UHGV virus genome: UHGV-0247568
Length of the DNA: 64,000 bases
Reading direction: 5' to 3' (one strand)
DNA from: a virus
Part shown: positions 1-64,000 of the stretch, piece by piece
How the letters are laid out: each line of letters begins with the position of its first letter
Numbering within the stretch: position 1 is the first letter of the stretch
The notes under the pieces: generated by a model
The model's database searches: none
Told to the model about the DNA's origin: nothing
The model's input: only the letters and a program-made list of their open reading frames with translations
Made by a program: the position numbers and the translations under genes

Positions 1-444
1 GGTGATGAAATTGTTCAATATTGGGAAGCACAAAATGATAAAAATATTGTTCTATTTATGAAAGACAAATCAGTTCGTAACATTAAAGTAAAACAAATTA
101 AAGAAAAAGAATTTATTGGAAATGATGCATTATTTGCAGAATGTAATATTGATGAAAAAGCTTTAGTGTTATTAGTGTTTGATGAAGGACACATTGTGAA
201 AATTCCAATTGATGCATTTGTAAAAAATCGTCAAATTATGGAAAAAGGATATTTTAATGGTGAAAACTTAGTTTGCGTGAAACAATTAAATGGTGAAAAA
301 TTAATCAATGTTTTCATTGGAGATAAACAAAAACCAAAAACAATTGAAATTGAAAATATTAATATTAAAAAGAATCGTTTGGCCCGTGGTCAAAAACTAT
401 TTAATAATAAAAAATTAGAAAAAGTGAATGTCACTCTGGGTTAA
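1..444 (+). CDS. hypothetical protein, 5' end probably outside the window (frame 1 open from position 1; track ORF starts at 58)
   Basis: Frame 1 has no stop from base 1 to the TAA at 442-444. No RBS before the ATG at 58. Confidence 0.4.
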   Translation, partial: GDEIVQYWEAQNDKNIVLFMKDKSVRNIKVKQIKEKEFIGNDALFAECNIDEKALVLLVFDEGHIVKIPIDAFVKNRQIMEKGYFNGENLVCVKQLNGEKLINVFIGDKQKPKTIEIENINIKKNRLARGQKLFNNKKLEKVNVTLG

Positions 445-595
445 CCAGGGTGCTCGTTCATTTTATAGTAATATAATTAATTGAATGAATTAATTAAGCA
501 TTATGTATAATTTTTAAAATTGACAACATTATGATATAATTATTATAAGAAGATGATCAATGACCATCAAAAAGGAAGAATGGAGATAGATATTT

Positions 596-745
596 ATGGA
601 TAAAAATATCGAACCAAAAAGAGAAGTATTAGAAAATGGCGACATCAAAGTAAATGTTGGCGATAATCAAATTTTAGTTACTCATGTTTCCGATGAAATT
701 CCTGTTGATCAAATTGTGACAACTCAAACAACTAAAGAATCATAA
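596..745 (+). CDS. small hypothetical protein (49 aa), not in the ORF track
   Basis: RBS aaaaggaagaatggagat 8 nt before the ATG at 596. Open to TAA at 743-745. Preceded by extended -10 promoters (tgtataat, tgatataat). Confidence 0.3.
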   Translation: MDKNIEPKREVLENGDIKVNVGDNQILVTHVSDEIPVDQIVTTQTTKES

Positions 746-808
746 TTGTGTTAATTAGAAGAAAAATAGTGTATAATAATAATATAGCCTTTGGGCTAAC
801 AAATATAT

Positions 809-1003
809 TTGGAGAGTGATATCATGGTTCAAGTAGCAAAAGTAGCATATACTGGTGAAGAACAAGATTTACCATTAGATGTAACGGAGAAAAATTTATT
901 CGCAGGTGCTGTAACAAAATCAACAGTTAAAGAAGCTGTTGACGAAGCAGCAGCTTTGGATAAAAAAGAATTACATCCAACGACGACAACAGTTGGTAGA
1001 TAA
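809..1003 (+). CDS. hypothetical protein (64 aa)
   Basis: ORF with RBS ggagag upstream. Followed directly by an intrinsic terminator. Confidence 0.45.
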   Translation: MESDIMVQVAKVAYTGEEQDLPLDVTEKNLFAGAVTKSTVKEAVDEAAALDKKELHPTTTTVGR

Positions 1004-1010
1004 TTAAAAA

Positions 1011-1037
1011 GATAGGACTTCGGTCCTATTTTTTTTA
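1011..1037 (+). terminator. rho-independent terminator (taggacttcggtccta + T8)
   Basis: GC-rich hairpin aggac-ttcg-gtcct followed by a run of 8 T. Confidence 0.65.
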
Positions 1038-1074
1038 CACTAATATTACTAAAATTACATTGATGAAATACTGT

Positions 1075-1102
1075 TTACTTATACTGGTTAACATGATATA
1101 AT
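1075..1102 (+). promoter_or_regulatory. sigma-70-type promoter TTTACT-N16-TGaTATAAT
   Basis: -35 TTTACT at 1075-1080 and extended -10 tgatataat at 1094-1102, upstream of the TTG-start gene at 1158. Confidence 0.5.
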
Positions 1103-1157
1103 ATACCTATAATCAATTAATGATTATAAAAAAATATAGAAAAGAGAGTGAATTATT

Positions 1158-1883
1158 TTGCTAAAAGGAACTATCACGAAAGGTACAATTTTATTATTAG
1201 CTACTGTTGGTTTATCCGGATTCGCATACCAATCGAACCAGGAGAATATTAAAGAACAACAGGAGAAGCAGCAAAAACTTGAAAAGGAATTTTTCGAATA
1301 TCAGGCAAAACAAGATAAGAAAATGATCATTCGCAATCAAAAGCAAAAAGCTCAATTAGCGAAAATGTCTGTTGATTTTAAAAAGAAAATTGCTGAAGAA
1401 AAGAAAAAAATCGCAGAGCAAAAACAAGCTGAATATGAAGCAACTTTAGCTAGACAAGCTGAGGAAAAACGCAAACAAGAAGAAGAATTTGCGGCTTGGC
1501 AAGCGGAAATTGCACAACAAGAACAAATTAAAAAAGAACAAGAAGCTGCCGCTTTAGCTGCTCAAACAGCTCAACAAAAGCAACAAGCGCAAGCACAAGC
1601 ACAAGCTCAACAAAATGTTCAACAAGCACCAGTTCAACAGCAGCAAGCTGAAGCTCCTGTGCAATCTAGCGATGCAAAAAGTCAAATTGCTATGCGTGAA
1701 AGCACAAATAACTATAGTGCGACAAATGGAAAATATATTGGCAAATATCAATTAGATGCAGCATATTTAAATGGAGATCATTCTCCAGCTAACCAGGAAG
1801 CCACAGCGGATCGCTATGTTGCAGAACGGTACGGATCATGGGAAGCTGCTCTAGCCTTCCACAATGCAAACGGATGGTACTAA
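1158..1883 (+). CDS. secreted Q/A/E-rich coiled-coil protein with a C-terminal APF-like / lytic-transglycosylase-like domain (TTG start)
   Basis: N-terminal hydrophobic signal/anchor (KGTILLLATVGLSGFAYQ). Long QAEK-rich low-complexity region. C-terminus RESTNNYSATNGKYIGKYQLD...RYGSWEAALAFHNANGWY recalls the conserved C-terminal domain of Lactobacillus aggregation-promoting factors and SLT-like ES..GxxG motifs. RBS agagagtg upstream. Confidence 0.5.
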   Translation: MLKGTITKGTILLLATVGLSGFAYQSNQENIKEQQEKQQKLEKEFFEYQAKQDKKMIIRNQKQKAQLAKMSVDFKKKIAEEKKKIAEQKQAEYEATLARQAEEKRKQEEEFAAWQAEIAQQEQIKKEQEAAALAAQTAQQKQQAQAQAQAQQNVQQAPVQQQQAEAPVQSSDAKSQIAMRESTNNYSATNGKYIGKYQLDAAYLNGDHSPANQEATADRYVAERYGSWEAALAFHNANGWY

Positions 1884-1940
1884 TCTAAAAATAAAAATCA
1901 AATTTTATTCAAAATAATTGCATTTTGTAAGCATAAAATG

Positions 1941-1969
1941 TTTACAAAATGCTTTTTCTAATGTATAAT
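1941..1969 (+). promoter_or_regulatory. class-A early promoter TTTACA-N17-TGTATAAT with conserved leader
   Basis: TTTACA 1941-1946, TATAAT 1964-1969 with TG at -15/-14. The -35 lies in the 3' arm of a perfect 11-bp hairpin gcattttgtaa/ttacaaaatgc (1919-1951). Confidence 0.7.
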
Positions 1970-2008
1970 AAATATATAATAAATAAACAAAAGAAAGAAG
2001 TGGATAAC

Positions 2009-2212
2009 ATGATCAAAACTACTAATAAACAATTTATGGAAAACTTAGAAACAAGTGTTGCTGAAGGAAATAATGTAAAAGTGCACTATGAAAACAAATA
2101 CAAAAATGCTGCAATGATTATCAATAGTGAGGTAAAAGAAGTTACAGATAATATTGAACTAGGTCAAATCAGACAATTCGAACAAGTTATTGATTTAGTA
2201 ATTGCTTACTAA
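2009..2212 (+). CDS. hypothetical protein (67 aa; the track start at 1949 lies inside the promoter, so the ATG at 2009 is preferred)
   Basis: ATG at 2009 preceded by aagaaagaagtgg RBS and downstream of the promoter +1. The 1949 start would begin inside the -10. Confidence 0.45.
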   Translation: MIKTTNKQFMENLETSVAEGNNVKVHYENKYKNAAMIINSEVKEVTDNIELGQIRQFEQVIDLVIAY

Positions 2213-2244
2213 AATAAAAAATTGTATTTTGTGAGCAAAAACTG

Positions 2245-2273
2245 TTTACAAAATACAATTTCTAATGTATAAT
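2245..2273 (+). promoter_or_regulatory. class-A early promoter TTTACA-N17-TGTATAAT
   Basis: TTTACA 2245-2250, TATAAT 2268-2273. The -35 is embedded in the 12-bp hairpin attgtattttgt/acaaaatacaat. Confidence 0.7.
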
Positions 2274-2318
2274 AAATATATAATAAATAAACAAATAAAA
2301 GAAAAGAGGAATTAAACA

Positions 2319-2507
2319 ATGACAACTAAAGAAAAATACGAAAACAAATTACAAAAATTAAACGAAAGATTTGATAAATTAAAAGCTGAAATGATTGAAG
2401 CATACGACAAAGGAGATAACGAAAAAGGACATAGACTAAACGATAGACTAGAAAACATGCTAGATGTGATTTTACTAACTGAAATGGTCTTAGATACATT
2501 TAAATAA
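2319..2507 (+). CDS. hypothetical protein (62 aa)
   Basis: RBS gaaaagaggaa, then ATG. Coiled-coil-like sequence. Confidence 0.45.
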   Translation: MTTKEKYENKLQKLNERFDKLKAEMIEAYDKGDNEKGHRLNDRLENMLDVILLTEMVLDTFK

Positions 2508-2580
2508 AATCAGAAAAGGGGTTGACAAGTTCAGCCCCAACTGATATGCTTAATTCATAAGTTAAGAGGAGGAAACAAAC

Positions 2581-2763
2581 ATGATAAACTTTGAAATCAC
2601 AGAAGATGATAACTACACACTAGACGAATTACTAGATAGTAAAGAATTTAAAAAACAAGTGAATAGTCTTAATCACGTCCCACAAATGCGGCCACAAAGT
2701 CACAATAGCAATACTTTAGCAGATACAGGACGCTATCCAGATTATAGTAAGTATGTAAGATAA
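2581..2763 (+). CDS. hypothetical protein (60 aa)
   Basis: Strong RBS aagaggagg 8 nt upstream. Preceded by TTGACA-N17-TATGCT inside a hairpin at 2515-2545. Confidence 0.4.
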   Translation: MINFEITEDDNYTLDELLDSKEFKKQVNSLNHVPQMRPQSHNSNTLADTGRYPDYSKYVR

Positions 2764-2788
2764 CAACAAACAAATTGGAGGAAGAATA

Positions 2789-2965
2789 GATGAAACTAAC
2801 AGAAGATTCAGAACAACATATTATCAATACAATAACAAGACTTAGACAAGCAAACCACGAACTAAATAAAGTGCAACATAAAGATAGTGATGTAATGGCA
2901 ATACAATTTGAAATAGCTAAAATAATGAACAAAATACGTGAAACATACTTGGAGGAAAATAAATG
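2789..2965 (+). CDS. small hypothetical protein (58 aa), not in the track
   Basis: RBS ttggaggaagaatag then ATG. The stop overlaps the next start as ATGA. Confidence 0.35.
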
Positions 2966-3355
2966 AAATACACAGAAAATGACTTAAAAGATGGTACAAA
3001 ATTACGTTGCACTGATACAGGCATCTATGATTGGTGGACAGAAGGACGTATTTATACAGTAGCAAATAAATGTATTCTTGATAATTACGGTGACAGTGCA
3101 GAAAGTGACTATATTTTAAACTGTCTTAATGGTCAAAATATAGTAAAATTTGAAATTTTTGAATACCCAACCGCAACAATCACAGTGGATGCTGAGCAAC
3201 GGCTAAATGATAAAATTGAAGCACTAGCGACTGAACGTGAAAATATTCTTGCTAAAATGGCTAGAATGGAAAAACAACAACTTAAATTGCGTAATAAAGT
3301 CCAGAAGTTACACAAAGCTAAAAAAGCACTAAAAACTTTGAGAGAATTTATGTAA
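2963..3355 (+). CDS. hypothetical protein with C-terminal coiled coil (130 aa)
   Basis: ORF whose start overlaps the upstream stop (translational coupling). Heptad-like K/E-rich C-terminus. Confidence 0.5.
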   Translation: MKYTENDLKDGTKLRCTDTGIYDWWTEGRIYTVANKCILDNYGDSAESDYILNCLNGQNIVKFEIFEYPTATITVDAEQRLNDKIEALATERENILAKMARMEKQQLKLRNKVQKLHKAKKALKTLREFM

Positions 3356-3384
3356 AACTTAATATAATTTAGGAGGAAATTAAA

Positions 3385-3591
3385 ATGACACTAGAACAAT
3401 TATTAGAATTAATGGAATATGGTAAAAGAGTAACTATTACAATTAATGGGGTATCTACAGCGTGGATGCATAACGAACGTTCTAAAATGATCACGAATTA
3501 TAAAGAAAATAAAGGGCGCAAAATTATTTCTTTCACACCTTCAGAAAATAGTATTAATATTGTTTTAGAAGGAGATAAAAATGAAAATTAA
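3385..3591 (+). CDS. hypothetical protein (68 aa)
   Basis: RBS taggaggaaattaaa then ATG. Confidence 0.45.
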   Translation: MTLEQLLELMEYGKRVTITINGVSTAWMHNERSKMITNYKENKGRKIISFTPSENSINIVLEGDKNEN

Positions 3592-3985
3592 TAAATATTA
3601 CTTACGTAGCGATAATCCAGCTGAATATATTGATGAATTACGCTCATTAAATAAGACAATGAAAGATGTGCAATTTGAAGATAACTTCAACTACCGCAAT
3701 CCTTATGTTTTAATTGAAGTTAAAGAAGACAAAAAGAAAAAGAAAAATAATAAAAAGTTTAAATATTTTATTATTCTTCCTGGTCTTCCCAATTCTAAAA
3801 AATATTTAATTAAAGATAAATCTTCAGGTAATATTGAATTCGGCTCTAAAAATGGTATTATGGAAAATTTAAATAAAGGGCAAATTCTTTTCACAATTGA
3901 TGAAATTAATTCAATCGATCCATTATATTTAAACTTTAGAAAAATTGCATTTAACATTAAAGGAGAAGAAATTGACTATGACTAA
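3581..3985 (+). CDS. hypothetical protein (134 aa)
   Basis: ORF overlapping the upstream stop. Lys-rich internal segment. Confidence 0.5.
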   Translation: MKINKYYLRSDNPAEYIDELRSLNKTMKDVQFEDNFNYRNPYVLIEVKEDKKKKKNNKKFKYFIILPGLPNSKKYLIKDKSSGNIEFGSKNGIMENLNKGQILFTIDEINSIDPLYLNFRKIAFNIKGEEIDYD

Positions 3986-4184
3986 AAAAGATAAGTTAGA
4001 AAACACTATAATGATGTGTATTGATTTAGACACAGGCCAATATTTTAAAAGAGAAAATACAGAAATTAAAACAGGCGTCGTTGAAGATCTTATTATTGAT
4101 TTAGAAAAAATGACTAGTCAGATGATTAATTTATGTAGACAATTATATGAAGAAAAGGAGCTAAAAAATGAAGGATTGGATTAA
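3945..4184 (+). CDS. hypothetical protein (alternative start ATG 3978 after RBS aaaggagaag)
   Basis: ORF in a coupled arrangement. The internal ATG at 3978 has the better RBS. Confidence 0.4.
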   Translation: MHLTLKEKKLTMTKKDKLENTIMMCIDLDTGQYFKRENTEIKTGVVEDLIIDLEKMTSQMINLCRQLYEEKELKNEGLD

Positions 4185-4404
4185 AGCTATATTTTTAGGA
4201 GTATTTCAAGTTATGTTATTTATAATTGTGCCAACAATATTCCTAGGATTAATGGCAGGTTTTATGTATTTATTCATTATTTATGCCCTTATTCCAATTA
4301 AAGAATATATGCCCACAATTCTATTATCCATTTTATCAATATCGGTCTTTATTATAGTTTTATTATCTATAGTCGATGCACACGATAGAATGAAAAATAA
4401 TTAA
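4168..4404 (+). CDS. small membrane protein (2 predicted TM helices, 78 aa)
   Basis: Two long hydrophobic stretches (IFLGVFQVMLFIIVPTIFLGLMAGFMYLFIIYALI and ILLSILSISVFIIVLLSIV). Confidence 0.45.
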   Translation: MKDWIKAIFLGVFQVMLFIIVPTIFLGLMAGFMYLFIIYALIPIKEYMPTILLSILSISVFIIVLLSIVDAHDRMKNN

Positions 4405-4418
4405 AAAAAAATAAACCA

Positions 4419-4456
4419 AAACGAGCATTTTGTTGTTTACAGATGCTCGTTTTTAA
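4419..4456 (+). terminator. intrinsic terminator aaacgagcat...atgctcgttt + T-run, whose loop contains the next promoter's -35
   Basis: 10-bp stem with a T-run after it. TTTACA 4436-4441 lies in the loop/3' arm. Confidence 0.55.
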
Positions 4457-4464
4457 TGTATAAT
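4436..4464 (+). promoter_or_regulatory. promoter TTTACA-N17-TGTATAAT overlapping the terminator hairpin
   Basis: TTTACA 4436-4441, TATAAT 4459-4464, TG present. Confidence 0.5.
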
Positions 4465-4532
4465 ATACCTATAGTTAATTAATAAATATTCTTCCACAAA
4501 GAAAAAACTTTTAAAAATAATTTAAAAAACTG

Positions 4533-4561
4533 TTTACAAAATACGAAAACTAATGTATAAT
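4533..4561 (+). promoter_or_regulatory. class-A early promoter with conserved leader (aaatatataataaataaacaaa...gaaaagaggaa)
   Basis: TTTACA 4533-4538, TATAAT 4556-4561. The leader is near-identical to those at 1970 and 2274. Confidence 0.7.
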
Positions 4562-4605
4562 AAATATATAATAAATAAACAAATTAAAGAAAAGAGGAAT
4601 TTACA

Positions 4606-4797
4606 ATGACAATCAATCAATTTTTACAAATCACAGAACGCGGAATTAAAGTAGTTATCAATTTTGAAAACGGTGAAACTGCTTCATTTAATTATTTTAG
4701 TTCATTTGAAAAAAATGATGTATACCAAGCAAACAAAGATAAAGAAATTACATTAGTTCAACCAGCTGCAGGAGCAATCTTTCTAACAGTTAAATAG
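4606..4797 (+). CDS. hypothetical protein (63 aa)
   Basis: ORF directly behind the class-A promoter/leader. RBS aaagaaaagaggaa. Confidence 0.45.
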   Translation: MTINQFLQITERGIKVVINFENGETASFNYFSSFEKNDVYQANKDKEITLVQPAAGAIFLTVK

Positions 4798-4831
4798 TTA
4801 AAAAAAAATAAAACGAAAAGAGGAAATTAAA

Positions 4832-5044
4832 ATGACAAAAACATTCACACTAAACACTTACACTAATATTATTGAAACAGATATGGAATCAATCAACCGT
4901 TTCTTTAACGGAGAAGATAAAAATGATACTAAGAAATATAAATTTAAAACTATGGAAGAAGCAGAAAAATTTCAAAATGAATTAAAAGAGCAAGGTATCA
5001 AAACCTGTATGACACAAAGCATTGATTGGGATCAATTCAAATAA
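4832..5044 (+). CDS. hypothetical protein (70 aa)
   Basis: RBS aaaagaggaaattaaa then ATG. Confidence 0.45.
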   Translation: MTKTFTLNTYTNIIETDMESINRFFNGEDKNDTKKYKFKTMEEAEKFQNELKEQGIKTCMTQSIDWDQFK

Positions 5045-5049
5045 AGTAG

Positions 5050-5078
5050 TTTACAAATCAGTATGGATATGATATAAT
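5050..5078 (+). promoter_or_regulatory. promoter TTTACA-N17-TATAAT whose -10 is bracketed by a perfect 13-bp inverted repeat (candidate operator)
   Basis: TTTACA 5050-5055, TATAAT 5073-5078. The inverted repeat tcagtatggatat (5058-5070) / atatccatactga (5079-5091) flanks gatataat. Confidence 0.55.
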
Positions 5079-5119
5079 ATATCCATACTGATAAATAAAT
5101 AAAAAGAGATGAGGAATTT

Positions 5120-5284
5120 ATGATGACAAAATTAATTTTAACTTTAGGAATTTTAGCTGGATGGTTTTTAGTAGTAACAAATATTACATTTGATATTCGA
5201 GTAATTGAAATATTCTTCGTTGGAATTTTAACAATATTTAGTGGAATTTTAGAAGCTGGCGTTTTAGTTGGAGGTAAAGAATAA
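5120..5284 (+). CDS. small membrane protein (54 aa, 2 TM), not in the track
   Basis: RBS agagatgaggaattt then ATGATG. Hydrophobic sequence. TAATG overlap with the next gene. Confidence 0.35.
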   Translation: MMTKLILTLGILAGWFLVVTNITFDIRVIEIFFVGILTIFSGILEAGVLVGGKE

Positions 5285-5841
5285 TGGAAAAAATTACATT
5301 TGAAAATTTTAACCCTCAACTAGATCGAATTGGAGATTGTGTATTACGGGCGATTACAGCATTTGAATACTATGAAATGTATAATCTGGGAGCTTGCGAT
5401 TTATCAACATACGATACTTATAATAGAATTAAAGACGAAATTGAAAGCCATGGCCCTTATGATCGGCAAATAAACTTTGAAAAATATTTAAGCAACCATG
5501 GGTACGTACGAATTAATGCATATAAATGGATTGATAATATTAGAGTAAGATCAGCAAATCAATTAGCTATTTTTTGTAAAAACTTTAATATTTCTGCTCT
5601 AGCTTTATCAAATACTCATATGGCTTATGTCGACCCAAAAAAGGGCGTTGTTGATACTTGGGACAGTAGAAGAAAACATTTAGAAGTATTTTATATTAAA
5701 GAAGAAGATGTTCATAAATTAGATTTAAAAATGAAAGAAGAAATTGATCGTCTTACAAATATTAAATATGTAGATACAAAAGAAAATGTGATTAAAACGA
5801 ATAAGGTAAATGATAAATCATATAAACAAATTAGAAAATAA
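5284..5841 (+). CDS. hypothetical protein (185 aa)
   Basis: ORF start-coupled to the upstream small ORF. Followed by a bidirectional terminator. Confidence 0.5.
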   Translation: MEKITFENFNPQLDRIGDCVLRAITAFEYYEMYNLGACDLSTYDTYNRIKDEIESHGPYDRQINFEKYLSNHGYVRINAYKWIDNIRVRSANQLAIFCKNFNISALALSNTHMAYVDPKKGVVDTWDSRRKHLEVFYIKEEDVHKLDLKMKEEIDRLTNIKYVDTKENVIKTNKVNDKSYKQIRK

Positions 5842-5849
5842 AAAAAAAA

Positions 5850-5883
5850 AAGGAAGGATAATCAATTAAGATTATCCTTCCTT
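5850..5883. terminator. bidirectional intrinsic terminator between convergent genes (A-run / aaggaaggataatc-aattaa-gattatccttcctt / T-run)
   Basis: 14-bp perfect stem flanked by A10 on one side and TTTTG on the other. It sits between the end of the plus-strand gene (5841) and the end of the minus-strand integrase (5887). Confidence 0.65.
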
Positions 5884-5886
5884 TTG

Positions 5887-6864
5887 TCAGATACCAAATG
5901 CTTCAAATAGAATTTCTTCACTTCTATCCATTAAATAAGATTCAGTTGTTGAAACATCCTCATGGTGAGCAATTAGTTTCAATACTTTCAAATCAAGCTG
6001 ATCTTTTCCTAATTCTTTTAGTACGTGATGTGTACCATTAGAATAATTATCTAAAGATGAGTGGCGGAAACAATGTGGGTTAATATCAACAACTTCTCCA
6101 GTTTTTAATTCCAACACTTTTCTAAAGTATAAACAAAAATTATATAATGATTCATATGATCTTGCTCTGATATTTTCGCCTTTTCCAGCTACCCATAAAG
6201 AGTCAATATTATCATTTCCGCGTTGATCAAACCATAATTTAGCTATTTCTCTTGTGCGATCAAAATATAAAAGTTGGAATTTTTTACCACGTTTACCAAT
6301 AACTTCATTAGTCATTTTTGATTCTAAGAAGTTTTGTTTTTTAACTTGTAAAATTTCATTACGGCGAGCAGCACTATCATATGATAAAGATAAATATAAA
6401 GCCATTTCATATTTTTCTTCTTCTAATAAATGTTCTAAAATAATATCAATTTGCTCATCAGTTAGGAAAACAATATCTCTAACTTTTTCACCTTGAATTC
6501 CTTTAATTGCCCGCATAACATTTTTATCATAATCGTATTCGTCTTCATCATCTTCAGCAAAAGCTAATAAATTTCGAATTGAACTTTGAAAACGATTAAT
6601 TCTAGCTGCACTTGTACCCATTTCTTGCATTGATAAGAAAAATGTTCGAAACATGCGTTTCTTAAGGTCTAATATCGATTTATTTCCAGCATTTTGAGCT
6701 ATCCAACAGAAAAAGCCTTTAATGTCAGCAGTATATTGGTAAATAGTTTTTTCAGCTCGACCTTTACTTTTAAGTTCTAAAATATAATCTTCTAATAACA
6801 TTTTGTTTTCCGCATTAACTTCTTCCCATATTTTTTCATCAAATAAATTATTGCGTTTTGCCAT
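5887..6864 (-). CDS. int: tyrosine recombinase / phage integrase family protein (XerC/D-like size, 325 aa)
   Basis: C-terminal catalytic signature HCFRHS (HxxR) and HHEDVSTTESYL (catalytic Tyr). N-terminal SAM-like core-binding region. Confidence 0.7.
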   Translation of the reverse strand: MAKRNNLFDEKIWEEVNAENKMLLEDYILELKSKGRAEKTIYQYTADIKGFFCWIAQNAGNKSILDLKKRMFRTFFLSMQEMGTSAARINRFQSSIRNLLAFAEDDEDEYDYDKNVMRAIKGIQGEKVRDIVFLTDEQIDIILEHLLEEEKYEMALYLSLSYDSAARRNEILQVKKQNFLESKMTNEVIGKRGKKFQLLYFDRTREIAKLWFDQRGNDNIDSLWVAGKGENIRARSYESLYNFCLYFRKVLELKTGEVVDINPHCFRHSSLDNYSNGTHHVLKELGKDQLDLKVLKLIAHHEDVSTTESYLMDRSEEILFEAFGI

Positions 6865-6932
6865 ATCAATTTCTCCATTCTTTATTAAATATATGTAAAA
6901 AGGAGAGCGTTAACTCTCCTTAGTTTTTACAA

Positions 6933-8075
6933 TTAAAATCCCCATCCCCAGGTATTAGCTGGATTATTATCGTTAGGGCCAATTGCTACATAGCTACGTC
7001 CACCACCATAGTTAATATATGTTAACCATACATAACCATTAGCAACAACATAACCATCATATGTGAATGACATTCCTGCATTGTAGTAGTCTAATGCTGG
7101 GCTGTTTGGATCAACATCACCAGAAACTGGCAATTGGATAGATGTTGTGAAAGTTCCGTAAGCAGGATAAATAGTTGCAGTATTTTTGATTGGTGCTGCT
7201 GGTTTATTTGGATTCCAAATTTCAGCGATGTCGCCATCATTTGCATATCCTAATAATTTACCACTGTTACGAATTTCATATAAGTTTTTACGTCCATCTA
7301 ATTTCTTAGTGATTGTTCCAACTTGTGTCCATAATGTATCCGCATTGATGTGTTGACCAATCGGTGCGTCTGGGTTTTTGTAGATTGTTGTGAAACGAAC
7401 ATTATCTCCGACTTTATATCTAGGTTTATTCGGTTTAGCAGGTTGATCAGGTTTGTTTGGTACATTAGCTGTAGAATCACTAGAAACTCCATTTGCCAAA
7501 TCTTGTGCTAATTGTGCTTTACTAATACCCATTTCGGCTAAATATCCATAAGGATCTTGGTGATCGCCCCAAATATTATCAGACACCCATTTATGTGTTT
7601 TAATACCATTTCCAGGTTGGTCCAACGTTAATGGAATACCAAAATAATTAGCAGCATCGCGAGCTAAAGAGATATATGCTTTATAATTCTTTTTAAATAA
7701 AGCAGGATCATGGGTGTGTTGTAATTCAATTTGAACTGGTGCATATGGGTTAGCATTACCCGCTCCCCAACTTACGATTCCCCATTGACCAACGCGATAA
7801 TCAATTCCACCATCACCGATAATGTCTGTTGTATATGCGTTAAACCAATTTCTTTTCATGTAGGTCGCTTCATTTCGGCCAGTTGCTGTCTCATTTGCTG
7901 TTTCGTGTAAAATGATATAGTTTGGTGAAGCTGCATATCCGGCGCCCTCACCTGGAGCTAAATTAAATTCATTGTTAACGGTATAATCTGCAGCTTCAGC
8001 TTTATCTACTGCTCCAAAACCTAATCCAATCATTAAAGTTCCAGCAATTGCCATAAATAATTTACTTGCTTTCAT
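6933..8075 (-). CDS. endolysin: N-acetylmuramoyl-L-alanine amidase (Amidase_2/PGRP-like) with an N-terminal Sec signal peptide and a C-terminal SH3b-like wall-binding domain
   Basis: MKASKLFMAIAGTLMIGLGFGAVDKAEA|AD has the n-h-c regions of a signal peptide. Amidase_2-like block (ILHETA...GYH..., Zn-binding His/Asp). SH3b-like GW/YG-rich C-terminus. Terminator hairpin aaggagag-ttaacg-ctctcctt after the stop (6893-6925). Confidence 0.75.
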   Translation of the reverse strand: MKASKLFMAIAGTLMIGLGFGAVDKAEAADYTVNNEFNLAPGEGAGYAASPNYIILHETANETATGRNEATYMKRNWFNAYTTDIIGDGGIDYRVGQWGIVSWGAGNANPYAPVQIELQHTHDPALFKKNYKAYISLARDAANYFGIPLTLDQPGNGIKTHKWVSDNIWGDHQDPYGYLAEMGISKAQLAQDLANGVSSDSTANVPNKPDQPAKPNKPRYKVGDNVRFTTIYKNPDAPIGQHINADTLWTQVGTITKKLDGRKNLYEIRNSGKLLGYANDGDIAEIWNPNKPAAPIKNTATIYPAYGTFTTSIQLPVSGDVDPNSPALDYYNAGMSFTYDGYVVANGYVWLTYINYGGGRSYVAIGPNDNNPANTWGWGF

Positions 8076-8155
8076 TTCATTACCTCTTTCGAATAATATT
8101 TATTTATAATAACATTTATCCCAAATGTTCTTGGCCAAACACTTGGGAAAAATGA

Positions 8156-8521
8156 TTATTTATCTTTCTTTTTATTGCTTTCGTTTAACTGTCCATCATC
8201 TAAAAGGTCTTCAATATTATCCCAATCTTTAATTTTACCACTTAAAATTGCTGCCACAATTTTAATTAAATCTTTACCACCAGCTGCAATCAAACCAGCT
8301 AAAAAACCGTCATAAATACCGATTGCAATGGAGTTACCTGTGGTCCATGTTGCGAAAATACCAATTACTACGCCGGTTGTTACGGCAATAATCGGTAATA
8401 ATCTATTGTCGATTTTCTCAACATTTTTAAACAAGTATGTCACTAAAAATACTCCAGCACCAATCATTAAAATATAATTATTGTGTAGAGCTGTTGTTGC
8501 ATTTGCGATCATTTCTAACAT
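8156..8521 (-). CDS. holin-like membrane protein (121 aa, TM helices plus charged C-terminal tail)
   Basis: Two or three hydrophobic helices followed by the acidic/basic tail DWDNIEDLLDDGQLNESNKKKDK. Lies immediately upstream of the endolysin. Confidence 0.55.
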   Translation of the reverse strand: MLEMIANATTALHNNYILMIGAGVFLVTYLFKNVEKIDNRLLPIIAVTTGVVIGIFATWTTGNSIAIGIYDGFLAGLIAAGGKDLIKIVAAILSGKIKDWDNIEDLLDDGQLNESNKKKDK

Positions 8522-8535
8522 ACAAAATTCCTCCT

Positions 8536-8880
8536 TTATAATTTACTTTCTACTAATTTAGTCAATCTTTCAATTTCTTCATCTTTCTCATCTAACAACT
8601 CATACATCTCTTTTTCTTTTTTTTCTAACTTCTCCAATAAATCTTGAGATTGGTCTAATTGAAGTCGTAACTTTTCGGCTAATTCTTCTAGGCGAGAGAT
8701 TTCTTTATCCTTATCCGCATTTTGGGCTTTCAGTTCGCTAATAATAGCTCTAATTTCAGTTGTGTAAATTCCAACTGTATCAGATTTGCTTTTTCTAGCG
8801 ACACCGAGATAAGTCATATAACCGCCAAATACAGCGGTTATAAGACCAATAAACACCTCATTTGTCCATAGTTCTTTCAT
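8536..8880 (-). CDS. membrane-anchored coiled-coil protein (114 aa); lysis-associated, function unknown
   Basis: Single N-terminal TM helix, then an E/K-rich heptad coiled coil. Confidence 0.35.
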   Translation of the reverse strand: MKELWTNEVFIGLITAVFGGYMTYLGVARKSKSDTVGIYTTEIRAIISELKAQNADKDKEISRLEELAEKLRLQLDQSQDLLEKLEKKEKEMYELLDEKDEEIERLTKLVESKL

Positions 8881-9256
8881 AAAGCCATCTATCTCCTTTG
8901 TACCTTATAGCGAAAATAAGGATAAAAAATAGCGTATATAATAATATCCATGTAATATTTTGATAACCATTCATGGCTCTTATCGCATACACTGTTCCAA
9001 GGGAGAAATACAACGAACCCAAGGCGATGACTGAAAATTGCTGAAGTGAAATACGCTTGGCCAAGAAAGCGTATCCCATAATTAAAGCAAAAATAACAAT
9101 CACAGCTCCAGTAACATTGTCATCAATCCATTGAAAACTTTTCGGCCATTTATCTAATCCATATCTAGCTAAATAATCATCATTGATGATTTGAAATACA
9201 CCGATTATAAAGGTTGAAATAGTCAGAGTAAAAGCCATTGACCTTTTCATGATCAT
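8858..9256 (-). CDS. polytopic membrane protein (132 aa, about 4 TM)
   Basis: Four hydrophobic segments. Start overlaps the downstream gene. Confidence 0.4.
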   Translation of the reverse strand: MIMKRSMAFTLTISTFIIGVFQIINDDYLARYGLDKWPKSFQWIDDNVTGAVIVIFALIMGYAFLAKRISLQQFSVIALGSLYFSLGTVYAIRAMNGYQNITWILLYTLFFILIFAIRYKGDRWLYERTMDK

Positions 9257-9302
9257 ACATATCGGCTCCTTTTATATCTATATATTCCCGATAAATTCGG
9301 GT

Positions 9303-10874
9303 TTATGATTGTTGGTCCATCGAACCATTTGCATTTCTAGGCGTAATAATGACCGTCCCACCTTCTAAAGAGCCTGCTGCTGGGAATGGGTCTCTAGTAA
9401 TAAATGAGCCTTGTACATAATGGTTTCCATTTTTATTACTTGCAAAACGGATATCATTTTCAGACAACTCAATAATTCCAGCATACTGAATTAATGATGT
9501 TTGGTGGAATGAATATTGATAAATATTTAATGGTGCATTATAGATTGTTCCGCCCATATCTATAAAAGGGCGATACCCAACGGGGAACCTATAAATCTGT
9601 GGCATGCTATTCTCAAATTTAGTATTATCTTTTACATTAACCCGCCAGTTGGCAATAACTAAATTTCCTTTTCGCCACAACTCAACTTTACTTTCTGTAT
9701 TATTAACAGCGTCTTTAGCTTTTTGTTCCCACCATGAATTATCTAACGATGATCGACGGTACCTATAAATAACATTGTCTGTCTCATCTAATAATAATTT
9801 ATCATTATGGTAAATATTATTAGTAAAATTTATTGGTGTTGTGACAGTTTGTTTTATTGCGCTAGTAGTAGGGATAGCGCCCACTTGAGCTGCAGTAACA
9901 CCATGAGGATTGTTTTTATCATTTTTATGCGTTTGTAATTCATTTTTAACTGGTAAAATTTCAGCGGTAACTTCATCTCTTGTTGGATAATTTGTTAAAT
10001 CTGGAGATTGAATTTTCCAAGCTGTCCATTGATTACCATAAAATGAACGAGTATAAATTTGCCCAGAGCTATGGGTGAAGCGTTGAATTATTAATGAAGT
10101 TTGATTAAATACTTCTAAAGTACCGGATGAATAATCTGCCATAGGACGATTTGCACCTGTAGCTTTATTCACTTGATAAAAACCAGACTCTTTAATGGTA
10201 TTCCAGTCTTCACTTGAGATTTGACCTTTAATCAACATTACTTCATCTTTCATTGCGGCACCATTATTTTCTAGTGCTTCCATTCTTTTTTCAAAATCAC
10301 TAATCGTGCTTTGGATTGTGTCTAATCTTCCATTTAAAGTATCAACTCTAAGCGCTTCGGCATCAATCTTTTTCGCTAATTCATCAATGTGTTGTTTACT
10401 TAATTCATCATAATCATTTAATGCTTTTTTGTAAGCATCATTTAATTTATCGATCAATTTATTGTATTCTGTTATAATTGTTTCTGCTTCTTTTGCAGTT
10501 ATATCTGCAACTTCTAGGACAGAAATTTGGAAATTTGAAGTCGTACTTCTTTGTCTTGATTCAGTTTCTGTGATTGAAAAATAAGCTCTTTCATAATCTC
10601 CAGGAACTCCAAAAGCCATATTTGGAAAAATATAATCAAATTTACCATTTTTATCATCACGATTTACAACACCTTCTGTGTCCATCACGACTGTTGCATT
10701 TCCGTTTGTCATTCCTTCAAATGTGATTATATATCCAGTTAAATCAATTGGCTCATCATTTAAGGTGAGATAGACGGTAACTTTTTGAACACTACCGTCG
10801 CCAACTCTCCCGTAAATAATAGGCGTTAATCTTGGCTGTTTAGATAAATCAAAATTCATTTCTCTATTTGCCAT
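9303..10874 (-). CDS. baseplate / receptor-binding protein with BppU-like N-terminal domain (paralog 2, 523 aa)
   Basis: N-terminal 120 aa is paralogous to the upstream 644-aa protein (LTPIIYGRVGDGSVQKVTVY... vs LVPTIYGRVADGLVQTVDVY...). Coiled-coil middle, distinct C-terminal domain. Confidence 0.55.
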   Translation of the reverse strand: MANREMNFDLSKQPRLTPIIYGRVGDGSVQKVTVYLTLNDEPIDLTGYIITFEGMTNGNATVVMDTEGVVNRDDKNGKFDYIFPNMAFGVPGDYERAYFSITETESRQRSTTSNFQISVLEVADITAKEAETIITEYNKLIDKLNDAYKKALNDYDELSKQHIDELAKKIDAEALRVDTLNGRLDTIQSTISDFEKRMEALENNGAAMKDEVMLIKGQISSEDWNTIKESGFYQVNKATGANRPMADYSSGTLEVFNQTSLIIQRFTHSSGQIYTRSFYGNQWTAWKIQSPDLTNYPTRDEVTAEILPVKNELQTHKNDKNNPHGVTAAQVGAIPTTSAIKQTVTTPINFTNNIYHNDKLLLDETDNVIYRYRRSSLDNSWWEQKAKDAVNNTESKVELWRKGNLVIANWRVNVKDNTKFENSMPQIYRFPVGYRPFIDMGGTIYNAPLNIYQYSFHQTSLIQYAGIIELSENDIRFASNKNGNHYVQGSFITRDPFPAAGSLEGGTVIITPRNANGSMDQQS

Positions 10875-10892
10875 TTACCTATCACTCCTAAT

Positions 10893-12827
10893 CTAATTTA
10901 AACATTTAATGTGAAAATCATGTAAACCTGCTTGTAAAATCGTCTTATTAGCCTCCATGTCTACTGACATCGCCATATATTCTCCAGCATTCATAGTTAC
11001 AACAGCCATAAAAGTAGTGAAATTTTTCCATTGGATACCATAAGATGCCACTGAATTAACAGATGCTACATGTGACGCCGTGCCAGTATTCTCACCTTTA
11101 TCTGTGTTAATTCGTAAGTGCCAATAACTATATCTTGACGTGTTAGTTCCATTGCCATCACCTTGCACGCGAATTGTGCCTTCAATAAAAAATTTCACAT
11201 CTCTGTTTGCTTTAATAAATAAATCATCACTCAAATCAAATGGATTGTCGTCCATTGGCACTTGGTCAGCTTCTCCTATAGTCGTAGCTAATTTTCCCCA
11301 TCTAATTCTACTTTTATCTCTAATGTTTTGAATCATTTTACCAGTATAAAACCAGCCTTCCCAGCGAACTTTTTTATTTTTTAAAGTTTCAATTTCGTTG
11401 TCTCTTAATTTTAATTCACTATCCATCATTGCTTTAGAAACTAATTCTGCCCAATCTTTCCACACAGCTGGAGAACCAGCTCGTGTTCTGATAAAACGTT
11501 TTCCACCTGATGTGTACTCTTGTGTAACTGTCGCATTATCTGCTAAAACAACTAATGTTCCATACACTCCGCCAGGTGGCTTATTTGCTCCACTAGCGTT
11601 ATAAACAGTATAAACTCCAGTTAAAGTTAATGTATCCCAATCTTGGACGTTTACAACAGTGTCTTTAAATTCTAAAAGACCATATCTATGTTCGGTGATA
11701 ATTCGCTCAAATGGAGTTTTTGATCCACCATTAAGAATTACACGTGAATATCTATCTCTTTTAGAAACACTTGTTGTATATACAAATTGTTGACGATAAG
11801 TTCCAGCTCTTGACTCACTGTTTTCAACGATATAATTATAACTTCCAACAATTTCTGCTGGTAAATCACTATTATCCGTTAATGCATCCATTTGTGATTT
11901 AGTGATATAAAAAGTTTTTCCACTATAATCAGATAGGGCACTTAACGAAGTGACACCACTTGGCAATGGTTGAGCATTATAAGTTTGTTCAATCTTATTT
12001 TCTAAATCTGTTTTAGCGCTATTTAAATTTGTTTGCACACCATTAATTTTTGTATCTAAAACAGTATCTTTTTGATCAACTTCTGTTTTAGTGTAATAAT
12101 TATTTTTTAAATAATCAAATGTGGGCATTACATCATTAATCGAAATTTGTTGTCCTTCAATGGTGACTGTTGTTTTACCTTGCATAAAGAATACAACATC
12201 TTCCATTTTTAACAGTCCATCATTAATTAGCTCTTGCAATCTTTTTTCTAATTCTGTCACTCGAGCTTCTGCAACTTCATAATTTTGATTTAAAATATCG
12301 ATTTTATTTTGAAGTTCTTGTACTTGTTGAGTTAACCATTGTTTATATTCTTCAACATCATTGGTTAAATCTTCTTGTGCTTCAATGAAAATCTTATTCA
12401 ATTCATCAACTAATTTTTCATATTCTGTAATAACAGTATGCGCTTCTTCAACTGTAATATCAGCATTTTCAAAAACTTGTATATTAAAATTGTTTGAACT
12501 TTCATGTTTTTCATCTAATGCAAATGAGAAGTATGCTCTTTCATATTTTCCACTATTGGCAAATGCAGGAAGTGGGAAAGTATATTGGAAAAAACCTCCT
12601 TTTGCATTTACAATTTTAACATTTTCAGAATCAGCAATAAATGTTCTGTTACCACTTGTATTTCCTTCAAATTTGATTGTCCATCCTGTAATATCGAATG
12701 GCTCACCATTATTTGTGACGTAAACGTCGACAGTTTGAACTAAACCGTCGGCGACACGTCCGTAAATAGTTGGTACCAAATCAGGAGTCTTTGTAATGTC
12801 TAATCTTAATACTTTATTATTCGCCAT
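10893..12827 (-). CDS. baseplate / receptor-binding protein with BppU-like N-terminal domain (paralog 1, 644 aa)
   Basis: Shared N-terminal domain with 9303..10874, coiled-coil region, then an unrelated C-terminal head domain. Confidence 0.55.
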   Translation of the reverse strand: MANNKVLRLDITKTPDLVPTIYGRVADGLVQTVDVYVTNNGEPFDITGWTIKFEGNTSGNRTFIADSENVKIVNAKGGFFQYTFPLPAFANSGKYERAYFSFALDEKHESSNNFNIQVFENADITVEEAHTVITEYEKLVDELNKIFIEAQEDLTNDVEEYKQWLTQQVQELQNKIDILNQNYEVAEARVTELEKRLQELINDGLLKMEDVVFFMQGKTTVTIEGQQISINDVMPTFDYLKNNYYTKTEVDQKDTVLDTKINGVQTNLNSAKTDLENKIEQTYNAQPLPSGVTSLSALSDYSGKTFYITKSQMDALTDNSDLPAEIVGSYNYIVENSESRAGTYRQQFVYTTSVSKRDRYSRVILNGGSKTPFERIITEHRYGLLEFKDTVVNVQDWDTLTLTGVYTVYNASGANKPPGGVYGTLVVLADNATVTQEYTSGGKRFIRTRAGSPAVWKDWAELVSKAMMDSELKLRDNEIETLKNKKVRWEGWFYTGKMIQNIRDKSRIRWGKLATTIGEADQVPMDDNPFDLSDDLFIKANRDVKFFIEGTIRVQGDGNGTNTSRYSYWHLRINTDKGENTGTASHVASVNSVASYGIQWKNFTTFMAVVTMNAGEYMAMSVDMEANKTILQAGLHDFHIKCLN

Positions 12828-12880
12828 TATAAAAGACCTTCCTTCTTTATAATATTATTTAATTTCAAACAAAATTATCT

Positions 12881-15172
12881 TTAGTTTGTTTGTTCCTCGA
12901 TTTTAGCACGAGTTCTTTCCGCTAAAACGTCTTCCTCTAATCTGATATGTTGATAATCTAATCTCCGAGATACTAAATTCCATCTAACGAGAACATTAGG
13001 TTTTTCAGTTTTAATAATAAAATGATCAACGTCCTCGTGTATAACTGCACTTGTCGTCAATTCAGTTGGTGTTAAAAACACCATATATCTTGATGTGACA
13101 ATCGTTTCGGCAAATATTGGATCAATATCAACTCGTACTGTTCCATCTTCACCAGTGACCGCTTCGCCATAGTCAGCAAAATAACATTCAGGCGTTTCAT
13201 AAGCATTAAGCAAACGATCACCATAATTCTCTGTTCTTACAGTTGCGTTTTTTGTAATTCCTGAGACTTTAAAACCATCTTTATCTATTGTTACAAAACC
13301 ACCAGGAACCATCATCATAATTTGAGAATAAGTCGATGTTGCATCTCCTGTGATACTAACTCTGTTGTTAAGATTATCTTCTAGCTGTTGAGCTCGAAAA
13401 GAAAAACCTGATCCACCTTTTGGGTTTGATGGACGACCACTTAAATTTACGGTAAAAAGGTTTCGTGCATATGTCATATAGTTTTTTGATGATACAATTC
13501 TATCATCGGTAGTTACTGTAAAAGAATTATCATCTTTTAATTGGAAACCAATTAATGATTCTATTCTTTCAGGATAAGTAAATATTTCTGTGAATTGTCT
13601 AAATATATTTTTATTGTCTGATTTTCTATACCAGTTTATTTCTCCGTTCTCTAAAATTAAATCTAGTTTTTCACTTTCGGAAACTAATTTACCACCAGAG
13701 ATCGTCGAACCTTTAATTGTTACACCCATAATATCAATCGCTTTTAATGTACCAGTGTTAATTAAGTCGGCAACAATTTGTCCATCTTTTGTCATACCAA
13801 CTGTCCATGGTCCACCGCGTCCAGTAGATGAATATGCTAAACCTGCTTCGGACCAACGCCACATCTTTCTTGCTAAGTTTAAGTTTTCATTATCAGTGAT
13901 ATAAATTTCTTGTGGGTCAGATAAAGACGGATAAACTACAACTTTTCCTTTACCAGGATTATTTAAAACATCATTGAAATTGTCGATGTCTTCTTTCATT
14001 CCCATCCAGTCGCTAGTGGCTCCGTTAATATAGTCATCTAATTTTTTATCTACCTCATCGACTTTATCAGTGATAACATCACCTAAATTTGTACGTGCAT
14101 CTCCTAATTCGACAGATTCAAATCTCTCTAAGTCTGGACGATAAACAGTTTTAATAATTTGTGCTTCAGTACTAATTTTTAAATCTTTAAAATAAACGTG
14201 AATATAATCACATAAATCTACAGAATCAATATATTTTTTAGTTCCGCCCATTGTGTTGCTAGATAAGTCGACAAAAGAAGCTTTAATACTGACTTTTGGA
14301 ACACCAATCTTATTGCTAATTACATATTGTTTAGCCATTGTTAGTAATTCAGCTTTATTCTTAGGATTACGTTGTGAAAAATCAACTGCTTCAATACGTC
14401 TTTCACGATAATTGTTAACATATTCTCCGTCAACAAAATTACCATCAACCGTTATAATTTTTTCTACGTCTGATCCTTCTTCTTTTATTTTTGCCCATGG
14501 ATAAATCGTCGTAAATGTATTTTCAATGCTTTCTTCTTGATTAATATCAGTTAAATTTTTACCATATGCAACGACAACTTTAGTGTGTTCACCTGCTTCA
14601 TTAGGTAAACTAATAACATTGTTGTCAAATACATATTCACCACCAAATTTATCTAATATTGAACCAGCAGTTCCGCCGAAAGCATCCATAGTTGACGGGA
14701 AAACAAATGGATCAGTTAAATCCATTTCTAATTCAGTGTCTCTTAAAACACTTTTTACTGTAAAGTCCATTTTTGGCTCCGAATTTTCCAATAAGAAACG
14801 CATTAAATCATTTACAGTTCCTTTTTTAGCTCCTGCTTTTTTAAGAACCGAACGTAAAAGTTGGTATCTATAATGCTCAGCATAAACTGATACAATCCCG
14901 TCCATCGGTTTTGTAACTTTTTGAATTTCAAAGCGTTGTGCTAAAGTATTTTGTTTAACGCCAGCGTCAGCGACTACCCAGTTTCCTTTTTCAATTTTAT
15001 CAAAAAGTGGTGAAAACATTGGGTATCTAAATTCTAATGTATATTCACCGTTACGAGCCCGTGTAACTTTGGGCTCAATAACGTTCGTTAGTGGACCATA
15101 GCCTAAGCTATTCCACTTAGTTTCATTTTTATCATGTAATATAAGCGTGCTCATACAGCTAGTGTCCTCCAA
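12881..15172 (-). CDS. tail-associated lysin / tail fibre protein (Tal; prophage-tail-endopeptidase-like N-terminus, 763 aa)
   Basis: Size and position directly after Dit. The N-terminal region is typical of the siphophage Tal gp27-like structural domain. Confidence 0.65.
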   Translation of the reverse strand: MEDTSCMSTLILHDKNETKWNSLGYGPLTNVIEPKVTRARNGEYTLEFRYPMFSPLFDKIEKGNWVVADAGVKQNTLAQRFEIQKVTKPMDGIVSVYAEHYRYQLLRSVLKKAGAKKGTVNDLMRFLLENSEPKMDFTVKSVLRDTELEMDLTDPFVFPSTMDAFGGTAGSILDKFGGEYVFDNNVISLPNEAGEHTKVVVAYGKNLTDINQEESIENTFTTIYPWAKIKEEGSDVEKIITVDGNFVDGEYVNNYRERRIEAVDFSQRNPKNKAELLTMAKQYVISNKIGVPKVSIKASFVDLSSNTMGGTKKYIDSVDLCDYIHVYFKDLKISTEAQIIKTVYRPDLERFESVELGDARTNLGDVITDKVDEVDKKLDDYINGATSDWMGMKEDIDNFNDVLNNPGKGKVVVYPSLSDPQEIYITDNENLNLARKMWRWSEAGLAYSSTGRGGPWTVGMTKDGQIVADLINTGTLKAIDIMGVTIKGSTISGGKLVSESEKLDLILENGEINWYRKSDNKNIFRQFTEIFTYPERIESLIGFQLKDDNSFTVTTDDRIVSSKNYMTYARNLFTVNLSGRPSNPKGGSGFSFRAQQLEDNLNNRVSITGDATSTYSQIMMMVPGGFVTIDKDGFKVSGITKNATVRTENYGDRLLNAYETPECYFADYGEAVTGEDGTVRVDIDPIFAETIVTSRYMVFLTPTELTTSAVIHEDVDHFIIKTEKPNVLVRWNLVSRRLDYQHIRLEEDVLAERTRAKIEEQTN

Positions 15173-15945
15173 TTCGGTGTGATTTTTACATTTGTCATTC
15201 CATCATAATTAATTTCATTTCTTCCTGGGTCTAATGTAAATGGTGAATATGATTCATTTGTGATTAAAACATCAGATGAAACATTCTCCATTGTGTCCTT
15301 ATTATAAGCAATACCATCTTCACTATCTATAATAAAGGTCCCAGTTCCAGCGCTAGATACATCAAAAGTAAATTGTCTACCATTAATATAAAAATGCGCA
15401 TCAGTTGAGGCTCCAGATGGAATTGTGAACTCAACAATTGGTAATGAACTAAATTCTTCTGGGTTTGTAATAACTTGACCACTTCTAACTGGTCTTTCAT
15501 CCAAACCATTAATTCTGAAAATAAATGGTTGCATTTTGAATTTAATTGTAAAATCAACCCACAATCCATTAACATTTTCATCCAATGCTTGAGCTCCTCC
15601 ATAAGGAAAACCTTTATAAAAATATTCATCATATGCGCTAAATAGAACTGGCGAATATTCTTGTTCTGAATATAACCAAGCTACGACTTCACGCATAGAT
15701 TGAGCGATATGCTTTTCACTGTCTTTAAATAGACGGACAGGGAAGTTCTTGTCTATATCAGCATATTTTTGCCGATTCATAACAACATCCCTGTTTAAAC
15801 CGTCCACATCTGTGACATTAAATAAGGGCTCAGGAACAACTAATTCCATATTTTTCAATATACGCATTCCCATTTCATTGGATTTTCTACCTTTATATTG
15901 AAAATATGGAAAATTAGATAAATCATATTGATTTTTTCCTGCCAT
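15151..15945 (-). CDS. distal tail protein (Dit)
   Basis: 264-aa protein immediately downstream of the tape measure. Start overlaps the TMP stop by 1 nt. Confidence 0.6.
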   Translation of the reverse strand: MAGKNQYDLSNFPYFQYKGRKSNEMGMRILKNMELVVPEPLFNVTDVDGLNRDVVMNRQKYADIDKNFPVRLFKDSEKHIAQSMREVVAWLYSEQEYSPVLFSAYDEYFYKGFPYGGAQALDENVNGLWVDFTIKFKMQPFIFRINGLDERPVRSGQVITNPEEFSSLPIVEFTIPSGASTDAHFYINGRQFTFDVSSAGTGTFIIDSEDGIAYNKDTMENVSSDVLITNESYSPFTLDPGRNEINYDGMTNVKITPNWRTLAV

Positions 15946-18900
15946 TATCCTAAGTCACCTCTTTCTTGTCTGTTAATTTCTTCAGCTAATTTTTCACCAA
16001 AAGTTTGAACGTCCATATCGTTGTAGATATAAACATTATCGACAGCAACTGTTACAGCTCTTGTTCCAACTGCATTTTGTGTCGCAACTTGTGGTGTTGC
16101 TGTTGCTATACTTCTACCTTTGTTACTAATTGAGCCAAAAGTATTCATTGTGCTATTAACACCATTGCCAATCGCAGAAGACGCTTTTTGAATTGCGTTA
16201 ATGCTGCTAGCAATCATTCCACCAAATCCATTTGTAGCTTTCATAGTTGCTGCTTCATAAGGATTAGTATCATGTGTTATACTAATTGTTCCTTCGCTCT
16301 TGAATGGATTAAATTTATCGATAATGTGTCCAGCTCTATCCCAAGCAGACTGAATCTTATTAACAATACTATCAAATACTCGTGAAACAGTGTTCCATAA
16401 AGATTCGAAAGTACCTTTAATAGATTCGATTGTACCACTTAACGAACTAATAACACCTCTAATACCACCAATTGCTCCATCAATAATGCCTCTAATACCG
16501 TTCCAAACATTTGAAGTTACATTTCGAATACCATTCCAAATATTTTCAACAGTGTTTTTCACACCATTAAAAACGTTTGAAGCTGTATTTTTAATGCCGT
16601 TCCAAATTCCAGAAAGTGTGTTTTTAATACCGTTCCAAATATTAGAAGATACATTTTTAACGTTGTTCCAAATGTTAGAAATTGTTTGCGAAACACTGTT
16701 GAATATATTTGAAGCTGCATTTTTAATACTTTCCCAAATAGGTTGTAGTGTATTTTTAATTGCATTCCAAACATTTGAACTAACTTCTTTTATTTTATTC
16801 CACGCATCTGTAATAACTTTTTTAACATTGTTAAAAACATCGGAAGCTACTTTCTTAATTGAGTTCCAAATGTTACTCAAAGTTGCTTTTAATCCATTCC
16901 AAATCTCTTCAGTCCGTGATTTTGTTGACTCCCATAATCCGGAAAAGAACTCTTTAATTGGTTCCCAAATGGCTTTAGCAGTTTCTTTAATTGTGTTCCA
17001 AACAGTTGATAGAACAGCACCAATATCTGTCCACATTTGGTTCCATTTTTCAGAAATAGTATCCCACATATTTCCTAAGAATTCTTTAATTGGGGTCCAA
17101 ATTTCGTTAACTTTTTCTTTAAAGCTATCCCACACAGCACCAACAGTCTCTTTAATTGTATTCCAAACATTAGTCCATGTTTCTACAATACCATCCCAGA
17201 CTTTCATTACTGTTTCACCAATAGCGTCCCAGATTTTACTTGCTGCTGCTTTTAGACCTTCCCACAATAAGATAATTGCTGTGATAGCAATTTGAAGTGG
17301 TAAAGTAATAACTTGCCATAATGCGTTCCAAATTTTATGGATTGTTTCTTTAAAGCCTTCCCAGAATCCAGCTGCTTTTTCTTTAAAGCCATCCCAAATT
17401 CCGCTAACTTTTTCGATAATTCCTTCCCATAAATTTGCAAACCATTCTTTCAATCCATCCCAAGCTTTTTTAATTGGTTCAGTCATTTTTCCCCAGACTT
17501 CTGAGGCTTTTTCACGAATTTTTTCCCAAGATTTTTGTAAACCTTCTGAAATTTCATTCCATTTTTCGCTGAACCAGTCTCCTAATCCGTCCCAAGCTTT
17601 CTTAATAGCTTCTCCAGCCTGTTCGAATTTTTCTCCAGCCCAATCTTTGATTTTATCCCATGTTTGGCCTAGCCATTTAGTAAATTTATCCCATGTTTTT
17701 TGTACCCATTTAACAGTATCGTCCCAATTTAAAATTGCAACAATAACTGCGCCTACTGCGGCCACAATTCCGGCTATAATAGCTATTAATGGAGCTAATC
17801 CAATTCCTAAAGTTGTTGCTGCTACACTTAACGCTCCAAAGACGGCGACGGCTCCAGCTATTAAGGCGGCTAATGGTGCAATTACAGCAATTGCAATACC
17901 AATTGACGTGATAAATTTCTTCATTCCAGGACTTAATTTTTCAAATCTATCTCCAAGAGATTTTAAATTTTTAACGAGTGGTAACAAAGCTTCAGCTAAT
18001 GCTTCACCAATTGGTGCAAGACTAGTTTTCATATCGTTAAATGCACCTTTAAGCTCATCGACACTTGAGACTGAATCTTTTTTCATTTTTTCAGCTGCTC
18101 CACCGGTGTCTTCAAACATTGTTTTAACACCTTCACCACCGAGAGCAGTCATACTAAGTGCTTCTAAAACTCCGATACCGGCATCTTCACCCATTGTACC
18201 GAAAATTTGGCTAGCTTTTGCTAATTTGTTTGTTTGACCTTCAGTGGCCATAATTTCTCCACCCAAAACACGGAATAAATCTAATGTTGAAGTAGTTCCT
18301 TCTTTATATGATTTAAACGCTTTTTGTGAAGTTTCGTCCATGCTTTCCATTGCTTTTTCTAATGTTCCATCACTGGCACGAATATTGAACTCTTTAATTA
18401 AGTCATTCATTTTGTCTAGGTTATATCCACCGGCGTCTAAACCAGCTTTTAAAATTTGGAACATATCTTCAGCGGAAATTCCAGCATCGTGGAATAAAGT
18501 AGCATATTCTGCTAAGTTATCGCCTAATTCATGGGTTTTATCCATCCCGTTTTGAGCGCCGACTGTGATTAAGTCCATTGCTTCTTCGGCTGTCATTCCA
18601 TAACTTACCATTAATGCATTGGCGCCACGCATGGTTTCATCCATGTCCATACCAAATACTTTTTCTAATGATGCTGCTTGTCCAGTAATTTTTTCTAAAT
18701 CTTGGTTATTCAATCCTTGCAAATTTGATTTAACAATTCGAATTGCTTCAGTTGCTTCTTCCATTGAAGGAGAAAAACCATCTCTAGCTAAATTACGGGC
18801 AATTTCTTGTAATTTTTTAGCTTCTTCGCCAGTTAATCCAAATGCAGCTTGTAATTTTCTTTGACTACCTTCAACTTGGCCTTGCGCTTCTAAAGCTGCT

Positions 18901-19763
18901 CCACCAAGCTCTTTTAGTTTGTCAGCCATTTGGCCGATTTTATCTGCAATTTCTAAACCAACTAAAGCTTTACCAGCTTTAGCTAATCCTTCCATTGAAC
19001 TACTTGCACTACTAGAAGGTTTTTCTAAGCCATCCATTGCGTTAGCAGTTTCTTTAATTGTTCCAGCAGTACCGTTCATTTCTGCTTGCAATGCGTTAAT
19101 TTTATTTTTTAACTCTGTAGCAGCATTACTTGATTTACCACTTGCTTGAACTTCTTCTGCATAAGCACGTTGTAGTGTTTGTAGTTTTTCATATTGAGCT
19201 CCATAAATATTTTTTAGAGCGTTCATTTTGTTTCCTAATGTATCATTATTACTACCAAATAATTTTACTTCAGAATTTGCTTTTGATAATTCAGATTTAT
19301 AACTAGCGATCTTTTGATCGATTTGTGATAAGCTACTTGCTAAATCTCTAGTTCCATTACCAGCCTTATCGGCAGCACCACCAAATTGCTGTAATTCAAC
19401 AGCCGTTTTATTGAGTTCGCCTTTGTTACGAGCAATTTGAGTTGCTAATTGGTTCATTTGTTTTTCTAAAAACATTGCTTGTTTAGAAGATTTTCCACTT
19501 GCCTGAACTTCTTTTTCATAGGCAACTTTCAATGTTTCCATTTGATCTTCTTGTTTATCAATTGTTTTAGTTAAAGCATCATGTTTAGCTTGTAATGTTT
19601 CTTGTGATTTTCCGTAAGCTTTTAATTCAGCGTCGGTTTTTTTCACTTCTGACTGGAAGACCGCTAACTCTGATCGAGTTTTCTTAATGTCGGCCGCCAA
19701 TTCCGAAGAAGACATACCGACTTTAATATCTAATCGTCTTTCATCCGCCATGAGTTTAACCAC
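15945..19763 (-). CDS. tail tape measure protein (1272 aa) with a long internal array of about 11-aa Trp-containing tandem repeats
   Basis: N-terminal coiled-coil region, central hydrophobic TM-like segment, then more than 40 repeats of the W(D/N/E)x(I/F)KxxxxxxW type (KAWDGLGDWFSEKWNEISEGLQKSWEKI...). Position between chaperones and Dit. Confidence 0.85.
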   Translation of the reverse strand: MVKLMADERRLDIKVGMSSSELAADIKKTRSELAVFQSEVKKTDAELKAYGKSQETLQAKHDALTKTIDKQEDQMETLKVAYEKEVQASGKSSKQAMFLEKQMNQLATQIARNKGELNKTAVELQQFGGAADKAGNGTRDLASSLSQIDQKIASYKSELSKANSEVKLFGSNNDTLGNKMNALKNIYGAQYEKLQTLQRAYAEEVQASGKSSNAATELKNKINALQAEMNGTAGTIKETANAMDGLEKPSSSASSSMEGLAKAGKALVGLEIADKIGQMADKLKELGGAALEAQGQVEGSQRKLQAAFGLTGEEAKKLQEIARNLARDGFSPSMEEATEAIRIVKSNLQGLNNQDLEKITGQAASLEKVFGMDMDETMRGANALMVSYGMTAEEAMDLITVGAQNGMDKTHELGDNLAEYATLFHDAGISAEDMFQILKAGLDAGGYNLDKMNDLIKEFNIRASDGTLEKAMESMDETSQKAFKSYKEGTTSTLDLFRVLGGEIMATEGQTNKLAKASQIFGTMGEDAGIGVLEALSMTALGGEGVKTMFEDTGGAAEKMKKDSVSSVDELKGAFNDMKTSLAPIGEALAEALLPLVKNLKSLGDRFEKLSPGMKKFITSIGIAIAVIAPLAALIAGAVAVFGALSVAATTLGIGLAPLIAIIAGIVAAVGAVIVAILNWDDTVKWVQKTWDKFTKWLGQTWDKIKDWAGEKFEQAGEAIKKAWDGLGDWFSEKWNEISEGLQKSWEKIREKASEVWGKMTEPIKKAWDGLKEWFANLWEGIIEKVSGIWDGFKEKAAGFWEGFKETIHKIWNALWQVITLPLQIAITAIILLWEGLKAAASKIWDAIGETVMKVWDGIVETWTNVWNTIKETVGAVWDSFKEKVNEIWTPIKEFLGNMWDTISEKWNQMWTDIGAVLSTVWNTIKETAKAIWEPIKEFFSGLWESTKSRTEEIWNGLKATLSNIWNSIKKVASDVFNNVKKVITDAWNKIKEVSSNVWNAIKNTLQPIWESIKNAASNIFNSVSQTISNIWNNVKNVSSNIWNGIKNTLSGIWNGIKNTASNVFNGVKNTVENIWNGIRNVTSNVWNGIRGIIDGAIGGIRGVISSLSGTIESIKGTFESLWNTVSRVFDSIVNKIQSAWDRAGHIIDKFNPFKSEGTISITHDTNPYEAATMKATNGFGGMIASSINAIQKASSAIGNGVNSTMNTFGSISNKGRSIATATPQVATQNAVGTRAVTVAVDNVYIYNDMDVQTFGEKLAEEINRQERGDLG

Positions 19764-19778
19764 CTACCTTTGCTTTAA

Positions 19779-20030
19779 TTAAAAGAAGCTTACTTTATCG
19801 ATTGGTACTAAACCAACTGCTTCGGCTTTTCCTCTAGCCAATTTTTTCTTACGTCTTTTAGCTGCTTTTTCATCTTGCATTGCAACGTGAACTTCAGCTA
19901 GGTCATTTATTTTTTCCATTGAGCTATCCCAGAATTCTTCTTCTGTTAACCCGATAACTTTTCGGCCTATATAATATAATTGAGACCAATCAAAAGTTAC
20001 GGGCTCAGCTGGGTGTATTAGTCTTTCCAT
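19779..20030 (-). CDS. tail assembly chaperone, downstream (gpT-like) ORF
   Basis: Small ORF between the gpG-like ORF and the TMP. Basic KRRKKKLARGK C-terminal segment. Overlaps the upstream ORF in the +1 frame. Confidence 0.45.
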   Translation of the reverse strand: MERLIHPAEPVTFDWSQLYYIGRKVIGLTEEEFWDSSMEKINDLAEVHVAMQDEKAAKRRKKKLARGKAEAVGLVPIDKVSFF

Positions 20031-20337
20031 CAGCTCCTAACAACTCTGTCAGTGCCTCTGATAAGCGCTCTAAATCGTCAATGCCGATAATATCTCCAAC
20101 TTGTTCAGTTGTGAAATTTTTTCCAGGGTTACCAGCATTTAGTGCTGCAGTTGCAATCGCGATCATGGATTCAATTTGTCCGTCTTGAATTTCTTCTAAT
20201 GCTTTATTAATATCTCCATATTGTTTTTCTAAAAAATATAATGCGTTTAAGTTAAATTTTAATGTTAAAGTTTGGTCGATTCCTGAAAGATAAATTGATT
20301 TTCCTTCATTTTTTAAATTGTGTGCTGAGACTACCAT
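20005..20337 (-). CDS. tail assembly chaperone (gpG-like)
   Basis: 110-aa acidic protein lying between the major tail protein and the TMP. Confidence 0.5.
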   Translation of the reverse strand: MVVSAHNLKNEGKSIYLSGIDQTLTLKFNLNALYFLEKQYGDINKALEEIQDGQIESMIAIATAALNAGNPGKNFTTEQVGDIIGIDDLERLSEALTELLGADGKTNTPS

Positions 20338-20411
20338 GTTTTATTTCTCCTTTTTCGATTTTATTTAATATCTATATTATATATAAGTAAGTGAGCACTT
20401 TTTTATAAGAA

Positions 20412-20451
20412 TATAAAAAAAAATTAAGGAGAATCGAAAAAGATTCTCCTT
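20412..20451 (-). terminator. intrinsic terminator after the major tail protein gene (aaggagaatc-tttttc-gattctcctt + U-run on the minus strand)
   Basis: Perfect 10-bp stem. A9 on the plus strand, which is the U-run on the minus transcript. Confidence 0.6.
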
Positions 20452-20459
20452 AAAATTAA

Positions 20460-21101
20460 TTAACCACCAATTGTGGTGGTAGTTGTTGTCGTAGTTGCTT
20501 TAGTGGTTGTTGTAGTTGTCACAGGATCAGTTGTAGTTGCTCCGTAAACTTTCTCAAACCATGCTTTAATAACTTCTTTATCAGCACCTGGTGCATCCTC
20601 GTTAACTGAAGCTCTCCAATCACCATTGAACACAGTTGGTAAGAATGTACCAGTAATTGTTGTAGTTTGGAACGTGATAGAATCTTCTTTTGTTTGGTAA
20701 GAATCTTCACCCACACCAAATGAACCTTTATACAATACTACGTATTTGTAAGTTCCATTTGATTTTAAAGAACGGAAAGCTAATGCTACACGAGGAGCAA
20801 CTTTATTAACGTTGTCGTGTACTACACCTTTTTCGTCAATTTCGATACCCATTAAACGAGCAACAACTTCGTCTTTAATGTCTGCTGTTTCTAATTCAAC
20901 TTCAATTGAGCTGATTGTTTGGTTAGAAATTAGAGCAATATCGTCCGCATAGAATGCGTCATCTGATGTTGACGGTGAAATTGAAGCACTAACAGCAGGA
21001 GCGATCTTAAACGGTGCTCCATATGCTAAATTCCCTTTTTCGTCATTTTTTAATTCGAATGCATATAAGTCACTCAAACCAATACGTACTGTATCTTCCA
21101 T
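20460..21101 (-). CDS. major tail protein with C-terminal poly-Thr tail (…TTTDPVTTTTTTKATTTTTTTTIGG*)
   Basis: 213-aa protein upstream of the chaperones. The last 25 codons are almost all ACN Thr codons, in frame. Confidence 0.7.
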   Translation of the reverse strand: MEDTVRIGLSDLYAFELKNDEKGNLAYGAPFKIAPAVSASISPSTSDDAFYADDIALISNQTISSIEVELETADIKDEVVARLMGIEIDEKGVVHDNVNKVAPRVALAFRSLKSNGTYKYVVLYKGSFGVGEDSYQTKEDSITFQTTTITGTFLPTVFNGDWRASVNEDAPGADKEVIKAWFEKVYGATTTDPVTTTTTTKATTTTTTTTIGG

Positions 21102-21126
21102 GTTTGTAACCTGCCTTTATAATATT

Positions 21127-21504
21127 TTACTCGTGAAACGAGTTGAAGTAATAATTTTTGTTGTAATATAAAACTCTATGATAATCATATGGCTGCTGTG
21201 TTTCAGCGTATTCTTCACCATTACGATAATCAAAATTGTTTTCTTCTAGAACTTTTCTAATTGTATTTTCTGCACTTGTAAAAGATGCACCGTTTCTAGC
21301 TATAATATCGATCTTTAATCGATATGTAACTTGAGCTATTTTATTTTCAGCTCTACCAGAAACATCATCTTGATAAGGTAAATAAACTGCATAAACAGGT
21401 TCGTCGCCATCCCCAATATAATATCCTTTACCAGTGGGAAATGGCAAATCTTTAAAAATATTATGCAATTCTTTATGAATACTGAATTCCGTAGTTTTGT
21501 CCAT
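21127..21504 (-). CDS. tail completion / head-tail joining protein (125 aa)
   Basis: Position between the gp10-like protein and the major tail protein. Confidence 0.4.
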   Translation of the reverse strand: MDKTTEFSIHKELHNIFKDLPFPTGKGYYIGDGDEPVYAVYLPYQDDVSGRAENKIAQVTYRLKIDIIARNGASFTSAENTIRKVLEENNFDYRNGEEYAETQQPYDYHRVLYYNKNYYFNSFHE

Positions 21505-21506
21505 TG

Positions 21507-21965
21507 CTATAACCCCATTGCGGCAAATACTATATCCGAGATAACTTTCGTTGCTTGGTCTTGACCTTTCTCATATGCTGGTTGCATATAAGGTTTTCCA
21601 GTAACATAACCAACAGTTTTGCCTGATTTTGTAACGATAAAGTGGCCACCTTCTAAAATGTGACCCCAATAAACACCATTTCGGTACTTACCTCGTCCCA
21701 AGTAAGTACCGACTGAGACGTATGGTTGCCCTGTCTCGTCCATTTTAACTGGTGAAATATCAATAGCATCTCTTAAATGCTTACTGCTATTTCGATTAGA
21801 GTATGGCACTCCTGAAATTGCAAGTTTCTTAAAAACTTTTGCTCCTTCTTTAAGTGCCTTTTTTGCAGATTTTTCACCTTTATCTCCCATTGTCATTAAT
21901 TCTTTGAATAATTCTTCGAAACCTTCAGCTTTTACATAGAAATTTCCATTAGCCATTTTTATCAC
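21507..21965 (-). CDS. HK97 gp10-like tail component
   Basis: 152-aa ORF with the G+Y-rich signature GTYLGRGKYRNGVYWGHILEGGHF, typical of the HK97 gp10 family. Confidence 0.5.
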   Translation of the reverse strand: MIKMANGNFYVKAEGFEELFKELMTMGDKGEKSAKKALKEGAKVFKKLAISGVPYSNRNSSKHLRDAIDISPVKMDETGQPYVSVGTYLGRGKYRNGVYWGHILEGGHFIVTKSGKTVGYVTGKPYMQPAYEKGQDQATKVISDIVFAAMGL

Positions 21966-22329
21966 CTGTAGAGGTAATATTTCCTCTACTGTTTTCAGTT
22001 GATGCTGTTAAAATAAGATATTCATTTCTAAAGTTTGGATTAAAAATTCCATTGATTTGATATTCTTTTTTATTATAACGAACCAACATTGCTTTTGTAA
22101 TTCCTTCACGATAATAAATTTTAAAAGTTACTCGTTCAACTGTTACTGTTTCTTTTCCATCATTAATTTCAACGGGTTCTTCTGAATTTTTGATTTGAGC
22201 CCAAGGTCTTGCAAAAGGTACAAACACTTGTTGTTGAAAACCTTCGTCATCAGTTACCCACTTAATATTCCCAAGTTCGATCCTTCGATCTAATAATCCA
22301 CTTTGTGTCATAAGTAATAACCTCCGCAA
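21949..22329 (-). CDS. head closure / head-tail adaptor protein
   Basis: 126-aa ORF between the connector and the gp10-like gene. Confidence 0.45.
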   Translation of the reverse strand: MRRLLLMTQSGLLDRRIELGNIKWVTDDEGFQQQVFVPFARPWAQIKNSEEPVEINDGKETVTVERVTFKIYYREGITKAMLVRYNKKEYQINGIFNPNFRNEYLILTASTENSRGNITSTGDKNG

Positions 22330-22712
22330 CCTATATCGCTAAAACCAGAATCTGCTAGAGTTACTTGCCAATTACGATGCATATCTAAAATTCCTTCAAA
22401 AACATAAGGCAATTCTTGTTTTGAAATATCTTCAGTTAAAACTCCACGATTTTTATACCAATGTTCAGAAATTGCTAATGTTGCAATCGTAATTTCTGAT
22501 GGAATATCTCCATCAACCCACTCATTGAACTTCCATCCAAGATAGGTTTGTACAAATGATTTTGCGGCAGCTAAAATTGTTCCAATAAATCGATCATTTT
22601 CTGGGTCTTCAAAATCGATTCTCATATAATTTTTTAAGTCGTCGACTGTTAAATCTTGAGGCGATGTTGTAGCTACCAAAACTTCTAACTCATTTTTTTC
22701 ACTATTTTCCAT
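22308..22712 (-). CDS. gp6-like head-tail connector (DNA packaging) protein
   Basis: 134 aa. The N-terminal LTVDDLKNYMRIDFEDPENDRFIGTILAAAKSFVQTYLG is typical of Phage_connect_1. Confidence 0.55.
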   Translation of the reverse strand: MENSEKNELEVLVATTSPQDLTVDDLKNYMRIDFEDPENDRFIGTILAAAKSFVQTYLGWKFNEWVDGDIPSEITIATLAISEHWYKNRGVLTEDISKQELPYVFEGILDMHRNWQVTLADSGFSDIGCGGYYL

Positions 22713-22868
22713 TTATTTACCACCTCCGCTAATATAAAAATATAATTTTATTCAATTATTATATGTTTATATTAGCGGATGAGATGACCAGTCTCATCGG
22801 CTAACGTTAATGGATATAAGGAAAAATCTCAGCCACAATAAAGTAAGCCTCGATTGTAAAATTTTGTA

Positions 22869-23756
22869 TTATTTTTTAACTTTTTTAATCGCTTGGATGT
22901 ACTTATATGAGCAAAAATCTTTAGAAATATGTGAAAAATCATCAAAAAATGGTGTATTTTTAACATATTTTCCTTTAAAAAATAGCTCTTTTCTGTCCTC
23001 AGTGACTCCTGCGTTGTGAAAAATCTTATATTTTTCCCAATTTTCAATTGGATCTGTTGCCCAATTGAAGATAAAATCATCAGAAGTTAGCGGTTTATAA
23101 TTAAATAGAACCATATTCCAGCACTGAGACCACATTTCTGCTGTCCAAATTTGTAAATTTGTATCAATTGTTGCAAAATAACGCCAGAGTTTATTAGAAT
23201 CGTGATAAACTTTTTCCCAGAACTCTTTTTTTGGCTTATTTACTAAAACTTGTGCTCCTAGGTGCAGTCCTAGGTGCTCGTTCAGCTGATCTTCTGATAT
23301 TCCTATAATGTCTAACATTTTATTTGCAATATGAGGACCATTTTCGCAACCTTTTATATAATCTAAAGAAAGATAACCAGAACAATCTGAACCGATCCAT
23401 TCATTATCTTTTAATTGAGGAATATTTGGCATTTCTCTAAAGATAACATCAGAATCAATATAAAGAAATTGTTCTTTTTCCATTTCTGGATTCTCTTCTA
23501 AAAATTTCCACCATAAATATGGTCGAATAGAAGAGATATATCCTTTATATTCTCTATTATCTTCATATCGATAAATAGAAATGTGAGGATATTTTTGTTT
23601 TAACCTTTCAGAAATTGAAGGGTCAAAACTAGCAAATAATACATAAATATCTTTAATATTATGCTCTAATAAATTTGTGATTGCAACTTCTAATTCCCAT
23701 TCGAAACGAACTATTTCTGGTTGGGCAAATAATACTTTCATTTTTCTAGTTCTCAC
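22869..23756 (-). CDS. GT-A fold (GT8-like) nucleotide-sugar glycosyltransferase embedded in the head-to-tail gene block
   Basis: Hydrophobic-hydrophobic DxD motif FLYIDSDVIF. Upstream YISSIRPYLWWKFL resembles the GT8 'ayaRlfiPellp' motif, and downstream GAQVLVNKPKKEFW resembles the GT8 'NsGVllinl..wr' motif. Good RBS aaaggtgag. Confidence 0.5.
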   Translation of the reverse strand: MRTRKMKVLFAQPEIVRFEWELEVAITNLLEHNIKDIYVLFASFDPSISERLKQKYPHISIYRYEDNREYKGYISSIRPYLWWKFLEENPEMEKEQFLYIDSDVIFREMPNIPQLKDNEWIGSDCSGYLSLDYIKGCENGPHIANKMLDIIGISEDQLNEHLGLHLGAQVLVNKPKKEFWEKVYHDSNKLWRYFATIDTNLQIWTAEMWSQCWNMVLFNYKPLTSDDFIFNWATDPIENWEKYKIFHNAGVTEDRKELFFKGKYVKNTPFFDDFSHISKDFCSYKYIQAIKKVKK

Positions 23757-23924
23757 CTTTCAATTTCTAATTTTAACAATAAAAGTGAGCAATATTCTAA
23801 ATTAACGACCCGTTGCTCTCGGAGTCTACCATAAATATATATGTAAATTGAAGATGGACGAATTAGCATCCACCTTCAATAGTGAAAAATTATGTTTCAT
23901 ACTCAACCTACCAGGACGCCAACA

Positions 23925-24064
23925 CTACCCACCGGGGGTGACGGTGGTAGTTGTTGTAGTCGTCGGTTTAACCGTTGTCGTCGTCGTAGTTGTTGAAGTC
24001 GACGTCGTTGTAGTGGTTGTTGGTTTGACAGTAGTTGTCGTTGTTGTAGTAGGCTGAGTTGTTA
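23925..24064 (-). other. poly-Thr coding frame (…KVTTQPTTTTTTTVKPTTTTTTSTSTTTTTTTVKPTTTTTTTVTPGG*) in the -1 frame right after the capsid stop; candidate -1 frameshift extension of the capsid protein
   Basis: The frame opens only 9 codons before the capsid stop and has no ATG/GTG/TTG. The junction reads gca-aca-gcA-AAG-TAA, an A_AAG slip site next to a stop. The encoded sequence closely resembles the in-frame tail of the major tail protein. Confidence 0.35.
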
Positions 24065-25264
24065 CTTTGCTGTTGCCACTACTAAAGCGTTAGGATTGTA
24101 AACTTCTCCATCCATGTAAGTGTCTAAGATAGATAATTGTCCACCAGCTAAAGCTTGTGTTGTATCTTGTGTTACGTTAATCAAGTTCATACCTTTTTTG
24201 ATCAACATACCATAACCAGCTTGGAAGTTACCAAATACAATTTTATCTGCATTTTCGCCAGTTAAAACATCAGATACGTGTACTGGGCATCCAAATAGAG
24301 AATATCCAGGTTTACCGTCAACTAATCCACGGAAGATTAAGAATGTTCCGTCACCGTCTTTTAATTGCATAACTTTGTTGAACATTGGACGGCTCATTAC
24401 CCACATAGAACCTTCTAAATATCCTGGGTTTAAAGTACCGTAAATGTTCAATAAGTCTGGCACATCGATAGCTTTAGCGACATCAAGAGCTAAAACATTT
24501 TTATCGCCAATTACTGGACGGAATGCTTCGTCTTCGTTTTCGCCATCTTTAGGTCCAACTAAGATTCCACGTTCAATTGTTTTAGCAACAGAACGAGCTA
24601 AGCGACCTTGAGCATAACTAACAATATCAACACCAGAATCGTTGATCAATTGTTGAGTTAATTGAATTGCTGCACCAACACGTTTTTGGTTAAGTGTTAC
24701 TGCTTTCAATTTAGGTTGTAATTTGTTTGCGTCTACAGTTTCACCGATAAAACCTTCGTCAAAGTTACCGTCTTCACGAGCGATTTTCAAATTACCAGTT
24801 ACAGATGTGAATTTACGAGCTGCTTCAAACACAGGTGAAGTTTCGCCTAATAATTCAACAATTTCATTGTGAATTTGTGTAGGTACTAAAAATTCTCCTA
24901 ATGGATTTGCGTTGTTCGCAGTTGTATTTTCACTGTTAGAGTAAGCAATATCACGTAATTCTTCCCCTTCACGACGACGTAAGAATTGTTCCATGCCGCG
25001 TAATTCGACTTCTTTTGTAATTTCTTTTTCCATCTTTGTTTCTCCTCCGATTGTTTCGACATCTGCATCAGCTAATGAACGAACTTCTTTAATTTGTTTG
25101 ATAGACGCATCTAAATCTGCGACTTCGCTTTTAATTTCTGAAATACGACTTAATTCACTTTCATCAAAAGCACGAGTTTCTGCTTCAACTTTATCAGCAA
25201 CTTCGCTCATTTCTTGAACTAATGCGTTGCGTTTTTCCAACATTGCTTTTAAATTAATTTCCAT
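24062..25264 (-). CDS. major capsid protein (HK97 family)
   Basis: 400-aa ORF directly after the protease/scaffold gene, with the length and character of HK97-fold capsid proteins. Confidence 0.8.
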   Translation of the reverse strand: MEINLKAMLEKRNALVQEMSEVADKVEAETRAFDESELSRISEIKSEVADLDASIKQIKEVRSLADADVETIGGETKMEKEITKEVELRGMEQFLRRREGEELRDIAYSNSENTTANNANPLGEFLVPTQIHNEIVELLGETSPVFEAARKFTSVTGNLKIAREDGNFDEGFIGETVDANKLQPKLKAVTLNQKRVGAAIQLTQQLINDSGVDIVSYAQGRLARSVAKTIERGILVGPKDGENEDEAFRPVIGDKNVLALDVAKAIDVPDLLNIYGTLNPGYLEGSMWVMSRPMFNKVMQLKDGDGTFLIFRGLVDGKPGYSLFGCPVHVSDVLTGENADKIVFGNFQAGYGMLIKKGMNLINVTQDTTQALAGGQLSILDTYMDGEVYNPNALVVATAK

Positions 25265-26432
25265 TCTCTGGAACCTCCATAATTTTATTATTTTCTAACC
25301 AAGCTCTAACTTCTGCTTGTACATCAGGCTTTTTCGTGGTTGTTGTCGTTGTTTCTGGCTCAGCTGCTGTTTCCGCTTTACCTTCTTCAACTTTCGTTTC
25401 GTCAACTGGTGTTTCTTCCGCTTTTTGTTCAGTTTCGTCAACACGAGTTTCTTCACTCGGTTCTTCAACTTTAGCCTCAGCTTTAGGCTCACCATTTTCG
25501 TCCTCAACAACGGCTTTTGTACCGTCTTCAGTTTTTTCAACTTTAGCTTTTTCTTCAGTAACAGGTTCTTCAACCTTTTCTTCAGTTACTTTTTCTTCAA
25601 CAGTTGGTGTTGGTTCAGTTGGTTGGGCTGGTGCTGCAGCAGCTGCTGTGGGGTCCATTGGTGGAACTTGTGCGCTTGCAACTTGTGAAACTTGTTCCAT
25701 TACCTGTTTCGCCATTTCCAATCCATCAAATGCGGACTTATCTACAATTTCTTGTAATAATTTATTTGTGTCAGCTTGATTCATTGCTAAAGTTGAAATA
25801 GCATCATACAACATTTTTGGTGTTACTTCCATATTGTCTGTATTCAAACCATTTCCTCCTATAAGAGCTCTAAACTCCAAATCATTCGGAATTTCAACGT
25901 CAGCTACTTCCATACCACGTGCCTCCAATAAAGTAGTTGGATATGCGGGAGTTTTTAGTGCTGAAACTTCAAATAGTTCAATTTCACTAATAGTTCGAAG
26001 TGGCATTCCGTCTGCAGCTAAAGACCAATCTTCATTTAATACTTTCATACCAAAAGAAAGACCTTTAATAATTCCGTCTTTTACTAATACATATAAGTCT
26101 CGTCCGTAACTTGTTGGAGACACAGTTGCTTCAAAATAGAGGCCAACTTCGTCTTCTTCCAATTTTAACGAGCCATTTGCAGTAGATGCTAAAATCTTTT
26201 TAGTATCATGATCGGCAAGTAAATCGATACTTTCTTTTAAGCGTTTTGCTTTTGCAATTGCATTTCTGAAAGTTCCTGGAGCAATTACTTCTCTCCATTT
26301 TTTCTTACCTTCTTTACCAAGGATGTGACTAGATGCGTCAGTTGCTACATATCCTTGCAATTTCATTTCTTTCGACTCTTCATCAACATCATTGATGTTC
26401 AAATCAAGAGCACGAACTTCAATTCCATCCAC
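25254..26432 (-). CDS. prohead protease (HK97 gp4-like) fused to an acidic, scaffold-like low-complexity C-terminal region
   Basis: The N-terminal 180 aa resemble HK97-family prohead proteases. The C-terminal 200 aa are E/K/T/P-rich and contain a TTTTTT run (…ETTTTTTKKPD…). Confidence 0.65.
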   Translation of the reverse strand: MDGIEVRALDLNINDVDEESKEMKLQGYVATDASSHILGKEGKKKWREVIAPGTFRNAIAKAKRLKESIDLLADHDTKKILASTANGSLKLEEDEVGLYFEATVSPTSYGRDLYVLVKDGIIKGLSFGMKVLNEDWSLAADGMPLRTISEIELFEVSALKTPAYPTTLLEARGMEVADVEIPNDLEFRALIGGNGLNTDNMEVTPKMLYDAISTLAMNQADTNKLLQEIVDKSAFDGLEMAKQVMEQVSQVASAQVPPMDPTAAAAAPAQPTEPTPTVEEKVTEEKVEEPVTEEKAKVEKTEDGTKAVVEDENGEPKAEAKVEEPSEETRVDETEQKAEETPVDETKVEEGKAETAAEPETTTTTTKKPDVQAEVRAWLENNKIMEVPENGN

Positions 26433-26459
26433 TATTTATCACTCTCCTCTGTATTATAT

Positions 26460-27743
26460 TTATTCCAATTGTTGTTGTTGTTCTTGTTCAGCTTTTTGTG
26501 TTGCTTTACTCTGCATTGTATTCGGAATAATGAACTCATCATTTTCAGGACGATATAGAACAGAACCAAGTGACATCTTGAAGAAGTCAGGCTGTTTTGT
26601 TTTGTTACGGTCAATTTCTGCACGAGCTTCGTAGAAACTAATTAAATTTCCATCAAATGCTGCAGCAACCGCTTCAGTTTTTTCTTTCATTGTTAGTTGC
26701 ACTAACTTAGAAGTATCCATTTTAAATTGTAGTCCGTCAGATTTTTCTGATTCCAATAACAATTCTTTGTTAACTGCATTTTCAATAGCTGACACAATTG
26801 GGTTTATACATTGTTGTAAGAAAGCGATATTTCCCTGTTCACCAGAGCCGTACTTATTAGCTTCGGTATTAATCAAAAATTCCGGAATATTTAACATTTG
26901 TGCAATAGCTTTGTTTAAATATTGGCGTAATTCTTTCATTTGCAACTTTTGCGGATCAAGTGAAACAGGATTATATTGCAATCCTTCTTCTAAGATAATT
27001 GTTTTACCCGCATTTTCAGAACCGGCATATAAGTTTGAGAAAGAATTTTTTAAGTTAGCGAAAGCTTTTTCACTCAGTTTTTTCTCAGTTTGTAAGACTG
27101 CAATTGGTGCAGCACCATTTTTCATTACCGCTTTTGAAAATTGTTGTTCCGCTAAAGCTAGCCGAAGTAAATCTTCATACTGTCTTAAAATACCTTTACC
27201 AGTAAGACCATCTTTAGAATCACGTAAAATAGTTAGTAATTGATAACCATCAAATTCTTTTGTTCCACCAAAGTCGTTATAAATCGTTTTTGCAAACTTT
27301 TTATAAACGTCAATTGAATAAACTTGAACTGTAATTTTCTTACTCTCCAAGAGATAAAGAGCTTTAATTGTATTTAAATTTCTTTCAATCACAGAATTTG
27401 AAACGCCATATAATAAGTAGTCTCTCGCCATAGCTCTTTTATAAGTATAAGCATCCATCATATCATTTGGCTGTTTGTTTAACAATACTAATCTAGGATC
27501 GTCGTCTTTTCTTATAACGTCTCCTGACTCGGGATCTTTTTTGACTAGTGAAAATGGAAGTTGACCAATTGAAGATGCAATCATATCTACTGCTGCCGCG
27601 ATAGCCGGAATAGATAAAGCGTCTTCTTCTGAGATAGATGTTGATCCACCAAAAAAAGATTCTAATGCCGTTTGGCCATATGTTACCGAGCCATTAGATA
27701 CTGGCATGTTATTATCTTTTTTGAAAAAATCAAATAGTCCCAT
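26460..27743 (-). CDS. portal protein (HK97 family)
   Basis: 427-aa ORF between TerL and the protease. Confidence 0.75.
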   Translation of the reverse strand: MGLFDFFKKDNNMPVSNGSVTYGQTALESFFGGSTSISEEDALSIPAIAAAVDMIASSIGQLPFSLVKKDPESGDVIRKDDDPRLVLLNKQPNDMMDAYTYKRAMARDYLLYGVSNSVIERNLNTIKALYLLESKKITVQVYSIDVYKKFAKTIYNDFGGTKEFDGYQLLTILRDSKDGLTGKGILRQYEDLLRLALAEQQFSKAVMKNGAAPIAVLQTEKKLSEKAFANLKNSFSNLYAGSENAGKTIILEEGLQYNPVSLDPQKLQMKELRQYLNKAIAQMLNIPEFLINTEANKYGSGEQGNIAFLQQCINPIVSAIENAVNKELLLESEKSDGLQFKMDTSKLVQLTMKEKTEAVAAAFDGNLISFYEARAEIDRNKTKQPDFFKMSLGSVLYRPENDEFIIPNTMQSKATQKAEQEQQQQLE

Positions 27744-27759
27744 CTTTTAATCTCCTTCC

Positions 27760-29466
27760 TTATAAAATATAAACACCTCTAGATTCGTAAGAAGATGATC
27801 CTTCTTCGATTTCGGTGTTCCATAATGCGATTGCATCAATTGTTGCTGCTAACATATCGATCTTACCAGTCGATTTTTTCTTGTTTACATAACTATTTAA
27901 GTTATTATCGAAAACTTCTCTAGCGTTTGCAACATTTCGTTCAAAAAGAATATTAGGTTCGTATCCAACTTTTTGTTGAAGAACATATTCTTTTAATAAT
28001 TTTGTCGGTGCATGTAAGGTGTTTGAATGTTGTTTCACTTCAATAACGTCATATCCACCTTCTTCATTCCATCTATTTACAGACGAAATTGCATTCCATT
28101 TATCATATCCGATACCAAGAATGTTAACTCCATATTCCTTTTCCAATTTTAAAACAAAATCTTCAACGAATCTATAAGAGATAATTCGATCACCACAAGC
28201 AAAAGCATATCCATTTTCAATCATCATTTGATAATCGATTTTTTCTATTTTGCTTTTTTGATCAACACCCCAGGCTGGAATAAATGCCCAACTTTTTAGA
28301 ATGAACTTATCTTCATAATGATCATAATGGACCATTGCAACAGAAGTATTATCTCCACTTTGAGCTAAATCGACTCCAATATAAACGTCTTTTCCATACC
28401 AATCATACGCACCATCGAGTTTGTTTTTACGCAAATCTTCAGTTCTAATATATACTTCACTATCGTCTCCATCGACGAAAATGTTCATATGTTTAGTCTT
28501 GAAGTTCTTTTGTGCGGATGGCATTTCAATAGCTTTTTTCCTTTGTTGGAAAAGATATTCTTTATTGTCTTCAATATCGATCGCTAAAGGATTAGCTTTT
28601 AAAAGTTCATCATCGTCAGTCCATTTTTTACTATCATCTGGACGATAAAGCATAGCGAATAATTTTTCGTCTTCAATATCTCCGTGGATAACTTTAGTAG
28701 CATAATCTACTTCTTCAGTCATCGGATTATTTAAAGATTCGTAAGCAGTTGAAATTAAAATACCTGTACGATTCACCATGTTCATTTGTGAAGACTTCAT
28801 TGCATCAATAGGATAACGAGTCCTTAATGCTCCAACTTCATCGGCAACGAACACATTCGCTTTACGACCATCCATACGGTTTTCTGACGTCGCTAATGGA
28901 ACAAATTTACTTTTAGTTAATTTACACCGCACTTCACCACGAACAATTTGGAAATGTTTATTGATTAGTGGGCTTTTTTCAATTTGTTGTTCCATTTCTT
29001 TTTTAACGATTGATGATAATTCTCTATCCGGAGCAACAGAATAAAATTCAGAATATTCTGGCTCTATCAAAAGAAGCAAGATAAACAGAAGAGCTACTAA
29101 AAATGTTTTACCACTTTTACGTCCAATCAACAATACTGATTGTTCATATCTTCGTTTTTCAGGCTCATCCTTATATTTCCAACATAAAACATTCATAATA
29201 AAGAACCACTGGAAAGGCGCTAATGAATCTCTAACAGGTTGTCCTTGTCTGATTCCTGAAGCCATATTAATTAGTCCAGTTAACATTGTGATTTTTTTAG
29301 CAAGATTATAATCAAAGAAGAATTTAAAATCTTCATCCTCTTCTTTTGTCAAATCGTTTAAAAATGTTTCACAAATTATTTTAATATCTTTATTAGTTGG
29401 AAATTTGTTTTCCGTAACATCGATGGCATACTTATATGATGGATGGTCTTTAAATGATTCATCCAT
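27760..29466 (-). CDS. terL: terminase large subunit
   Basis: Walker A LLIGRKSGKT. 568-aa ATPase plus nuclease architecture. Located upstream of the portal. RBS ggagg. Confidence 0.85.
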   Translation of the reverse strand: MDESFKDHPSYKYAIDVTENKFPTNKDIKIICETFLNDLTKEEDEDFKFFFDYNLAKKITMLTGLINMASGIRQGQPVRDSLAPFQWFFIMNVLCWKYKDEPEKRRYEQSVLLIGRKSGKTFLVALLFILLLLIEPEYSEFYSVAPDRELSSIVKKEMEQQIEKSPLINKHFQIVRGEVRCKLTKSKFVPLATSENRMDGRKANVFVADEVGALRTRYPIDAMKSSQMNMVNRTGILISTAYESLNNPMTEEVDYATKVIHGDIEDEKLFAMLYRPDDSKKWTDDDELLKANPLAIDIEDNKEYLFQQRKKAIEMPSAQKNFKTKHMNIFVDGDDSEVYIRTEDLRKNKLDGAYDWYGKDVYIGVDLAQSGDNTSVAMVHYDHYEDKFILKSWAFIPAWGVDQKSKIEKIDYQMMIENGYAFACGDRIISYRFVEDFVLKLEKEYGVNILGIGYDKWNAISSVNRWNEEGGYDVIEVKQHSNTLHAPTKLLKEYVLQQKVGYEPNILFERNVANAREVFDNNLNSYVNKKKSTGKIDMLAATIDAIALWNTEIEEGSSSYESRGVYIL

Positions 29467-29504
29467 AAGTAAACCTCCAATTAGATAGCTTTTATTAAGC
29501 TAAA

Positions 29505-29576
29505 CAGGTCGTAGAAGATTCGAACTCCTATCACTTGGGTTGGAGCCAAGTATGTTGCCAATTACACCAACAACCT
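29505..29576 (-). tRNA. tRNA-Trp (anticodon CCA)
   Basis: Hand-folded cloverleaf on the minus strand. Acceptor AGGTTGT/ACGACCT (one G-U). D-stem GTGT/ACAT with a GG-containing loop. Anticodon stem CTTGG/CCAAG with loop CT-CCA-AC (U33, A37). T-arm AGGAG-TTCGAAT-CTTCT. Discriminator G, no encoded CCA. Confidence 0.7.
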
Positions 29577-29826
29577 ATGTGAAACTAAAAAGTTTCACTA
29601 AAAAAAGAAAAAAAGGAAGTTATGACTAGAAAAGTAGAAAGTAGAAAGGTGTTCAGAGAACACAATGATAGCCAATCGGAATCGCACCGATTCAAAAAGG
29701 CTTGTCAACCTTAATGTCTACTAAGAAGCTACCGCATTTAATGTTCCACCTTTAAAGGCAGTGGGACACCTATTTTAAAGTTCCACATTTATGGTAGTGG
29801 GTTACCATATGTCTCAATTGCTGATA

Positions 29827-30123
29827 TTATTTATTGGCGCTTGGTTTGTAACCAATTAATTTGCGCAGAGTTTTGCCTTCATCATTCAATAGCCAAACAG
29901 CTACAATTTTAAAGTCTTCATAATAAGCATTGTCTAGCAATTTTATATTCAAACCATTTTCATCATGAGTGAATACCATTGGATGAGATGATTTATTTGA
30001 AACAACTGTTTTGTTAATGTCAGTTCCAGTTGCGGTGATACCTGCAATATAATCAACTCGTAATGTTGCTGCTTTCTTATTATTAATTTCCTCTTTACTG
30101 AACTTGTCAATTTGTAATAACAT
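29827..30123 (-). CDS. hypothetical protein (98 aa) between terS and terL
   Basis: ORF only. Confidence 0.4.
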   Translation of the reverse strand: MLLQIDKFSKEEINNKKAATLRVDYIAGITATGTDINKTVVSNKSSHPMVFTHDENGLNIKLLDNAYYEDFKIVAVWLLNDEGKTLRKLIGYKPSANK

Positions 30124-30266
30124 ATAAAATCTCTCCTATCTTTCTGTCTAATTAATAATATGTTATATATTATGTAGGCAGACTAACAAAAAACCTAAAA
30201 CATTAGTCTGAGTTTTTTAAAGGTATCCAGTTTTAAAATCGAAATATAATGCGACCGTTTCGGTCT

Positions 30267-30759
30267 CTATGATTTCAATGCGGCTAACAGCGGATCTTCT
30301 TCCTCTTCTTTTGCCTCGACTTTAAGTTGGCTTAAACTAGCCCTTGCTGAAGGAGATAATCCAAGTTGTCCACACAAAGCTCTATATTGTGTTAAATATG
30401 CTAATTTCGTTTTTACCATTGGATGTTCTTTTGGAATTGTATTTCCAAACTTATCATAAGAATCATATTTGATTCCTTCACGAGCTAAAATTTCATCAGC
30501 TTGTTTCATTTTTGAAAGACAATCAGCTGTTTGTGATAATAACGGTACGTCTAAATTAGACAAAAATCCTGATTCGCTGAATTCATTAATTAGAAATTGA
30601 TAATATTCTTGGGCATAATCGTCTATATCGTCTGGAACAATCCACACTAAATCGTCATTTCCTGCCATTTCTTTTTCAACTTCTGCTCGTTCGTTTAAAT
30701 CTTCTTTTGTTTCACTTTTACCAGCTTTAACTGTTGCTGGTTTTCTAGGGTCGTGCCAT
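30267..30759 (-). CDS. terS: terminase small subunit, P27 family. As sequenced, a +1 shift at the CCC run (plus-strand GGG 30748-30750) is needed to join the start ATG-GCA-CGA-CCC to the main frame
   Basis: The body ends SNLDVPLL…YRALCGQLGLSPSARASL, the P27-family C-terminal signature. The main frame continues upstream of the annotated Met (30668) as …HDPRKPATVKAGKSETKEDLNERAEVEKE, matching the basic family N-terminus, but it has no start codon. An ATG at 30759-30757 (TAATG overlap with the GIY-YIG stop) reads MARP* in the +1 frame. Removing one C gives MARPRKPATVKAG…, a 164-aa typical TerS. Confidence 0.6.
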
Positions 30760-31496
30760 TACAGCATCACCACCTTGCTTAAATATTCTTCTTTTGTAAT
30801 TGTTTCAAAAATCATATCTTTATAAAACTTTTTAGATAGTCCATATTTTACATTTATGTCGCTATATTTCTTTTTAAAATCATTTCTAGAGCTAAAGTAT
30901 TCGACTCTTCCATCTTTAAAAGATACTTTAAGCGGAATTTTACATTTGTTTTTTAAATATAACTCGGTGTTATCTATGATAGTTTCTTTCTTCATTCCTT
31001 TATTCCAAGGAATATTACCTTTCAAACTATCACTTATTTTGGATCGAGTTTCTTCTGAATGATTTTTACCAAGCATTGGGTGTATTCCTTTTTCTCCAGA
31101 TTTATACATAGGATTATTCGGACCAACACCAATGTTCTTTTCTTTTCGTGTTTTAATCATTCTATTATAAATGTCTTTCTTTTCAGAATCTGGAAGGAAC
31201 TTAATTAAATATCCACCTTCTCCTCCTGCAGCTACATTATAAGAATTTTCTCTATATTTATTTATAAAGAAAATTTCTTGAGCGTTTAATTCTTCTTCAG
31301 AGAAGCACCAACATATAATTTCATTTTTAAAGTTGTTTATTCCATATTTTTTAATAGCGTGTTTTAAGATCTTTCCGCTACCAAAATATTTTTCATCAAT
31401 ATTTTTAGTTTCTCTTTTGTGTTTTCCAATATATACTTTATTATTAATTAAGTTGGTGGTTTTATAGATATAACCAAATGGATTTGCCATATTCAT
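30759..31496 (-). CDS. GIY-YIG homing endonuclease (I-TevI/Seg-like, with NUMOD3-type DNA-binding repeats)
   Basis: N-terminal GYIYKTTNLINNKVYIGKH…YFGSG GIY-YIG motif. Repeated NPMYKSGEKGIHPMLGKNHSEETRSKIS NUMOD3-like motifs. Confidence 0.75.
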   Translation of the reverse strand: MNMANPFGYIYKTTNLINNKVYIGKHKRETKNIDEKYFGSGKILKHAIKKYGINNFKNEIICWCFSEEELNAQEIFFINKYRENSYNVAAGGEGGYLIKFLPDSEKKDIYNRMIKTRKEKNIGVGPNNPMYKSGEKGIHPMLGKNHSEETRSKISDSLKGNIPWNKGMKKETIIDNTELYLKNKCKIPLKVSFKDGRVEYFSSRNDFKKKYSDINVKYGLSKKFYKDMIFETITKEEYLSKVVML

Positions 31497-31502
31497 TCCT
31501 CC

Positions 31503-31919
31503 TTATAAATTAAACGAATCGTCAACTGGTGGCTCCCAATCAAAATCGATACCATTTAATCCTAGTTGAATATTGCAAGTCTTACATAAAGTTATAATAT
31601 TATCTTCTTCAAATGTTAATTCCGGATAATAAATACGTGGCTTAATGTGGTGAACTTGTAATTGATCACCATTAATAATGTTGTATTTAATATAGCAACG
31701 TTGGCAAATATGATTATCTCTTGCAATAATTCTTAATCTTAATTTTCTCCATCTTCGAGATTCTAATGGTTTTAAAGTTTCAATATTTTTTCTTCTATAT
31801 TCTCGACGTCGAGCATTTGACTCTTGTCTTGCTTTTTCTTTTCCAGGACAATTATGTTTAGAATCTGCTATTTTGCCGCAATATCGACAGATCGTTTTTC
31901 TCTCCGGCATTTTCAGCAA
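31503..31919 (-). CDS. HNH endonuclease (terminase-associated type)
   Basis: HNH motif NHICQRC…QVHHIKP…NIITLCKTCN with zinc-ligand Cys pairs. Sits upstream of terS, as in cos-type HNH phages. Confidence 0.75.
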   Translation of the reverse strand: MLKMPERKTICRYCGKIADSKHNCPGKEKARQESNARRREYRRKNIETLKPLESRRWRKLRLRIIARDNHICQRCYIKYNIINGDQLQVHHIKPRIYYPELTFEEDNIITLCKTCNIQLGLNGIDFDWEPPVDDSFNL

Positions 31920-32046
31920 TCAACTCCCATTCTAAATCTAAACTGTCGTCATGGATGTTAATTTCAAATCCGCAATTTGGACATTCACTAACATTAAAAT
32001 AATCTATTTTAGACCAACAATTTGGACATTCAATTAAATTTTCCAT
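31858..32046 (-). CDS. small zinc-ribbon protein (62 aa; CPNC…CPNC)
   Basis: Two CxxC pairs. RBS aggag before the ATG. Partly overlaps the HNH ORF start. Confidence 0.35.
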   Translation of the reverse strand: MENLIECPNCWSKIDYFNVSECPNCGFEINIHDDSLDLEWELIAENAGEKNDLSILRQNSRF

Positions 32047-32129
32047 AGCTAACTCCTAAAGTTAACTCTTTATCTCTTATATTATATATAAGTATTACAC
32101 ATGTTTTTTATATATTTTTTCAAAAAATG

Positions 32130-32158
32130 TTTACTTTTTTCATGAAACATGATATAAT
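32130..32158 (+). promoter_or_regulatory. promoter TTTACT-N17-TGaTATAAT in the divergent region
   Basis: TTTACT 32130-32135, TATAAT 32153-32158, TG at -14. Confidence 0.5.
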
Positions 32159-32190
32159 TTAATTATACTAAAAGAAGTGAGGTTGTTTAG

Positions 32191-32346
32191 ATGGAAGAAA
32201 AGATTTTTATCGTATATGTAAAAACAATTAATGGTAATGATAATTTAATGCCAATATCAGCGATATCAGAAGAAGAAGCAACACAAAAAGCTCTTAAAAG
32301 TAGTTTAGTTTCTGAAGTAATTGGAGTTGATAAAAATGGTAAGTAG
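32191..32346 (+). CDS. small hypothetical protein (51 aa), not in the track
   Basis: RBS aagtgaggt then ATG. Overlaps the next gene's start. Confidence 0.3.
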   Translation: MEEKIFIVYVKTINGNDNLMPISAISEEEATQKALKSSLVSEVIGVDKNGK

Positions 32347-33199
32347 AATGGGTAAAAATAAAGTGAAAATTACGACAAGACGAGTCGCAATTACGGAAGA
32401 TGTTCCACTTGGAAGATATGTTAAAATCAAAGGCAACGGTTATATTTTTGTTAATAGTTTAAACAAAGCAACTATTTTTGATAATATCGATCGAGCAAAA
32501 CAAGCTATGGAAAAATATAATATTGAAGATTTTGGTTTAAATTTTGCTCCAATCGTTGTAGATAATTCTAAACATGGAAAAGGAATTAAAACTGCTTCAA
32601 GAAATATTATGAAAAATATTAGAGAAATTGCTGTTGTAGATGATCTTACAAAAGAATATGTTGAATCACTTATTTTTGGAAAAAGTTTTTCATATTTTTC
32701 ACTTGATTCAAAATATATTTTATCTCACCAAAAAGAATTGAAAGATGAAGTGCTAAATAAAATTGGTAAGTTAATTGAGTTCCATAATCATTGCGATAAA
32801 TATTATGTTGTATCAATTCTTCCAAATAAAACTTCAAAAGAAATGATCGCAAAAGAATGTAAAGGCTGCGCAATTTGTGATGTGATTCAAGATTTAGCTT
32901 CATTTTTAGATGTTCCTGAAATGAGCAAAATTTATAAAGTTTCGACAATGCAAGATACGGATCGTCATAAAAAATATGATATGAATAATTTAGAAGATTT
33001 GGCTGAAATGTATTTCGATTTTGTCACTCTTCGAAATAGTGGATATTCACCGAAAAATATCGCAAAAATGTATGGCATTTCTTACGAACAACATTGCGAA
33101 AATTATGATCGACTTCTTGAAAGTGAGTTCCATGAAATTGTTGGTCGCAAAAATCGAGGCATTGAAAAAGTCGAACGACGAACAAGGATAGATATTTAA
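32336..33199 (+). CDS. hypothetical protein (288 aa; the track start at 32321 is in the same frame)
   Basis: The ATG at 32336 follows ggag. Contains a CxxC pair. No family recognised. Confidence 0.5.
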   Translation: MVSRMGKNKVKITTRRVAITEDVPLGRYVKIKGNGYIFVNSLNKATIFDNIDRAKQAMEKYNIEDFGLNFAPIVVDNSKHGKGIKTASRNIMKNIREIAVVDDLTKEYVESLIFGKSFSYFSLDSKYILSHQKELKDEVLNKIGKLIEFHNHCDKYYVVSILPNKTSKEMIAKECKGCAICDVIQDLASFLDVPEMSKIYKVSTMQDTDRHKKYDMNNLEDLAEMYFDFVTLRNSGYSPKNIAKMYGISYEQHCENYDRLLESEFHEIVGRKNRGIEKVERRTRIDI

Positions 33200-34586
33200 T
33201 TTTTTATTAAATTTTTAATTTTTATATTATATAACGCCACACACTGGTTACCCCTAAGAAACGTTTTGGTACCTGGTGTGTGGCGAAAACTCAATAACGT
33301 ATTACCAGGAATTTCGCCTTTTTTCCTGAGGACAGTGCGGGCTATTTCGTCGACCGATGCGGATGGGTTGGTAGCCATTTCACACCCTCAGGACAAAAAT
33401 AATGAATGACTGAACACACTTTAATGCATTAATGATTGATGTGATGACACAGCACATACGTTGCACACATAAAGTTGAAGCAAGAAGTAAAAGTGTTTCA
33501 CTGTCAGTCACTCTCAAGCTGTCTATACTCACTATAGTAGATATATCCTACACACCCTCAAGACGTCCCTCAGACATACCTCAGACACTACCCCTGTCTA
33601 CTATAATCTATATAATACACTACTATGATATAATATAACAATAATATGTACTATTATGCTGTATATGTACACTATATAATGTACGTATAATGTACACCCT
33701 GAGTACACATATAATATATATTATATATTTTGTGGTGCATATATGCTGTTATTATGTAGCTGATATGCAATATATATAAATAATGTGTACACACTATGTA
33801 CATTATAGTGATGCAATATTATAGTGCAACAATATACTGACTTTATATATAATATATAATCTATATACGTGCTATATGGTATAATGGTATACTGTACCAT
33901 ATTTTACCTGATATATATGGCATGTTATATACGGCTATCTATATACGGGTATATACATGGGTATATAGGTACTCCATGGTGTATATGTGCCTATCCTTAT
34001 AGACGATATATGGTATATATAATAAAAGGATTATGACCAACTCCATGGAGTAGATAACAGATATTTATTGCATACATTTTTGCGAAGCAAAATGTATGCT
34101 CCTTACGTTTTGCGAAGCAAAAACGTAAGGATTGGTAACTGCTTACTATTCCTCTTAAATATACAAATTCCTCTTATTCTAATATAAAATATCAAATAGT
34201 CTAATATATAATAATATCTCCCTCTTTGATGTTTACACCTCCATGGTGTATAGTGTAAAATATCAAATATACTAATCTATATATATAGGATTCGGTGTTT
34301 TTGTGATTTTACAGTTTACAGTTGACAGTTAGTATGATATAATATAATTATCTTAAATATGAGGAGATGAGCTGAATTTGAATTAGTTAAAGGACGTTTT
34401 AAAGTTGGAGACAGATTTAGACACATTCGTTATGGAAACTTGAATGTATTAAAAATTATAGAAGTCAGAGAATATGAGAGACATTTGCCAAACTATAGAG
34501 TGATTAGTGAAAATAATGGCTATAAATATTTGATTAGTGAAGATGAGTTAGTGAAATATCCAATTATTAGAAATGAGGAATAAATT
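33200..34586. other. 1.4-kb ORF-poor region with three parts: a GC-rich structured element (33228-33400), an AT/TA-rich iteron block (33600-34030) and twin palindromes capped by GCGAAGC mini-hairpins (34071-34130). Candidate replication origin and/or packaging region
   Basis: No credible ORF. Long hairpins cgccacacac…gtgtgtggcg and tcctgagg…cctcagga. Repeats (g)ggtatata and tatacgg. Four CCATGG copies. Palindromes catacatttt-TGCGAAGCA-aaatgtatg and ccttacgtttt-GCGAAGC-aaaaacgtaagg. Confidence 0.45.
34315..34343 (+). promoter_or_regulatory. promoter TTTACA-N17-TGaTATAAT
   Basis: TTTACA 34315-34320, TATAAT 34338-34343. A second TTTACA lies 7 nt upstream. Confidence 0.5.
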
Positions 34587-36185
34587 GTGAAAAAGAATAC
34601 AAAGGGAGAAATTGACTTACATTTAATTTTAGGTCAAGCTGGAAGTGGAAAGAGTAGTAAACTATTTAATATGATTGAAACTGAAATGAACGAAGGTAAA
34701 ATGAGACCGATTATCTTATGTAACAAATGGTTATTAGTTCGTTCGACTGAAAAGAAAGTTAGTAAGTTAAATGTCAATCATAATGTTCGTGTGCAAACAG
34801 TTCAATCAATTACTGAACGAACGATTAATGTGCAGAATCAATTAGCTGGAATTGATACAATTATTTTAGATGAATTTAGTCAAATCGATTATAACACGTT
34901 GCTTTCATTAACAGATGCTTGTAAAAAAGTTGGAATTACAAGAATCGTTGCAGCAGGTGACTTCTTACAAAATGAACCGATTAAAGGTGGAAGTTATAGT
35001 CCAATGCGATTAATTATTCGTCAATTCTTATTAGGAATTACATCAAACTTCTTCGCTTCATTGAACTTTTATCCGATTTACGAGTGGCTAAAAGATCAAT
35101 CACAATATAACCATGGAGTGTTGGAAGTTCCTAAGGATTTGCGCACTATGCTAAAATCAATTACTTATGAAGCGCTTTTGGACAATTGGAGACAAAATGG
35201 TAAAGTAACTATTCGTAATAGTCAAGATATGCGACAATTGTTAGCTGATAATTTATATCTATTTCAATATGATGGTGAATATAAAGATAAATTGAAAAAA
35301 GCTATTATGCGAAAAGATTGGCAGATTATAGTTGCAGATTGGAAGCAAATGGCTGTTGTTAATAAATTTGCGTATGATAATGGTTTAAATGGATGTCAAA
35401 CTGATTATTATATCGACATCCGTGGTTATCAAGATGAAAATTATCGCAACTATTATAAATTGACACAAAAAGGATATAGATTAATTAATGGTCGTGATGA
35501 TTCAATTAAAGACGATTTTGAATTGATGCAATGTATTCGTCCGACATTTGCAATTATTGCTGATAGTGCGCAAGGATTAGAATTTGATAACGTTATGCTT
35601 GTTTCATTATTAGATGAAAGTGTAAATAAAGGAAGCAAATACAAAAGTTGGTCAAATTTTTCATTCAACTCATTATACATGGCAATGACTAGACACAAGA
35701 TTGAAGTTGACTTATGTGTTGATGAACATGGATGGAAAGATATGAATAGAACATTAGACATTGTGCCTTATGCAAAAAAAGATATGATTGAAGAAGAGTG
35801 GTTACATTATTGTGCTCGTGTAAATATGCCAGCATTTGAAGCGTTAGAAATGTATAAGAACAAAAGTCACTATTTTGTAAACAATGGATATTTTGTTTCA
35901 AATATCGGTAACACTGTTGTTCGGTTCGCAAAAGGTACCAAAACATTTGATATTGGATTAAAACCAGATTATACTCTTTTAAAATTATGGAAACAATATC
36001 ACCCAAATATTATTGATGAAAATGTTGAAAAAACATTGAAAAAAAGTAAAACAAACAATAGTAATACTGTTATTTTAGATTGGATTAATGAAATTGGTAA
36101 AGAAAATATTGATATGAGTTTATCAGTTCGTAAATTCAAAGCAAAATATGGAAAAACAAAAAGTCAAGTTGAAAAATATTTATAA
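34587..36185 (+). CDS. SF1 helicase-like P-loop NTPase (GTG start)
   Basis: Walker A LILGQAGSGKSS, Walker B ILDEFSQ. C-terminal SAQGLEFDNVMLV and YMAMTRHK resemble SF1 (Pif1/RecD/UvrD) motifs V and VI. RBS aatgaggaa. Confidence 0.55.
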   Translation: MKKNTKGEIDLHLILGQAGSGKSSKLFNMIETEMNEGKMRPIILCNKWLLVRSTEKKVSKLNVNHNVRVQTVQSITERTINVQNQLAGIDTIILDEFSQIDYNTLLSLTDACKKVGITRIVAAGDFLQNEPIKGGSYSPMRLIIRQFLLGITSNFFASLNFYPIYEWLKDQSQYNHGVLEVPKDLRTMLKSITYEALLDNWRQNGKVTIRNSQDMRQLLADNLYLFQYDGEYKDKLKKAIMRKDWQIIVADWKQMAVVNKFAYDNGLNGCQTDYYIDIRGYQDENYRNYYKLTQKGYRLINGRDDSIKDDFELMQCIRPTFAIIADSAQGLEFDNVMLVSLLDESVNKGSKYKSWSNFSFNSLYMAMTRHKIEVDLCVDEHGWKDMNRTLDIVPYAKKDMIEEEWLHYCARVNMPAFEALEMYKNKSHYFVNNGYFVSNIGNTVVRFAKGTKTFDIGLKPDYTLLKLWKQYHPNIIDENVEKTLKKSKTNNSNTVILDWINEIGKENIDMSLSVRKFKAKYGKTKSQVEKYL

Positions 36186-36204
36186 AAAATATAGGAGGAA
36201 AGTG

Positions 36205-36233
36205 TTTACTTTCTTCCTTTTTCATGATATAAT
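36205..36233 (+). promoter_or_regulatory. class-B promoter TTTACT-N17-TGATATAAT inside a terminator hairpin
   Basis: Hairpin aggaggaaagt/actttcttcct (36193-36218) plus T-run. TATAAT 36228-36233. Confidence 0.6.
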
Positions 36234-36270
36234 ATAAATATAAAATAATAAAAGAAAAAGAGGTAAGAAA

Positions 36271-38235
36271 ATGGACTTTAAAAGATATAATGAAAGAGAG
36301 GCAAAGCAGTATACAGCTCATTTGTGTTATCAATTAGGAATTGTTTATAATATTGCTAAATTGATTGCAGAAGATGAACCAACGTTTGTGGCTTTAAATA
36401 AAGCTTACAAAAACAAAGATGATGAATCATATGACAAAGCTTTTAATTTATTAAAGCAAATTAATGGAGTTGGACCAAAACGTGCAGCTTTATATTTAGA
36501 AAAATATTTTGAAAACCCATATCGTTCTATTAATTGGGAAATGTTTAATATTTTACAAAAATATCAAAAAGTGACTGGTTGGTCAGATAATCGATTATAT
36601 GATTTAGCTCGCCGTATTGATGACCCTTCAAAAATTTGGGACACATTTTTATATGATAGTTCTATCACATTACCAATTGCTGTTGAAATTTATAAAATGA
36701 CAACTGAAGATGATGTGTATTTACAAAACCAAACAATTGAATATTTTTCAAATTTCGTTAAATTGCGCGAAATTCAAAATGGACAAAATCGTCTTACAGT
36801 TCCTAAATTCAATATTAACAAAGAATTAAATGAGAAGTATGACGTTTTCTTAGAGGTAAAAGATGTTGTTATGTTGAAAAATACCGCCATGGACTATGTT
36901 ACAATTCTCAAATATTTCAATGAAAATAAAGATAGTGAACTAATCTTTGAGTTAAATGAGGATATTGATGTTTCAGATTTTGGATCAGATCAGTTGGTTG
37001 CATTTGAGAAATTAAGATGTAAAAAGACAATGATGTTGACTGGTTTTGCTGGAACGGGTAAAACTTACATGTTAGACAAATATATCAAAAATTTAATGGG
37101 TGCGAAGGTTTACGCTTGTGCACTCGCTGGTAAAGCTGTTAAAAACTTTGTAAATGCAATGAGTCCAGATAGTATGAGAAAAGTTACACAATCCACGGTG
37201 GCTGGACTTCGATATGTTCCAAAGTATCAAAGTGAATTACACGATTCGACTATTGTAATTGTTGATGAAGTCTCCATGGTGTCTATGTCTGATTTAGCAT
37301 TTATTATTAGAAACTTAGACGACGAACAAAAGCTCATTTTAATTGGAGATATTAATCAATTACCAGCTATTGAATTGGATGTTATGAATTGGTTAGTAAA
37401 TGATGGAGAAATTGAATTAGTTACTTTAGACATTCCAAAACGTCAAAGTGCAGATTCCGGAATTTTTAAAGACAGTATGTCTATTATTCGTAAAGAAGTT
37501 CCTGATTTTAGCACGGAAGATAGTCAAGTTAGAATTGGTGCTACAACAGTTCAAAAAATTATTTATGAAAATCGTGATGCAGACATTTTTCTAACAACAA
37601 CGAATCAAGTGAAGGATATTATTAATGAAGTCAAATCCAATGAGATTCGTCAAATTCCAAATCATGCAGTATTTAAAAATAAATTATACAAGCAAGAAGT
37701 CGAATTCCACGAAGGTTATCAAATTATGATTGGTAAAAATAATGTTGATACTGGTTTAATGAATGGTGATATTTTTGTTATTAATTACGAAGGACATTTA
37801 ACTGATCCTTATACAGGAGAAATCGCAAGAGATTTAGACGGAAAACCTCTTAAAATAGGAGAAAATCGTGATTATGTTGATGCTGGCTTTGGTGGAAAGA
37901 GCAATATTATCGACACCACGGCACATAACGTTCAAATGGCATTTGCTATTACGACACACAAAAGTCAAGGTTCGACTATGATGAAAGGTGTCACTGTTAT
38001 GGGTAAAGGTCCATTAGCTAATCGTAATTTATTATATACAGCTTTAACACGTTTTAAAGAAAAACATGTGTTATACTTACCAGATGAAACTTTATTAGAT
38101 ACAATTTTAAATACTGATGTAAAATATGAAAAATTATCTAAAGAAGACCAACAATTTTTAACTGAAATTGTTGAATTAGAAAAAAAGAAAGAGGTAGGTA
38201 CTAATGATGCAAATGATGCAGCAGAAATTTTTTAA
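36271..38235 (+). CDS. Dda/RecD-like SF1B DNA helicase
   Basis: Walker A TGFAGTGKTYMLDKY, DExx IVDEVSM. Signature ITTHKSQGST (the TxHKSQG of RecD/Dda/TraA helicases), plus LYTALTRFK. Confidence 0.7.
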   Translation: MDFKRYNEREAKQYTAHLCYQLGIVYNIAKLIAEDEPTFVALNKAYKNKDDESYDKAFNLLKQINGVGPKRAALYLEKYFENPYRSINWEMFNILQKYQKVTGWSDNRLYDLARRIDDPSKIWDTFLYDSSITLPIAVEIYKMTTEDDVYLQNQTIEYFSNFVKLREIQNGQNRLTVPKFNINKELNEKYDVFLEVKDVVMLKNTAMDYVTILKYFNENKDSELIFELNEDIDVSDFGSDQLVAFEKLRCKKTMMLTGFAGTGKTYMLDKYIKNLMGAKVYACALAGKAVKNFVNAMSPDSMRKVTQSTVAGLRYVPKYQSELHDSTIVIVDEVSMVSMSDLAFIIRNLDDEQKLILIGDINQLPAIELDVMNWLVNDGEIELVTLDIPKRQSADSGIFKDSMSIIRKEVPDFSTEDSQVRIGATTVQKIIYENRDADIFLTTTNQVKDIINEVKSNEIRQIPNHAVFKNKLYKQEVEFHEGYQIMIGKNNVDTGLMNGDIFVINYEGHLTDPYTGEIARDLDGKPLKIGENRDYVDAGFGGKSNIIDTTAHNVQMAFAITTHKSQGSTMMKGVTVMGKGPLANRNLLYTALTRFKEKHVLYLPDETLLDTILNTDVKYEKLSKEDQQFLTEIVELEKKKEVGTNDANDAAEIF

Positions 38236-38740
38236 AGGTCAGACCATGGAGGTAGTTGGTGCTCTCAATGACGAAAATTATAACATTTATCTTTTACACA
38301 TGGGAGATTTTTGTCAAATTGTAGAAGAATTAGAATATGATAAATATTTAGTGCAATTTGAAAATGGTAAAAAATATGTTTTACGTGGAAAATGTTTATC
38401 ACCAAGTTCATTTCCTTTTATTGATAAATCAACAATTATCGTAGCTAATAATATAGGAGTTTTTAACAACGTTAAATATGATGCAGATAAAAAAGCTTTC
38501 TGTTTTGAATTAAAACATTTAGTGGATATTGTTTACTCCACGAAGGATATTCAGAAATTACGTTCAGTCGGATATACTAATTTTTCTACAGTGATCAATG
38601 AGAAAATATTTGAAATTTGTAGACAGCATGGATTAGAAAATGCCACCATGGAGGAAGCAGCAGAACTCTTTAGTTATTTTATGAAAAAAGATTATGATCG
38701 TGCTATTGAGAAATATGGTGAACTCCATGGAATTCGATAA
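38204..38740 (+). CDS. hypothetical protein (178 aa)
   Basis: ORF overlapping the helicase stop. Confidence 0.45.
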   Translation: MMQMMQQKFFKGQTMEVVGALNDENYNIYLLHMGDFCQIVEELEYDKYLVQFENGKKYVLRGKCLSPSSFPFIDKSTIIVANNIGVFNNVKYDADKKAFCFELKHLVDIVYSTKDIQKLRSVGYTNFSTVINEKIFEICRQHGLENATMEEAAELFSYFMKKDYDRAIEKYGELHGIR

Positions 38741-39020
38741 TAAACTCTTATTGGAAAAATATTTTTTAGATATGTGTGATTATGAGTGGCAGAAACAAAT
38801 AATTAAGAGAATTTTAGTCGACAAAAAGATAAACTCTTTTGTTATTAAAACTCCACGAAATCGTGGAAAAACCTTGTATTTTAATACATTACAACACATT
38901 TGCTTGCAAACTCAATATAATCTACAAAATCGAAAGGTGGAATATAAGTGGGTACCATTATCACAGACATTATTGCTTCAATACAAATCGACTCGTTTAT
39001 GGCCACAATTTCAACAATAG
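38694..39020 (+). CDS. hypothetical protein (108 aa)
   Basis: ORF; start uncertain. Confidence 0.3.
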   Translation: MIVLLRNMVNSMEFDNKLLLEKYFLDMCDYEWQKQIIKRILVDKKINSFVIKTPRNRGKTLYFNTLQHICLQTQYNLQNRKVEYKWVPLSQTLLLQYKSTRLWPQFQQ

Positions 39021-39116
39021 GTTTTATAGTGCTATTTCTAATATTAGCATATAACGATAAAAAAGATTAAAAAATAGGAATTTTTTCCTATTTTTTTTAT
39101 TATTATTGAAAAACTG

Positions 39117-39145
39117 TTTACAATTGCACCAGTTTATTATATAAT
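39117..39145 (+). promoter_or_regulatory. class-B promoter TTTACA-N17-TATAAT after terminator aataggaa-tttttt-cctatt + T8
   Basis: Terminator 39073-39100. TTTACA 39117-39122, TATAAT 39140-39145. Confidence 0.6.
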
Positions 39146-39177
39146 ATAAATATAAAATAAAGAACGGAGAGAAGTAA

Positions 39178-39489
39178 ATGTACGAAAAATTAATTAAACA
39201 TGATGATATTGGAAAATATTATCTAGTGGATAGTGACAAATTTATTTTTAAATTAAATGGAGTTAATAGACTTCAAGCTTATCAATTTTTAATTGATATT
39301 GGAGTTGTAAATGAATTACAAGCGTGGAGATGTGGAATTGAAAATTATGTCCAAACAATTGATAAAATTTTAGATGGAACAATACGTTTGGGTCGTTTTA
39401 AATTTTACAGAGTTTCACAATATACAGAAAAATTAGATGAGCAATTAGAAATTGAAAGAAGAAGATCATGGGAGGTAAGAGCAAAATGA
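39178..39489 (+). CDS. hypothetical protein (103 aa)
   Basis: RBS aacggagagaagtaa then ATG. Confidence 0.45.
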   Translation: MYEKLIKHDDIGKYYLVDSDKFIFKLNGVNRLQAYQFLIDIGVVNELQAWRCGIENYVQTIDKILDGTIRLGRFKFYRVSQYTEKLDEQLEIERRRSWEVRAK

Positions 39490-39923
39490 ATATTATGAAA
39501 GTTGCAAATCAAAAAATACATGTATCTGACCATTGTATTGAGCGTTATAGAGAACGTATTATGGCTCATAGACATTGGAATGAACCAGAAACAAAAAATG
39601 AAACAATTAAAAAAATTAAGCGTGAAATTGACCCACGTAATATTTTGAAAGTTGTTTATTATGGAGATGATTATAAATTTGTATTCACTAAAAAACACAC
39701 TGAATTTCGCTTTGAAAAAAGCAATGATAGAAAATTTTGGGTATTAGTAACATGCGTAAGATATACACGTTTATTAGCTAGTGAAGAACCATGTGATATT
39801 GAACAAATTCGTGAAGGACATGTTTATGGAATTAGAACAGCAGTAAAAATTCGTGAGAAAAAGAAAAAAATGTATGAAGAACATAAATTAAAAGAAAAAG
39901 ACATGAAGGAGATTATGGACTAA
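39468..39923 (+). CDS. hypothetical protein (151 aa)
   Basis: ORF only. Confidence 0.45.
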   Translation: MGGKSKMNIMKVANQKIHVSDHCIERYRERIMAHRHWNEPETKNETIKKIKREIDPRNILKVVYYGDDYKFVFTKKHTEFRFEKSNDRKFWVLVTCVRYTRLLASEEPCDIEQIREGHVYGIRTAVKIREKKKKMYEEHKLKEKDMKEIMD

Positions 39924-40177
39924 TGAAAAATATTAAAGCAGGAGATATGGTTCGTGTTACAAAAATAACAGATTTTGATATTAAAAGAGGAATTGAATTA
40001 GGTATGTTATTAGTTGTTGAAGATAATTCAACAAAAGATTTAAAAGGACTTTTTGTTCAAAATCCGTTTGACCCACGGTTTAAAGGTGTTCCAACAATTA
40101 ACTACATGTTTGGTGACCAAATTGAGTTAGCAATTTCAAAAAGAGATGAAAAAGATTTTAAAGAAGGAGTTAAATAA
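39923..40177 (+). CDS. hypothetical protein (84 aa)
   Basis: ORF start-coupled to the upstream gene (ATGA). Confidence 0.45.
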   Translation: MKNIKAGDMVRVTKITDFDIKRGIELGMLLVVEDNSTKDLKGLFVQNPFDPRFKGVPTINYMFGDQIELAISKRDEKDFKEGVK

Positions 40178-40179
40178 AT

Positions 40180-40416
40180 ATGCAAGATTTTATGACAGAA
40201 AAATTAGAAAAAGATGCTAAAAAATATGAAGAACAATGCTTTATGAGTGAAGACCAGCGCCTCATAGAAATATATCTAGAAACTGTTAAAATTAGAGCTG
40301 AGCGAAAAGTAAAAATTGCAAAATTGGAAAAAGAAATTAGTGTTGAAAATCGTAAATTAGATGTGCTTAATAATAAAGCAAAAGAAGCATTTAGACAAGT
40401 TAAAGATAAATTATAA
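40180..40416 (+). CDS. hypothetical coiled-coil protein (78 aa)
   Basis: ORF. Confidence 0.4.
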   Translation: MQDFMTEKLEKDAKKYEEQCFMSEDQRLIEIYLETVKIRAERKVKIAKLEKEISVENRKLDVLNNKAKEAFRQVKDKL

Positions 40417-40445
40417 AAATATTATAAAATGAAAAGAGGAAATTA

Positions 40446-41735
40446 TTGATGAAATGGTTTGAAATTTTAGAAGAAGTTAGTTTTGCAAAAGGTAAAGAAA
40501 AAGTTGAAGTATTGAAAAAACATAAAGATGCAGCATTATTACCAGAGATTTTAAATTTTTTATATAATCCACGAATTGTTACTGGAATTAGTAAAAAGAA
40601 AATGGGTAAAGAATTAGAAATTTCAAAAACAGTTGAAATTCCTGATGAGAACCATAGAGTAGCTTCAATAATGGAATATTTACATGAAAATAATACTGGA
40701 AAAGATCAAGATTTAATTTTTGTAAAATCTATTATTGAATCAACTGACGATATGAAGGAACGTCAATTTTTGGAATCTTTAGTTGTAAAAGATATGCCAA
40801 TTGGAATTAGTGCGAATTCAGTTAATAAAGTATGGCCAAAATTAATTCCAGTTTTTAAATTACAAAAAGGACAATTATTTGAAGGCTCATTTGAAGGACC
40901 ACAAATTGTATCATTAAAAATTGATGGCAATAGTGCAACAGTTTTTAATTTAGAAGAGAAAACTTATATGCTTTCAAGAAGTGGCGCTATTATGGAAGGT
41001 TTTGACCATATTCTCAATTATTATCGTCATATTCTACCTTTTGGATATGTTTATCAAGGTGAATTAATTGCGAAAAATTATAATAATTTAGACCATGGAG
41101 AATTATTCCGTTATTCAAATGGTATTACAAACAGTAAGAAAAACGATGAAAAGACAATGTTACAACACGTAGTATTTGACGTAATTCCCATTGAGGATTT
41201 TGAAAAAGGAAAGAGTGACATGGTTTATATTGATAGAATCTCAATTGCGCAGTCTTGCGTTGAGGAATATCAACCATACGGAGAAACGTATAAAAACGTC
41301 TGTGTTGTGCCTTTCTATTCTCATACGACAAAAATTGAAAATATTATGAATTTAGCAAATGAAGTGATTAAAGATGGATTAGAAGGTTTGATGATTTGTA
41401 CGTCAGATTCCAAATATAAAGTTGGTAAACAAAAGTGGCTGCAAAAAGTTAAAGAGTTTAACGCAATGGACTTAGAAGTTATTGACATAAAAGAGCACGT
41501 TCGTGGTGGGAAAGTTGGAGCTCTTATTGTAAATTATAAAAATAATGAAATCGGTGTTGGCGGAATTACTGATGAATTAAGAGAAAAATGGTGGAATAAT
41601 CCGAATGAAATCATTGGTAAGATTATTGAAGTAAAATATTTCCGCTCCACGGCGGATAAAAATGGAAAAGAATCACTCCGTTTTCCTACTTTCGTCCGTG
41701 TACGTGATGATAAATTTGAAGAAAGTTTTGATTAA
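40446..41735 (+). CDS. ATP-dependent DNA ligase
   Basis: Adenylation motif I VSLKIDGNSATV (KxDG), motif-V-like region, then an OB-fold domain. 429 aa. Confidence 0.75.
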   Translation: MMKWFEILEEVSFAKGKEKVEVLKKHKDAALLPEILNFLYNPRIVTGISKKKMGKELEISKTVEIPDENHRVASIMEYLHENNTGKDQDLIFVKSIIESTDDMKERQFLESLVVKDMPIGISANSVNKVWPKLIPVFKLQKGQLFEGSFEGPQIVSLKIDGNSATVFNLEEKTYMLSRSGAIMEGFDHILNYYRHILPFGYVYQGELIAKNYNNLDHGELFRYSNGITNSKKNDEKTMLQHVVFDVIPIEDFEKGKSDMVYIDRISIAQSCVEEYQPYGETYKNVCVVPFYSHTTKIENIMNLANEVIKDGLEGLMICTSDSKYKVGKQKWLQKVKEFNAMDLEVIDIKEHVRGGKVGALIVNYKNNEIGVGGITDELREKWWNNPNEIIGKIIEVKYFRSTADKNGKESLRFPTFVRVRDDKFEESFD

Positions 41736-41749
41736 GAAAGGAGATTCTT

Positions 41750-41941
41750 ATGCTTAATTGTGATTATGAAATGATCATGAAAAGGGAATTTGATTATTTA
41801 TTAAAAAATGGAAAATTAAGTGATTGGGCATTAAAAAATTTACCTCCAAGTAAAAAAGAAACATTATTTAATGCACTTGAAGCAAAAATTGATGGTGAAG
41901 CGACTGCAAGTGGACTATCTGAAATAATTGAACACAAATAA
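41750..41941 (+). CDS. hypothetical protein (63 aa)
   Basis: RBS aaggagattctt then ATG. Confidence 0.35.
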   Translation: MLNCDYEMIMKREFDYLLKNGKLSDWALKNLPPSKKETLFNALEAKIDGEATASGLSEIIEHK

Positions 41942-41947
41942 TTTTTT

Positions 41948-41995
41948 AGTGTTTTCGAAAGGTTGACCTTATAACCTTTCGGAAGCACTATTTTA
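41948..41995 (+). terminator. intrinsic terminator (long imperfect hairpin agtgttttcgaaaggtt…aacctttcggaagcact, then a T-rich tract)
   Basis: About 15-bp stem right after the stop. Confidence 0.5.
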
Positions 41996-42035
41996 AAATA
42001 AAAAATAAATTTTATTCAAAAAGTTGGAAAAACTG

Positions 42036-42064
42036 TTTACAAATTGGCATTTCTAATGTATAAT
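42036..42064 (+). promoter_or_regulatory. class-A promoter with conserved leader
   Basis: TTTACA 42036-42041, TGTATAAT ending 42064. Leader aaatatataataaataaacaaaagaaagtaggaa. Confidence 0.7.
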
Positions 42065-42098
42065 AAATATATAATAAATAAACAAAAGAAAGTAGGAA

Positions 42099-42320
42099 AT
42101 GACAATGGAAAACAAAAAACAAATGATGGAAAACAAAATCAATGAATTAAGAAAAGAAGCTGGTAAATTATATGAAGATTTAGACAAAGCTTTTGCAGCA
42201 AATAACATTGAATTATATGATGAAATTGGAGATGTTATGAGCGCTAAATATGAAGAATCTCGTAAATTAATCGTTGAATTTAATGCCACATTTGGTGAAC
42301 CACCACATTTAAACTGGTAA
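42099..42320 (+). CDS. hypothetical protein (73 aa)
   Basis: ORF behind the class-A cassette. Confidence 0.4.
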   Translation: MTMENKKQMMENKINELRKEAGKLYEDLDKAFAANNIELYDEIGDVMSAKYEESRKLIVEFNATFGEPPHLNW

Positions 42321-42336
42321 AAAAATGGAACCAACG

Positions 42337-42365
42337 GTTTACAAATTAGTAAATCGTTGGTATAA
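42337..42365 (+). promoter_or_regulatory. class-B promoter; -35 inside hairpin ccaacggtttac…gtaaatcgttgg
   Basis: TTTACA 42337-42342, TATAAT 42360-42365. Confidence 0.6.
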
Positions 42366-42407
42366 TATAAATATAAACAATAATAAAAAAAGAAAGAAGA
42401 GATAAAA

Positions 42408-42611
42408 ATGTTTACACTCATTGTAATTTTAACAATTATTTTAAATTTTGTCCAACGTAATAATATTAAAAAATTAATTGAAAAAGATGACGCAGCTGCA
42501 AAAATGGAATTAGTTAAATTAGGTCGTCGTGGATGTTTTATCACTAAAAAGAACAAAAACATGGTATTCAATTATTTAGCAGAAAAAAATTTAGAAGTTA
42601 ATAATTTTTAA
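42408..42611 (+). CDS. small membrane protein (67 aa)
   Basis: N-terminal hydrophobic helix. Confidence 0.4.
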   Translation: MFTLIVILTIILNFVQRNNIKKLIEKDDAAAKMELVKLGRRGCFITKKNKNMVFNYLAEKNLEVNNF

Positions 42612-42631
42612 TTATAAGAAAGGAAATAAAT

Positions 42632-42844
42632 ATGACAGAAAAAATGATTGATTGTGAATATGGTGACAAATTTTTCATTGATAAAAGTACGAACTTAGAT
42701 GGAGAGAATATTGTACAATTTCAAATGACGGAAAGTGATGAAATTTGTTACGTAGATAAAGTTAGTTTAAATAAGGAAGCGTGTATTGATTTAATTAAAA
42801 TTTTAAAAAAGGATATGGATATAAAAGATGAAGAATTGGTATGA
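42632..42844 (+). CDS. hypothetical protein (70 aa)
   Basis: ORF, RBS aaggaaataaat. Confidence 0.4.
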   Translation: MTEKMIDCEYGDKFFIDKSTNLDGENIVQFQMTESDEICYVDKVSLNKEACIDLIKILKKDMDIKDEELV

Positions 42845-43238
42845 AGAAAATGATATTTTGATGTCTATTGAAAATAGTCAGAAATACATTGTTTCAAAAG
42901 CTCCAAATGATGATAATACTTTTTATAAGTTAATTCCTTTTAATAATCGATCAGAATTAAATAATAAAGAGGTTATGAACGCAAAATTAAAAATCATTGC
43001 TTTGCCTAAAGTAGTCCATGGCGAAATGATTATGATTGGTAAAAACGACGATTATTGCCGTATTGTTCCGGATCCTCTTAAAGTAATTAACGAAAATGGG
43101 AAATTCATTCAGTTGTCGGTAGATAACGAAGTCCATGGAAAAATCGAAATTAAAATTGGAAAAGAACGTATCCATTTAGATGAAAAAGAACTCAATGATT
43201 TAATTGATGAAATTGAGGAAATAAAAAAATATCTATAA
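42828..43238 (+). CDS. hypothetical protein (136 aa)
   Basis: ORF. Confidence 0.45.
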   Translation: MKNWYEENDILMSIENSQKYIVSKAPNDDNTFYKLIPFNNRSELNNKEVMNAKLKIIALPKVVHGEMIMIGKNDDYCRIVPDPLKVINENGKFIQLSVDNEVHGKIEIKIGKERIHLDEKELNDLIDEIEEIKKYL

Positions 43239-43267
43239 AAAGTATTTTAATAAAATGGTCCATGGAG

Positions 43268-43296
43268 TTTACAAATATCCTCAAATTTGATATAAT
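43268..43296 (+). promoter_or_regulatory. class-B promoter directly preceded by the CCATGGAG motif (gtCCATGGAGTTTACA)
   Basis: TTTACA 43268-43273, TATAAT 43291-43296. Confidence 0.6.
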
Positions 43297-43334
43297 ATAA
43301 AAATAAACAATAGAAAGAAGAGATGTGTAAAATA

Positions 43335-43883
43335 ATGAATGTAGCAGTTTTTATGGGTTCAAGATTTGGAAAAAATAAAATGCACAAAACTAATGCTAAA
43401 AAGTTAGGTAAAACATTAGCATTAAATGATCATATGTTAATTTATGGTGGTTCTGTTTCAGGATTAATGGGAACAGTTGCAAAATCTGTTAAAAAATATG
43501 GTGGAAAAGTAACTGGTGTTTATCCAAAGGGACATTTTGAAGATGAGAAACCACTTTACGATATTGACTTTTTTATTGAAGTTGACAATATGGATGATCG
43601 TAAGAGAAAATTAATTGATTTGGCGGATGCATATGTAATCTTACCTGGCGGCACAGGTACTCTTGAGGAATTCGCACAATTACTTTGTGAAATGATGATT
43701 AATATCACTCCATGGAGACCAATTTTTATCCTTAATGAAGATGGTTTCTACAATGGATTAGCTTCACAATTATACACTTTCATTCATGAAGGCTTTAGTT
43801 ATGAAAATAAAAAATTAGCAAAACATATTTATATTTGTGATACAATTGATATTTTACAAGAGAAAATCGAGGGATTATCATGA
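43335..43883 (+). CDS. LOG-family protein (TIGR00730-like; cytokinin riboside 5'-monophosphate phosphoribohydrolase / SLOG fold)
   Basis: Motifs GGSVSGLMGTVAKSV (GGGxGxMG) and VILPGGTGTLEEF (PGGxGTxxE). The ATG at 43335 follows an RBS; the track start at 43323 is in the same frame. Confidence 0.65.
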   Translation: MNVAVFMGSRFGKNKMHKTNAKKLGKTLALNDHMLIYGGSVSGLMGTVAKSVKKYGGKVTGVYPKGHFEDEKPLYDIDFFIEVDNMDDRKRKLIDLADAYVILPGGTGTLEEFAQLLCEMMINITPWRPIFILNEDGFYNGLASQLYTFIHEGFSYENKKLAKHIYICDTIDILQEKIEGLS

Positions 43884-44068
43884 AACAAATTTTAAATGAT
43901 AGAAAAATGCACGTTGAAAGATCATTGTCATTTTTAACTAATATCATACAAATTTATAAAAATAAAAATGATGATGAATCTAAAGAAAAATTTAAAATTG
44001 TAAAATCTTTAATTAAATCATATCAAAAAGAATTAAAAGAAATTGATAGAAAGTTGGAGGATATTTAA
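43880..44068 (+). CDS. hypothetical protein (62 aa)
   Basis: ORF start-coupled to both neighbours. Confidence 0.35.
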   Translation: MKQILNDRKMHVERSLSFLTNIIQIYKNKNDDESKEKFKIVKSLIKSYQKELKEIDRKLEDI

Positions 44069-44695
44069 ATGGAATTCTTAAAAGAAGGACAGAAAGTAGT
44101 AGTAAAATACAATGAAAATGAAACAAAAATTGGTCAAATTATCGAAGTTGATGATTTAGATTCAGAAATGCCATATCGTGTACAATATAAAGACGGTAGT
44201 AAAATTTGGGTATATGCAACAGATGTCAAGCCATATAATCCACGGCGGAAAGTATATTTAGCTGGCCCATTCTTTAGTGATAAACAAATTGAGATTGTTA
44301 ATGAACTCCATGGCGCGTTAAATGAAAACAAATCAATTGAAAGTGTATTCGTTCCAATGGAACACCAAATGAACGATGGAGATTTAGAAGAGTTTACAGC
44401 TCCATGGGCTTACGCTGTAGCTATGAATGATTATAAAAATGTTCGTGAAGCAGATATTGTGGTCGCAATTGTTGATTTTGATGGTCAAGATATGGATAGT
44501 GGAACAGCAGCAGAAATTGGATATGCATATGCCATTGGAAAACCAGTTTTCTTGTTCCATAAAGAAAACCATGAAATTATGGTTAATTTAATGGTAACAG
44601 AAGTTGCTCAAGCATATTTTACTGATTTACAACAAGTAAAAGATTATAATTTTACTACTCAGGAAAAAATTCCTTTCTCAGGAAATTATCGTTAA
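44069..44695 (+). CDS. ndt: nucleoside 2-deoxyribosyltransferase with an extra N-terminal ~65-aa small beta-barrel (SH3/KOW-like) extension
   Basis: Catalytic-site motifs YLAGPFF and DSGTAAEIGYA (nucleophile Glu), as in Lactobacillus NDT. The N-terminus GQKVVVKYNENETKIGQIIEV…YRVQYKDGSKIWV looks like an SH3-like barrel. Confidence 0.75.
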   Translation: MEFLKEGQKVVVKYNENETKIGQIIEVDDLDSEMPYRVQYKDGSKIWVYATDVKPYNPRRKVYLAGPFFSDKQIEIVNELHGALNENKSIESVFVPMEHQMNDGDLEEFTAPWAYAVAMNDYKNVREADIVVAIVDFDGQDMDSGTAAEIGYAYAIGKPVFLFHKENHEIMVNLMVTEVAQAYFTDLQQVKDYNFTTQEKIPFSGNYR

Positions 44696-44722
44696 AAATT
44701 AAAAAATATTTGCTCCATGGAG

Positions 44723-44751
44723 TTTACAAAATTCCATGGAGTTGATATAAT
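44723..44751 (+). promoter_or_regulatory. class-B promoter flanked by two inverted CCATGGAG motifs (CTCCATGGagtttacaaaattCCATGGAG)
   Basis: TTTACA 44723-44728, TATAAT 44746-44751. The two motifs can pair as an 8-bp stem with the -35 in the loop. Confidence 0.6.
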
Positions 44752-44785
44752 ATAATTAAATAAATGATTGAAAGAGAGGAAACTA

Positions 44786-45622
44786 ATGTTGATTACAGCA
44801 GCTGGGAAAATTGGAGCTGGAAAAAGTACAATCACTAAATTATTATCAGATGTACTTGAAACAAAAGCAGTATATGAACCAATTGAAGAAAATCCATTAT
44901 TAGAAAAATTTTATGAAGACCGTGGAAAATATGGTTTTGTATTTCAAATCGATATGATTAGTCGCCGATTTGAATTAATTCAACAAGCATTAATGAAAGA
45001 TAATTCTGTATTAGATCGCTCCATTTTAGAAGATTCAATTTTTCTTGACCAATTACATTATGAAGGATATGTAAATGATTTTGAGCATGAAGCATATCAT
45101 AAATTATTAGATAGAATGATGAAAGAATTAGCATGTTTACCTAAAAAATTACCAGATTTATTAGTGTACATTGATGTTGATTTTGAAACAGAAATTGAAC
45201 ATATTAACAAAAGAGCACGTGAATTTGAAAAAGTAAATAAAGGCGACGAATTGTATGAATATTTCAAATTACATTCCCAGTTTTATGATAAGTGGATTGA
45301 AAATTTTGATTTAACGCCAGTTATTAAAATTGATGCTAAACAATATGATTTTGCTAATAATAAAGAAGATCAACAAGAAGTTTTATCACAAATTGTAGCA
45401 AAATTAGTTGAAATTCGTGCATTAACATTTAATGAAGCAGTTTTAGCATATTGTAATATTTATAAAGCACAACCAAAAGATGTAGCAATTAAATTATATA
45501 ATAAAGTGCAAACCCTAATGAATGGTATGTTAGAATATCATAATTTAGCTTTATTATATGATGAAAAATTAGATACAGTTGAAAAACTGAAAAAACGCAT
45601 TAAAAACCAAAATAAAAAATAG
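44786..45622 (+). CDS. deoxynucleoside kinase (dNK/dGK-dAK family)
   Basis: P-loop ITAAGKIGAGKSTITKLL at the N-terminus and the ERS/DR motif region. Start at 44786 follows RBS agagaggaaact; the track start at 44768 is upstream in the same frame. Confidence 0.7.
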   Translation: MLITAAGKIGAGKSTITKLLSDVLETKAVYEPIEENPLLEKFYEDRGKYGFVFQIDMISRRFELIQQALMKDNSVLDRSILEDSIFLDQLHYEGYVNDFEHEAYHKLLDRMMKELACLPKKLPDLLVYIDVDFETEIEHINKRAREFEKVNKGDELYEYFKLHSQFYDKWIENFDLTPVIKIDAKQYDFANNKEDQQEVLSQIVAKLVEIRALTFNEAVLAYCNIYKAQPKDVAIKLYNKVQTLMNGMLEYHNLALLYDEKLDTVEKLKKRIKNQNKK

Positions 45623-45643
45623 AAGAAAGTAGGAAATTATTTT

Positions 45644-46399
45644 ATGTTTGCAGCTTTAAAAGGAATTACGAAAAAAGAAGTTTTAGGAAATATTAAAGAA
45701 TTATTCACATTACAATATTATAAAGAAGGTTTAACTGGTTGGATGCCAATTACAAAAATTGCATGGTTAATTGGTTTTGCGATTATTGTTGGAACAGGTA
45801 TTCCGCATGGTTTTGCAATTACAAATATTATTTCAATTGTGTCTGGATTAATTGGATACACATGTGTATTAGCAATTACAAATGGTAAGCGTATTAATGG
45901 GTTGCTTGGTTTTATTTCTGCTGTTGGTATTGGTGGTATGGCAATTCATGCTGGTAACCCAGCCGATGCAGTTATGCAATTAGCATATTTATTAGCATTA
46001 GATATTCCAGTAATTATCTTTGGTCACCGTTGGACAGCAGCAAAAATTAAAACATTTGACTTCAATGCTTTAAAAATTATTTTAGTAATTGGAATCATTG
46101 GTTTTGGATTAATGTACTCAATGGACGCATTTTGGTTACACACTCCACGGCCTATGTTAGATGCTTTCGGAGCAACAATTGGTTTCATTGGTTCTGGATT
46201 AATGCTAGCAAAATACTCAACTCAATACTTTTTCTGGAATTTCCAAGGTATTATGAGCTTATTATTATGGGGTGTTACTGCATACCATGGAGATGCTAAC
46301 TGGGTATTATTTGCAACTTATGCAATGTATTTAATGAATTCAATGATTGGAGCATTCCATTCTCCATGGGCTGAAGCTCGTAAAAATAAACATAAATAA
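45644..46399 (+). CDS. pnuC: PnuC-family nucleoside transporter (nicotinamide riboside transporter-like)
   Basis: About 7 TM helices. Conserved PnuC-like blocks NGKRINGLLGFISAVG and WNFQGIMSLLLWGVTAYHGDANWV. Confidence 0.65.
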   Translation: MFAALKGITKKEVLGNIKELFTLQYYKEGLTGWMPITKIAWLIGFAIIVGTGIPHGFAITNIISIVSGLIGYTCVLAITNGKRINGLLGFISAVGIGGMAIHAGNPADAVMQLAYLLALDIPVIIFGHRWTAAKIKTFDFNALKIILVIGIIGFGLMYSMDAFWLHTPRPMLDAFGATIGFIGSGLMLAKYSTQYFFWNFQGIMSLLLWGVTAYHGDANWVLFATYAMYLMNSMIGAFHSPWAEARKNKHK

Positions 46400-46424
46400 A
46401 AAATATAATAATAAGAGAAAATGT

Positions 46425-46452
46425 AAAACTCCACGTAATTGTGGAGTTTTTA
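46425..46452 (+). terminator. intrinsic terminator actccac-gtaatt-gtggagt + T5
   Basis: 7-bp stem plus T-run after pnuC. Confidence 0.6.
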
Positions 46453-46472
46453 TTGAAAGGAAAATAAAAAAA

Positions 46473-46754
46473 ATGAATTTAAGTGAGGAATTAAGAGATC
46501 AAATTATACTTTTTCTAGAAAGTCACTATTTTATTGAGGTAGTTGACTTAAACAAAACGAGAGCTAAAGAAAGTGCGATGGAAATATTAAATTTCATTAA
46601 AGATTTAGGTGGAGAATATGAATTAGAAGAAATGGAAACAAATGGTTGGGAACATGATATTTTAATCCCATTTGAATATAAAACTAAAAAATATACATTA
46701 AATTTTGGTGCAATGTATAATAATATGTTAATTTATAGAGAGGGCGCTGAATAA
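46473..46754 (+). CDS. hypothetical protein (93 aa; the track start at 46347 overlaps pnuC and is unlikely)
   Basis: The ATG at 46473 follows gaaaggaaaataaaaaaa. Stop overlaps the nrdH start (TAAATG). Confidence 0.45.
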   Translation: MNLSEELRDQIILFLESHYFIEVVDLNKTRAKESAMEILNFIKDLGGEYELEEMETNGWEHDILIPFEYKTKKYTLNFGAMYNNMLIYREGAE

Positions 46755-47003
46755 ATGAATATTAATAGAATCGTGGTTTATGGACGCACTAATTGTCCTC
46801 AATGTAAAATGACTTGTAAAGTGTTAGAAAAAGAAGGTATTGAATATCGATATATTAACATTGACGAAAATCAACCAGAAAGATTAAGATTAACACTTTT
46901 AGGCTTTCAAACAGTTCCAGTGACACGCGTTGTTTTTGAAAATGGCGAAAATGATCAATATATCACTGGTTTTAGACCGAATGAATTGAAAAAATTAAAA
47001 TAA
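46755..47003 (+). CDS. nrdH: NrdH-like glutaredoxin
   Basis: 82 aa. Redox CPQC motif at the N-terminus (VVYGRTNCPQCKMTCKVL). Thioredoxin-fold length. Confidence 0.6.
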   Translation: MNINRIVVYGRTNCPQCKMTCKVLEKEGIEYRYINIDENQPERLRLTLLGFQTVPVTRVVFENGENDQYITGFRPNELKKLK

Positions 47004-47010
47004 ATAATGT

Positions 47011-47039
47011 GAGACGTTTACATAACGTCTCTTTTTTGA
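47011..47039 (+). terminator. intrinsic terminator gagacgtt-taca-taacgtctc + T6 that also carries the next -35 (TTTACA 47017-47022)
   Basis: 8-bp stem plus T-run. The overlapping promoter's TATAAT is at 47040-47045. Confidence 0.6.
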
Positions 47040-47086
47040 TATAATATAAACATATATAAGAGAAAGAAAACGTAGGAGAGATTATA

Positions 47087-48118
47087 ATGGCAGGATACGC
47101 AGAAAACACAATGTTTTTTGGTCAAATTGATGGAAAAACATTGAATAGTTTGGGTAAATTAGATAGAAGTGTAAAAACATTAAAAGACAGATCAAAACAA
47201 GTAAACGATATTATTGATTCAACTAATTATTTTGTTGAATATTTATCAAAATATTATAAAGTAAGTATTAATGCAAATGAAGCAACAAGTGAAGACGTTG
47301 ATATTTTTAAATACTTAGAAAGAATGGCAACATATTTATTAAATAGTGATGAATCTATTGCTTTAGATAAAGCAGAACAAAAAACATATATTTTCCATAA
47401 TCAAACAATGCAAAAATATTTAGATCGTGAAAAAATTAATGTAAATAATAGCAATGGACAAGAAAATATTGTTGATTCTGAAAATGTTGTCCACGCTTTA
47501 TTAGCTAAAAAACAAAACAGTCGAAAATTAAAAGTTCAAACAATTACAGTTGAGGATTTAAAACGCAATGACAAAGTTGGCGAAATTTTAAGAGAATATC
47601 AACTAATGCTCAATGCCATTGACAAAAAGCTTAGTGAACCGCAAGATAAAAAATGGGCAATATACACAAGACAAAAATATTTAGTAAAACAAGATATGGT
47701 TGATGCAAAAGATATGTTGCTCGGTGTATGGGGCTACAACACTAATTTTAAAGAATCACATATTCCAGATTTAGACATTTTTGATTTTACAGACTTTAAA
47801 ACAGTTAAATATTTACTAACATTTAGTAAGCCAAATGTGTCAGAGAATGAAGATATGTGGTGTGTTTGGCAAGACTTTATTGAAACAGTTAAAAAAGCTA
47901 ATTTAACTCAAGAGGAATTGGAAATTTTTAAGTGTTTACAAGATGGGTGGAAATTACAAGAAATTAGTGATGAGTTTGGTATTAAATACCATGGACTTTA
48001 CCAAACAACAATCCCAAGAATCGCTAAAAAGATCATGAAGGTTGGTAACAAATATGATTGTACTGATCCTAAAATAAAAGAGAAAATTAATAACCGAAAA
48101 GAAAAAGCCAAATCATAA
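47087..48118 (+). CDS. putative transcription regulator with a C-terminal sigma-70 region-4 / LuxR-like HTH (candidate late-gene activator or phage sigma factor)
   Basis: C-terminus LTQEELEIFKCLQDGWKLQEISDEFGIKYHGLYQTTIPRIAKKI resembles sigma region 4.2. The rest is not recognised. Confidence 0.35.
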   Translation: MAGYAENTMFFGQIDGKTLNSLGKLDRSVKTLKDRSKQVNDIIDSTNYFVEYLSKYYKVSINANEATSEDVDIFKYLERMATYLLNSDESIALDKAEQKTYIFHNQTMQKYLDREKINVNNSNGQENIVDSENVVHALLAKKQNSRKLKVQTITVEDLKRNDKVGEILREYQLMLNAIDKKLSEPQDKKWAIYTRQKYLVKQDMVDAKDMLLGVWGYNTNFKESHIPDLDIFDFTDFKTVKYLLTFSKPNVSENEDMWCVWQDFIETVKKANLTQEELEIFKCLQDGWKLQEISDEFGIKYHGLYQTTIPRIAKKIMKVGNKYDCTDPKIKEKINNRKEKAKS

Positions 48119-48120
48119 GA

Positions 48121-48153
48121 GTAGTTTACAAAACTACTCTTTTTTGATATAAT
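48121..48153 (+). promoter_or_regulatory. terminator hairpin (agagtagttt-acaaa-actactct + T6) fused to class-B promoter TTTACA-N17-TATAAT
   Basis: TTTACA 48125-48130 inside the stem, TATAAT 48148-48153. Confidence 0.6.
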
Positions 48154-48165
48154 ATAATTATAAAA

Positions 48166-49038
48166 TTGAAAGGAAATGGTTTCATGAAATATAATGAATA
48201 TATTAACGGTTCCGAATGGTTAGAAAAGAGTTCTAGATATTTAGAAATGTATCCAATTTGTGAATTATGTCACAAATTTCCGTCAACACAAGTTCACCAT
48301 ACTAGTTATGCAAGAATTGGGGAAGAATTACGTAAAGATTTAATGGGAGTTTGTGATCGTTGCCACACTCATTTACATTTGTTGCCGCCAATGATTAAAG
48401 ATGAAGCACGTTTGAAAAAAGCAAATAAATTAATTCGTGATTTTATCAAATATCCTGAAATTAAAACAATCGCACTAAATGAATTAATGTTAAAATATTA
48501 TCCGGGTAAAATTTACATGAAAGAATTAGCAGAAGAAGCTTGTCCAGAAACAGCATTTTTCATGCAAAACGTTATGGAAATTTTAGATGCAGATAGTAAA
48601 AATCTTAAAGTCGATTTAATTGAAGAATTAACACGTATTGTTTATATGTTAAAAGTTCAAGCAGCAAAAAATGCTAAAAAGAAAAAAGAAGATGAAAAAA
48701 TTCGAAAAGAAAAATTTGAAAATGGTGAATTTGATTATCTTTATGATATTGCTGAACAAAGCAAAGCCGAAAAAATTAAAGAAAGTACATTGGATGAAAT
48801 TTTAGAAAATCGACGTAAAAATTTCTGCTTAAATGAATTAAAATCGAAACCAATTTTAGGTGAAGCAATGCGCTGGGCTAATATTGAATATTTTAATGGT
48901 CAAATGTTTTTTAAACGTTCTGGAATTGATACTCCAGCTAAATTTTATTTATGCTTATATGAAAAAGGCGCTACAGAAGAATTATTTACACATTTAGGTG
49001 GTAAGCCAAAAGATTTAGTAGGTGAATTCAATGTTTAA
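48166..49038 (+). CDS. HNH endonuclease domain protein (290 aa)
   Basis: N-terminal CELCHKFPSTQVHHTSY…CDRCHTHLH shows HNH/zinc-finger spacing. The long C-terminal region is uncharacterised. Confidence 0.55.
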   Translation: MKGNGFMKYNEYINGSEWLEKSSRYLEMYPICELCHKFPSTQVHHTSYARIGEELRKDLMGVCDRCHTHLHLLPPMIKDEARLKKANKLIRDFIKYPEIKTIALNELMLKYYPGKIYMKELAEEACPETAFFMQNVMEILDADSKNLKVDLIEELTRIVYMLKVQAAKNAKKKKEDEKIRKEKFENGEFDYLYDIAEQSKAEKIKESTLDEILENRRKNFCLNELKSKPILGEAMRWANIEYFNGQMFFKRSGIDTPAKFYLCLYEKGATEELFTHLGGKPKDLVGEFNV

Positions 49039-49675
49039 ATCAATTATTGATTTTTTTGAAAAAATTAGGCCAAAGAATAATGCAGAGTTAATCATGGAAG
49101 CGGAAGTGACCATGATTAACAATAAAATAAGAGAATTAAAAAACGAGATTCAATCAGCCCGTTTTGACTCTAAAGAACTCAAAAAATCACTTATCGAATT
49201 AAAAAACGATATTGAAGGTTTTTCAGAAAAAACCTTAAATAGCGATGCAAATCAAGAGAAAAACGATGATGAAGAACAATGTGAAAGTTTTCCTTCGTTT
49301 GAAAGAGGATTTTTGAAAATCTCAATGAGTTTGGACTTCGAATTTATTGAATGCATTAAAAGTGGTCTAAACAATTTAAACGGTAAAACCATTTTATATA
49401 GTGGAGATATTACTGAAGCAATTTTAAAAAATATTGTACCAAAAGTTGAAGGCTATGATTTATTTGACATAGAATTTGTAGACGATATTTTTGAAGGCTC
49501 CATGGTGAAAAAAGTTAATTTTTATCTAATTAAAGTATTGGATGAATCAGTAATTTATGGTGGAGACGTTGAGTTACAAAGGTATAAAAATTATTATGGT
49601 GGAGTAACTACAGAAGATATTAAAAAAAATATGCAAAAATTTTCGGAGGCATTCAAAGATGATAAAAACAGGTAA
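49031..49675 (+). CDS. hypothetical protein (214 aa; track start 49022)
   Basis: ORF overlapping the HNH stop. Confidence 0.45.
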   Translation: MFKSIIDFFEKIRPKNNAELIMEAEVTMINNKIRELKNEIQSARFDSKELKKSLIELKNDIEGFSEKTLNSDANQEKNDDEEQCESFPSFERGFLKISMSLDFEFIECIKSGLNNLNGKTILYSGDITEAILKNIVPKVEGYDLFDIEFVDDIFEGSMVKKVNFYLIKVLDESVIYGGDVELQRYKNYYGGVTTEDIKKNMQKFSEAFKDDKNR

Positions 49676-49826
49676 AATTGAAAAAGAAAAGTTGAATTTT
49701 TCATTGCATAAAAATGATAAAGGCGAAATTATTCGAGTGCCTTTAAAAAATAAAAAAGTTGTGAGTCGTCAAGAGCGTGTAAAAAATAATAAAATTAAAA
49801 AAGCTTTGAAAAAACGCAAAAAATAA
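49659..49826 (+). CDS. small highly basic protein (55 aa, K/R-rich), not in the track
   Basis: RBS ggagg 9 nt before the ATG. Overlaps the 3' end of the upstream ORF in the +1 frame. Confidence 0.3.
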   Translation: MIKTGKIEKEKLNFSLHKNDKGEIIRVPLKNKKVVSRQERVKNNKIKKALKKRKK

Positions 49827-49827
49827 G

Positions 49828-49856
49828 TTTACAAAAATTAAAATAGTTGATATAAT
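49828..49856 (+). promoter_or_regulatory. class-B promoter
   Basis: TTTACA 49828-49833, TATAAT 49851-49856. Confidence 0.6.
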
Positions 49857-49926
49857 ATAAATATAAATAATGATTAATGAAAATCATTAAAAATAATATA
49901 AAAGAAAAGAAAGTAGGAATTTAATT

Positions 49927-50895
49927 ATGGCAGCAAATTCATTGCGTGAAGCAGCAAATGCAATCGAGGTAGTAGGAACAGTTAAAAAAGTTGAGCTTGA
50001 AGAAAAAACAAGTCAAAAAACAGGTAAAGAAATGATTATGGGTCACATTTTAGTTGAAGTTAAAGAAAGTGCTGAACGTATTCATAATATTAAAGTGAAA
50101 GTATTTTCAATGAAACTTAATAAAAAAGGTGAAGTATCAGGACTTTATAAAGGTTATAAAACTGTTAAAGATGAATGGAAATCTGGCGATCGTGTAAAAA
50201 TTACAGGTTCAATCGGGTTGCAAGAATATTACTCACGTTCTGGAAATTTAGTTTCATTTAATGAAATGAAAGCTCTATTTTGTAATCGATTGGATGAAGG
50301 TGATCAAACACCAGATAAAGCAATTGCAACAGTTGAAATGGTTGTTAAAGGTATGACACCAGAAATTGATGCGGAACAAATTCCAACAGGAAATTTAATT
50401 GTTGATGCATTCACAGTTGGATATAATTCAACAATTATTCCATTACAAAACTTAATTATTAATGGTGAATTAGGTCAACAATTCCAAACTATGTATGCGC
50501 CGAATAGTACTGGTAAAATCACAATGAAAATTAATAATTATTCTACAGTAAGTAAAGAAGAAACACCACAAGTTAGCCATGGTTTTGGTTCAACTGAAGT
50601 TGTTGAAGATACTATTGTAAAAGATTATACAAATAATTTAGAAATTATCGGTGGCGATTTACCATATCAAGATGGTGTTAATAATTACTCAATGGAAGAT
50701 ATTGCACAAGCTGATAAAAATCGTGAACTTGTATTACAAGAATTGCAACAAAATGCTTCTGCAGCTCCACAACCAACAGCTTCTGGTTTTGGAACAACAG
50801 GTACACAGACAAGTGACCCAATGGCAAGCGCATTTACAAATGCACCGGTAAATAATGAAGACCCATTTGCAAATGGTGGAACACCAGCATTTTAA
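49927..50895 (+). CDS. putative single-stranded DNA-binding protein (OB-fold-like N-terminus, Gly/Thr/Ser-rich tail ending …EDPFANGGTPAF)
   Basis: Weak. Position within the replication genes, an N-terminal beta-rich region and an acidic DPF-containing C-terminus reminiscent of SSB tails. Confidence 0.3.
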   Translation: MAANSLREAANAIEVVGTVKKVELEEKTSQKTGKEMIMGHILVEVKESAERIHNIKVKVFSMKLNKKGEVSGLYKGYKTVKDEWKSGDRVKITGSIGLQEYYSRSGNLVSFNEMKALFCNRLDEGDQTPDKAIATVEMVVKGMTPEIDAEQIPTGNLIVDAFTVGYNSTIIPLQNLIINGELGQQFQTMYAPNSTGKITMKINNYSTVSKEETPQVSHGFGSTEVVEDTIVKDYTNNLEIIGGDLPYQDGVNNYSMEDIAQADKNRELVLQELQQNASAAPQPTASGFGTTGTQTSDPMASAFTNAPVNNEDPFANGGTPAF

Positions 50896-50911
50896 TAAAA
50901 TAGACAACACT

Positions 50912-50950
50912 TCGGTGCTCATGTCGATCTAGAGGAGATGAGTCTCCTCT
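50912..50950 (+). terminator. intrinsic terminator ctagaggagat-gagt-ctcctctag + T6
   Basis: Perfect 10-bp stem plus T-run. Confidence 0.65.
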
Positions 50951-50977
50951 AGAATTTTTTAAAAAGGAGAAATATGT

Positions 50978-51460
50978 ATGGAAGAAGAAAAAAAATTAAC
51001 ATTAGAAGAATCTTTAAAAAAATTTATTAAAGAATCAAAAATGTCAATTATTGATAAAGTTGAAGATGCACAAACTGATTTAGAAAAAGTTATTATTTTA
51101 GAACAAACATATAATGTGATGATTGAGCAAGCTGAAGCATTTATGAAAATTTGTGATTTTACTCAAACATTACGTAGTGATATTAATAATAAAAATAAAG
51201 CATTAGGTGAAAGAAACAATTTAATGGGAATGGTTGAAGTTGGGCTATTTACAAAAATGGATGAAAATAATAATATTATTGCTGATCCTGATTCACCTTG
51301 TTTTGAACAAATTGATTGGGACGCTTTAGAAATTCCTTTTGTAAAACGATTAGCTAATAAATTAATTGAAAAATTACAAGATAAAATTGATAGCGAACAA
51401 TTATTAAATCGTGAAATTACAAGTGATGATATTAATTTAATTGATTGGAGCAAATTCTAA
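50978..51460 (+). CDS. hypothetical protein (160 aa)
   Basis: RBS aaaggagaaatat then ATG. Confidence 0.45.
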   Translation: MEEEKKLTLEESLKKFIKESKMSIIDKVEDAQTDLEKVIILEQTYNVMIEQAEAFMKICDFTQTLRSDINNKNKALGERNNLMGMVEVGLFTKMDENNNIIADPDSPCFEQIDWDALEIPFVKRLANKLIEKLQDKIDSEQLLNREITSDDINLIDWSKF

Positions 51461-51888
51461 TGGAAAAAAGATTTATTGATAGTTATAAAGCAGGTTTTGA
51501 ACTATTTCAAAGCGCAAGTAAAAAAATTGCAATTTTTGAAAAATATTTAAATGAAGAAAAAAATAAAGATTTATTGAAATTATTAAAAAATAATTTCACA
51601 GACTATAAAAATGATTATTCAAAAATATTGGAATTAGGTTCAGCAGCATATAGTCGTATGGAATTATCTCGAAAATTAAGCGAAGCATATCACCAACAAG
51701 CTATCGCGTTAAAAATGATCATGTATCCCATTGACGAAATGATGGAAATCCATGGTGATAATGATTTAATCCGTTTCCGCGAAACTTTATGTGAGTCCAT
51801 TGTGGATGAATTGCAACTCCATGGAGACGTGTCAGAAACTCGTTTTATGGAATTAGTCGCAGAAGCAATGCGAAAAAATCTGATATAA
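51460..51888 (+). CDS. hypothetical protein (142 aa; the TAATG-coupled start is preferred over the track start at 51445)
   Basis: ATG overlapping the upstream stop. Confidence 0.45.
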   Translation: MEKRFIDSYKAGFELFQSASKKIAIFEKYLNEEKNKDLLKLLKNNFTDYKNDYSKILELGSAAYSRMELSRKLSEAYHQQAIALKMIMYPIDEMMEIHGDNDLIRFRETLCESIVDELQLHGDVSETRFMELVAEAMRKNLI

Positions 51889-51891
51889 TAG

Positions 51892-51920
51892 TTTACAAAA
51901 TATACTTTAATTGATATAAT
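51892..51920 (+). promoter_or_regulatory. class-B promoter
   Basis: TTTACA 51892-51897, TATAAT 51915-51920. Leader …agaaagtaggaa. Confidence 0.6.
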
Positions 51921-51959
51921 ATAAAAGTAAAAAGAAAAAAAGAAAGTAGGAATTTAATT

Positions 51960-53030
51960 ATGATTGATATTTTTAATGTGGAACCTGTAAAAGTGAGTGT
52001 TAACCCAGCGGATTATTCAACATTTATCTATGGTGTTCCAAAAATTGGTAAAACAACATTGGCGTATGATTTATACAAAGAACGTGGTTTATTTTTAGCA
52101 ACTGAAGATCGTCACAAAACTTTAGCTGGTGCTAATGTAATTCGAATTACTTCATGGGTTGATTATTTACAAGTTATGGGACAATTAAAACAACCAAAAG
52201 CGAAAGAATTATATGATGTTATCATTGTCGACACTGTTGAAAATTTATATAATATGCTAGAAAAATTTGTTGCAGCAAAATATAAAGAAAGTACAGTTGG
52301 AGAACGAAATGATTTATGGGGTAAAGACTGGACAGATTTGAAAAACATGTGGAAATCTGGTTTAAATATGATTGGTGAAGCGGGTTTCGTTCCATGTTTT
52401 ATCGCACATGCTACAGAACAAATGGTACAAATTCCAGCGTCTGGTGTTTTAAAATCAGATTTGGAAGGTGCACAAGTTGAATTAAAAACTGTAAAAGGTG
52501 AAGATGGAAATACTTTAGAAGTTTATGAATTCCAAAAATATATGCCAGATTTAAAAGATAAAGTTTTTGCTCCAATTAATCGAATGGTTGATAATATTTT
52601 ATTTGCAAATACAACATTAGATGTTACAACTGGTGAAGAACAACGCGTACTTTATTTACGTGATACATTACAATGGATGGCTGGTTCAACATTTAAAAAT
52701 ATTGTACCAATTGTAAAATTAAGTGCTGACAGTTATATGAAAGCAGTCGAAGCAGCTTTAGGAACAGTAGATAAAAAAGATACTAAAAAATCTGAAGAAC
52801 GTAAAGTTAAACAAGAATTAGATTTTAATTCAATTCGAGCAGAAGTGATGAAATATGGTGCAGCATTTAATGAAGCTAAAAAACTAGAAGTATTAAACAA
52901 AATTAGTGCAGATATTTTCGGTATCGGAAATAAAATTACAGATGCTGATGAAAGTCAGGTTGAATTATTAGCAGCAGCACTTGAGGAAATCAAGAAAAAA
53001 GCAAAACAATTAAATATTACAATTAAATAA
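51960..53030 (+). CDS. RecA-fold P-loop ATPase (AAA_24 / Sak4-like phage recombination protein family)
   Basis: Walker A GVPKIGKTT near the N-terminus, Walker B-like IIVDTVE. A long C-terminal extension. Confidence 0.45.
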   Translation: MIDIFNVEPVKVSVNPADYSTFIYGVPKIGKTTLAYDLYKERGLFLATEDRHKTLAGANVIRITSWVDYLQVMGQLKQPKAKELYDVIIVDTVENLYNMLEKFVAAKYKESTVGERNDLWGKDWTDLKNMWKSGLNMIGEAGFVPCFIAHATEQMVQIPASGVLKSDLEGAQVELKTVKGEDGNTLEVYEFQKYMPDLKDKVFAPINRMVDNILFANTTLDVTTGEEQRVLYLRDTLQWMAGSTFKNIVPIVKLSADSYMKAVEAALGTVDKKDTKKSEERKVKQELDFNSIRAEVMKYGAAFNEAKKLEVLNKISADIFGIGNKITDADESQVELLAAALEEIKKKAKQLNITIK

Positions 53031-53063
53031 ATTCATAAAGATAGATTAATTTCTCTCTTTTTG

Positions 53064-53092
53064 TTTACAAATTAAAAAGAATTTGATATAAT
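53064..53092 (+). promoter_or_regulatory. class-B promoter
   Basis: TTTACA 53064-53069, TATAAT 53087-53092. Confidence 0.6.
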
Positions 53093-53140
53093 ATAAATAT
53101 AATTAAAAGAAAAAAAATAAAACGAAAAGAGGAAATTATT

Positions 53141-53803
53141 ATGTTAAGTTTTAATCGAGATGTAGATATTTTATTAGTAAAGGAAATGGCTTTAAAATAT
53201 TTAAAAGAGTGCAAAGACTCAACTGAAGAAGCGCGAGTTGTTAAAATTATCCAGGAGGCAAATGGTCAATTAAGGCCATTCGTGCATTTGCATATTGTTG
53301 AAAATATTCAGCTGGCTGAACTTAAGCGCCGCGAATTACTTGAAAAATTAGAAACTTGTGATTATCGGAAGATTGTATCAAACCTAAAAGCAAGTAGGAC
53401 AATTATTCACCACCCCAATTTTGAATACCAAGGCTGTGTACATGAAAATAATTGGCGAACAATTGAAGAAAAATTTGTTTCAATTGACCAAATGCTCGAT
53501 GGTTTAGTTGCTGATAAAGTAACAATTGAATTAGAAACATTTAACGGAACAAGCCCACATGGTATCGAACGCTTGCAAAAAGCCTTAGCTTTAAAAGCTG
53601 AATTGGATGTTCGCATCGATCATAAAAAATGTGATGAGTCAAGTCCTGAGCCCGTAAAAGCTGCTGACTTAAAAATGACTGTTAAGGTTGATGGTGAAAC
53701 ATTAATCAAACAAATGTTAAAAATCAACGAAGCTTGGGGCAAAAATTTACAACAACAATTGGAAGATATCCAGGAAGCACATTATCGAGGGGAAGGTAAA
53801 TAA
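53141..53803 (+). CDS. hypothetical protein (220 aa)
   Basis: ORF, RBS aaagaggaaattatt. Confidence 0.45.
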   Translation: MLSFNRDVDILLVKEMALKYLKECKDSTEEARVVKIIQEANGQLRPFVHLHIVENIQLAELKRRELLEKLETCDYRKIVSNLKASRTIIHHPNFEYQGCVHENNWRTIEEKFVSIDQMLDGLVADKVTIELETFNGTSPHGIERLQKALALKAELDVRIDHKKCDESSPEPVKAADLKMTVKVDGETLIKQMLKINEAWGKNLQQQLEDIQEAHYRGEGK

Positions 53804-53804
53804 T

Positions 53805-54059
53805 ATGGGACCAATTGCAGGTGCGTTTTTAACAATTTGTGTATATTTAGGGTTTATTGTATTTTTCTTTTTTGCGTCATATTTATTTGCGGCAATGATT
53901 GCCTCAATGTTTTTCGAATATGATTATAAAATAAATGTACATTTATATATCTGTTTATCTTTTATTGCAATCGCGATTTGTTTAACAATGATTGCATATG
54001 TTTTAGGAGGAGTCGATTGGTTAATTGACTTACGAAATATTGGAGTTGAGAATCTATGA
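53805..54059 (+). CDS. small membrane protein (84 aa, 2 TM)
   Basis: Hydrophobic. Confidence 0.4.
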   Translation: MGPIAGAFLTICVYLGFIVFFFFASYLFAAMIASMFFEYDYKINVHLYICLSFIAIAICLTMIAYVLGGVDWLIDLRNIGVENL

Positions 54060-54265
54060 AAGATTTTTTAATTAGTTTGTTTTTTGTAATTTTACTTTTA
54101 GGATATAGGGTTTTTGTTATGTGGATCGTTGCTGCTGTTTTTGCTTATGGATTCTCATTGGTGTTTGGAGTTTATCTTAATGTTCAAGGACTATTCTTGA
54201 TCATTTTATCATTATATGTTTTGTTAAATACTTTATTAGGAAAAGTAAAAAAGTATGTTGATTAA
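54056..54265 (+). CDS. small membrane protein (69 aa, 2 TM)
   Basis: Hydrophobic, start-coupled. Confidence 0.4.
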   Translation: MKDFLISLFFVILLLGYRVFVMWIVAAVFAYGFSLVFGVYLNVQGLFLIILSLYVLLNTLLGKVKKYVD

Positions 54266-54995
54266 TGATTATAATTTAAAAAAGTTTAAAGAGAATTTTA
54301 ATAACAAAAAGCGCACTAATGCTACGCCACAAGAAAAATTCAAAACAATTAAGAAAGAATTGATTGAATGGTGTCAGTTCGATTCCAATGAGAATTTAAG
54401 AGTTTTCAGAGATTTAAGTTTCTATATCGAGGGTTATTCTTTAGTAATGGAATTCAGAGAAACTACAAACACACAAATGAAAATTCGATTCACATGGAAT
54501 TTGTCTGAAATTACGCCGTTAGAAGTACAAAACTATGTCACCCATTTTTGTAAAGAAATTCTCAATGTGAAAGAGCCCCGATTGACAATTACAGAACAAT
54601 TCATGTATGAAAATTTAGGACTTTATTATCCTGAAGATGAAAATTTAGTTATCTCACTCCACTTAATTTATCAATTAAAAAGGGAGATAGTTTTAGCTAT
54701 TTTACGCCATGAATTAATTCACCATTATTGTTCAGTTAATGGATTAGGAGCTAGAGACGTAGACAATGACTTTATTTCATTAATTATCAAATATGATGCA
54801 TATGTCTCAATGGCTCCTAATGCGCAATATGCATATAAGAAATTCGTGGCGAATCTCGTGAAAAATGGCTCTGGTTTTGCCTCAGAGGAATTCTCTGAAG
54901 ACCGTATGGAAGTTTTGTATAAAAAATGGTTATTAAAAACCAGGATTGACGAGGACACATATGGCACAACACCACATTTATACAGCTTATTTTAA
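54255..54995 (+). CDS. SprT-like zinc metalloprotease domain protein
   Basis: HExxH motif in LAILRHELIHHYCSVNG. Confidence 0.35.
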   Translation: MLINDYNLKKFKENFNNKKRTNATPQEKFKTIKKELIEWCQFDSNENLRVFRDLSFYIEGYSLVMEFRETTNTQMKIRFTWNLSEITPLEVQNYVTHFCKEILNVKEPRLTITEQFMYENLGLYYPEDENLVISLHLIYQLKREIVLAILRHELIHHYCSVNGLGARDVDNDFISLIIKYDAYVSMAPNAQYAYKKFVANLVKNGSGFASEEFSEDRMEVLYKKWLLKTRIDEDTYGTTPHLYSLF

Positions 54996-55034
54996 TGTTT
55001 AAAATATGAATTTTATTTAATAGGAGGACACCTT

Positions 55035-55262
55035 ATGTTAGAAAAAGCAAGAGAATTATTAGATGAATTAAATGGAAATATGTATTATCCAGCTTTCGAA
55101 GAACTAAAAGATTTAGCTGATAAAGACATGGGAGAAACTTTCGCACTTACCTGGTCATTAGCTTATGATAGTCACGACTGCGATGTTTACACTATATCTT
55201 TAGCTTATATCGGTGAAGATGGTAAAATAGAATTAGAAACGGCAGTTAGTTATTCAGTATAG
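55035..55262 (+). CDS. hypothetical protein (75 aa)
   Basis: RBS aataggagga. Confidence 0.4.
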   Translation: MLEKARELLDELNGNMYYPAFEELKDLADKDMGETFALTWSLAYDSHDCDVYTISLAYIGEDGKIELETAVSYSV

Positions 55263-55273
55263 GAGGAATTTAT

Positions 55274-55516
55274 ATGAAACATGAAACATTTATGATTCGT
55301 GCAATTGATAAAGTAGCAAAAATGATTGGTTGTAGTGAGGATGACGTTTTTGTTGTTTGGTCTGCTAAGACATTGAAAAATAGTAAAGCAATTATGTCCG
55401 CTAAAGTAAAGGGTGCGCCACTAATTGAGGTGACTATGGATGGAACAAATGGCGTAATTTACTTTGATGTTTATAAAAAGATTGAGCAACAAAAAGTGTT
55501 TTTCGTTCCTAAATAG
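55274..55516 (+). CDS. hypothetical protein (80 aa)
   Basis: RBS taggaggaattt. Confidence 0.4.
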   Translation: MKHETFMIRAIDKVAKMIGCSEDDVFVVWSAKTLKNSKAIMSAKVKGAPLIEVTMDGTNGVIYFDVYKKIEQQKVFFVPK

Positions 55517-55528
55517 GAGATAATAAAT

Positions 55529-55756
55529 ATGAAATATAATGGAAAAGAACAATATTATAGTAATAATATGTTTATTGTATTAATTGTTCTACTTTTCATT
55601 TTTCTTGGAGTAAATATTTTCTTTGGTTCAAGAATGATGTATTATAGAGACGAATATAATAATCAAAAAAATTATAATGATATGAGAGAAAGAGTTTGGA
55701 ACGAAAAAAATCATGAGAAGAATGATATTGAAAATGTTCCAAAAAGTGCAGTTTAA
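55529..55756 (+). CDS. small membrane protein (75 aa)
   Basis: RBS taggagata. One TM helix. Confidence 0.4.
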   Translation: MKYNGKEQYYSNNMFIVLIVLLFIFLGVNIFFGSRMMYYRDEYNNQKNYNDMRERVWNEKNHEKNDIENVPKSAV

Positions 55757-55785
55757 AATAAATGGGTATTTTGTAAAAAAAACTG

Positions 55786-55814
55786 TTTACAAATACCCAT
55801 TTTTGGTATATAAT
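55786..55814 (+). promoter_or_regulatory. class-A-like promoter; -35 in the 3' arm of hairpin aatgggtattttgtaaa/tttacaaatacccatt
   Basis: TTTACA 55786-55791, TATAAT 55809-55814. Confidence 0.6.
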
Positions 55815-55850
55815 AAATATATAAATAAATAAAAGAAAGTAGGAATTACA

Positions 55851-56063
55851 ATGAAAAAATTTGAAGATAATCCATTTAACTTTATCGAAGATGGAATTTT
55901 TATTGAGCCAATTAAAAATCCATTTTCATGTGAAGCAGCATATGAAGAAGCTTGCTCTCACGTATTAGGTATTATTAAAGTAAATGAAGAAGTTGGTAAT
56001 GATGTGACAGTTGAAAAACAAATGATGTCATGGTTAGACAAATTATCATATGAATATATTTAA
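55851..56063 (+). CDS. hypothetical protein (70 aa)
   Basis: ORF behind the class-A leader. Confidence 0.4.
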   Translation: MKKFEDNPFNFIEDGIFIEPIKNPFSCEAAYEEACSHVLGIIKVNEEVGNDVTVEKQMMSWLDKLSYEYI

Positions 56064-56077
56064 AGGAGGAAATTATA

Positions 56078-56452
56078 ATGGAATTTATTGGTGGAGAAGA
56101 AGTAACACAAGAGCAGCTTGAAGTATTTTTTAATAAACACAATATTGGAGAACCGGGTGATAGAGCGATTTATTGGAGAGCAAAATCACAAATTAAAGAT
56201 TTTGATGAACGAATTGCTGATTATTTATATCAAATTAGTTTTTTAGAAAAGAAATATAGTGAAATGAAACAACGAAAAATTGAACAAGAAAATGATGATA
56301 AAATGGCTAAAATGAATTGTGAAGATGAGTGTAAACGATTAAATAAACAAATTTATGCTTATAAAAAATTAGTATATGTCACTTCTATGCTTAAAGACAC
56401 TTATAAAAAAGATTTAGACATTAGTTTACATTTAGACGATATAGTGATATAA
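56078..56452 (+). CDS. hypothetical protein (124 aa)
   Basis: RBS aaggaggaaatt. Confidence 0.45.
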   Translation: MEFIGGEEVTQEQLEVFFNKHNIGEPGDRAIYWRAKSQIKDFDERIADYLYQISFLEKKYSEMKQRKIEQENDDKMAKMNCEDECKRLNKQIYAYKKLVYVTSMLKDTYKKDLDISLHLDDIVI

Positions 56453-56453
56453 T
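56425..56453 (+). promoter_or_regulatory. class-B promoter inside the 3' end of the preceding CDS
   Basis: TTTACA 56425-56430, TATAAT 56448-56453. Confidence 0.45.
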
Positions 56454-56485
56454 ATAATTATAAAATTTTATAAGGAGTTGAGTGA

Positions 56486-56989
56486 ATGGCAAGATTAGTC
56501 AAATGTTATGGCGAAGCATGTGAGAGTATTGGAAAAAAATGGGAAAAAGATATGTTAGTAAAATATAAAAATAAAAATTATTGTCCACAATGTGCAGAAA
56601 TTGAAAAGAAAAATGATGACGATCGTCAATTGTTATATAGTTTAATTTCTGAATTATATCAAATTCCATTTCCAAATGGTTTGATGCTTCGTCAAATTAA
56701 ACAATTCAAAGAACAGAGAAAATATTCATATGAAAATATTCGTAAAGCATTATTATATGCAAACTATGTTCAACATGTAAAATTTAGTCCAAAATATGGA
56801 TTAGGATTAGTTCCATATGTTATTGATGAAGCAATTCGTTATCATGATGACCAAGTGAAAAAAGCCAAAGAAATGGAAGGTAAACAAGTGGTCACAACGA
56901 AGACAACGGTTCGTAAAAATTTTAACTCTTATGATAGAGATGAAAAAATGAAAAAGAAAATGATTGATTTGGAGGATATTAAATTATGA
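56486..56989 (+). CDS. zinc-finger protein (167 aa; CxxC…CxxC at the N-terminus)
   Basis: KCYGEACESIGKKWE…YCPQCAE. Confidence 0.4.
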   Translation: MARLVKCYGEACESIGKKWEKDMLVKYKNKNYCPQCAEIEKKNDDDRQLLYSLISELYQIPFPNGLMLRQIKQFKEQRKYSYENIRKALLYANYVQHVKFSPKYGLGLVPYVIDEAIRYHDDQVKKAKEMEGKQVVTTKTTVRKNFNSYDRDEKMKKKMIDLEDIKL

Positions 56990-58566
56990 GCACCATGGAG
57001 TTAACATTAAATCCGACAAGAGCGATTTACAATTTTTTTGGCTCTGTAATGAAATCACCTGATATTTTGAAAGCGCCTGAAATTATTTTAGGTGATCGTG
57101 ATTTTGTTCAATCATTTCATAAAATTGTATATGCAGCATTAAATAACATTATTTTTAGTAATAGAGATAATATTAGTGATATTAGTCCAATTGATGTAGA
57201 TAATTATCTTGCAAAATATCCAAATTATTATCGAGTTTGGGAAGAGAATAATGGTGTTGAATATTTAAATAATGCGAAACAAGTTTCAAACACTCAAATT
57301 GCAAATAAAGATTATGAAACAATTAAAAAATTTAGTTTATTGAGAAATTATGTTGAAAATGGTATTGATGTTTCAGATATTTATGAATATGATAGCAATG
57401 ACTTAGGTGCATTAACAGAAAGTAATAAAGTATTAGAAAATACAAGCATTAATGAAATTATTGAACATTTTACACAAAAAGCAATTGAAATTCGCAACGA
57501 GTGGAATGTTGACGATGGAAAAGTTAAAGACTTTAAAGCCGGTGATGATTTAGATGGACTTTTAGATCGTTTAGTTGAGAATCCAGATTTAGGTTTTCCA
57601 TTTCAAAATTTAATGTATAATACACTTTTTCGTGGAATGCGTAAAGAGAAGTTTATGTTGAGATCGGGTGCAACGGGAACTGGTAAAACTCGTCAAGCTA
57701 TAAGAGATATGGTATCAATTGCTTGTGATAAAATTTGGGTCACAGGATTAGGTTGGAAAAGTCTGGGTCCTTCGTTTCCAGCATTGTTTATATCAACCGA
57801 AATTGAACAAGAAGAATTACAAACAATTATGTTGGCATATTTAACCGGAATTCCGGACTCTGATATTAAAAATGGTAACTATGATTCGGCAACACGTAAG
57901 AGATTAGAAGAGGCAATTGAGATTTTGAAGAAAGCGCCTTTATTCATGACTTACATTGAGGACTTCTCAATCAGCGATATTGAAATGAAAATTGAAGAGT
58001 ATATTGTTAAAGAAAACGTACAATATGTTGCATTTGACTACGTTCAAATGACACCAAAATTGAGTAAAACAATGAACGATAATTTTGGAACAACTTTACG
58101 TGAAGATCAAATTTTAGTTCATTTTTCGTCAGCATTAAAAGGTATTGCTGGTCGTTATGGAATTTTTCTTGAAAGTAGTACACAATTAAATAGAGGTAGT
58201 AAAGAAATCGAAAATCGTGATGCGTCTTCACTTCGTGGAGGTTTAGCGACAGCTGATAAGGTCGATTATGGTATTTTAACATTTAAAGTTTCTCAGAAAG
58301 AAAAAGATGGATTAAAACATATTTTGCAGCAAGGTTTTGGTGGAGATATTCAAAAAACACCGGATTTTTCACATTGGGTTTATAAAAATCGTGCTGGTTT
58401 GGACCATGTTGTAATTTGGACAAAAATGAATTTGGGAACAATGCGTGAAGAAGTATTATTTGTAACTGATTATGATTTTAATTTAATTGAGATAAATGGA
58501 ACTGAAATTGAATTTGAAAGTGTTGATACAATGCCAGAAGAAATTGAAAATGTTCCAGTGTTTTAG
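56986..58566 (+). CDS. DnaB-like replicative DNA helicase
   Basis: C-terminal RecA-fold motifs SGATGTGKT (H1/Walker A), ISTEI (H1a), FDYVQM (H2/Walker B) and LESSTQLNRG (H4 QLNR). 526 aa. Confidence 0.7.
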   Translation: MSTMELTLNPTRAIYNFFGSVMKSPDILKAPEIILGDRDFVQSFHKIVYAALNNIIFSNRDNISDISPIDVDNYLAKYPNYYRVWEENNGVEYLNNAKQVSNTQIANKDYETIKKFSLLRNYVENGIDVSDIYEYDSNDLGALTESNKVLENTSINEIIEHFTQKAIEIRNEWNVDDGKVKDFKAGDDLDGLLDRLVENPDLGFPFQNLMYNTLFRGMRKEKFMLRSGATGTGKTRQAIRDMVSIACDKIWVTGLGWKSLGPSFPALFISTEIEQEELQTIMLAYLTGIPDSDIKNGNYDSATRKRLEEAIEILKKAPLFMTYIEDFSISDIEMKIEEYIVKENVQYVAFDYVQMTPKLSKTMNDNFGTTLREDQILVHFSSALKGIAGRYGIFLESSTQLNRGSKEIENRDASSLRGGLATADKVDYGILTFKVSQKEKDGLKHILQQGFGGDIQKTPDFSHWVYKNRAGLDHVVIWTKMNLGTMREEVLFVTDYDFNLIEINGTEIEFESVDTMPEEIENVPVF

Positions 58567-58578
58567 AGGTGAAATAAT

Positions 58579-59184
58579 GTGAAATTGAAACAAAATAAAT
58601 TTTACGTATATGAGCACTGGTATAATGGTCAATGTTTTTATGTAGGAAGTGGTAAATATAGAAGAGCATATGATTGGCGAAGAGAAGGAAGAAGAAGCAA
58701 GGAATGGTATGATTTTTGTAAAAAAGATTATGATAATTTAGTGGTTAAAATAATTGGTGAATTTGACACAAGCGCTGAAGCCATTGAATTTGAAAAAGCT
58801 TTAACTATTTACAATGATTATATTTTAAAAATGCCACTTGTTAATTTGGGAACTGGAAATTCTTTTTATGGAAAAGCAAATTCAATGTATGGAAAAAATG
58901 TAAAAAACTATATGGATTATGATAAATGGTTATTAAAAAATAAAAAACAAGGAGAAAAAATTTCTGGAGAAAAACACCCAAAAGCTAAAAAGATCATTGC
59001 AACAAATATTATATCAGGCGAAAAAATATGCTTTAACACTAAGAAAAATTGTGCCGAATATTTTAAAGGACAATTTTCATGGCTAAGTATAGAAAAACAT
59101 GTTCGTGGTGAAAAAGTGATAAAAATAGATAATAGTGAATGGAGATTCAGTGAAATGGCAGGTGAAAAACACTGTGAATGCTAA
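58579..59184 (+). CDS. GIY-YIG homing endonuclease (Seg/I-TevI-like) inserted between the helicase and primase genes
   Basis: KFYVYEHWYNGQCFYVGSGKYRRAYDW GIY-YIG core. NUMOD3-like repeats NSFYGKANSMYGK and GEKHPKAKK. Confidence 0.75.
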   Translation: MKLKQNKFYVYEHWYNGQCFYVGSGKYRRAYDWRREGRRSKEWYDFCKKDYDNLVVKIIGEFDTSAEAIEFEKALTIYNDYILKMPLVNLGTGNSFYGKANSMYGKNVKNYMDYDKWLLKNKKQGEKISGEKHPKAKKIIATNIISGEKICFNTKKNCAEYFKGQFSWLSIEKHVRGEKVIKIDNSEWRFSEMAGEKHCEC

Positions 59185-60224
59185 AAAAGTTGTTGAAATG
59201 TTAAATGACCGAGACGTATTTGATTTGTTAGAAGAATTAGAAGCGCAACCAATTGATAGAGGAAATACAATCGATGCATTAACGGTGTGTCATCGGTGGA
59301 CATAAACATAAACTGACTTATTACAAAGAAAGTAAATCATTTCAATGTTGGACAAATTGCGGCCATATGTCGATATTCGATATGGTCGCAAAAGTTATTG
59401 ATGGTGAATTTATAGATGCTTTAAAATTTATAGTAAAAAAATATAATTTACAAGATAATAATTATCAAGTTGGTTTTACATTTGAAAAAGTAGAAGATCC
59501 GGGTAAAAAATTATTAGAAAAAATGAAAGGAGTAGAAATGCCAACTTTCATAAAGTTAAACTCGGATATTTTAAAAGACTTTTATCCATTTTATCACCAA
59601 CTTTGGATAAATGATGGAATTTCTATAGAATCAATGAAAAAATATAGAATTAAATATTCCATTGAGAATAATCAAATAATTATTCCGCACTTTGATAAAA
59701 ATGGAAATTTAATTGGAGTTCGTGCTCGTAATTTAAACAAAAAAGAAGTGGATGAAGGTAAAAAATATATGCCAATATTCCATGGTGGTAAAGTTTTAAA
59801 ACATATGACTGGAGCAAATTTATACGGTCTTTATGAAAACAGAGAAAATATTGAAAAAGATAAAAAATTAATATTGTTTGAATCAGAAAAAAGTGTTTTA
59901 CAATTAAACAGTATGTTACCAGATCATTCAATTGGTGTATGTGTTTCAGGCTCTTCATTAACACAATATCAACTTGAATTAATCAAGGAACTTAATATAG
60001 ATGAAGTAATTATTGGTGTTGATAAAGAATTCAGTGAAGTTGGAACAGAAAAAGAGAAAATATATGCTGAAAAAATATTAAGAGTTTTTAAGAGAAAATT
60101 AGCACCATATGTAAGAGTGTCAGTTTTATGGGATTTGGAAAACGACATTGAGGAAAAAGATAGTCCCACTGATAAAGGAAAAGAAATATTTTTAAAATTA
60201 TTTAAAAATAGAATATATATTTAG
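59174..60224 (+). CDS. DnaG-like DNA primase (CHC2 zinc-binding domain plus TOPRIM). As sequenced it is broken by a frameshift at the (GT)3 tract 59285-59290
   Basis: N-terminal part in frame 2 (GTG 59174 after RBS aggtga: VNAKKVVEMLNDRDVFDLLEELEAQPIDRGNTIDALTVCHRWT*). Continuation in frame 3 from 59283 (C-VIGG-HKHKLTYYKESKSFQ-C-WTN-C-GH, zinc-finger spacing like DnaG). TOPRIM motifs ILFESEKS and VIIGVDKEF downstream. Adding one GT unit or deleting 1 nt restores a single ORF. Confidence 0.6.
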
Positions 60225-60231
60225 GAGAGAT

Positions 60232-62061
60232 TTGATGGAATTCACAGAGAAAAATTTGTTTAACCCAGGAAAAAATTCGTTCGTTGAGGATGTGTTAGCA
60301 CTCCATGGAGTTAATCCAGAAATGTTTTTAAATGGAAAAGACCACGAAGATGAAATTACTTCAAAACCGAGTTTATATTTCAATATGTTTAAAGCTGCTA
60401 ATCTGGTGCGAAAACATATTGGAACAAATTCGTCAATTGGAATTTTAGTGGATGATGATGCTGATGGAATGACTTCTGCCGCGGCAATGGCACGTGTGTT
60501 ATTTAAGAGGGGACACCATGGAGCGAAATTTATTTTTCATGATGAGAAAGGACATGGACTCCATGGAGAAGTTGAAAAAATCATTGAGCAAAAAATTGAC
60601 TTCTTAATTGTGCCCGATGCAGGCTCTAATGATTTTAAAGAACAAGAAGAAATATTAGAAGCTGGGATTGACTTATTAATTTTAGACCACCATGGAGTAG
60701 ATAATGAAAAACCAATTTTAGAATTGGAAGCATTATACAATGGTTATGCATTAGTAAATAATCAATTATCTTATAACACAAAAGGTGTTAATAAACAGCT
60801 TGTTGGAGCAGGAATGGTTTATAAATTTGCTCAAACTTTAGATGCTGAATTTGGAACTGATGAATTTTCAAAAGATATTATTGATTTAGTAGCAGTTGGA
60901 CAAATTGGTGATGCAAGTGATGTATCAGATTTAGAAATTCAATTAATTATTCGTGAAGGATTAGATAATTTAAAAAATCCACTGTTAGTAGAAGCATTAA
61001 GAAACCGTATTGTAAAAGGTCAAAAAATTGCACCTATCAATATGTCGTTTGATATTATTCCATATATTAATGCTGTTACACGTGTTGGAAAAATGGATGA
61101 AAAAATCGAATTAATGAAAGGACTAATTGGTTTTTGGCCAGCTGATGAAACGGTTATCATTCAAAAGAGAAGAAAAAACAAACTAACAAACAAATTTGAA
61201 ATTCGTGAAGAACCATGGACTCACTATGGAATCTTAATGGATAATTTATCAAAAATTAAAAATAGACAAAACAAAGAAATTGATAAAGTTCTCAAAAAAA
61301 TTGAGGATCCTTATAATGAAAATATTGTTATCGCGGCCCTCAATGAAGATGAGATCGAATATCGATCAATCACTGGGTTAATTGCTAATAAATTGGTTTC
61401 TCAATATAATAAACCAGCACTTGTATTAATTTCTGAAGAAAAAGGAACAAAATTTAGTGGTTCAGCTCGTGGACATGAAAAAACTGTTTCTTCATTCAGA
61501 CAATGGTGTTTAAGCACTGAACTATTTGAATTGGCGCAAGGACATGATAATGCATTTGGTGTTATTATTGATGAACTAAAATTAGAAGAATTAATGCAAA
61601 ATGGAACTTTAGAAACAGAAGTAAATCAAGTGACATATGAAGTTAACAAAATCTATGAAAATGAAACAAACATTGAGGAAATCAAAATGATTAACGACAA
61701 TGCGTGGATTTTCGGTGGCTCCATGGCGGCACCGAAATTTGGTTATAAAAACTTAGTGATTGGTCGCAATTGTGTATCACAAAGAGGTTCTGTGGTTACG
61801 TTTTTCGACCATGGTTTAGAGTTTATTATGTATAAACAACCAGCTGGTTTAGTTGATTCATTTTTAGAAAAAATGGGCTTTGAACAAAAATTAGTAGTAA
61901 ATTTAGTTGGGCACGCTAGTAGAAATGAATGGAATGGAAGAGTAAAAGAACAAGTGGTTTTAGATGATTTTGAAATGATGACATTAGCAGAAAGTGGAAT
62001 TGAAGATAAGGCACCAACTTTCGATCCTAACTTTGATGATGATGGAAATTTAGTTTTTTAA
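60232..62061 (+). CDS. DHH/DHHA1 phosphoesterase, RecJ-like single-strand DNA exonuclease
   Basis: DHH motifs ILVDDDADG (I), HGL/HHG (II) and LILDHHG (III, DHH). A downstream GSARGHEKT GGGH-like DHHA1 motif. 609 aa. Confidence 0.7.
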   Translation: MMEFTEKNLFNPGKNSFVEDVLALHGVNPEMFLNGKDHEDEITSKPSLYFNMFKAANLVRKHIGTNSSIGILVDDDADGMTSAAAMARVLFKRGHHGAKFIFHDEKGHGLHGEVEKIIEQKIDFLIVPDAGSNDFKEQEEILEAGIDLLILDHHGVDNEKPILELEALYNGYALVNNQLSYNTKGVNKQLVGAGMVYKFAQTLDAEFGTDEFSKDIIDLVAVGQIGDASDVSDLEIQLIIREGLDNLKNPLLVEALRNRIVKGQKIAPINMSFDIIPYINAVTRVGKMDEKIELMKGLIGFWPADETVIIQKRRKNKLTNKFEIREEPWTHYGILMDNLSKIKNRQNKEIDKVLKKIEDPYNENIVIAALNEDEIEYRSITGLIANKLVSQYNKPALVLISEEKGTKFSGSARGHEKTVSSFRQWCLSTELFELAQGHDNAFGVIIDELKLEELMQNGTLETEVNQVTYEVNKIYENETNIEEIKMINDNAWIFGGSMAAPKFGYKNLVIGRNCVSQRGSVVTFFDHGLEFIMYKQPAGLVDSFLEKMGFEQKLVVNLVGHASRNEWNGRVKEQVVLDDFEMMTLAESGIEDKAPTFDPNFDDDGNLVF

Positions 62062-62082
62062 TAAAAAATGTGGAGAATGTTG

Positions 62083-62110
62083 TTTACATTCTCCATTTTT
62101 ATGATATAAT
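62083..62110 (+). promoter_or_regulatory. class-B promoter (N16) inside terminator hairpin tggagaatgt…acattctcca
   Basis: TTTACA 62083-62088, TATAAT 62105-62110. T-run after the stem. Confidence 0.55.
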
Positions 62111-62148
62111 ATAAATATAAATAAAAAAAAAGAAAGTAGGAAATTATT

Positions 62149-62751
62149 ATGGCAAAAGTAAAATATTCAAAATACGATGTGTATGACTTTTTGGATTCTA
62201 AGAAAGCAGAAATTTTAGAGAAAAAATTGGCTCCACTGTACAAAATTAGAGATGAAATTAAGTATGAAGGAATTAAAACTAAATATTCAAAAATTAATAT
62301 TGAAAAATTAAATGAAAAAATTAGCGAATTAAATGGAATGTTGTCCGATATTGATTTTGAATATTCAGCATATTCTTCAAAATTATATGGCTTATATGTA
62401 ACAACAGGCAATATGAAGGATAAAATTCTCAAAAAAGGATTAGAGAAAGCAGTTGCAGATGATGTATCATGCACAGTACTATTACATGAACTTCCAGATT
62501 ATAACCAAGCAGAAGATAATATTCACCAAACTAGAGGTGAAATTGTAGAAGAATTTCAAAAATTAGATAGAATGGTTAAAAGCTGTAAAGATGGAGCTCA
62601 AGCTGTTTTACAATTAAATAAATTAGGCTTCGACACTTCAACAATTAAACCTTCAAGTGGAAGTAATGAACTATTAGTTTTAAATATTAATAATGATTTA
62701 TTGGGCTTACCAGAAGAAAGCTCCGACGTTGCAGAAAACTCAGAGTTCTAA
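62149..62751 (+). CDS. hypothetical protein (200 aa)
   Basis: ORF behind the class-B leader (agaaagtaggaaattatt). Confidence 0.45.
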   Translation: MAKVKYSKYDVYDFLDSKKAEILEKKLAPLYKIRDEIKYEGIKTKYSKINIEKLNEKISELNGMLSDIDFEYSAYSSKLYGLYVTTGNMKDKILKKGLEKAVADDVSCTVLLHELPDYNQAEDNIHQTRGEIVEEFQKLDRMVKSCKDGAQAVLQLNKLGFDTSTIKPSSGSNELLVLNINNDLLGLPEESSDVAENSEF

Positions 62752-62765
62752 TGGAGGTATCTTAA

Positions 62766-63149
62766 ATGGATAATAATAAAATTGAAGATAGTAAAGTGGA
62801 GAAAATAATTGATTTAATTGAATCGTTATTAATTGTTAGTGAAATTAATGAAGAAACAGAAGTGTGGATTGAAACACTAACTCCTTCGCATGGGCAGTGC
62901 CACTTACCAGTTACTGGTCTCTCCATGGACGGCGAAAATGATCTCTTTTTACTATTAGATATTGATAAAGACCATGGTGTTAAAGTTCCACAATTACTTG
63001 AATATTTACAAAAATATACTGATGAGAATGAAGTAGAAGAATTATGGTATTGGAGTGGAATTAACGAACCTTTTACAGTTGATTCATATTATATTATGGA
63101 AGATAACACTTTAGTTTTTAGTGATTATAATGGTGAACGCGATGAATAG
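62766..63149 (+). CDS. hypothetical acidic protein (127 aa)
   Basis: RBS aatggaggtat. Confidence 0.45.
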   Translation: MDNNKIEDSKVEKIIDLIESLLIVSEINEETEVWIETLTPSHGQCHLPVTGLSMDGENDLFLLLDIDKDHGVKVPQLLEYLQKYTDENEVEELWYWSGINEPFTVDSYYIMEDNTLVFSDYNGERDE

Positions 63150-63612
63150 AAGAATTGAAGGTCCATTAAAACATATTATTGATGATAAAAATAGGTATCT
63201 TGCACGAGATGTAAATTTTGTTCCAAAATTAAAAGATGAATTAACTAAGACATTTAGGTTGCTTTGTGATGGTGATGATAATGTTAGATTAGTTTATGAT
63301 ACTCATTTTAAACAATCATATATTTTTCATGCTCGAAAAGATGGGAATTTAATTTTTCCAATATTAGGTTTTTCTTTACAACCAAAGGAAGACGAAGTGT
63401 TCCAAACTGTTTTTGCCCCATATAAAATAAAAGATAATTATAATATATATATCGTTGTCCATATTTTTGGAGAAGAAATATATAATCTATCCATTAATCA
63501 AATATCAGTTTACTGTAATGAGAAAAATGAAGAAATACCACAAGAAATTACATTCTTAAATGGTAAAACAAGAAAATTTAATCAATATCATAGACTATTA
63601 GATTTATTTTAA
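63121..63612 (+). CDS. hypothetical protein (163 aa)
   Basis: ORF overlapping the upstream stop. Confidence 0.45.
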   Translation: MIIMVNAMNRRIEGPLKHIIDDKNRYLARDVNFVPKLKDELTKTFRLLCDGDDNVRLVYDTHFKQSYIFHARKDGNLIFPILGFSLQPKEDEVFQTVFAPYKIKDNYNIYIVVHIFGEEIYNLSINQISVYCNEKNEEIPQEITFLNGKTRKFNQYHRLLDLF

Positions 63613-63708
63613 AAAAATGAGATTTTGTGCAATTTTTTATGTACAAAGTCTCATTTTTTATGTATAATAAATATATAATAAATAAACAAATAGAAAAGAG
63701 GTAAGAAA

Positions 63709-63837
63709 ATGCTGAACGAGCAACAACCTTTAACTATAGAAGAAGAAATTGAATTACAAATTCAATCCGTTGAATTGATAATGGAAATTGAAGAAATAAT
63801 TGATAAAAATGGAAAAATTTATGGAAAAACTTTATAA
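63709..63837 (+). CDS. very small ORF (42 aa) behind a class-A-like cassette (TGTACA variant -35)
   Basis: Conserved leader and RBS aaaagaggtaagaaa. Speculative. Confidence 0.25.
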   Translation: MLNEQQPLTIEEEIELQIQSVELIMEIEEIIDKNGKIYGKTL

Positions 63838-63843
63838 AAACTG

Positions 63844-63872
63844 TTTACAAAATAGAAAAGTTAATGTATAAT
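63844..63872 (+). promoter_or_regulatory. class-A promoter with conserved leader
   Basis: TTTACA 63844-63849, TATAAT 63867-63872. Leader …cagaaagtaggaaataaca. Confidence 0.7.
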
Positions 63873-63920
63873 AAATATATAATAAATAAACAAAACAAAA
63901 ACAGAAAGTAGGAAATAACA

Positions 63921-64000
63921 ATGATGAAAAATTTAGAAAAATTCAATTTAAACGCAGGAGATAAAGTATTAATGGACGGCGATGTATATTTAATCTTAGA
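63921..64000 (+). CDS. hypothetical protein, 3' end outside the window
   Basis: ATGATG after the class-A leader. Open to the window end. Confidence 0.3.
   Translation, partial: MMKNLEKFNLNAGDKVLMDGDVYLIL

Follow-up and report, generated by a model that had tools for sequence, protein, structure and literature searches.

How a phage might express its small terminase subunit when the start codon of the gene stands one base out of register with the gene body is the question raised by the terS locus of UHGV-0247568, an Enterococcus phage of which we analysed a stretch of 64,000 nucleotides (hereafter the window; the locus is read on its minus strand). A GIY-YIG endonuclease ORF ends here as ...GTG GTG ATG CTG TAA, with the TAA at 30761-30759 (-). 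An ATG at 30759-30757 (-) overlaps this stop (TAATG) and opens a zero-frame mini-ORF, ATG GCA CGA CCC TAG (M-A-R-P-stop; 30745..30759, -), whose CCC occupies positions 30750-30748 (-). The terS body (30267..30746, -; residues R5 to S163, stop at 30269-30267) lies in the +1 frame relative to the mini-ORF and reads, after a stop, WHDPRKPATVKAGKSETKEDLNERAEVEKE-M(30668), the first in-frame start being Met31 (ATG, 30666..30668, -), which has only a weak Shine-Dalgarno (SD) sequence. The sequence-only reading of this DNA had stated that the terS start abuts the GIY-YIG stop, that the body frame has no start codon upstream of its first Met, and that the TerS frame can be entered only through a +1 shift at CCC-UAG. 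Coordinates and sequence bear this out (from the TAA to Met31 the body frame contains neither ATG nor GTG nor TTG). The MARP of the four-codon mini-ORF corresponds to residues 1-4 of uninterrupted TerS homologues, and this match, together with an identical junction in 10 contigs from at least seven samples, exceeds what chance would produce. The joined +1 product comprises 163 aa, not 164 as first read, and is 100% identical to the TerS of phage nattely.

Judged by its position next to terL (29466-27760, -) and by profile matches that pass both curated cut-offs, the body is assigned to the P27-family small terminase subunits (PF05119, 59.5 bits, cut-off 24.7; TIGR01558, 66.2 bits, cut-off 45.6; phrog_83, 3.6e-33). 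The matches cover residues 49-146 (PF05119), 41-157 (TIGR01558) and 1-162 (phrog_83) of the protein. The earlier description of the N-terminus as conserved in the P27 family is consequently right for the subfamily that phrog_83 represents, but this segment falls outside the PF05119 and TIGR01558 matches. In family alignments the N-terminal 30 residues are highly conserved and rank with the best conserved parts of TerS, with P7, A8, G13 and E28 invariant and R5, K6, K11, S15 and E16 conserved at 90% or more. All 120 homologues among the matches listed cover at least 90% of the TerS query (nearly all of them 98-100%, N-terminus included). An AF2 model (made on P0001, 99% identical to the corrected TerS) had a mean pLDDT of 78.8 and disordered residues 1-17; neither a sequence match in the PDB nor a Foldseek match of the model against the PDB at E <= 0.001 was obtained. 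The gene is present as a single copy in both the window and the cultured phage vB_EfaS_140, with no second copy detected by tblastn.

The interruption is best understood from phages that do not have it, the informative relatives having been found by exact-protein look-ups in Logan and ENA assemblies. In nattely, vipetofem and VPE25, which are devoid of the endonuclease gene, terS opens with ATG GCA AGA CCA AGA/CGG AAA (MARPRKPATV) and encodes a 163-aa TerS. The window differs from these alleles by a single base added to Pro codon 4 (CCA/CCT to CCC-N) and by a synonymous AGA to CGA exchange; counting the extra base, it exceeds its endonuclease-less relatives by 732 nt. It is this base that puts the terS start codon out of register, and because 732 nt is 3 x 244, the window has endonuclease ORF and terS body in one frame, with only the TAA between them. 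At the left junction the alignment with nattely, vipetofem and VPE25 is identical as far as ATGGCAA, the old terS start, which now forms the first bases of the endonuclease gene; the left-junction alignment and flank mapping likewise place the former terS Shine-Dalgarno (AAGGAGG; 31498..31504, -) in front of that gene, which it now drives. The endonuclease gene is present or absent at this one site among genomes with 98-99% identical flanks, as observed in three pairs (nattely and the window, L187 and L014, L262 and L016), and in all three, adding a single C to Pro codon 4 of the local allele yields the shifted one. A recoding cassette would be expected to carry endonuclease and recoding site side by side and to be missing as a whole from near relatives; as far as genome comparison can tell, this criterion is fulfilled in the three pairs. 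The sequence-only reading had offered a real lesion tied to the endonuclease insertion as one possible cause, and the near-identical genomes that have neither the endonuclease gene nor the extra base show it to be right.

The inserted gene (30759..31490, -; 243 aa plus TAA) is identified from its profile matches as a free-standing GIY-YIG homing endonuclease gene with a catalytic module and NUMOD3 motifs (PF19835, 30.6 bits, cut-off 25; PF07460 for NUMOD3, 43 bits; phrog_314, 1e-37). A GYIY-N10-YIG motif can be read in the protein, while PF01541 (20.5 bits, cut-off 22.6) and TIGR01453 'group I intron endonuclease' (54.9 bits, cut-off 56.05) remained below their thresholds; site-specific cleavage is inferred. 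The shift-linked endonucleases are 64-71% identical to one another and 53-58% identical to two relatives that adjoin an intact terS (the four full-length proteins from other shifted lineages share 67-71% identity with that of the window). Between shifted lineages their pN/pS is about 0.3, with synonymous sites near saturation (pS 0.5-0.7). Scanning IMG/VR and the JGI metagenomes with the endonuclease profile turned up nothing closer than remote GIY-YIG relatives, which aligned over part of the protein at no more than 57% identity and were not informative. The gene order HNH, (endonuclease gene), terS, terL is found in every locus, and the terminase-associated HNH gene, which precedes terS in all related phages, lies in the window at 31503..31910 (-; 135 aa from ATG, the longest ORF starting from TTG 31919; PF01844, 36.6 bits; phrog_144).

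Comparing the junction in related phages, as the sequence-only reading had suggested, revealed unshifted alleles in near relatives that lack the endonuclease, and a lesion that recurs in other lineages. The CCCTAG junction of the window is also carried by vB_EfaS_140 and about nine more contigs from at least six further samples (flanks 97.5-100% identical), and six further lineages have an equivalent lesion in Pro codon 4 (CCN to CCC-N), five of them adjoining a GIY-YIG gene. The shifted junction reads CCC UAG in the window, L019-21, L260 and L189/190 (the last without an endonuclease gene and with a TGA closing the body frame upstream), CCC UCG UAA in L014, CCC ACG UAA in L016/17 and CCC AAG in L015, the zero-frame stop being reached 0-7 codons past CCC in the shifted lineages other than the window's. 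The endonuclease ORF lies in the body frame in two lineages (window, L014) and in the mini-ORF frame in four (L015, L016, L019, L260). The sole feature common to all seven is SD-start-N3-Arg-CCC-N (start ATG or GTG; Arg encoded by CGA, CGT or AGA): the second codon of the mini-ORF varies (GCA, GCT, GCG, GGA, CCA), CCC does not, and M-[A/G/P]-R-P is kept throughout. A scan for the shifted-junction pattern recovered only the L189/190 contigs in IMG/VR, and two chance matches in high-GC Actinomycetota among GTDB genomes. Staphylococcus phage vB-SscS-F1, considered as a shifted allele on account of an alignment beginning only at residue 4, was rejected, its start being intact (ATG CCA CCA AAC AAA).

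Substitution patterns show that the conserved reading frame switches exactly at CCC-N. Downstream of it the body frame shows pS of 0.4-1.0 against pN of 0.09-0.31, with no such excess in the other two frames; upstream, translating the mini-ORF bases in the body frame yields a variable W-[H/L/R/Q/D]-[D/V]. Within the window clade just two polymorphisms occur in the junction stretch, the mini-ORF codon GCA changing to GCG and the body codon AGT to AGC, and both are synonymous in the predicted frames. A +1 site should join two frames such that the unshifted homologue is reproduced and the conserved protein continues, and should itself be conserved across diverged sequences; on this comparative evidence the former is fulfilled, and the latter likewise in seven lineages. 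We stress that unshifted relatives with 90% identity or more exist for every shifted allele, so that the 5' divergence of shifted terS genes probably accrued mostly while they were unshifted; we have accordingly downgraded divergence among shifted lineages as proof of post-shift selection. The linked endonucleases have diverged from one another (at the pS values given above), which argues that the shift was kept through a long divergence, though a one-base deletion would abolish it.

The zero-frame ORF has credible initiation signals and an early stop directly after CCC. A new Shine-Dalgarno, AAGGTGGTGAT (30766..30776, -), is embedded at the 3' end of the endonuclease gene and has its GGTGG core 10 nt before ATG 30759; its predicted duplex with the 16S rRNA 3' end amounts to -14.8 kcal/mol in the window and -11.6 to -18.9 kcal/mol in the other six shifted lineages, as compared with -2.3 to -7.9 kcal/mol upstream of Met31. 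CCC is the rarest Pro codon of the window ORFs (18 of 461, 3.9%), and none of these 18 falls within the first 15 codons. At Pro-4 it is found in 7/7 shifted but 3/25 unshifted alleles (Fisher p = 3.6e-5; the lineages are not independent). All seven shifted lineages have CCC-U or CCC-A, which would become CCU or CCA after a slip and so offer the P-site tRNA a +1-frame codon to re-pair with, and the codon then in the A site is UAG in four of them, UCG or ACG (2.5 and 3.9 per 1000 codons) in two, and AAG (9.9 per 1000, against 81 for AAA) in L015, where the efficiency of slipping is doubtful because AAG is neither a stop nor very rare.

A hairpin (ACCAGC-N10-GCUGGU; 30720..30741, -; folding energy -8.6 kcal/mol, z -2.2 to -3.3) starts 6 nt 3' of CCC. 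It shows a compensatory pair in L014, L187 and L188 (CCA/GCU to CCU/GCA), its middle pair is broken in five more distant loci, and it already occurs in unshifted alleles. The last two observations led us to reject it as a dedicated frameshift stimulator; this modest 6-bp structure, the sole one near the site, is a possible pausing element. No suppressor or unusual tRNA was found, the window encoding tRNA-Trp only and the related loci ordinary tRNAs. Pairing of tRNA-Pro(UGG) with CCC is weak, and this tRNA is prone to shift (PMC4519876); in Staphylococcus aureus its mo5U34 form decodes all four Pro codons (PMC13443448). That it reads all four codons has been published for E. coli and S. aureus; for the host of this phage, with the Enterococcus repertoire not checked, decoding of CCC through a single mo5U34 tRNA-Pro(UGG), as in S. 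aureus, is our inference.

We reason that a +1 ribosomal frameshift at CCC-N compensates the insertion and travels with the mobile endonuclease cassette, an explanation that we consider probable in spite of the absence of proteomic, ribosome-profiling or reporter data. The cassette, inserted at the extreme start of terS, would consist of the GIY-YIG/NUMOD3 gene, the new SD and a replacement start, ATG-GCN-(CGN/AGA)-CCC, with the endonuclease gene taking over the old ribosome-binding site and start codon of terS. Ribosomes would initiate at ATG 30759 and pause with peptidyl-tRNA-Pro on the rare CCC and UAG (elsewhere a rare or minor sense codon) in the A site. At the proposed shift site (CCC-U; 30747..30750, -) the tRNA would then slip by +1 and re-pair with CCU (CCA in other lineages), ribosomes that fail to slip releasing a tetrapeptide. 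The predicted product, MARP-RKPATV... (163 aa), would carry the junction peptide (M)ARP-RKPATVKAGKSE. Of the causes listed by the sequence-only reading, a +1 ribosomal slip is thus retained as the best-supported route of expression, but translation by frameshifting remains inferred because no protein-level evidence exists, and the same applies to slippage taking place at a useful efficiency.

Readings that dispense with frameshifting have to account for the same observations. It is unlikely, in our view, that the upstream 30 codons are dead and that functional TerS is a 133-aa protein starting at Met31, translated either from weak initiation of its own or by ribosomes that re-initiate once the mini-ORF has terminated. 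The dispensability of the N-terminus cannot be excluded, because such a product keeps the whole Pfam and TIGRFAM core and residues 1-17 are disordered in the AF2 model; moreover, the phage is viable, and the invasions look recent within clades, so that an undecayed 5' region proves little. Initiation at Met31 would, however, depend on the weak SD noted above at a distance of 77 nt from the mini-ORF stop, and would forfeit a segment with invariant or near-invariant residues; homologues devoid of this N-terminus were met only as mis-called shifted alleles, none of them among the best 120 matches. It also leaves unexplained why the SD, the ATG, the Arg codon (in three synonymous forms) and CCC were kept in seven lineages while the adjoining endonuclease genes diverged to pS 0.5-0.7. 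A terS that is truly inactive, its carriers relying on co-infecting helpers or TerS being dispensable, is very improbable: homing endonuclease genes can spread at the carrier's cost, but vB_EfaS_140, with its one terS copy, forms plaques and was obtained and grown on its own as a lytic phage (PMC7820071), and the allele recurs in many samples and lineages.

The shared frame of endonuclease ORF and terS body in the window and L014, with a single TAA between them, might instead be taken to mean that TerS is made as an endonuclease fusion by read-through of the UAA at 30761-30759 and is perhaps processed. This is scarcely credible, given that an insertion of 732 nt necessarily yields the shared frame, that the endonuclease ORF occupies another frame in L015, L016, L019 and L260 and is missing from L189/190, that no suppressor tRNA is encoded, and that bacterial UAA read-through is normally very low. 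We attach equally little weight to repair at the RNA level, by which group I intron splicing or editing would bring the mRNA into frame. GIY-YIG/NUMOD3 endonucleases are often intron-encoded and TIGR01453 matched at 54.9 bits, yet the ORF takes up the entire insertion, so that an intron core would not fit, MARPRKP cannot be regained with any splice pair, and no Rfam family matched positions 30200-32000 even at E <= 1 (at gathering scores, the window and five related loci contained tRNAs only and no intron). As for a homopolymer sequencing or assembly error, which the sequence-only reading had also listed and which would make the true sequence CC and terS intact, extra bases in short homopolymers are a common kind of error, but here such an error can be excluded for practical purposes: the base is shared by an isolate and about nine independent metagenome/SRA assemblies from at least six further samples with 0-2.5% flank divergence, and the equivalent lesion occurs in six other lineages with different flanking codons.

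If the +1 frameshift at CCC-N is accepted, the persistence of a one-base insertion that would be easily reverted calls for a reason. We tentatively suggest, as a possibility short of a probable one, that the extra base is the cassette's immunity determinant, breaking its own target at the price of making the essential terS dependent on a +1 shift at codon 4. That the base persists since it makes a cassette-bearing genome resist its own endonuclease is inferred by analogy, without cleavage data; its persistence is the only basis for this role, the analogy being with the bypass insert of MobA. In T4-like phages, MobA and the 50-nt bypass of gene 60 move together as a single cassette in which the bypass confers protection from MobA (bioRxiv 10.1101/2022.08.31.505936; the cassette is that of Bonocora et al. 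2011, here as described in the same preprint and in PMC5009743). As in that case, an essential gene has been invaded by a free-standing homing endonuclease gene, the downstream part receives a replacement coding end from the element, and the ribosome has to skip extra non-coding DNA just downstream. Near relatives are again without both endonuclease gene and recoding site, an old element looks to have invaded individual clades only recently, the recoding site outlasts the endonuclease gene in some genomes (here L189/190), and other endonuclease families substitute at the same site (here phage 9183). The mechanisms differ, for terS would skip 1 nt by a +1 P-site slip at CCC-N, whereas in gene 60 the ribosome hops over 50 nt, from a take-off to a landing GGA codon, with a nascent-peptide signal and a stem-loop involved. 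A gene 60-type gap of 50 nt between matched take-off and landing codons is not met at terS, where the gap is one nucleotide. The enzyme, moreover, is GIY-YIG rather than HNH, the target is terS rather than topoisomerase, recoding takes place at codon 4, and protection from cleavage, shown for MobA, is only inferred for the terS cassette.

The sequence-only reading had likened the slip to prfB, and the comparison holds in part. Like RF2 (CUU UGA C), terS has a short initial ORF that ends at a stop, and its functional protein would depend wholly on a +1 P-site slip beside it. However, the prfB-like SD 3 nt upstream of the shift codon is absent (the bases before CCC are GUAAUGGCACGA, and the sole SD near CCC sits 15 nt away and serves initiation), the slippery codon is CCC and not CUU, the next zero-frame codon is a sense codon in three lineages (UCG, ACG, AAG), and no RF2 feedback is possible because the stop is UAG, read by RF1. 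CCC_UGA and CCC_UCC of Listeria phages are the closer precedents: PSA, A118 and A500 make +1 shifts at CCC_UGA (tsh) and ACA_CCC_UCC (cps), and the CCC_UGA of pheL shifts at 15% (PMC5009743). Shared with them are a low-GC Firmicute host, CCC as a rare Pro codon, a phage morphogenesis gene and (inferred for terS) a P-site peptidyl-tRNA-Pro slip from CCC to CCU beside a stop or slowly read codon. The Listeria shifts, in contrast, occur at the 3' end of the gene and add a second, longer product beside the main one, whereas that of terS would occur at codon 4, before UAG and not UGA, with a useless zero-frame tetrapeptide and the shifted product as the sole full-length protein. A further parallel is the 'savior indel' of herpesvirus thymidine kinase G-run mutants with compensatory frameshifting (PMC5009743), in which an indel beneficial at another level is tolerated as low-level frameshifting yields enough of an essential product; the gain there is drug resistance and the slippery site a long G run, as opposed to a presumed endonuclease resistance and a three-base CCC in terS.

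We know of no earlier case of an obligatory +1 frameshift in a terminase small subunit, and terS would be the first. If our interpretation is true, the cassette would be the second natural mobile element that combines a homing endonuclease with a recoding signal, after T4 mobA/gene 60 and by a different mechanism; selfish nucleases would be shown able to enlist ribosomal recoding more than once for concealing the sites they cut, and the T4 pair would look like an instance of a general strategy and not a curiosity. The system is simple and testable (one base, a four-codon leader, the cultured vB_EfaS_140, and the endonuclease-less nattely, vipetofem and VPE25 on the same host), and could serve to measure tRNA-Pro +1 slippage on CCC near a start codon in a Gram-positive bacterium, as well as nuclease immunity by co-infection. 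Enterococcus phages of this group are considered for therapy, where a mobile nuclease that converts co-infecting relatives matters. In practical terms, public terS annotations in these phages need correcting, since the annotated products are wrong: the genes are called either as 133 aa from Met31 (as in vB_EfaS_140) or as 167-172 aa from a GTG inside the SD.

In the window, the terminase small subunit gene (terS) lies on the minus strand, in the order HNH endonuclease gene (31910-31503), GIY-YIG/NUMOD3 endonuclease gene (243 aa, 31490-30759), terS, a 98-aa ORF (29827-30123), tRNA-Trp (29577-29504) and terL (29466-27760), each on the minus strand. The 98-aa ORF has no Pfam match; it is conserved and found in all close relatives. 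The endonuclease ORF ends in ...GTG GTG ATG CTG TAA (TAA at 30761-30759), and an ATG overlapping this stop (30759-30757) opens a mini-ORF that reads ATG GCA CGA CCC TAG. The terS body is one base off this register: upstream of its first in-frame Met (Met31, 30668) it translates as WHDPRKPATVKAGKSETKEDLNERAEVEKE, offers no ATG, GTG or TTG, and ends in the endonuclease TAA. The coordinates and description of the endonuclease/terS junction in the sequence-only reading were thus correct when the window was re-read, save that dropping one base after CCC gives MARPRKPATV... over 163 aa and not the 164 aa it had counted.

That reading had left three causes open (a sequencing error, a lesion caused by the endonuclease insertion, or a +1 ribosomal slip), from which sequencing error can be excluded. 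Exact look-up of the 133-aa Met31 product returned 10 contigs (one isolate assembly, the rest from ENA and Logan; at least seven samples in all); all of them contain CCCTAG and a GIY-YIG gene upstream of terS (10/10), in flanks 97.5-100% identical to the window. Scaffold L007 is identical to the window and presumably gave rise to it, L009 carries GCA -> GCG (synonymous in the mini-ORF frame), and vB_EfaS_140 and L011 carry AGT -> AGC (synonymous in the body frame). By megablast against phage genomes, the whole region was matched by one record only, the cheese isolate Enterococcus phage vB_EfaS_140 (99.0% identity), while the related Enterococcus phages nattely, vipetofem, VPE25, VFW (these four of the subfamily Andrewesvirinae) and vB_EfKM29 matched the flanks only. 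vB_EfaS_140 is viable and has a single terS. In the absence of protein data, we consider it probable, and the likeliest explanation, that a compensatory or programmed +1 frameshift takes place at CCC-U in terS codon 4, carried by a mobile GIY-YIG cassette.

The junction was compared among related phages, as the sequence-only reading had proposed, and in three pairs with and without the endonuclease gene the endonuclease-less allele proved unshifted, the extra base being confined to its partner. Downstream of the HNH stop, nattely, vipetofem and VPE25 carry TAAGGAGGAATGAAT and then ATG GCA AGA CCA AGA/CGG AAA CCA GCA..., which encodes MARPRKPATV at the start of a 163-aa TerS; the joined TerS of the window is 100% identical to that of nattely. 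The left junctions are identical as far as ATGGCAA, which indicates that the endonuclease gene now uses the SD and start codon that terS formerly had, and the right end of the cassette carries a new SD, AAGGTGGTGAT (30776-30766), with a fresh copy of the terS start. Window and nattely differ there at three points in 8 nt: AGA -> CGA and CCA -> CCC (both synonymous) and the additional base. Two pairs of loci with flanks 98-99% identical repeat the pattern, with CCT CGT in L187 vs CCC T CGT in L014, and CCA CGT in L262 vs CCC A CGT in L016. In such a scheme, the mobile cassette would place a +1 frameshift site, CCC-U, at codon 4 of terS.

A protein search with the window endonuclease recovered full-length relatives (53-72% identity), all in contigs with the order HNH, endonuclease gene, terS, terL. 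The shifted start recurs as ATG GCT CGT CCC TCG TAA in L014 (endonuclease 69% identical to the window's), ATG GCG AGA CCC AAG AAA in L015 (68-70%; terS protein identical to the window's), ATG CCA AGA CCC ACG TAA in L016/17 (67-68%), ATG GGA CGT CCC TAG in L019-21 (71-72%), ATG GCA CGT CCC TAG in L260 (partial NUMOD3 ORF upstream) and GTG GCG CGA CCC TAG in L189/L190, two IMG/VR contigs without the endonuclease gene, whose body frame is closed by a TGA six codons before R5. Stepping +1 at CCC-N gives, in every shifted lineage, M-[A/G/P]-R-P-R-K-P-A..., which matches the local unshifted TerS (the joined L016 product, for instance, matches the unshifted protein P0257, MPRPRKPASV). Intact starts adjoin distant endonuclease relatives in L018 (ATG GCC AGA CCA AGA) and L022-24 (TTG GCT AGA CCA AGA). 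Enterococcus phage 9183 (L188, NC_055907) is also unshifted (ATG GGT CGT CCC AGA), an unrelated 203-aa NUMOD1/NUMOD3 endonuclease-like ORF (887-1498) filling the same HNH/terS junction; its terS, with CCC kept and the frame intact, may be a cassette allele that reverted after endonuclease replacement. One phage lineage bears a tRNA array between the HNH gene and terS, with three genes (Cys, Trp, Asn) in L189 (1-700) and L190 (833-1400), and Cys, Trp, Pro(UGG), Asp and Leu in L022 (418-1447).

The endonucleases next to shifted terS genes group together (64-71% identity among themselves), and those of L018 and L022-24 are 53-58% identical to them. Their genes are nearly saturated at synonymous sites (pS 0.5-0.7) with pN/pS of ~0.3, and are thus old and functional. 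The simplest history is that the extra base arose once, in this group's ancestor, and has been retained since.

Several features lead us to infer that the shift is translated. The mini-ORF SD of shifted lineages (-11.6 to -18.9 kcal/mol) equals or exceeds in strength that of unshifted genes (-11.3 to -13.6), and that of Met31 reaches only -2.3 to -7.9 kcal/mol. Ahead of the shift, codon 3 keeps Arg through three codons (CGA, CGT, AGA) and codon 2 specifies A, G or P, the residues that unshifted members of the family have there; translated in the body frame, this stretch becomes a variable W-[H/L/R/Q/D]-[D/V]. From R5 on, the body frame has pN of 0.09-0.31 vs pS of 0.4-1.0, an excess absent from the other two frames downstream of R5, and so the conserved frame changes exactly at CCC-N. 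Considering that every shifted allele has unshifted relatives at least 90% identical, most of the divergence among shifted terS 5' regions probably predates the invasions and is not proof of selection after the shift. The shift codon is CCC in every shifted lineage, the rarest Pro codon of the window ORFs (18/461, with 0/18 in the first 15 codons), and Pro codon 4 of unshifted homologues is CCA, CCT or CCG in 22/25 (Fisher p = 3.6e-5). This value overstates the case, since the lineages lack statistical independence and CCC-N arises by definition whenever a C is inserted into CCN.

The main rival, that translation yields the Met31 product alone and that this is enough, seems to us unlikely. The Met31 product retains the Pfam and TIGRFAM core, residues 1-17 are disordered in the AF2 model, and no solved structure of a TerS relative was found, so that none indicates a role for the N-terminal arm. 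This has to be set beside the alignment, by which the first 30 residues are among the family's most conserved: P7, A8, G13 and E28 are invariant, as is R3 once mis-called shifted alleles are excluded, and R5, K6, K11, S15, E16, L21 and R24 are conserved at >=90%. All TerS matches listed are full length, and the only odd N-termini among them (MVNLWDVPRKPA, MVRLCQDPRKPA, MIQIWHVPRKPA) belong to shifted alleles mis-called from a GTG within the SD. Public calls of shifted terS err in two ways, starting either at Met31 (133 aa) or at this GTG (167-172 aa, with spurious N-termini such as MVNLWDVPRKPA); examples are P0007, P0025, P0026, P0049, P0256, L014 3323-3724 and L001 1368-1769.

Read-through or an endonuclease-TerS fusion is excluded as a general model, because the endonuclease ORF shares the body frame in L014 and the window (insertion of 732 nt), lies in the mini-ORF frame in L015, L016, L019 and L260, and is missing from L189/190. 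As regards the favoured +1 shift, its efficiency may be low, above all in L015 (CCC AAG). Peptidyl-Pro serves poorly in both termination and peptide-bond formation, which should lengthen the pause. A 6-bp hairpin (ACCAGC-N10-GCUGGU, 30741-30720, minus strand) that begins 6 nt after the CCC codon could add to it in the window clade. It is built from codons of the conserved KPAxxKAG motif (Pro-Ala and Ala-Gly) and shows one compensatory synonymous pair (CCA/GCU -> CCU/GCA) in the L014/L187/L188 clade; as it is present in unshifted alleles too and more distant relatives do not keep its middle pair, we regard it as pre-existing and unproven.

The extra base has outlasted ~30% amino-acid divergence of the neighbouring endonuclease, and a normal gene could be restored easily, by a one-base deletion in a run of three. 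We reason, by analogy, that the intact terS start is the presumed nuclease target, and that the altered start, with its extra base and two synonymous changes, would protect the carrier from its own nuclease, which is untested and the best available explanation. In T4-like phages a 50-nt bypass insert makes its carrier resistant to MobA; nuclease and recoding signal together make up one mobile element, its invasions within clades are recent, and the bypass persists in some genomes that have lost the nuclease (bioRxiv 10.1101/2022.08.31.505936; PMC5009743). L189/190, with the shift but no endonuclease gene, and phage 9183, where another endonuclease gene is present, CCC persists and the frame is restored, seem to be the equivalent derived states, and the terS locus may represent this known kind of homing endonuclease plus recoding cassette, here with a +1 shift at CCC-N. 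As mechanistic precedents, Listeria phages PSA, A118 and A500 shift +1 at CCC_UGA and CCC_UCC, in a low-GC host whose Pro codons are CCC in ~5% of cases, and pheL CCC_UGA yields 15% shift (PMC5009743); in S. aureus all four Pro codons are read by one mo5U34 tRNA-Pro(UGG) (PMC13443448). A limited literature search found no published description of a terS +1 shift with a mobile endonuclease cassette, and the vB_EfaS_140 paper does not mention a terS shift.

Around the locus, a small GC hairpin, GACCGAAACGGTC (30253-30265, minus strand), stands immediately 3' of the terS stop, and a longer inverted repeat, CAGACTAA...TTAGTCTG (~30180-30212, minus strand), upstream of the 98-aa ORF; both are possible terminators or attenuators in the terS-terL interval. 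Divergent promoter-like sites (32130-32189, 10/12 consensus matches each) precede the minus-strand packaging operon, whose first two genes are a 62-aa zinc-ribbon-like ORF and the HNH gene; such sites are no more numerous there than in shuffled sequence. At 33380-34050, where Tandem Repeats Finder reported nothing, ORFs on both strands translate to low-complexity protein with abundant Y, I and H, suggestive of non-coding DNA of biased composition.

Follow-up and report, generated by a model that had tools for sequence, protein, structure and literature searches.

Dispersed CCATGG-centered sites on the early arm of Vipetofemvirus genomes as possible targets of a dimeric DNA-binding protein

Phages of the genus Vipetofemvirus hold by selection about 45 dispersed sites centered on the palindrome CCATGG per genome, at about 1.4 per kb over the 35 kb beside one probable end of the genome. 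We found no earlier description of these dispersed sites in the published literature. We tentatively propose that the sites, of the form (CT)CCATGG(AG), are duplex-DNA recognition sites of a putative sequence-specific binding protein that acts as a symmetric dimer on the leading early arm and that is most probably phage-encoded and specific to this genus. The window analyzed here, a stretch of 64,000 nucleotides, comes from such a phage, a member of the VPE25 group of Enterococcus phages with 91-96% identity to VPE25, nattely and vipetofem.

Exact counts bear out, and strengthen, the over-representation of CCATGG noticed in a first-pass annotation: the window contains 40 copies, compared to 6.0 +/- 2.45 (maximum 14) in dinucleotide-preserving shuffles and 10.9 under an order-2 Markov model. 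The list of 38 copies given there missed the one at 14495, and the late block accordingly holds two copies (13805 and 14495) instead of the single one claimed. The most over-represented 8-mer of the window is CCATGGAG (z = 28; next unrelated word, z ~12), with 32 matches on both strands versus 0.56 expected. These matches correspond to 26 sites, all within 33972 to 62930, namely 6 full palindromes CTCCATGGAG and 20 sites with an extension on one side, 10 on the right and 10 on the left. The full palindromes number six to nine per genome. The orientations of the asymmetric form are balanced (16 and 16), without a positional switch, in a block that is transcribed in one direction; thus, neither RNA nor a single DNA strand is what carries the signal to its reader. 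The core hexamer is obligatory whereas the flanks are graded: core-mismatch variants of CTCCATGGAG occur only at chance level, and half-site positions +4/+5/+6 favor A/G/T on both sides, yielding the palindromic consensus ACTCCATGGAGT.

Multiple comparisons support the earlier suggestion that selection acts on the DNA and not on a peptide. Synonymous-codon shuffles of the early genes predict 5.3 CCATGG and 1.8 extended matches, compared to the observed 32 and 26. Among the 36 copies to the right of 33343, 30 (83%) are located within genes, in phases 0/1/2 at 4/8/18, and 6 are intergenic, which confirms that the copies occupy every codon phase as well as non-coding DNA. The core diverges by 3.7% between the window and nattely and the flanks by 7.9% (p = 0.03), that is, the core is about twofold better conserved. 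Some sites that are unextended in the window are extended in nattely and vice versa, which indicates that individual sites turn over while the population as a whole is maintained. Only one genus carries the motif, with gain and loss between close relatives; the sister genus Denvervirus lacks such sites and has 1 copy of CCATGG versus 11 expected. The orthologous positions in Planchet are occupied by other residues or by synonymous codons that avoid the hexamer; sites were created at the price of amino-acid replacements.

A GC-rich, hairpin-containing region at 33290..33343 (no strand assigned) is the probable physical (cos) end of the genome; for VPE25, nattely, vipetofem and Planchet, the sequence record starts or stops within about 50 nt of it. 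For the Planchet genome, PhageTerm had been applied (PMC11210271). The motif zone begins approximately 0.6 kb to the right of this end. By analogy with lambda-type cos phages, the motif-bearing arm would be packaged last and enter the cell first, and we infer that it carries the first early genes, up to the hydroxymethyl-pyrimidine and glucosyltransferase genes; in the relatives, genes for two sugar transferases, one of them a beta-glucosyltransferase, are located at the right edge of the motif zone. In the complete genomes of the relatives, the motif density is 1.36 per kb over the first ~35 kb past the probable cos end; over the other 24 kb of this rightward block it is at the background level of 0.16 per kb. 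The late block is also at the background level of CCATGG, and the copies at 5448 and 5496 have no extension and occur at background density. The geography originally drawn, with rightward-transcribed blocks set against the late block, is therefore wrong. The boundary of the enrichment is abrupt and is not due to base composition, given that the motif-rich and motif-poor parts of the rightward block have GC contents of 0.288 and 0.286 and the same promoter type. The gene order and promoter type of the arm are, moreover, those of the sister genus, so that the arm is not a foreign segment.

Rightward from the genome end (all site coordinates are unstranded), the non-coding leader contains the left-extended CTCCATGGTG at 33972..33981, a full palindrome CTCCATGGAG 69 bp from it at 34041..34050, and CTCCATGGTG at 34239..34248, in the spacer of a weaker promoter-like site, TTTACA-18-TAAAAT. 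These are followed by AACCATGGAG in the gene for a 532-aa SF1 helicase-like protein (35109..35118), the core-only CGCCATGGAC (36885..36894) and CTCCATGGTG (37272..37281) in the RecD-like helicase gene, GACCATGGAG at 38242..38251, a 79-bp pair formed by CACCATGGAG (38644..38653) and CTCCATGGAA (38723..38732), and GACCATGGAG in the DNA ligase gene (41091..41100). The next group includes two core-only copies, GTCCATGGCG at 43014..43023, which in nattely is GTCCATGGAG, and GTCCATGGAA at 43131..43140; GTCCATGGAG at 43258..43267; the full palindrome at 43708..43717; CTCCATGGCG at 44306..44315, a full CTCCATGGAG in nattely; CTCCATGGGC at 44400..44409; another full palindrome at 44713..44722; and TTCCATGGAG at 44732..44741. 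Further along, the PnuC-like gene carries TACCATGGAG (46283..46292), the first member of a second 79-bp pair completed by CTCCATGGGC (46362..46371), and the sigma-like gene carries the core-only TACCATGGAC (47987..47996); then come CTCCATGGTG at 49498..49507 (full CTCCATGGAG in nattely), the core-only AGCCATGGTT at 50575..50584, and a 69-bp pair in which ATCCATGGTG (51748..51757; core only in the window, CGCCATGGAG in nattely) is joined by a full palindrome (51817..51826). Toward the right, CACCATGGAG spans codons 3-5 of the DnaB-like helicase gene (56991..57000), the core-only TTCCATGGTG lies in the primase gene (59778..59787), and the RecJ-like gene contains a full palindrome (60301..60310) and two copies of CACCATGGAG, one at 60514..60523, with a full palindrome 45 bp from it (60559..60568), and one that overlaps the DHH codons (60688..60697). 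The last five copies are the core-only AACCATGGAC (61211..61220), CTCCATGGCG (61719..61728), the core-only GACCATGGTT (61807..61816), CTCCATGGAC (62921..62930), and GACCATGGTG (62970..62979), which is core only in the window and GACCATGGAG in nattely.

Closely spaced sites are more frequent than expected by chance. Gaps of at most 150 bp are found 15 times versus 8.9 expected (p = 0.013), and two spacings recur (p = 0.0008), with four instances of 68-69 bp and three of 78-79 bp; this pattern depends on seven pairs in all, two of which are in the leader, where a ~68-bp tandem duplication is possible. With respect to promoters, the reported placement of copies at -35 elements stands for 43260 and 44715, which abut TTTACA hexamers in an identical arrangement (CCATGGAGTTTACA) at the promoters 43268-43296, where the center of the site is near -41, and 44723-44751; the copy at 44734 is not upstream but inside the 17-nt spacer of the latter promoter. 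Sites are also slightly enriched upstream of promoters, with 20 at distances of up to 500 bp versus 12 expected (p = 0.006). Nevertheless, only 3-4 of the 36 sites touch promoters, so the motif is not a promoter element.

The strict palindromic core, the equal orientations and the recurrent pair spacings favor a dimeric protein that binds duplex DNA. Such dimers could sit on single sites and cooperate over the 68-69 or 78-79 bp pairs through bending or looping of the DNA. At two promoters, the site is at the position expected for a class-II activator, and at one or two it occupies the spacer, from which a bound protein would repress. The many intragenic sites would not serve as classical operators but might form a regional platform that either roadblocks or shuts off early transcription, or organizes or protects the arm. 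That 30 of 36 sites are intragenic and 3-4 are at promoters is unlike ordinary operators and counts against the binding-site reading, as does the fact that a nicking or modifying enzyme would suit the same sequence anatomy. The probable state of the DNA also weighs against the binding-site reading. A divergent enzyme of the thymidylate synthase family and a T4 beta-glucosyltransferase domain (E = 9e-62) were identified, and the DNA of phage 140 is reported to resist restriction enzymes (PMC7820071); together, these observations indicate that the virion DNA is probably glucosyl-hydroxymethylated. If so, sugars on the four core cytosines would project into the major groove and exclude many binding proteins.

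Across about 60 ORFs of the window, searches against Pfam and PHROGs detected no DNA-binding domain in any genus-specific protein. The only candidate recognized near the motif zone, and a weak one, is the 287-aa ORF beside cos (32336..33199, plus strand), whose C-terminal segment is helix-turn-helix-like; its AF2 model has a pLDDT of 80, HTH_7 and HTH_23 are matched by 1 of 17 homologues, and the ORF shows an invariant H...CxxC pattern. None of its PDB fold matches is significant, its promoter has no copy of the motif, and a homologue is present in the motif-less Planchet. The sigma-like protein (47087..48118), initially named as an example of a protein to assay for binding, shows no tie to the motif and is conserved in the motif-less genus as well.

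An alternative that we consider unlikely is that the motif is the target of a DNA-processing enzyme, either a nickase producing site-specific single-strand interruptions of the T5 type or an enzyme by which these sites are modified or kept unmodified. A rigid 6-bp palindrome between loosely specified flanks is indeed what type II-like enzymes read, and several His-Me or HNH-type proteins are encoded (48166..49038, PHROG HNH; 31503..31919, Pfam HNH); the 287-aa ORF, with its H...CxxC pattern and helix-turn-helix-like segment, loosely recalls HNH-HTH nickases, and sugar transferases border the zone on the right in the relatives. However, the site-less Planchet keeps both HNH genes as well as the 287-aa ORF, no methyltransferase or PD-(D/E)XK nuclease was found among the ORFs scanned, and nicking of both strands at the full palindromes would break the genome. 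Furthermore, nothing obliges the target of an enzyme to be enriched, so that enrichment and conservation would require the cuts or marks themselves to be useful, and neither the pair spacings nor the -35 positions are expected of a nick or mark site.

We regard as improbable a Chi-like signal, read by the phage SF1 helicase-like pair (34587..38235) or by the host RexAB/AddAB nuclease, that would attenuate degradation of the first-entering free end and promote recombination-dependent replication. Consistent with such a signal, an 8-mer is over-represented about once per kb only in the arm beside the genome end, the first two large genes of which encode the RecD-like helicase and a second P-loop SF1-like protein; the latter is only 24% identical across the motif-containing and motif-less genera, compared to 72% for its RecD-like partner. 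Known Chi sites, though, are asymmetric and work in a single orientation, the search of both helicase-like proteins gave no nuclease domain (a match to ADDB_N falls below threshold, with E = 0.007 and 16 bits versus a cut-off of 26.6), and neither the pair spacing nor the abutment to promoters would be explained. The least probable reading is a functionless by-product, either of very-short-patch-like repair that converts near-cognates to CCATGG or of descent of the arm from an ancestor with different oligonucleotide usage. Bacterial short-patch repair coupled to cytosine modification can inflate its target word, and the restriction of the motif to one genus, with gains and losses, would fit; but repair bias would be genome-wide, in conflict with the background levels in the 24 kb and the late block, the arm is not foreign, the core is better conserved than the flanks, flank preferences, pair spacings and -35 placement are not expected of a mutational process, and replacements of amino acids were tolerated in the gain of sites.

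Several known systems offer partial parallels to the proposed binding sites. The stoperators of mycobacteriophage L5 and Cluster A, bound by the repressor gp71, are likewise dozens of short sites dispersed over tens of kb, mostly away from promoters, and are considered to act both at promoters and on elongating RNA polymerase. They are, however, 13-bp asymmetric sites oriented with transcription, located in short intergenic gaps across the entire genome of a temperate phage whose repressor is known, whereas the motif described here has a palindromic core, random orientation and a predominantly intragenic location, and stops at 35 kb. The TF1 protein of SPO1 prefers sites in hydroxymethyluracil DNA that are concentrated in the early region and tied to control of early transcription, a comparable case of hypermodified phage DNA with preferred sites for a phage-encoded DNA-binding protein; yet TF1 is HU-like, depends on flexibility over strict sequence, and has few strong sites and no invariant 6-bp palindrome, and no HU-like gene was found in this phage. 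A further parallel is found in the sites of Noc (NBS), SlmA (SBS), MatP (matS) and RacA (ram), tens of mostly intragenic palindromes in one sector of a replicon that bind a dimeric protein and have a function set by location and not by neighboring genes, although these organize bacterial chromosomes through 12-16-bp sites across hundreds of kb; we know of no phage counterpart. Chi and the uptake sequences USS/DUS resemble the motif as over-represented 8-12-mers, present about once per kb in all coding frames under DNA-level selection, but Chi is asymmetric and oriented, USS/DUS are asymmetric and genome-wide in competent hosts, and none is palindromic or restricted to one arm of a phage genome. 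Finally, an NcoI-type restriction site is the identical 6-bp palindrome with a strictly recognized core. Restriction sites are avoided in phage genomes, as CCATGG is in the sister genus and as GATATC, GAATTC and CTTAAG are in VPE25; here, in contrast, CCATGG is enriched four- to seven-fold and has additional flank preferences.

The hexamer CCATGG is strongly over-represented in the window, as the first-pass annotation had proposed: 40 copies are present, against 6.0 +/- 2.45 expected from dinucleotide-preserving shuffles and 10.9 under an order-2 Markov model. The positions listed in that annotation are correct, although the copy at 14495 was overlooked. The extended 8-mer CCATGGAG is matched 32 times on the two strands (0.56 expected) and is unrivalled among all 8-mers in the window (z = 28), with the 10-nt palindrome CTCCATGGAG reaching z = 46 among 10-mers; of the 26 extended sites, six are complete CTCCATGGAG palindromes and the other 20 are one-sided, ten with the right flank and ten with the left. 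The hexamer itself is obligatory: when up to two mismatches to CTCCATGGAG are allowed, 43 matches are obtained, and the 12 with a mismatched core stand at the chance level, five of them in the late block. Around the core the flanks are graded and symmetric, with A, G and T favored at positions +4, +5 and +6 from the center in both halves (consensus ACTCCATGGAGT) and information content at background past +6. The asymmetric form occurs 16 times on the + strand and 16 times on the - strand, although the block is transcribed one way. Taken together, the strictly palindromic core, the soft but symmetric flanks and the lack of polarity point to a symmetric dimer that recognizes duplex DNA, and speak against a signal carried by RNA or by one DNA strand.

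By megablast, the window belongs to Vipetofemvirus, a genus of ~86-kb Enterococcus siphophages in the subfamily Andrewesvirinae; identity is about 96% to VPE25, VFW, vipetofem and vB_EfKM29, and about 91% in the early region to nattely and vB_EfaS_140. Among the large Enterococcus siphophages, VPE25 and its relatives are the principal models and candidates for therapy, and roughly two thirds of their genes have no assigned function (PMC7064774). The window corresponds to VPE25 from ~52.8 kb to the right end followed by 1 to 29,960, with the ends of the VPE25 record falling at 33342/33343. The complete genomes of vipetofem, nattely and VPE25 were compared, together with that of Planchet from the sister genus Denvervirus.

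The 30.7 kb to the right of 33343 contain 36 copies of CCATGG and the remaining 33.3 kb four, none of them extended. In the complete Vipetofemvirus genomes the corresponding motif zone holds 40-48 copies each. In VPE25, positions 1-35.4 kb carry 48 copies (1.36 per kb) and 32 extended sites; the remaining 24.3 kb of the rightward block, with the genes for DNA polymerase and topoisomerase and many small genes, carry 4 (0.16 per kb) and no extended site, and the 25.5-kb late block 4 (0.16 per kb) and one extended site. The confinement to the first part of the rightward block is highly significant (binomial p = 5e-7 for all VPE25 sites and 5e-8 for extended ones), and the limits of the zone are the same in nattely and vipetofem. 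The original contrast between rightward and late blocks does not hold: in the complete genomes only the first ~35 kb of the rightward block is enriched, and the copies at 5448 and 5496, initially counted as part of the pattern, fall in the motif-poor distal part and represent background. GC content is practically the same in the motif-rich and motif-poor parts of the VPE25 rightward block (0.288 vs 0.286). Promoters of the TTTACA-17-TATAAT type span both parts, persisting to 59 kb, which rules out promoter type as the cause of the 35-kb boundary. No special terminator or promoter was found at this boundary, and no expression class matching it was readable in the VPE25 RNA-seq data (Table S2A), which are row-normalized and in which replicates disagree.

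The deposited ends of VPE25, nattely, vipetofem and Planchet lie within about 50 nt of one another, at window ~33290-33343, in a GC-rich sequence with a hairpin; PhageTerm had been applied to Planchet for the prediction of its ends (PMC11210271), and the genes for both terminase subunits, small and large, are located together with an HNH gene just inside the opposite genome end. Together, these observations lend moderate support to the identification of this point as a cos end. The motif zone starts 0.6 kb from it, in a ~950-bp non-coding leader with copies at 33974, 34043 and 34241 that have ~16 nt in common. If packaging begins at the terminase-proximal end, by analogy with lambda-type cos phages, the early arm would be packaged last and ejected first. 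The right limit of the zone in the relatives lies directly past the genes for a thymidylate-synthase-family enzyme, a dUTPase-like protein, a beta-glucosyltransferase and a second sugar transferase, and precedes those for thymidine kinase and DNA polymerase.

The beta-glucosyltransferase encoded by the relatives is of the T4 type (Pfam E = 9e-62), their thymidylate-synthase-family enzyme scores far under thymidylate synthase cut-offs, and the DNA of vB_EfaS_140 is reported to resist several restriction enzymes (PMC7820071). From this evidence, virion DNA probably has glucosyl-hydroxymethylated cytosines in the core. An NcoI-type site with such modified cytosines need not be avoided, which leaves its enrichment unexplained, and any protein that reads the word would have to tolerate sugars in the major groove; if it recognizes glucosylated cytosines, it would also reveal how hypermodified DNA is read in a sequence-specific way.

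Selection acts on the DNA rather than on the encoded peptides, as originally proposed. When synonymous codons were shuffled in 45 early genes with the protein sequences fixed, 5.3 +/- 2.0 CCATGG copies and 1.8 extended matches were predicted, compared to 32 and 26 observed; late genes have no excess (2 observed vs 3.8 predicted). A codon-order shuffle of the early genes predicts 2.4 copies, which shows that the amino acid sequences have been shaped too. Among 26 coding sites alignable to Planchet, in orthologs 20-86% identical, the Planchet residues under the hexamer differ at ~20 (e.g., Q, S, Y or A for H; E or V for M), and at the few sites with identical residues its codons evade the word (CCT TGG for CCA TGG, AGT ATG for TCC ATG, GGA CAT GGA for GAC CAT GGA). 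When the window is compared with nattely, divergence is 3.7% in the core and 7.9% in the 30-nt flanks (Fisher p = 0.03), a level of conservation matched by 2.5% of random hexamer sets. Turnover is also evident, some sites being present in only a subset of the genomes. At five positions (43016, 44308, 49500, 51750 and 62972) the window has no extension or only half of it and nattely has a fuller site, which shows that the bare CCATGG copies belong to one population with the extended sites. The word is maintained at ~45 places, at the price of altered amino acids in the products of helicase, ligase, RecJ-like and transporter genes; this implies an unannotated DNA-protein system that is important for fitness.

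Planchet has the same gene order and a single CCATGG (11 expected), with no extended site, and two further Denvervirus loci (9183-type; L011, L012) contain no copies of the motif; the two genera thus offer a natural comparison, and a short exact word confined to one arm and missing from the sister genus is directly testable. Ordinary palindrome avoidance, which the first-pass annotation had taken to be the norm in phage genomes, operates in both genera: the whole Planchet genome (L005+L006) strongly avoids GAATTC (2 vs 54 expected) and also TTCGAA, AAGCTT and CCATGG, and VPE25 and nattely avoid GATATC, GAATTC and CTTAAG, CCATGG in Vipetofemvirus being the single exception. The avoidance profiles of the two genera differ, and both encode DNA glycosyltransferases. 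Neither Planchet nor Geobacillus phage GR1 (L079+L080), a more distant relative in the replication module, has a comparable enriched palindrome. Two words of a different kind, apparently strand-specific, are over-represented in GR1: AATCGGAGG with 19-21 copies (z about 30-45) and TTTACGTTT with 25 copies. When IMG/VR was scanned for paired sites (CTCCATGGAG N1-31 CCATGGAG), nattely and vipetofem were the only records with dispersed enrichment, and a similar scan of bacterial genomes gave scattered, chance-like matches with no Enterococcus among the matches listed. Two unrelated IMG/VR phage contigs carry tandem iterons around CTCCATGGAG (L036, 140-215; L045, 294-342), for example, repeated CACTCCATGGAGTCCATGGAGGGGTTAGAA, so the palindrome occurs elsewhere in local repeat arrays. 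No account of the motif was found in the full-text literature on the motif itself, VPE25, Vipetofemvirus or Andrewesvirinae; a 2024 TIV-RE paper deals with phage phi47, which has unmodified DNA, and not with VPE25.

The sites tend to be paired. In VPE25, 15 gaps are of 150 bp or less (8.9 expected, p = 0.013), with recurrent spacings of 68, 68, 69 and 69 bp and of 78, 79 and 79 bp; four gaps in a single 2-bp bin have p = 0.0008 (p = 0.01 for the similar pattern in nattely), although this result comes from seven pairs, two of them in the leader, which may hold a ~68-bp duplication. The two spacing classes are one helical turn apart, and the sequences between paired sites have no homology except in the leader. 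The copies are not repeat elements of the MITE, REP-like or iteron type, given that information content is at background past +6 and that only the three leader copies have more (~16 nt) in common. The initial observation of sites directly upstream of -35 elements also stands: 43260 and 44715 are fused identically to the -35 hexamer (CCATGGAGTTTACA), with the palindrome center near -41, and 44734 lies inside the spacer of the promoter of 44715. With 34241, placed between the hexamers of a weaker promoter-like site, these are the only such contacts; a promoter element or classical operator would have a fixed position relative to the -35 and -10 hexamers at most copies, and these sites do not. 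About 10 equally strong promoters at 32-52 kb, and all 19 matches to the promoter pattern (regex) in the 35-59 kb part of the relatives, are without the motif. Sites within 500 bp upstream of promoters are in modest excess (20 vs 12 expected, p = 0.006); shorter distances are not significant. One VPE25 terminator stem is made of the word (CTCCATGgagaCATGGAG), and the window has another hairpin at this place.

With respect to the protein that might read the sites, searches of about 60 ORFs against Pfam and PHROGs recovered, as early functions, two SF1 helicase-like proteins, a ligase, a deoxyribosyltransferase, kinases, a PnuC-like transporter, a glutaredoxin, a SigN-like sigma factor, an HNH protein and a RecJ-like protein. 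These searches detected no DNA-binding domain in the genus-specific proteins and no methyltransferase or restriction endonuclease domain, with small ORFs left without matches, and PDB sequence searches of early and genus-specific ORFs returned nothing useful. The many small genus-specific ORFs are possible candidates. The 287-aa ORF adjoining cos (32336..33199) has a helix-turn-helix-like C-terminal segment and belongs to a small family (20 representatives in 1.8 billion proteins), one member of which matches HTH_7 and HTH_23. Its first AF2 model had a pLDDT of 53, increasing to 80 with 17 sequences, and Foldseek against PDB gave no match better than E = 0.1 and a weak likeness to NarL- and CRP-type regulators. 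Because motif-less Planchet encodes a homolog (42-44% identical) and no motif site is present at the ORF's own promoter, it is a weak candidate. The first early gene past the leader sites in VPE25, orf_1 (68 aa), is interrupted by a stop codon in the window (34378-34585), where a TTG-initiated remnant of 47 aa is left (34440-34583); it is therefore an unlikely binder.

Among the explanations for these observations, a dimeric protein that binds duplex DNA and acts regionally on the sites fits best, and we favor it tentatively, at somewhat less than an even chance. The palindromic core, symmetric flanks, equal orientations, pair spacing, -35 fusions and sharp, non-compositional boundary all agree with it; its weaknesses are that the search for the binder came up empty and that the sites are mostly intragenic. 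The motif anatomy would also suit the target of a nicking or modifying enzyme, but the enrichment would then require a reason of its own and the full palindromes are awkward, which makes such an enzyme unlikely. Nick sites of the T5 type are single-strand interruptions that fall at a consensus sequence on one strand of the virion DNA. Targets of type II restriction-modification systems are, like the CCATGG core, short strict palindromes; however, the word is enriched here (40 vs 6-11 expected) rather than under-represented, it is Planchet that shows avoidance, and no cognate methyltransferase or endonuclease gene was found among the about 60 ORFs. A Chi-like signal would be consistent with the zone adjoining a free end and with the SF1 helicase-like gene pair at 34587..38235, in which no nuclease domain was found (an ADDB_N match is sub-threshold). 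In the search for the reader protein, the only observation to fit this possibility is the divergence of the 532-aa helicase-like protein, which exceeds that of any other early protein conserved in both genera (24% identity vs 72% for its partner). Chi hotspots, however, are asymmetric and active in one orientation, whereas the word has a palindromic core and is evenly divided between the strands (16 + / 16 -), and we regard this explanation as highly improbable. The least probable of the four is a by-product without function, which is at odds with the regional limit at equal composition, the conservation, the structure of flanks and spacing, and the accepted amino acid changes. The remaining probability belongs to functions outside these four readings.

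The closest known systems in kind are the L5 stoperators, the TF1 sites in modified SPO1 DNA and the region-restricted chromosomal palindromes read by Noc, SlmA, MatP and RacA, and we classify the motif with them as dispersed protein-recognition sites, although it lacks defining features of each, among those that could be tested. Stoperators likewise occur in many dispersed copies (here 36 in 30.7 kb and 40-48 per zone), but they are asymmetric, oriented with transcription and intergenic, whereas the present sites are palindromic and unoriented, with 30 of 36 inside genes; moreover, stoperators have an identified repressor, in contrast to the weak helix-turn-helix-like candidate that is also found in the motif-less genus. 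DNA uptake sequences are over-represented genome-wide in a naturally competent host and its phages. The motif is missing from related Enterococcus phages (Planchet, L011, L012).

A more specific, and rather doubtful, form of protein recognition would be that the word marks the first-entering ~41% of a glucosyl-hydroxymethylated genome, where a dedicated phage or virion-borne protein would read it on the sugar-decorated DNA; this would serve to divide genome entry into stages, to protect the exposed end or to shut down the whole arm at a later time of infection. The end of the zone past the DNA-modification genes and before DNA polymerase would fit a two-step program in which the replication genes become available only once the modified-nucleotide pathway is expressed. 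If correct, this would be something new for phages.

The phage also has segments that its relatives lack. A gene for a 245-aa GIY-YIG/NUMOD3 (SegE-like) homing endonuclease (30759-31496, - strand) is flanked by the small terminase (30267-30668) and HNH (31503-31919) genes; segment 30760-31483 is missing from VPE25, nattely and vipetofem and is thus an insertion into the packaging module that is specific to this strain. Between the DnaB-like helicase and primase genes, 582 bp that are likewise inserted relative to these three phages (58578-59184, + strand) encode a 201-aa ORF with an N-terminal GIY-YIG-like pattern (FYVYEH...YVGSG) and no Pfam match, probably a second free-standing homing endonuclease. 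Segments 53117-53807 (including a 220-aa ORF, 53141-53803, with no family match), 29780-30106, 13257-13681 and 2337-2541 have no counterpart in the three relatives and are phage-specific mosaic replacements.

At operon junctions, terminator and promoter can be fused: in several intrinsic-terminator hairpins, the loop or stem includes the TTTAC(A/G) -35 hexamer of the promoter that follows (window 47011-47031 and 48117-48141; L007 40790-40813 and 33380-33402). Furthermore, GAAAGTAGGAAWT occurs seven times on the + strand (42088, 45625, 49909, 51942, 55835, 62132 and 63904), each 13-17 nt upstream of an ATG, and once more as GAAAGTAGG on the - strand (41693), 8 copies in total compared to 0.19 expected; it is a conserved translation-initiation region of a subset of early genes and possibly a target of translational control.

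Follow-up and report, generated by a model that had tools for sequence, protein, structure and literature searches.

The long non-coding stretch of a Vipetofemvirus genome as the probable junction of both chromosome ends and the leader of the early operon

Introduction

What does a phage keep in about 1.4 kb of DNA that seems to encode no protein? A sequence-only reading of a 64,000-nt window (the whole stretch of DNA analysed here, from the viral genome UHGV-0247568) had described positions 33200-34586 as free of open reading frames and as a candidate replication origin or packaging site. The window was found to belong to an Enterococcus siphophage of the genus Vipetofemvirus, with 98% identity to vB_EfaS_140 and ~83% to VPE25. 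Over the stretch itself, identity was 98.3% to vB_EfaS_140, 97% to nattely, and 76-83% to VPE25, VFW, vipetofem, and vB_EfKM29; vipetofem and nattely were the sole returns from exact-pattern scans of IMG/VR. The 532-aa helicase was confined to Vipetofemvirus in tblastn searches and was therefore unusable as a handle on distant relatives. The findings presented below indicated that the stretch is very probably the junction of both phage chromosome ends, followed by the untranslated leader of the early operon. The type of element is ordinary; the cos site is new for this phage group, for which the literature has "circularly permuted" DNA.

Extent and composition of the stretch

The stretch was confirmed as the only long non-coding one in the window, with no non-coding gap of more than ~400 nt elsewhere. 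It was free of open reading frames only up to position 34376, because a conserved 68-aa gene, the first of the early operon, comes next (Table 1). The start codon of this gene is TTG in six relatives and reads TTT in the window, making the gene invisible to an ORF scan. The composition was as first described: G+C content was 46-52% at ~33250-33400 compared with ~30% across the window, both hairpins of this segment were real, and of all 59 TATATA hexamers in the window, 21 fell inside 950 nt in the TA-rich block with its short repeats. Tandem arrays were present as well. The two adjacent palindromes centered on GCGAAGC were also present at 34070-34130. Four CCATGG motifs had been claimed for the region, and three were counted (33974, 34043, and 34241).

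Table 1. Positions of features in and near the non-coding stretch (window coordinates).
Feature	Position	Strand	Remarks
Packaging gene block	27760..31919	-	order HNH-(GIY-YIG)-TerS-tRNA-TerL-portal
TerL	27760-29466	-	HK97-like
tRNA-Trp	29505-29576		sole Rfam (Rfam 15) match at gathering threshold
TerS	30267-30755	-	PF05119 (P27-family), E = 2.7e-16; frameshifted in window
GIY-YIG homing endonuclease, inserted	30759-31496	-	
HNH endonuclease	31503-31919	-	PF01844, E = 4.9e-9
Hairpin 1, inverted repeat directly left of cut	33235..33285	+	arms 33235-33252 / 33268-33285; candidate terminase recognition element
Box CGTTTTGGTAC in hairpin 1 3' arm	33262-33272	+	conserved across genera (Denvervirus, lineage L025); 19-29 nt left of cut
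cosN, inferred 10-nt 3' cohesive end 5'-TCAATAACGT-3'	33291..33300	+	nicks: bottom strand 33290/33291, top strand 33300/33301
Core AAYAACGTATTAYC across top-strand nick	33293..33306	+	invariant in Vipetofemvirus vs Denvervirus alignment
CGCCTTTTTTCCTGA with T6/A6 tract	33315..33329	+	tract +19 to +24 from top-strand nick (33319-33324)
Hairpin 2, branched GC-rich inverted repeat right of cut	33324..33393	+	outer stem 33324-33331 / 33386-33393
CCTCAGAC-type repeats, 11-nt period	33556..33592	+	CCTCAGACATA x3.2 (TRF); partly conserved among relatives
Further CCTCAGAC-type copies	33381-33394, 33693-33706	+	
TATATA-rich repeat block	33597..34030	.	includes 12-nt-period array
Period-12 array TATATACGGGTA x3.3	33926-33967		inside TATATA-rich block
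CTCCATGG boxes	33971, 34040, 34238		
Twin 30-nt palindromes	34070-34099, 34101-34130	.	each capped by GCGAAGC (C-GAA-G mini-hairpin); centers 30 nt apart
Early promoter cluster	34140..34345	+	duplicated 31-nt unit at 34180/34251
Promoter TTTACA-18-TAAAAT	34232-34261	+	
Promoter TTTACA-17-TATAAT	34315-34343	+	near-consensus, upstream TG
Conserved 68-aa gene, first of early operon	34377..34583	+	RBS GAGGAG 34361-34366; annotated in every relative

Fixed chromosome ends and the probable cohesive site

In this phage group, the ends of virion DNA are fixed, with polished right ends at 33290 and polished left ends at 33301. In three public contigs (L031, L035, and L075) derived from at least two sequencing projects, the Illumina adapter ...GCTCTTCCGATCT was joined directly to ATTACCAGG (33301), and three further contigs (L033, L034, and L040) began at 33300/33301. 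On the other side, contig L049 terminated in ...GGCGAAAAC (33290), to which an A-tail and adapter were attached (A + GATCGGAAGAGC / AGATCGGAAGAGCGGTTCAGCAGGA). The opposite end of L040, which is the 86,547-bp metagenome contig NODE_35 of ERZ807347, stopped at 33289/90 (end of L019); contig L032 started at 33291. These junctions were taken from relatives ~83-97% identical over the stretch, among which the site itself was invariant, rather than from reads of the window isolate.

The 10 nt between the two polished ends, TCAATAACGT, would form a 3' single-stranded cohesive end, a polarity that we infer from library chemistry and from relatives: positions 33291-33300 were absent from both polished ends and present in bridging assemblies, the pattern expected if end repair removes a 3' overhang. 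Bridging was common: five assemblies from isolates and numerous metagenomic contigs crossed the cos site uninterrupted, as concatemers, circles, or annealed ends would be expected to produce. A different overhang, the 12 nt between the cuts of the VPE25 and VFW records (33343-33354), was dropped, as the adapter junctions lay 40-50 nt further left.

Five GenBank records of relatives and the 86.5-kb metagenome contig opened inside 33281-33355. The nattely record had a gap at ~33282-33308, and those of vipetofem, VPE25, and VFW opened at 33293, 33342/33343, and 33354/33355, respectively. The Planchet record, a circular contig assembly on which its authors ran PhageTerm, opened at the homologue of 33300/33301. 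That records opened at slightly different places would suit ends formed by a short direct terminal repeat instead of cohesive overhangs, a reading that we consider extremely improbable. A repeat would put left ends to the left of right ends, and the gap of 10 nt (33290 vs 33301), with no overlap, therefore argues against a terminal repeat or distributed ends; trimming, tagmentation loss, and bridging reads account for the scatter among records.

The cohesive site was also under strong constraint. Positions 33275-33300 contained 0 variable columns among 26 distinct related sequences, and cosN, the twin hairpins, and positions 34232-34307 were likewise without a variable column in these sequences, a constraint tighter than that of the flanking genes. 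The third lineage, L025, carried CATAACGTATCG in place of the core AAYAACGTATTAYC, and the cos core was conserved in all three lineages (Vipetofemvirus, Denvervirus, and L025).

The assignment of a cos site contradicts the published description of VPE25 and VFW, which Duerkop et al. (2016) read as circularly permuted; precisely at these contig ends, they had reported ambiguous bases and low coverage. Their observation would fit headful (pac) packaging of circularly permuted, terminally redundant DNA, with the region as a mere pac or assembly-break site. Such packaging is nevertheless very unlikely here: the adapter junctions fell at one single base per side in several independent libraries, six assemblies broke within ~75 nt of an 86-kb genome, TerL belonged to the HK97/cos clade and had an HNH partner, and cos ends have been mapped in the relative 6ec. 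The papers on Planchet, vB_EfaS_140, VPE25, and 9183 do not state cos ends. The proposal of an origin or packaging site for the whole stretch was thus borne out for packaging in the GC-rich part, where the termini lie between the two hairpins, and not in the TA/iteron block or the twin palindromes; these are found 300-830 nt in from the left chromosome end and do not hold the cut site.

Elements flanking the cut

Inverted repeats stood on both sides of the cut. Hairpin 1 had a DNA fold of -13.9 kcal/mol (z = -4.2); its 3' arm was invariant in 17 variants, and the changes in its 5' arm were G-T wobbles on the + strand only. The long stem of hairpin 1 was missing from Denvervirus. To the right of the cut, TTTTTT-CTG was invariant across genera (Vipetofemvirus, Denvervirus, and L025), and hairpin 2, which had one compensated pair (G-C / G-T / A-T), was almost invariant in its interior (33338-33376). 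By analogy with HK97, in which TerS binds at positions 15-29, CGCCTTTTTTCCTGA may be regarded as a candidate TerS-binding site. The PF05119 small terminase would then be placed on the conserved flanks, which comprise hairpin 1 with the CGTTTTGGTAC box to the left of the cut and hairpin 2 with the T6 tract to its right.

In covariation tests of both hairpins, on sets of 8 and 17 sequences, pairing was kept in 99.6% of cells, which was no better than in shuffles. The stem changes were all one-sided transitions, and as 12 of the 17 paired positions were A or C, the six wobble-compatible sites were not significant.

The GC-rich segment at 33228-33400 had also been put forward as the source of a small RNA, a suggestion that found little support. 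Folding was in its favor: the + strand of 33225-33410 as a whole had z = -3.8, beating both shuffles and the - strand (z = -2.6), all one-sided stem changes were G-U-compatible on the + strand only, and one pair varied as G-C / G-U / A-U. A structured RNA encoded on the + strand is nonetheless improbable, as covariation stayed within shuffles (84 of 500 reached the observed score), the element is divided between the two chromosome ends in the virion, and Denvervirus has no hairpin 1. Searches of the region with Rfam 15, at the gathering threshold and at a permissive E <= 10, and with ARAGORN (tRNA/tmRNA) yielded no family and no tRNA, the matches at E <= 10 being weak miRNA-model noise. Neither a promoter nor a terminator bracketed the element; a scan of 33200-34586 found no intrinsic terminator, and no T runs followed hairpin 1, hairpin 2, or either palindrome stem.

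Packaging enzymes and comparison with known cos systems

The packaging genes lie to the left of the cut, on the opposite strand from the early operon. TerL matched the HK97 TerL structure 6Z6D (E = 2.6e-12, residues 71-559) and clustered with the terminases of the cos phages Sfi21, phi3626, Cherry, and mEp235; its tblastn relatives also included Efquatrovirus. For TerS, a direct sequence search against solved structures gave no match. The cosN site lay ~1.4 kb past the start of the HNH gene, and a zinc-ribbon gene, a divergent promoter region, and two + strand genes stood between them. The HK97-type large terminase, assisted by the HNH endonuclease, would introduce the staggered nicks, and after injection the ends would anneal and then be sealed. 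The phage encodes its own ATP-dependent ligase.

One close model is the cos system of HK97, in which the 3' overhangs are 10 nt long, cleavage is stimulated by HNH, and TerS binds 15-29 bp from the cut at a site that includes an A-tract (PMC11331095). The window phage shared with HK97 (gp1 TerS, gp2 TerL, gp74 HNH) the proposed overhang length and polarity, full-length TerL homology, an HNH gene beside the terminase genes, and a conserved A/T tract, here ~19-24 bp from the cut. The two differed in layout: HK97 cos lies between HNH and TerS, a typical though not obligatory position in HK97-like phages, whereas the window cos was ~1.4 kb from HNH-TerS with two opposite-strand genes between. The cohesive sequence was also different, large inverted repeats stood beside the window cut, and the window-phage genome measures 86 kb compared with 40 kb for HK97.

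A second mapped system is that of Staphylococcus phage 6ec (Sextaecvirus), with the 10-nt 3' overhang AAGCGCCCCC (PMC4125762). Like the window phage, 6ec is a large siphophage (~90 kb) of low G+C content, and the TerL proteins of the two are related (~50% identity). Its 10-nt 3' overhang is of the length and type proposed for the window, and beside its cut are a ~150-nt GC-rich stretch, hairpins on both sides, and more than 1 kb (1.2 kb) of non-coding TATATA/GTATAT repeats. However, its overhang sequence is unrelated and GC-rich, its neighboring genes point into the repeat block, not out of it as in the window, and twin GNA palindromes were not identified there. The arrangement also resembles lambda cos (cosQ-cosN-cosB) in having a nicking site with recognition elements on both sides, in concatemers that are cut, and in ends that anneal after injection. 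Lambda differs in its 12-nt 5' overhang, in having no HNH partner, in its unrelated terminase families, and in a cosB that directly precedes the terminase genes.

The leader of the early operon

The first 1.07 kb to the right of the cut was non-coding and contained CCTCAG repeats, the TATATA-rich block, two invariant GNA-capped palindromes, and a sigma-70-type promoter cluster. The last three of these are the leader of the early helicase operon. The replication and nucleotide-metabolism genes of VPE25 are early genes (PMC7064774), and the promoter predicted ahead of the early helicase genes was found close to consensus. Transcription of the 68-aa gene and of two SF1 helicase genes would start from the sigma-70-type promoters right of the cut. 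VFW had one 31-nt repeat unit fewer. Predicted promoters were no denser in 32-35 kb than in shuffles (25 found vs 22 expected).

In the TATATA-rich block, the hexamer was ~24-fold enriched, and the block was the most variable part of the stretch in the 26 sequences; a tandem repeat ATGGTATA x2 was also present in the stretch. Analogous TATATA blocks occurred in 9183/Planchet, in L025, and beside the mapped cos of phage 6ec, and the type of period-12 array was found in four lineages. A k-mer search over these four lineages found no shared iteron; all cross-lineage k-mers were of the TATATA type, and the similarity of the repeats is therefore compositional. A similar leader layout recurred in Denvervirus and L025 and partly in 6ec.

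The twin palindromes had a DNA fold of -22 kcal/mol, with z = -6.8 and -7.9, and were invariant in the 26 distinct related sequences. The heptamer GCGAAGC alone was not significantly enriched (5 sites vs 1.8 expected, with 4 of 100 shuffles reaching 5); the significance resides in the two 30-nt palindromes around it. At the same place, Denvervirus had twin palindromes with different stems and with C-GTA-G loops on opposite strands.

Origin or operator

An origin or operator role for the leader is plausible. As an early control or replication-origin module, it would combine repeats, easily melted DNA, and extruding hairpins that could act as entry sites for proteins or primase, and we put this forward, tentatively, as its likeliest role. 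GC skew, which had been recommended as a check, did not discriminate an origin: its minimum at ~32 kb coincided with the switch in gene orientation (~32.0 kb) and was therefore uninformative.

A replication origin in the TA-rich block and twin palindromes (33600-34130) would be compatible with the cos site. Repeats would be bound by an initiator, the TATATA DNA would melt, and the GNA-capped hairpins would serve as single-strand initiation sites (primase/helicase entry), as in RSF1010 oriV or G4. This is a serious possibility, although the balance leans against it. In Vipetofemvirus, Denvervirus, and L025, the same order recurred, namely a 12-nt-period GGnTATATA-type array, ~100 nt of AT-rich DNA, twin palindromes, and a promoter with helicase genes. 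Positions 33602-34001 were the fourth least stable 400-nt duplex in 64 kb, and the palindromes of two genera were self-complementary with different stems and a retained C-GNA-G cap. Mini-hairpins of this kind are known at the G4 origin, RSF1010 ssiA, and N4 promoters (PMC13037366), and the phage has its own primase, a DnaB-like helicase, and two SF1 helicases. Several observations point the other way. The repeat block was the least conserved part of the stretch and shared only its composition between lineages, the hairpins of L025 had no GNA loops, the genes on either side of the 6ec block are directed into it, and the primase and DnaB genes were ~23-25 kb distant. Moreover, no recognizable initiator family stood beside the block: the adjacent 292-aa protein had no Pfam or PHROG match and only spurious sequence matches in the PDB, and its AlphaFold model was of low confidence (mean pLDDT 53).

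The likeness to RSF1010 oriV, which has iterons, an AT-rich region, and ssiA/ssiB hairpins with a CCGAAGG cap, lies in the order of repeats, AT-rich DNA, and two C-GNA-G-capped hairpins in the window; the Denvervirus caps are on opposite strands, as in ssiA/ssiB. Unlike RSF1010, the window repeats were short and poorly conserved, and scans of 18 window proteins against Pfam and 20 against PHROGs turned up neither a RepB'-type primase nor an N4-type RNA polymerase. The likeness to RSF1010, G4, and N4 may reflect a shared way of working, not membership. It is conceivable, if unlikely, that the module, 0.6-0.8 kb inside the early-promoter chromosome end, represents a phage origin of a new type, serving replication or early entry, and that extruded mini-hairpins would admit primase or SF1 helicases in this large Gram-positive siphophage in an RSF1010-ssi-like or N4-like manner. 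Such an origin might be coupled to a genus-specific network of CTCCATGGAG palindromes across the early region.

Alternatively, the twin palindromes and CTCCATGG boxes could be operators for a dimeric phage regulator of the early promoters, with the hairpin potential incidental. The 292-aa neighbor, which has a C-terminal helix-turn-helix-like segment, is one candidate, and the authors of the Planchet genome labeled the neighboring gene a putative transcriptional regulator. The exact 15-mer TTTTGCGAAGCAAAA was repeated at 30 bp, or about three helical turns (29 bp in Denvervirus), the palindromes lay 100-250 nt upstream of promoters, and one of three conserved ACTCCATGG(T/A)G boxes fell within a promoter spacer. 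An operator of this kind is nearly as serious a possibility as an origin, although the balance again leans against it: the 13-14 bp stems differed between the twins in their outer parts, each still self-complementary, which suggests selection on structure and not on a repeated half-site, and the low-confidence model of the candidate regulator also counts against it.

Implications

VPE25 and its relatives are widely used Enterococcus phage models and therapeutic candidates. Assigning the chromosome ends fixes the correct start point of genome records, several of which are incomplete at their ends in GenBank, and the fragment at ~33230-33400 could serve in cos-plasmid or phagemid engineering. 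The conserved leader provides concrete, mutable targets in the search for the origin and the early-gene switch. Conceptually, these implications are not new. If these phages package from a cos site with a defined 10-nt overhang, and not by the permuted headful route as published, the expectation of generalized transduction changes, which bears on the safety of their use in therapy.

Chromosome Ends

Across 33200-34586, the window phage was 98.3% identical to vB_EfaS_140, 97% identical to nattely, and 76-83% identical to VPE25, VFW, vipetofem, and vB_EfKM29, all six being ~86-kb siphophages of the genus Vipetofemvirus, subfamily Andrewesvirinae. The first clue to the chromosome ends was that the GenBank records of relatives open within the GC-rich element. 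The record of 9183 (GenBank MT939241) carried an identical 30 nt at both ends, an assembly overlap. The record of Planchet (Denvervirus), which was assembled as a circle and then analyzed with PhageTerm (PMC11210271), opens directly after ...CAACAACGT with ATTATC..., the homologue of window 33300/33301.

In three public contigs, L031 (ERR1301496), L035 (ERR1301585), and L075 (SRR14017347), a tail ...GCTCTTCCGATCT was joined directly to ATTACCAGG at base 33301, and two further contigs (L033, L034) start at 33300/33301. The last genomic bases of contig L049 (ERR1301509, 28 kb) are ...GGCGAAAAC, up to 33290, with A and GATCGGAAGAGCGGTTCAGCAGGA attached behind them, and another contig from the same run (L032) begins at 33291. 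In the metagenomic contig ERZ807347 NODE_35 (86,547 bp), unrelated sequence runs up to 33300/33301 (L040) and the other end lies at 33289/90 (L019). The strings joined to the genome in L031, L035, L075, and L049 are Illumina adapter sequences. Together, the adapter junctions and contig ends placed the stop of polished right ends at 33290 and the beginning of polished left ends at 33301. The ten bases TCAATAACGT were missing from both polished ends and present in all bridging assemblies. During end repair, 5' overhangs are filled in, which would duplicate bases at both ends, and 3' overhangs are removed; the loss of these ten bases from both ends therefore pointed, by inference, to a 10-nt 3' cohesive end (cosN), its 3' polarity being read from the end-repair pattern. 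The sequence-only reading had offered the whole stretch as a candidate packaging site or origin. The packaging site held for the GC-rich element, where it was sharpened to the base, but not for the rest of the stretch, and the origin reading concerns a different part.

Contigs spanning cos from many independent runs (L027-L029, L044-L046, L061, L063, L066, L067, L071, and L073) had nearly equal lengths of 36.7-37.1 kb, which implies that these genomes have recurrent assembly breakpoints elsewhere, for example at repeats or variable loci.

Features of the cos region and leader, and ends of related records (window positions)
Feature	Position	Remarks
cosN	33291-33300	inferred nicks: bottom strand 33290/33291, top strand 33300/33301
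Hairpin 1	33235-33252 / 33268-33285 (arms)	left of cosN; z = -4.2 folded as DNA
Hairpin 2	33324-33331 / 33386-33393 (outer stem)	right of cosN; branched interior
Conserved box CGTTTTGGTAC	33262-33272	inter-genus comparison
Invariant inter-genus core AAYAACGTATTAYC	33293-33306	Vipetofemvirus vs Denvervirus
Conserved run TTTTTT-CTG	33319-33328	inter-genus comparison
Leader	33400-34376	
CCTCAGAC-type repeats	in leader	
TATATA block	in leader	includes 12-nt-period array
Three conserved ACTCCATGG boxes	in leader	
Twin palindromes	34070-34099 and 34101-34130	each centred on GCGAAGC; z = -6.8 as DNA
Near-consensus extended -10 promoter	34315-34343	
nattely record (GenBank MT119360)	lacks ~33282-33308	~27 nt around cos; 5 foreign bases (TGTCT) at right end
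vipetofem record (GenBank MT119361)	ends 33293	one end is ~550 nt short, with over half of a 287-aa gene missing
VPE25 record	cut 33342/33343	
VFW record	cut 33354/33355	

Terminase Genes and Known cos Systems

The large terminase, TerL, matched the HK97 large terminase structure 6Z6D (E = 2.6e-12), and its neighbours by tblastn (Sfi21, phi3626, Cherry, mEp235, and Efquatrovirus) were classic cos phages. TerS belongs to PF05119 and has an HNH endonuclease (PF01844) upstream, an HK97-type arrangement; in HK97, cos cleavage is stimulated by the HNH protein and leaves 10-nt 3' overhangs (PMC9410871, PMC11331095). The TerL of Staphylococcus phage 6ec is ~50% identical to that of the window phage, and a 10-nt 3' overhang was read from its physical ends (PMC4125762). 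Next to this cut, the 6ec record has a GC-rich stretch of ~150 nt and a 1.2-kb non-coding region of TATATA/GTATAT repeats, and hairpins are annotated on both sides.

Leftward from cosN, HNH, TerS, TerL, and portal follow in the sense orientation, as in lambda or HK97. By analogy with those phages, packaging would begin with the late genes and end with the leader and its early promoters, which would then be the first to enter the host. Genes on the minus strand left of ~32.0 kb encode portal, TerL, tRNA-Trp, TerS, a GIY-YIG homing endonuclease, and HNH, and among the products of the plus-strand genes to the right are two SF1 helicases, an ATP-dependent ligase, a deoxynucleoside kinase, a sigma factor, Sak4, a DnaB-like helicase, a primase, and a RecJ-like protein. 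The phage-encoded DNA ligase (40446-41735) fits the sealing of annealed cos ends, and the phage sigma factor (phrog_5767; 47087-48118) may drive late transcription.

The GIY-YIG/NUMOD3 homing endonuclease (30759-31496, minus strand) is an insertion between HNH and TerS that is not in nattely, VPE25, or most metagenomic relatives; it occupies the same spot in Logan contigs L046 and L050, and 9183 has a different homing endonuclease there. At the TerS start (30741-30755, minus strand), the ATG overlaps the GIY-YIG stop (TAATG), and translation yields MARP and then TAG; at this place the window has ATGGCACGACCCTAGAAAACC and relatives have ATGGCAAGACCAAGAAAACC. One extra base in the window thus puts the gene out of frame beyond codon 4, so that only a 133-aa ORF from an internal Met remains in place of 163 aa. 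The extra base may be a sequencing error; alternatively, the genome may be defective or translation may reinitiate.

Conservation and Structure Around cosN

Among 26 distinct sequences spanning the stretch, no variable columns were found in 33275-33300 (the 3' arm of hairpin 1 and cosN), 34083-34133 (twin palindromes), and 34232-34307. Flanking coding sequence was more variable than these three segments, and 33450-33520 and 33795-33840 varied most. Pieces of hairpin 2 were also conserved between genera. Contigs L025 (Logan SRR27732225_1945, 32.8 kb) and L026 represent a third lineage, with a neighbouring protein 44% identical, the same HNH-TerS-TerL layout, and a 1.3-kb non-coding stretch. L025 retained the cos core and spacing, with two direct copies of GTGTCGACCGGYTGACGACCA upstream of the core. 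A T6 tract occupies positions +19 to +24 relative to the top-strand nick, a suggestive parallel, by analogy, to the A-tract-containing site at +15 to +29 bound by HK97 TerS (PMC11331095).

The GC-rich segment with long hairpins, as first proposed, was borne out by hairpin 1, by a G+C of 46-52% vs ~30% for the genome, and by the fold of 33225-33410 (z = -3.8 on the plus strand, -2.6 on the minus strand). Across 17 variants, pairing was kept in 99.6% of cells; hairpin 1 changed in its 5' arm only and was wobble-compatible on the plus strand only, and one hairpin 2 pair occurred as G-C, G-T, and A-T. That the element encodes a small RNA is very unlikely, as the reading had no Rfam support and is awkward for an element divided between two virion ends. 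Covariation-type measures of both hairpins in the 17 variants were no higher than those of shuffles, and the long stem of hairpin 1 was not found in Denvervirus; the inverted repeats around cosN are therefore probably protein-recognition elements.

Leader, Palindromes, and Promoters

The stretch had been described as free of ORFs, which was true up to 34376 but not beyond, where a 68-aa gene (34377-34583) is annotated in every relative. Its start codon (34377-34379) is TTG in six relatives and TTT in the window, causing it to be missed in the ORF scan. The remaining elements of that description, a TA-rich block with short repeats, twin GCGAAGC-centred palindromes, and a promoter ahead of the first helicase, were all present. 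The TA block held 21 of the 59 TATATA hexamers of the window and several short tandem arrays. The bare heptamer GCGAAGC showed no significant enrichment.

In Denvervirus, the corresponding position also holds a pair of palindromes, spaced 29 nt apart; their stems are different and their C-GTA-G caps lie on opposite strands. That the palindromes remain self-complementary when their sequences differ speaks for selection on structure. C-GNA-G mini-hairpins are unusually stable in DNA. They are found at the G4 origin, RSF1010 ssiA, and N4 hairpin promoters (PMC13037366). As a reasoned guess, an origin role and an operator role for the leader elements are each possible at about the same, rather low, probability; against an origin, the twin hairpins of L025 are GC-rich and lack GNA loops, no initiator gene was recognisable, and the repeat blocks have only composition in common.

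The promoter unit is duplicated in the leader as a 31-nt repeat. VFW has one copy fewer; it lacks ~64 nt (window 34184-34246) between the two copies of this repeat, which would fit a tandem promoter unit having been gained or lost. In VPE25, replication and nucleotide-metabolism genes are early genes (PMC7064774), in keeping with an early promoter cluster in the leader.

CCATGG Excess

Four CCATGG sites had been counted in the region, but only three occur. The whole window holds 40, mostly as CTCCATGGAG, vs 6.0 +/- 2.5 expected, with 36 in 33974-62977 vs 4 in 1-32000 and nearly all in the plus-strand early region. Within ORFs, 32 sites occurred, spread over all three reading frames, where synonymous-codon shuffling gave 8.3 +/- 2.3; such behaviour was seen for no other GC-rich palindromic hexamer. 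The excess is genus-specific: vipetofem has 18 sites in 11.4 kb, and no site occurs in Denvervirus (21.7 kb), L025 (6.8 kb), or 6ec (14.8 kb). A protein-binding network and a modification target are both possibilities. DNA of the 98% identical vB_EfaS_140 reportedly resists several restriction enzymes, and that phage encodes a T4-like beta-glucosyltransferase (PMC7820071). The DNA of the window phage is probably hypermodified, which, if true, may affect sequencing coverage and the CCATGG excess.

Implications for Vipetofemvirus

The site is a cos site of known type, none having been reported before for Vipetofemvirus in the literature searched. The contig ends of VPE25 and VFW showed low coverage and ambiguous bases, which were read by the authors as circular permutation (PMC4999554). 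The fixed ends contradict this published description of VPE25 and VFW as permuted genomes.
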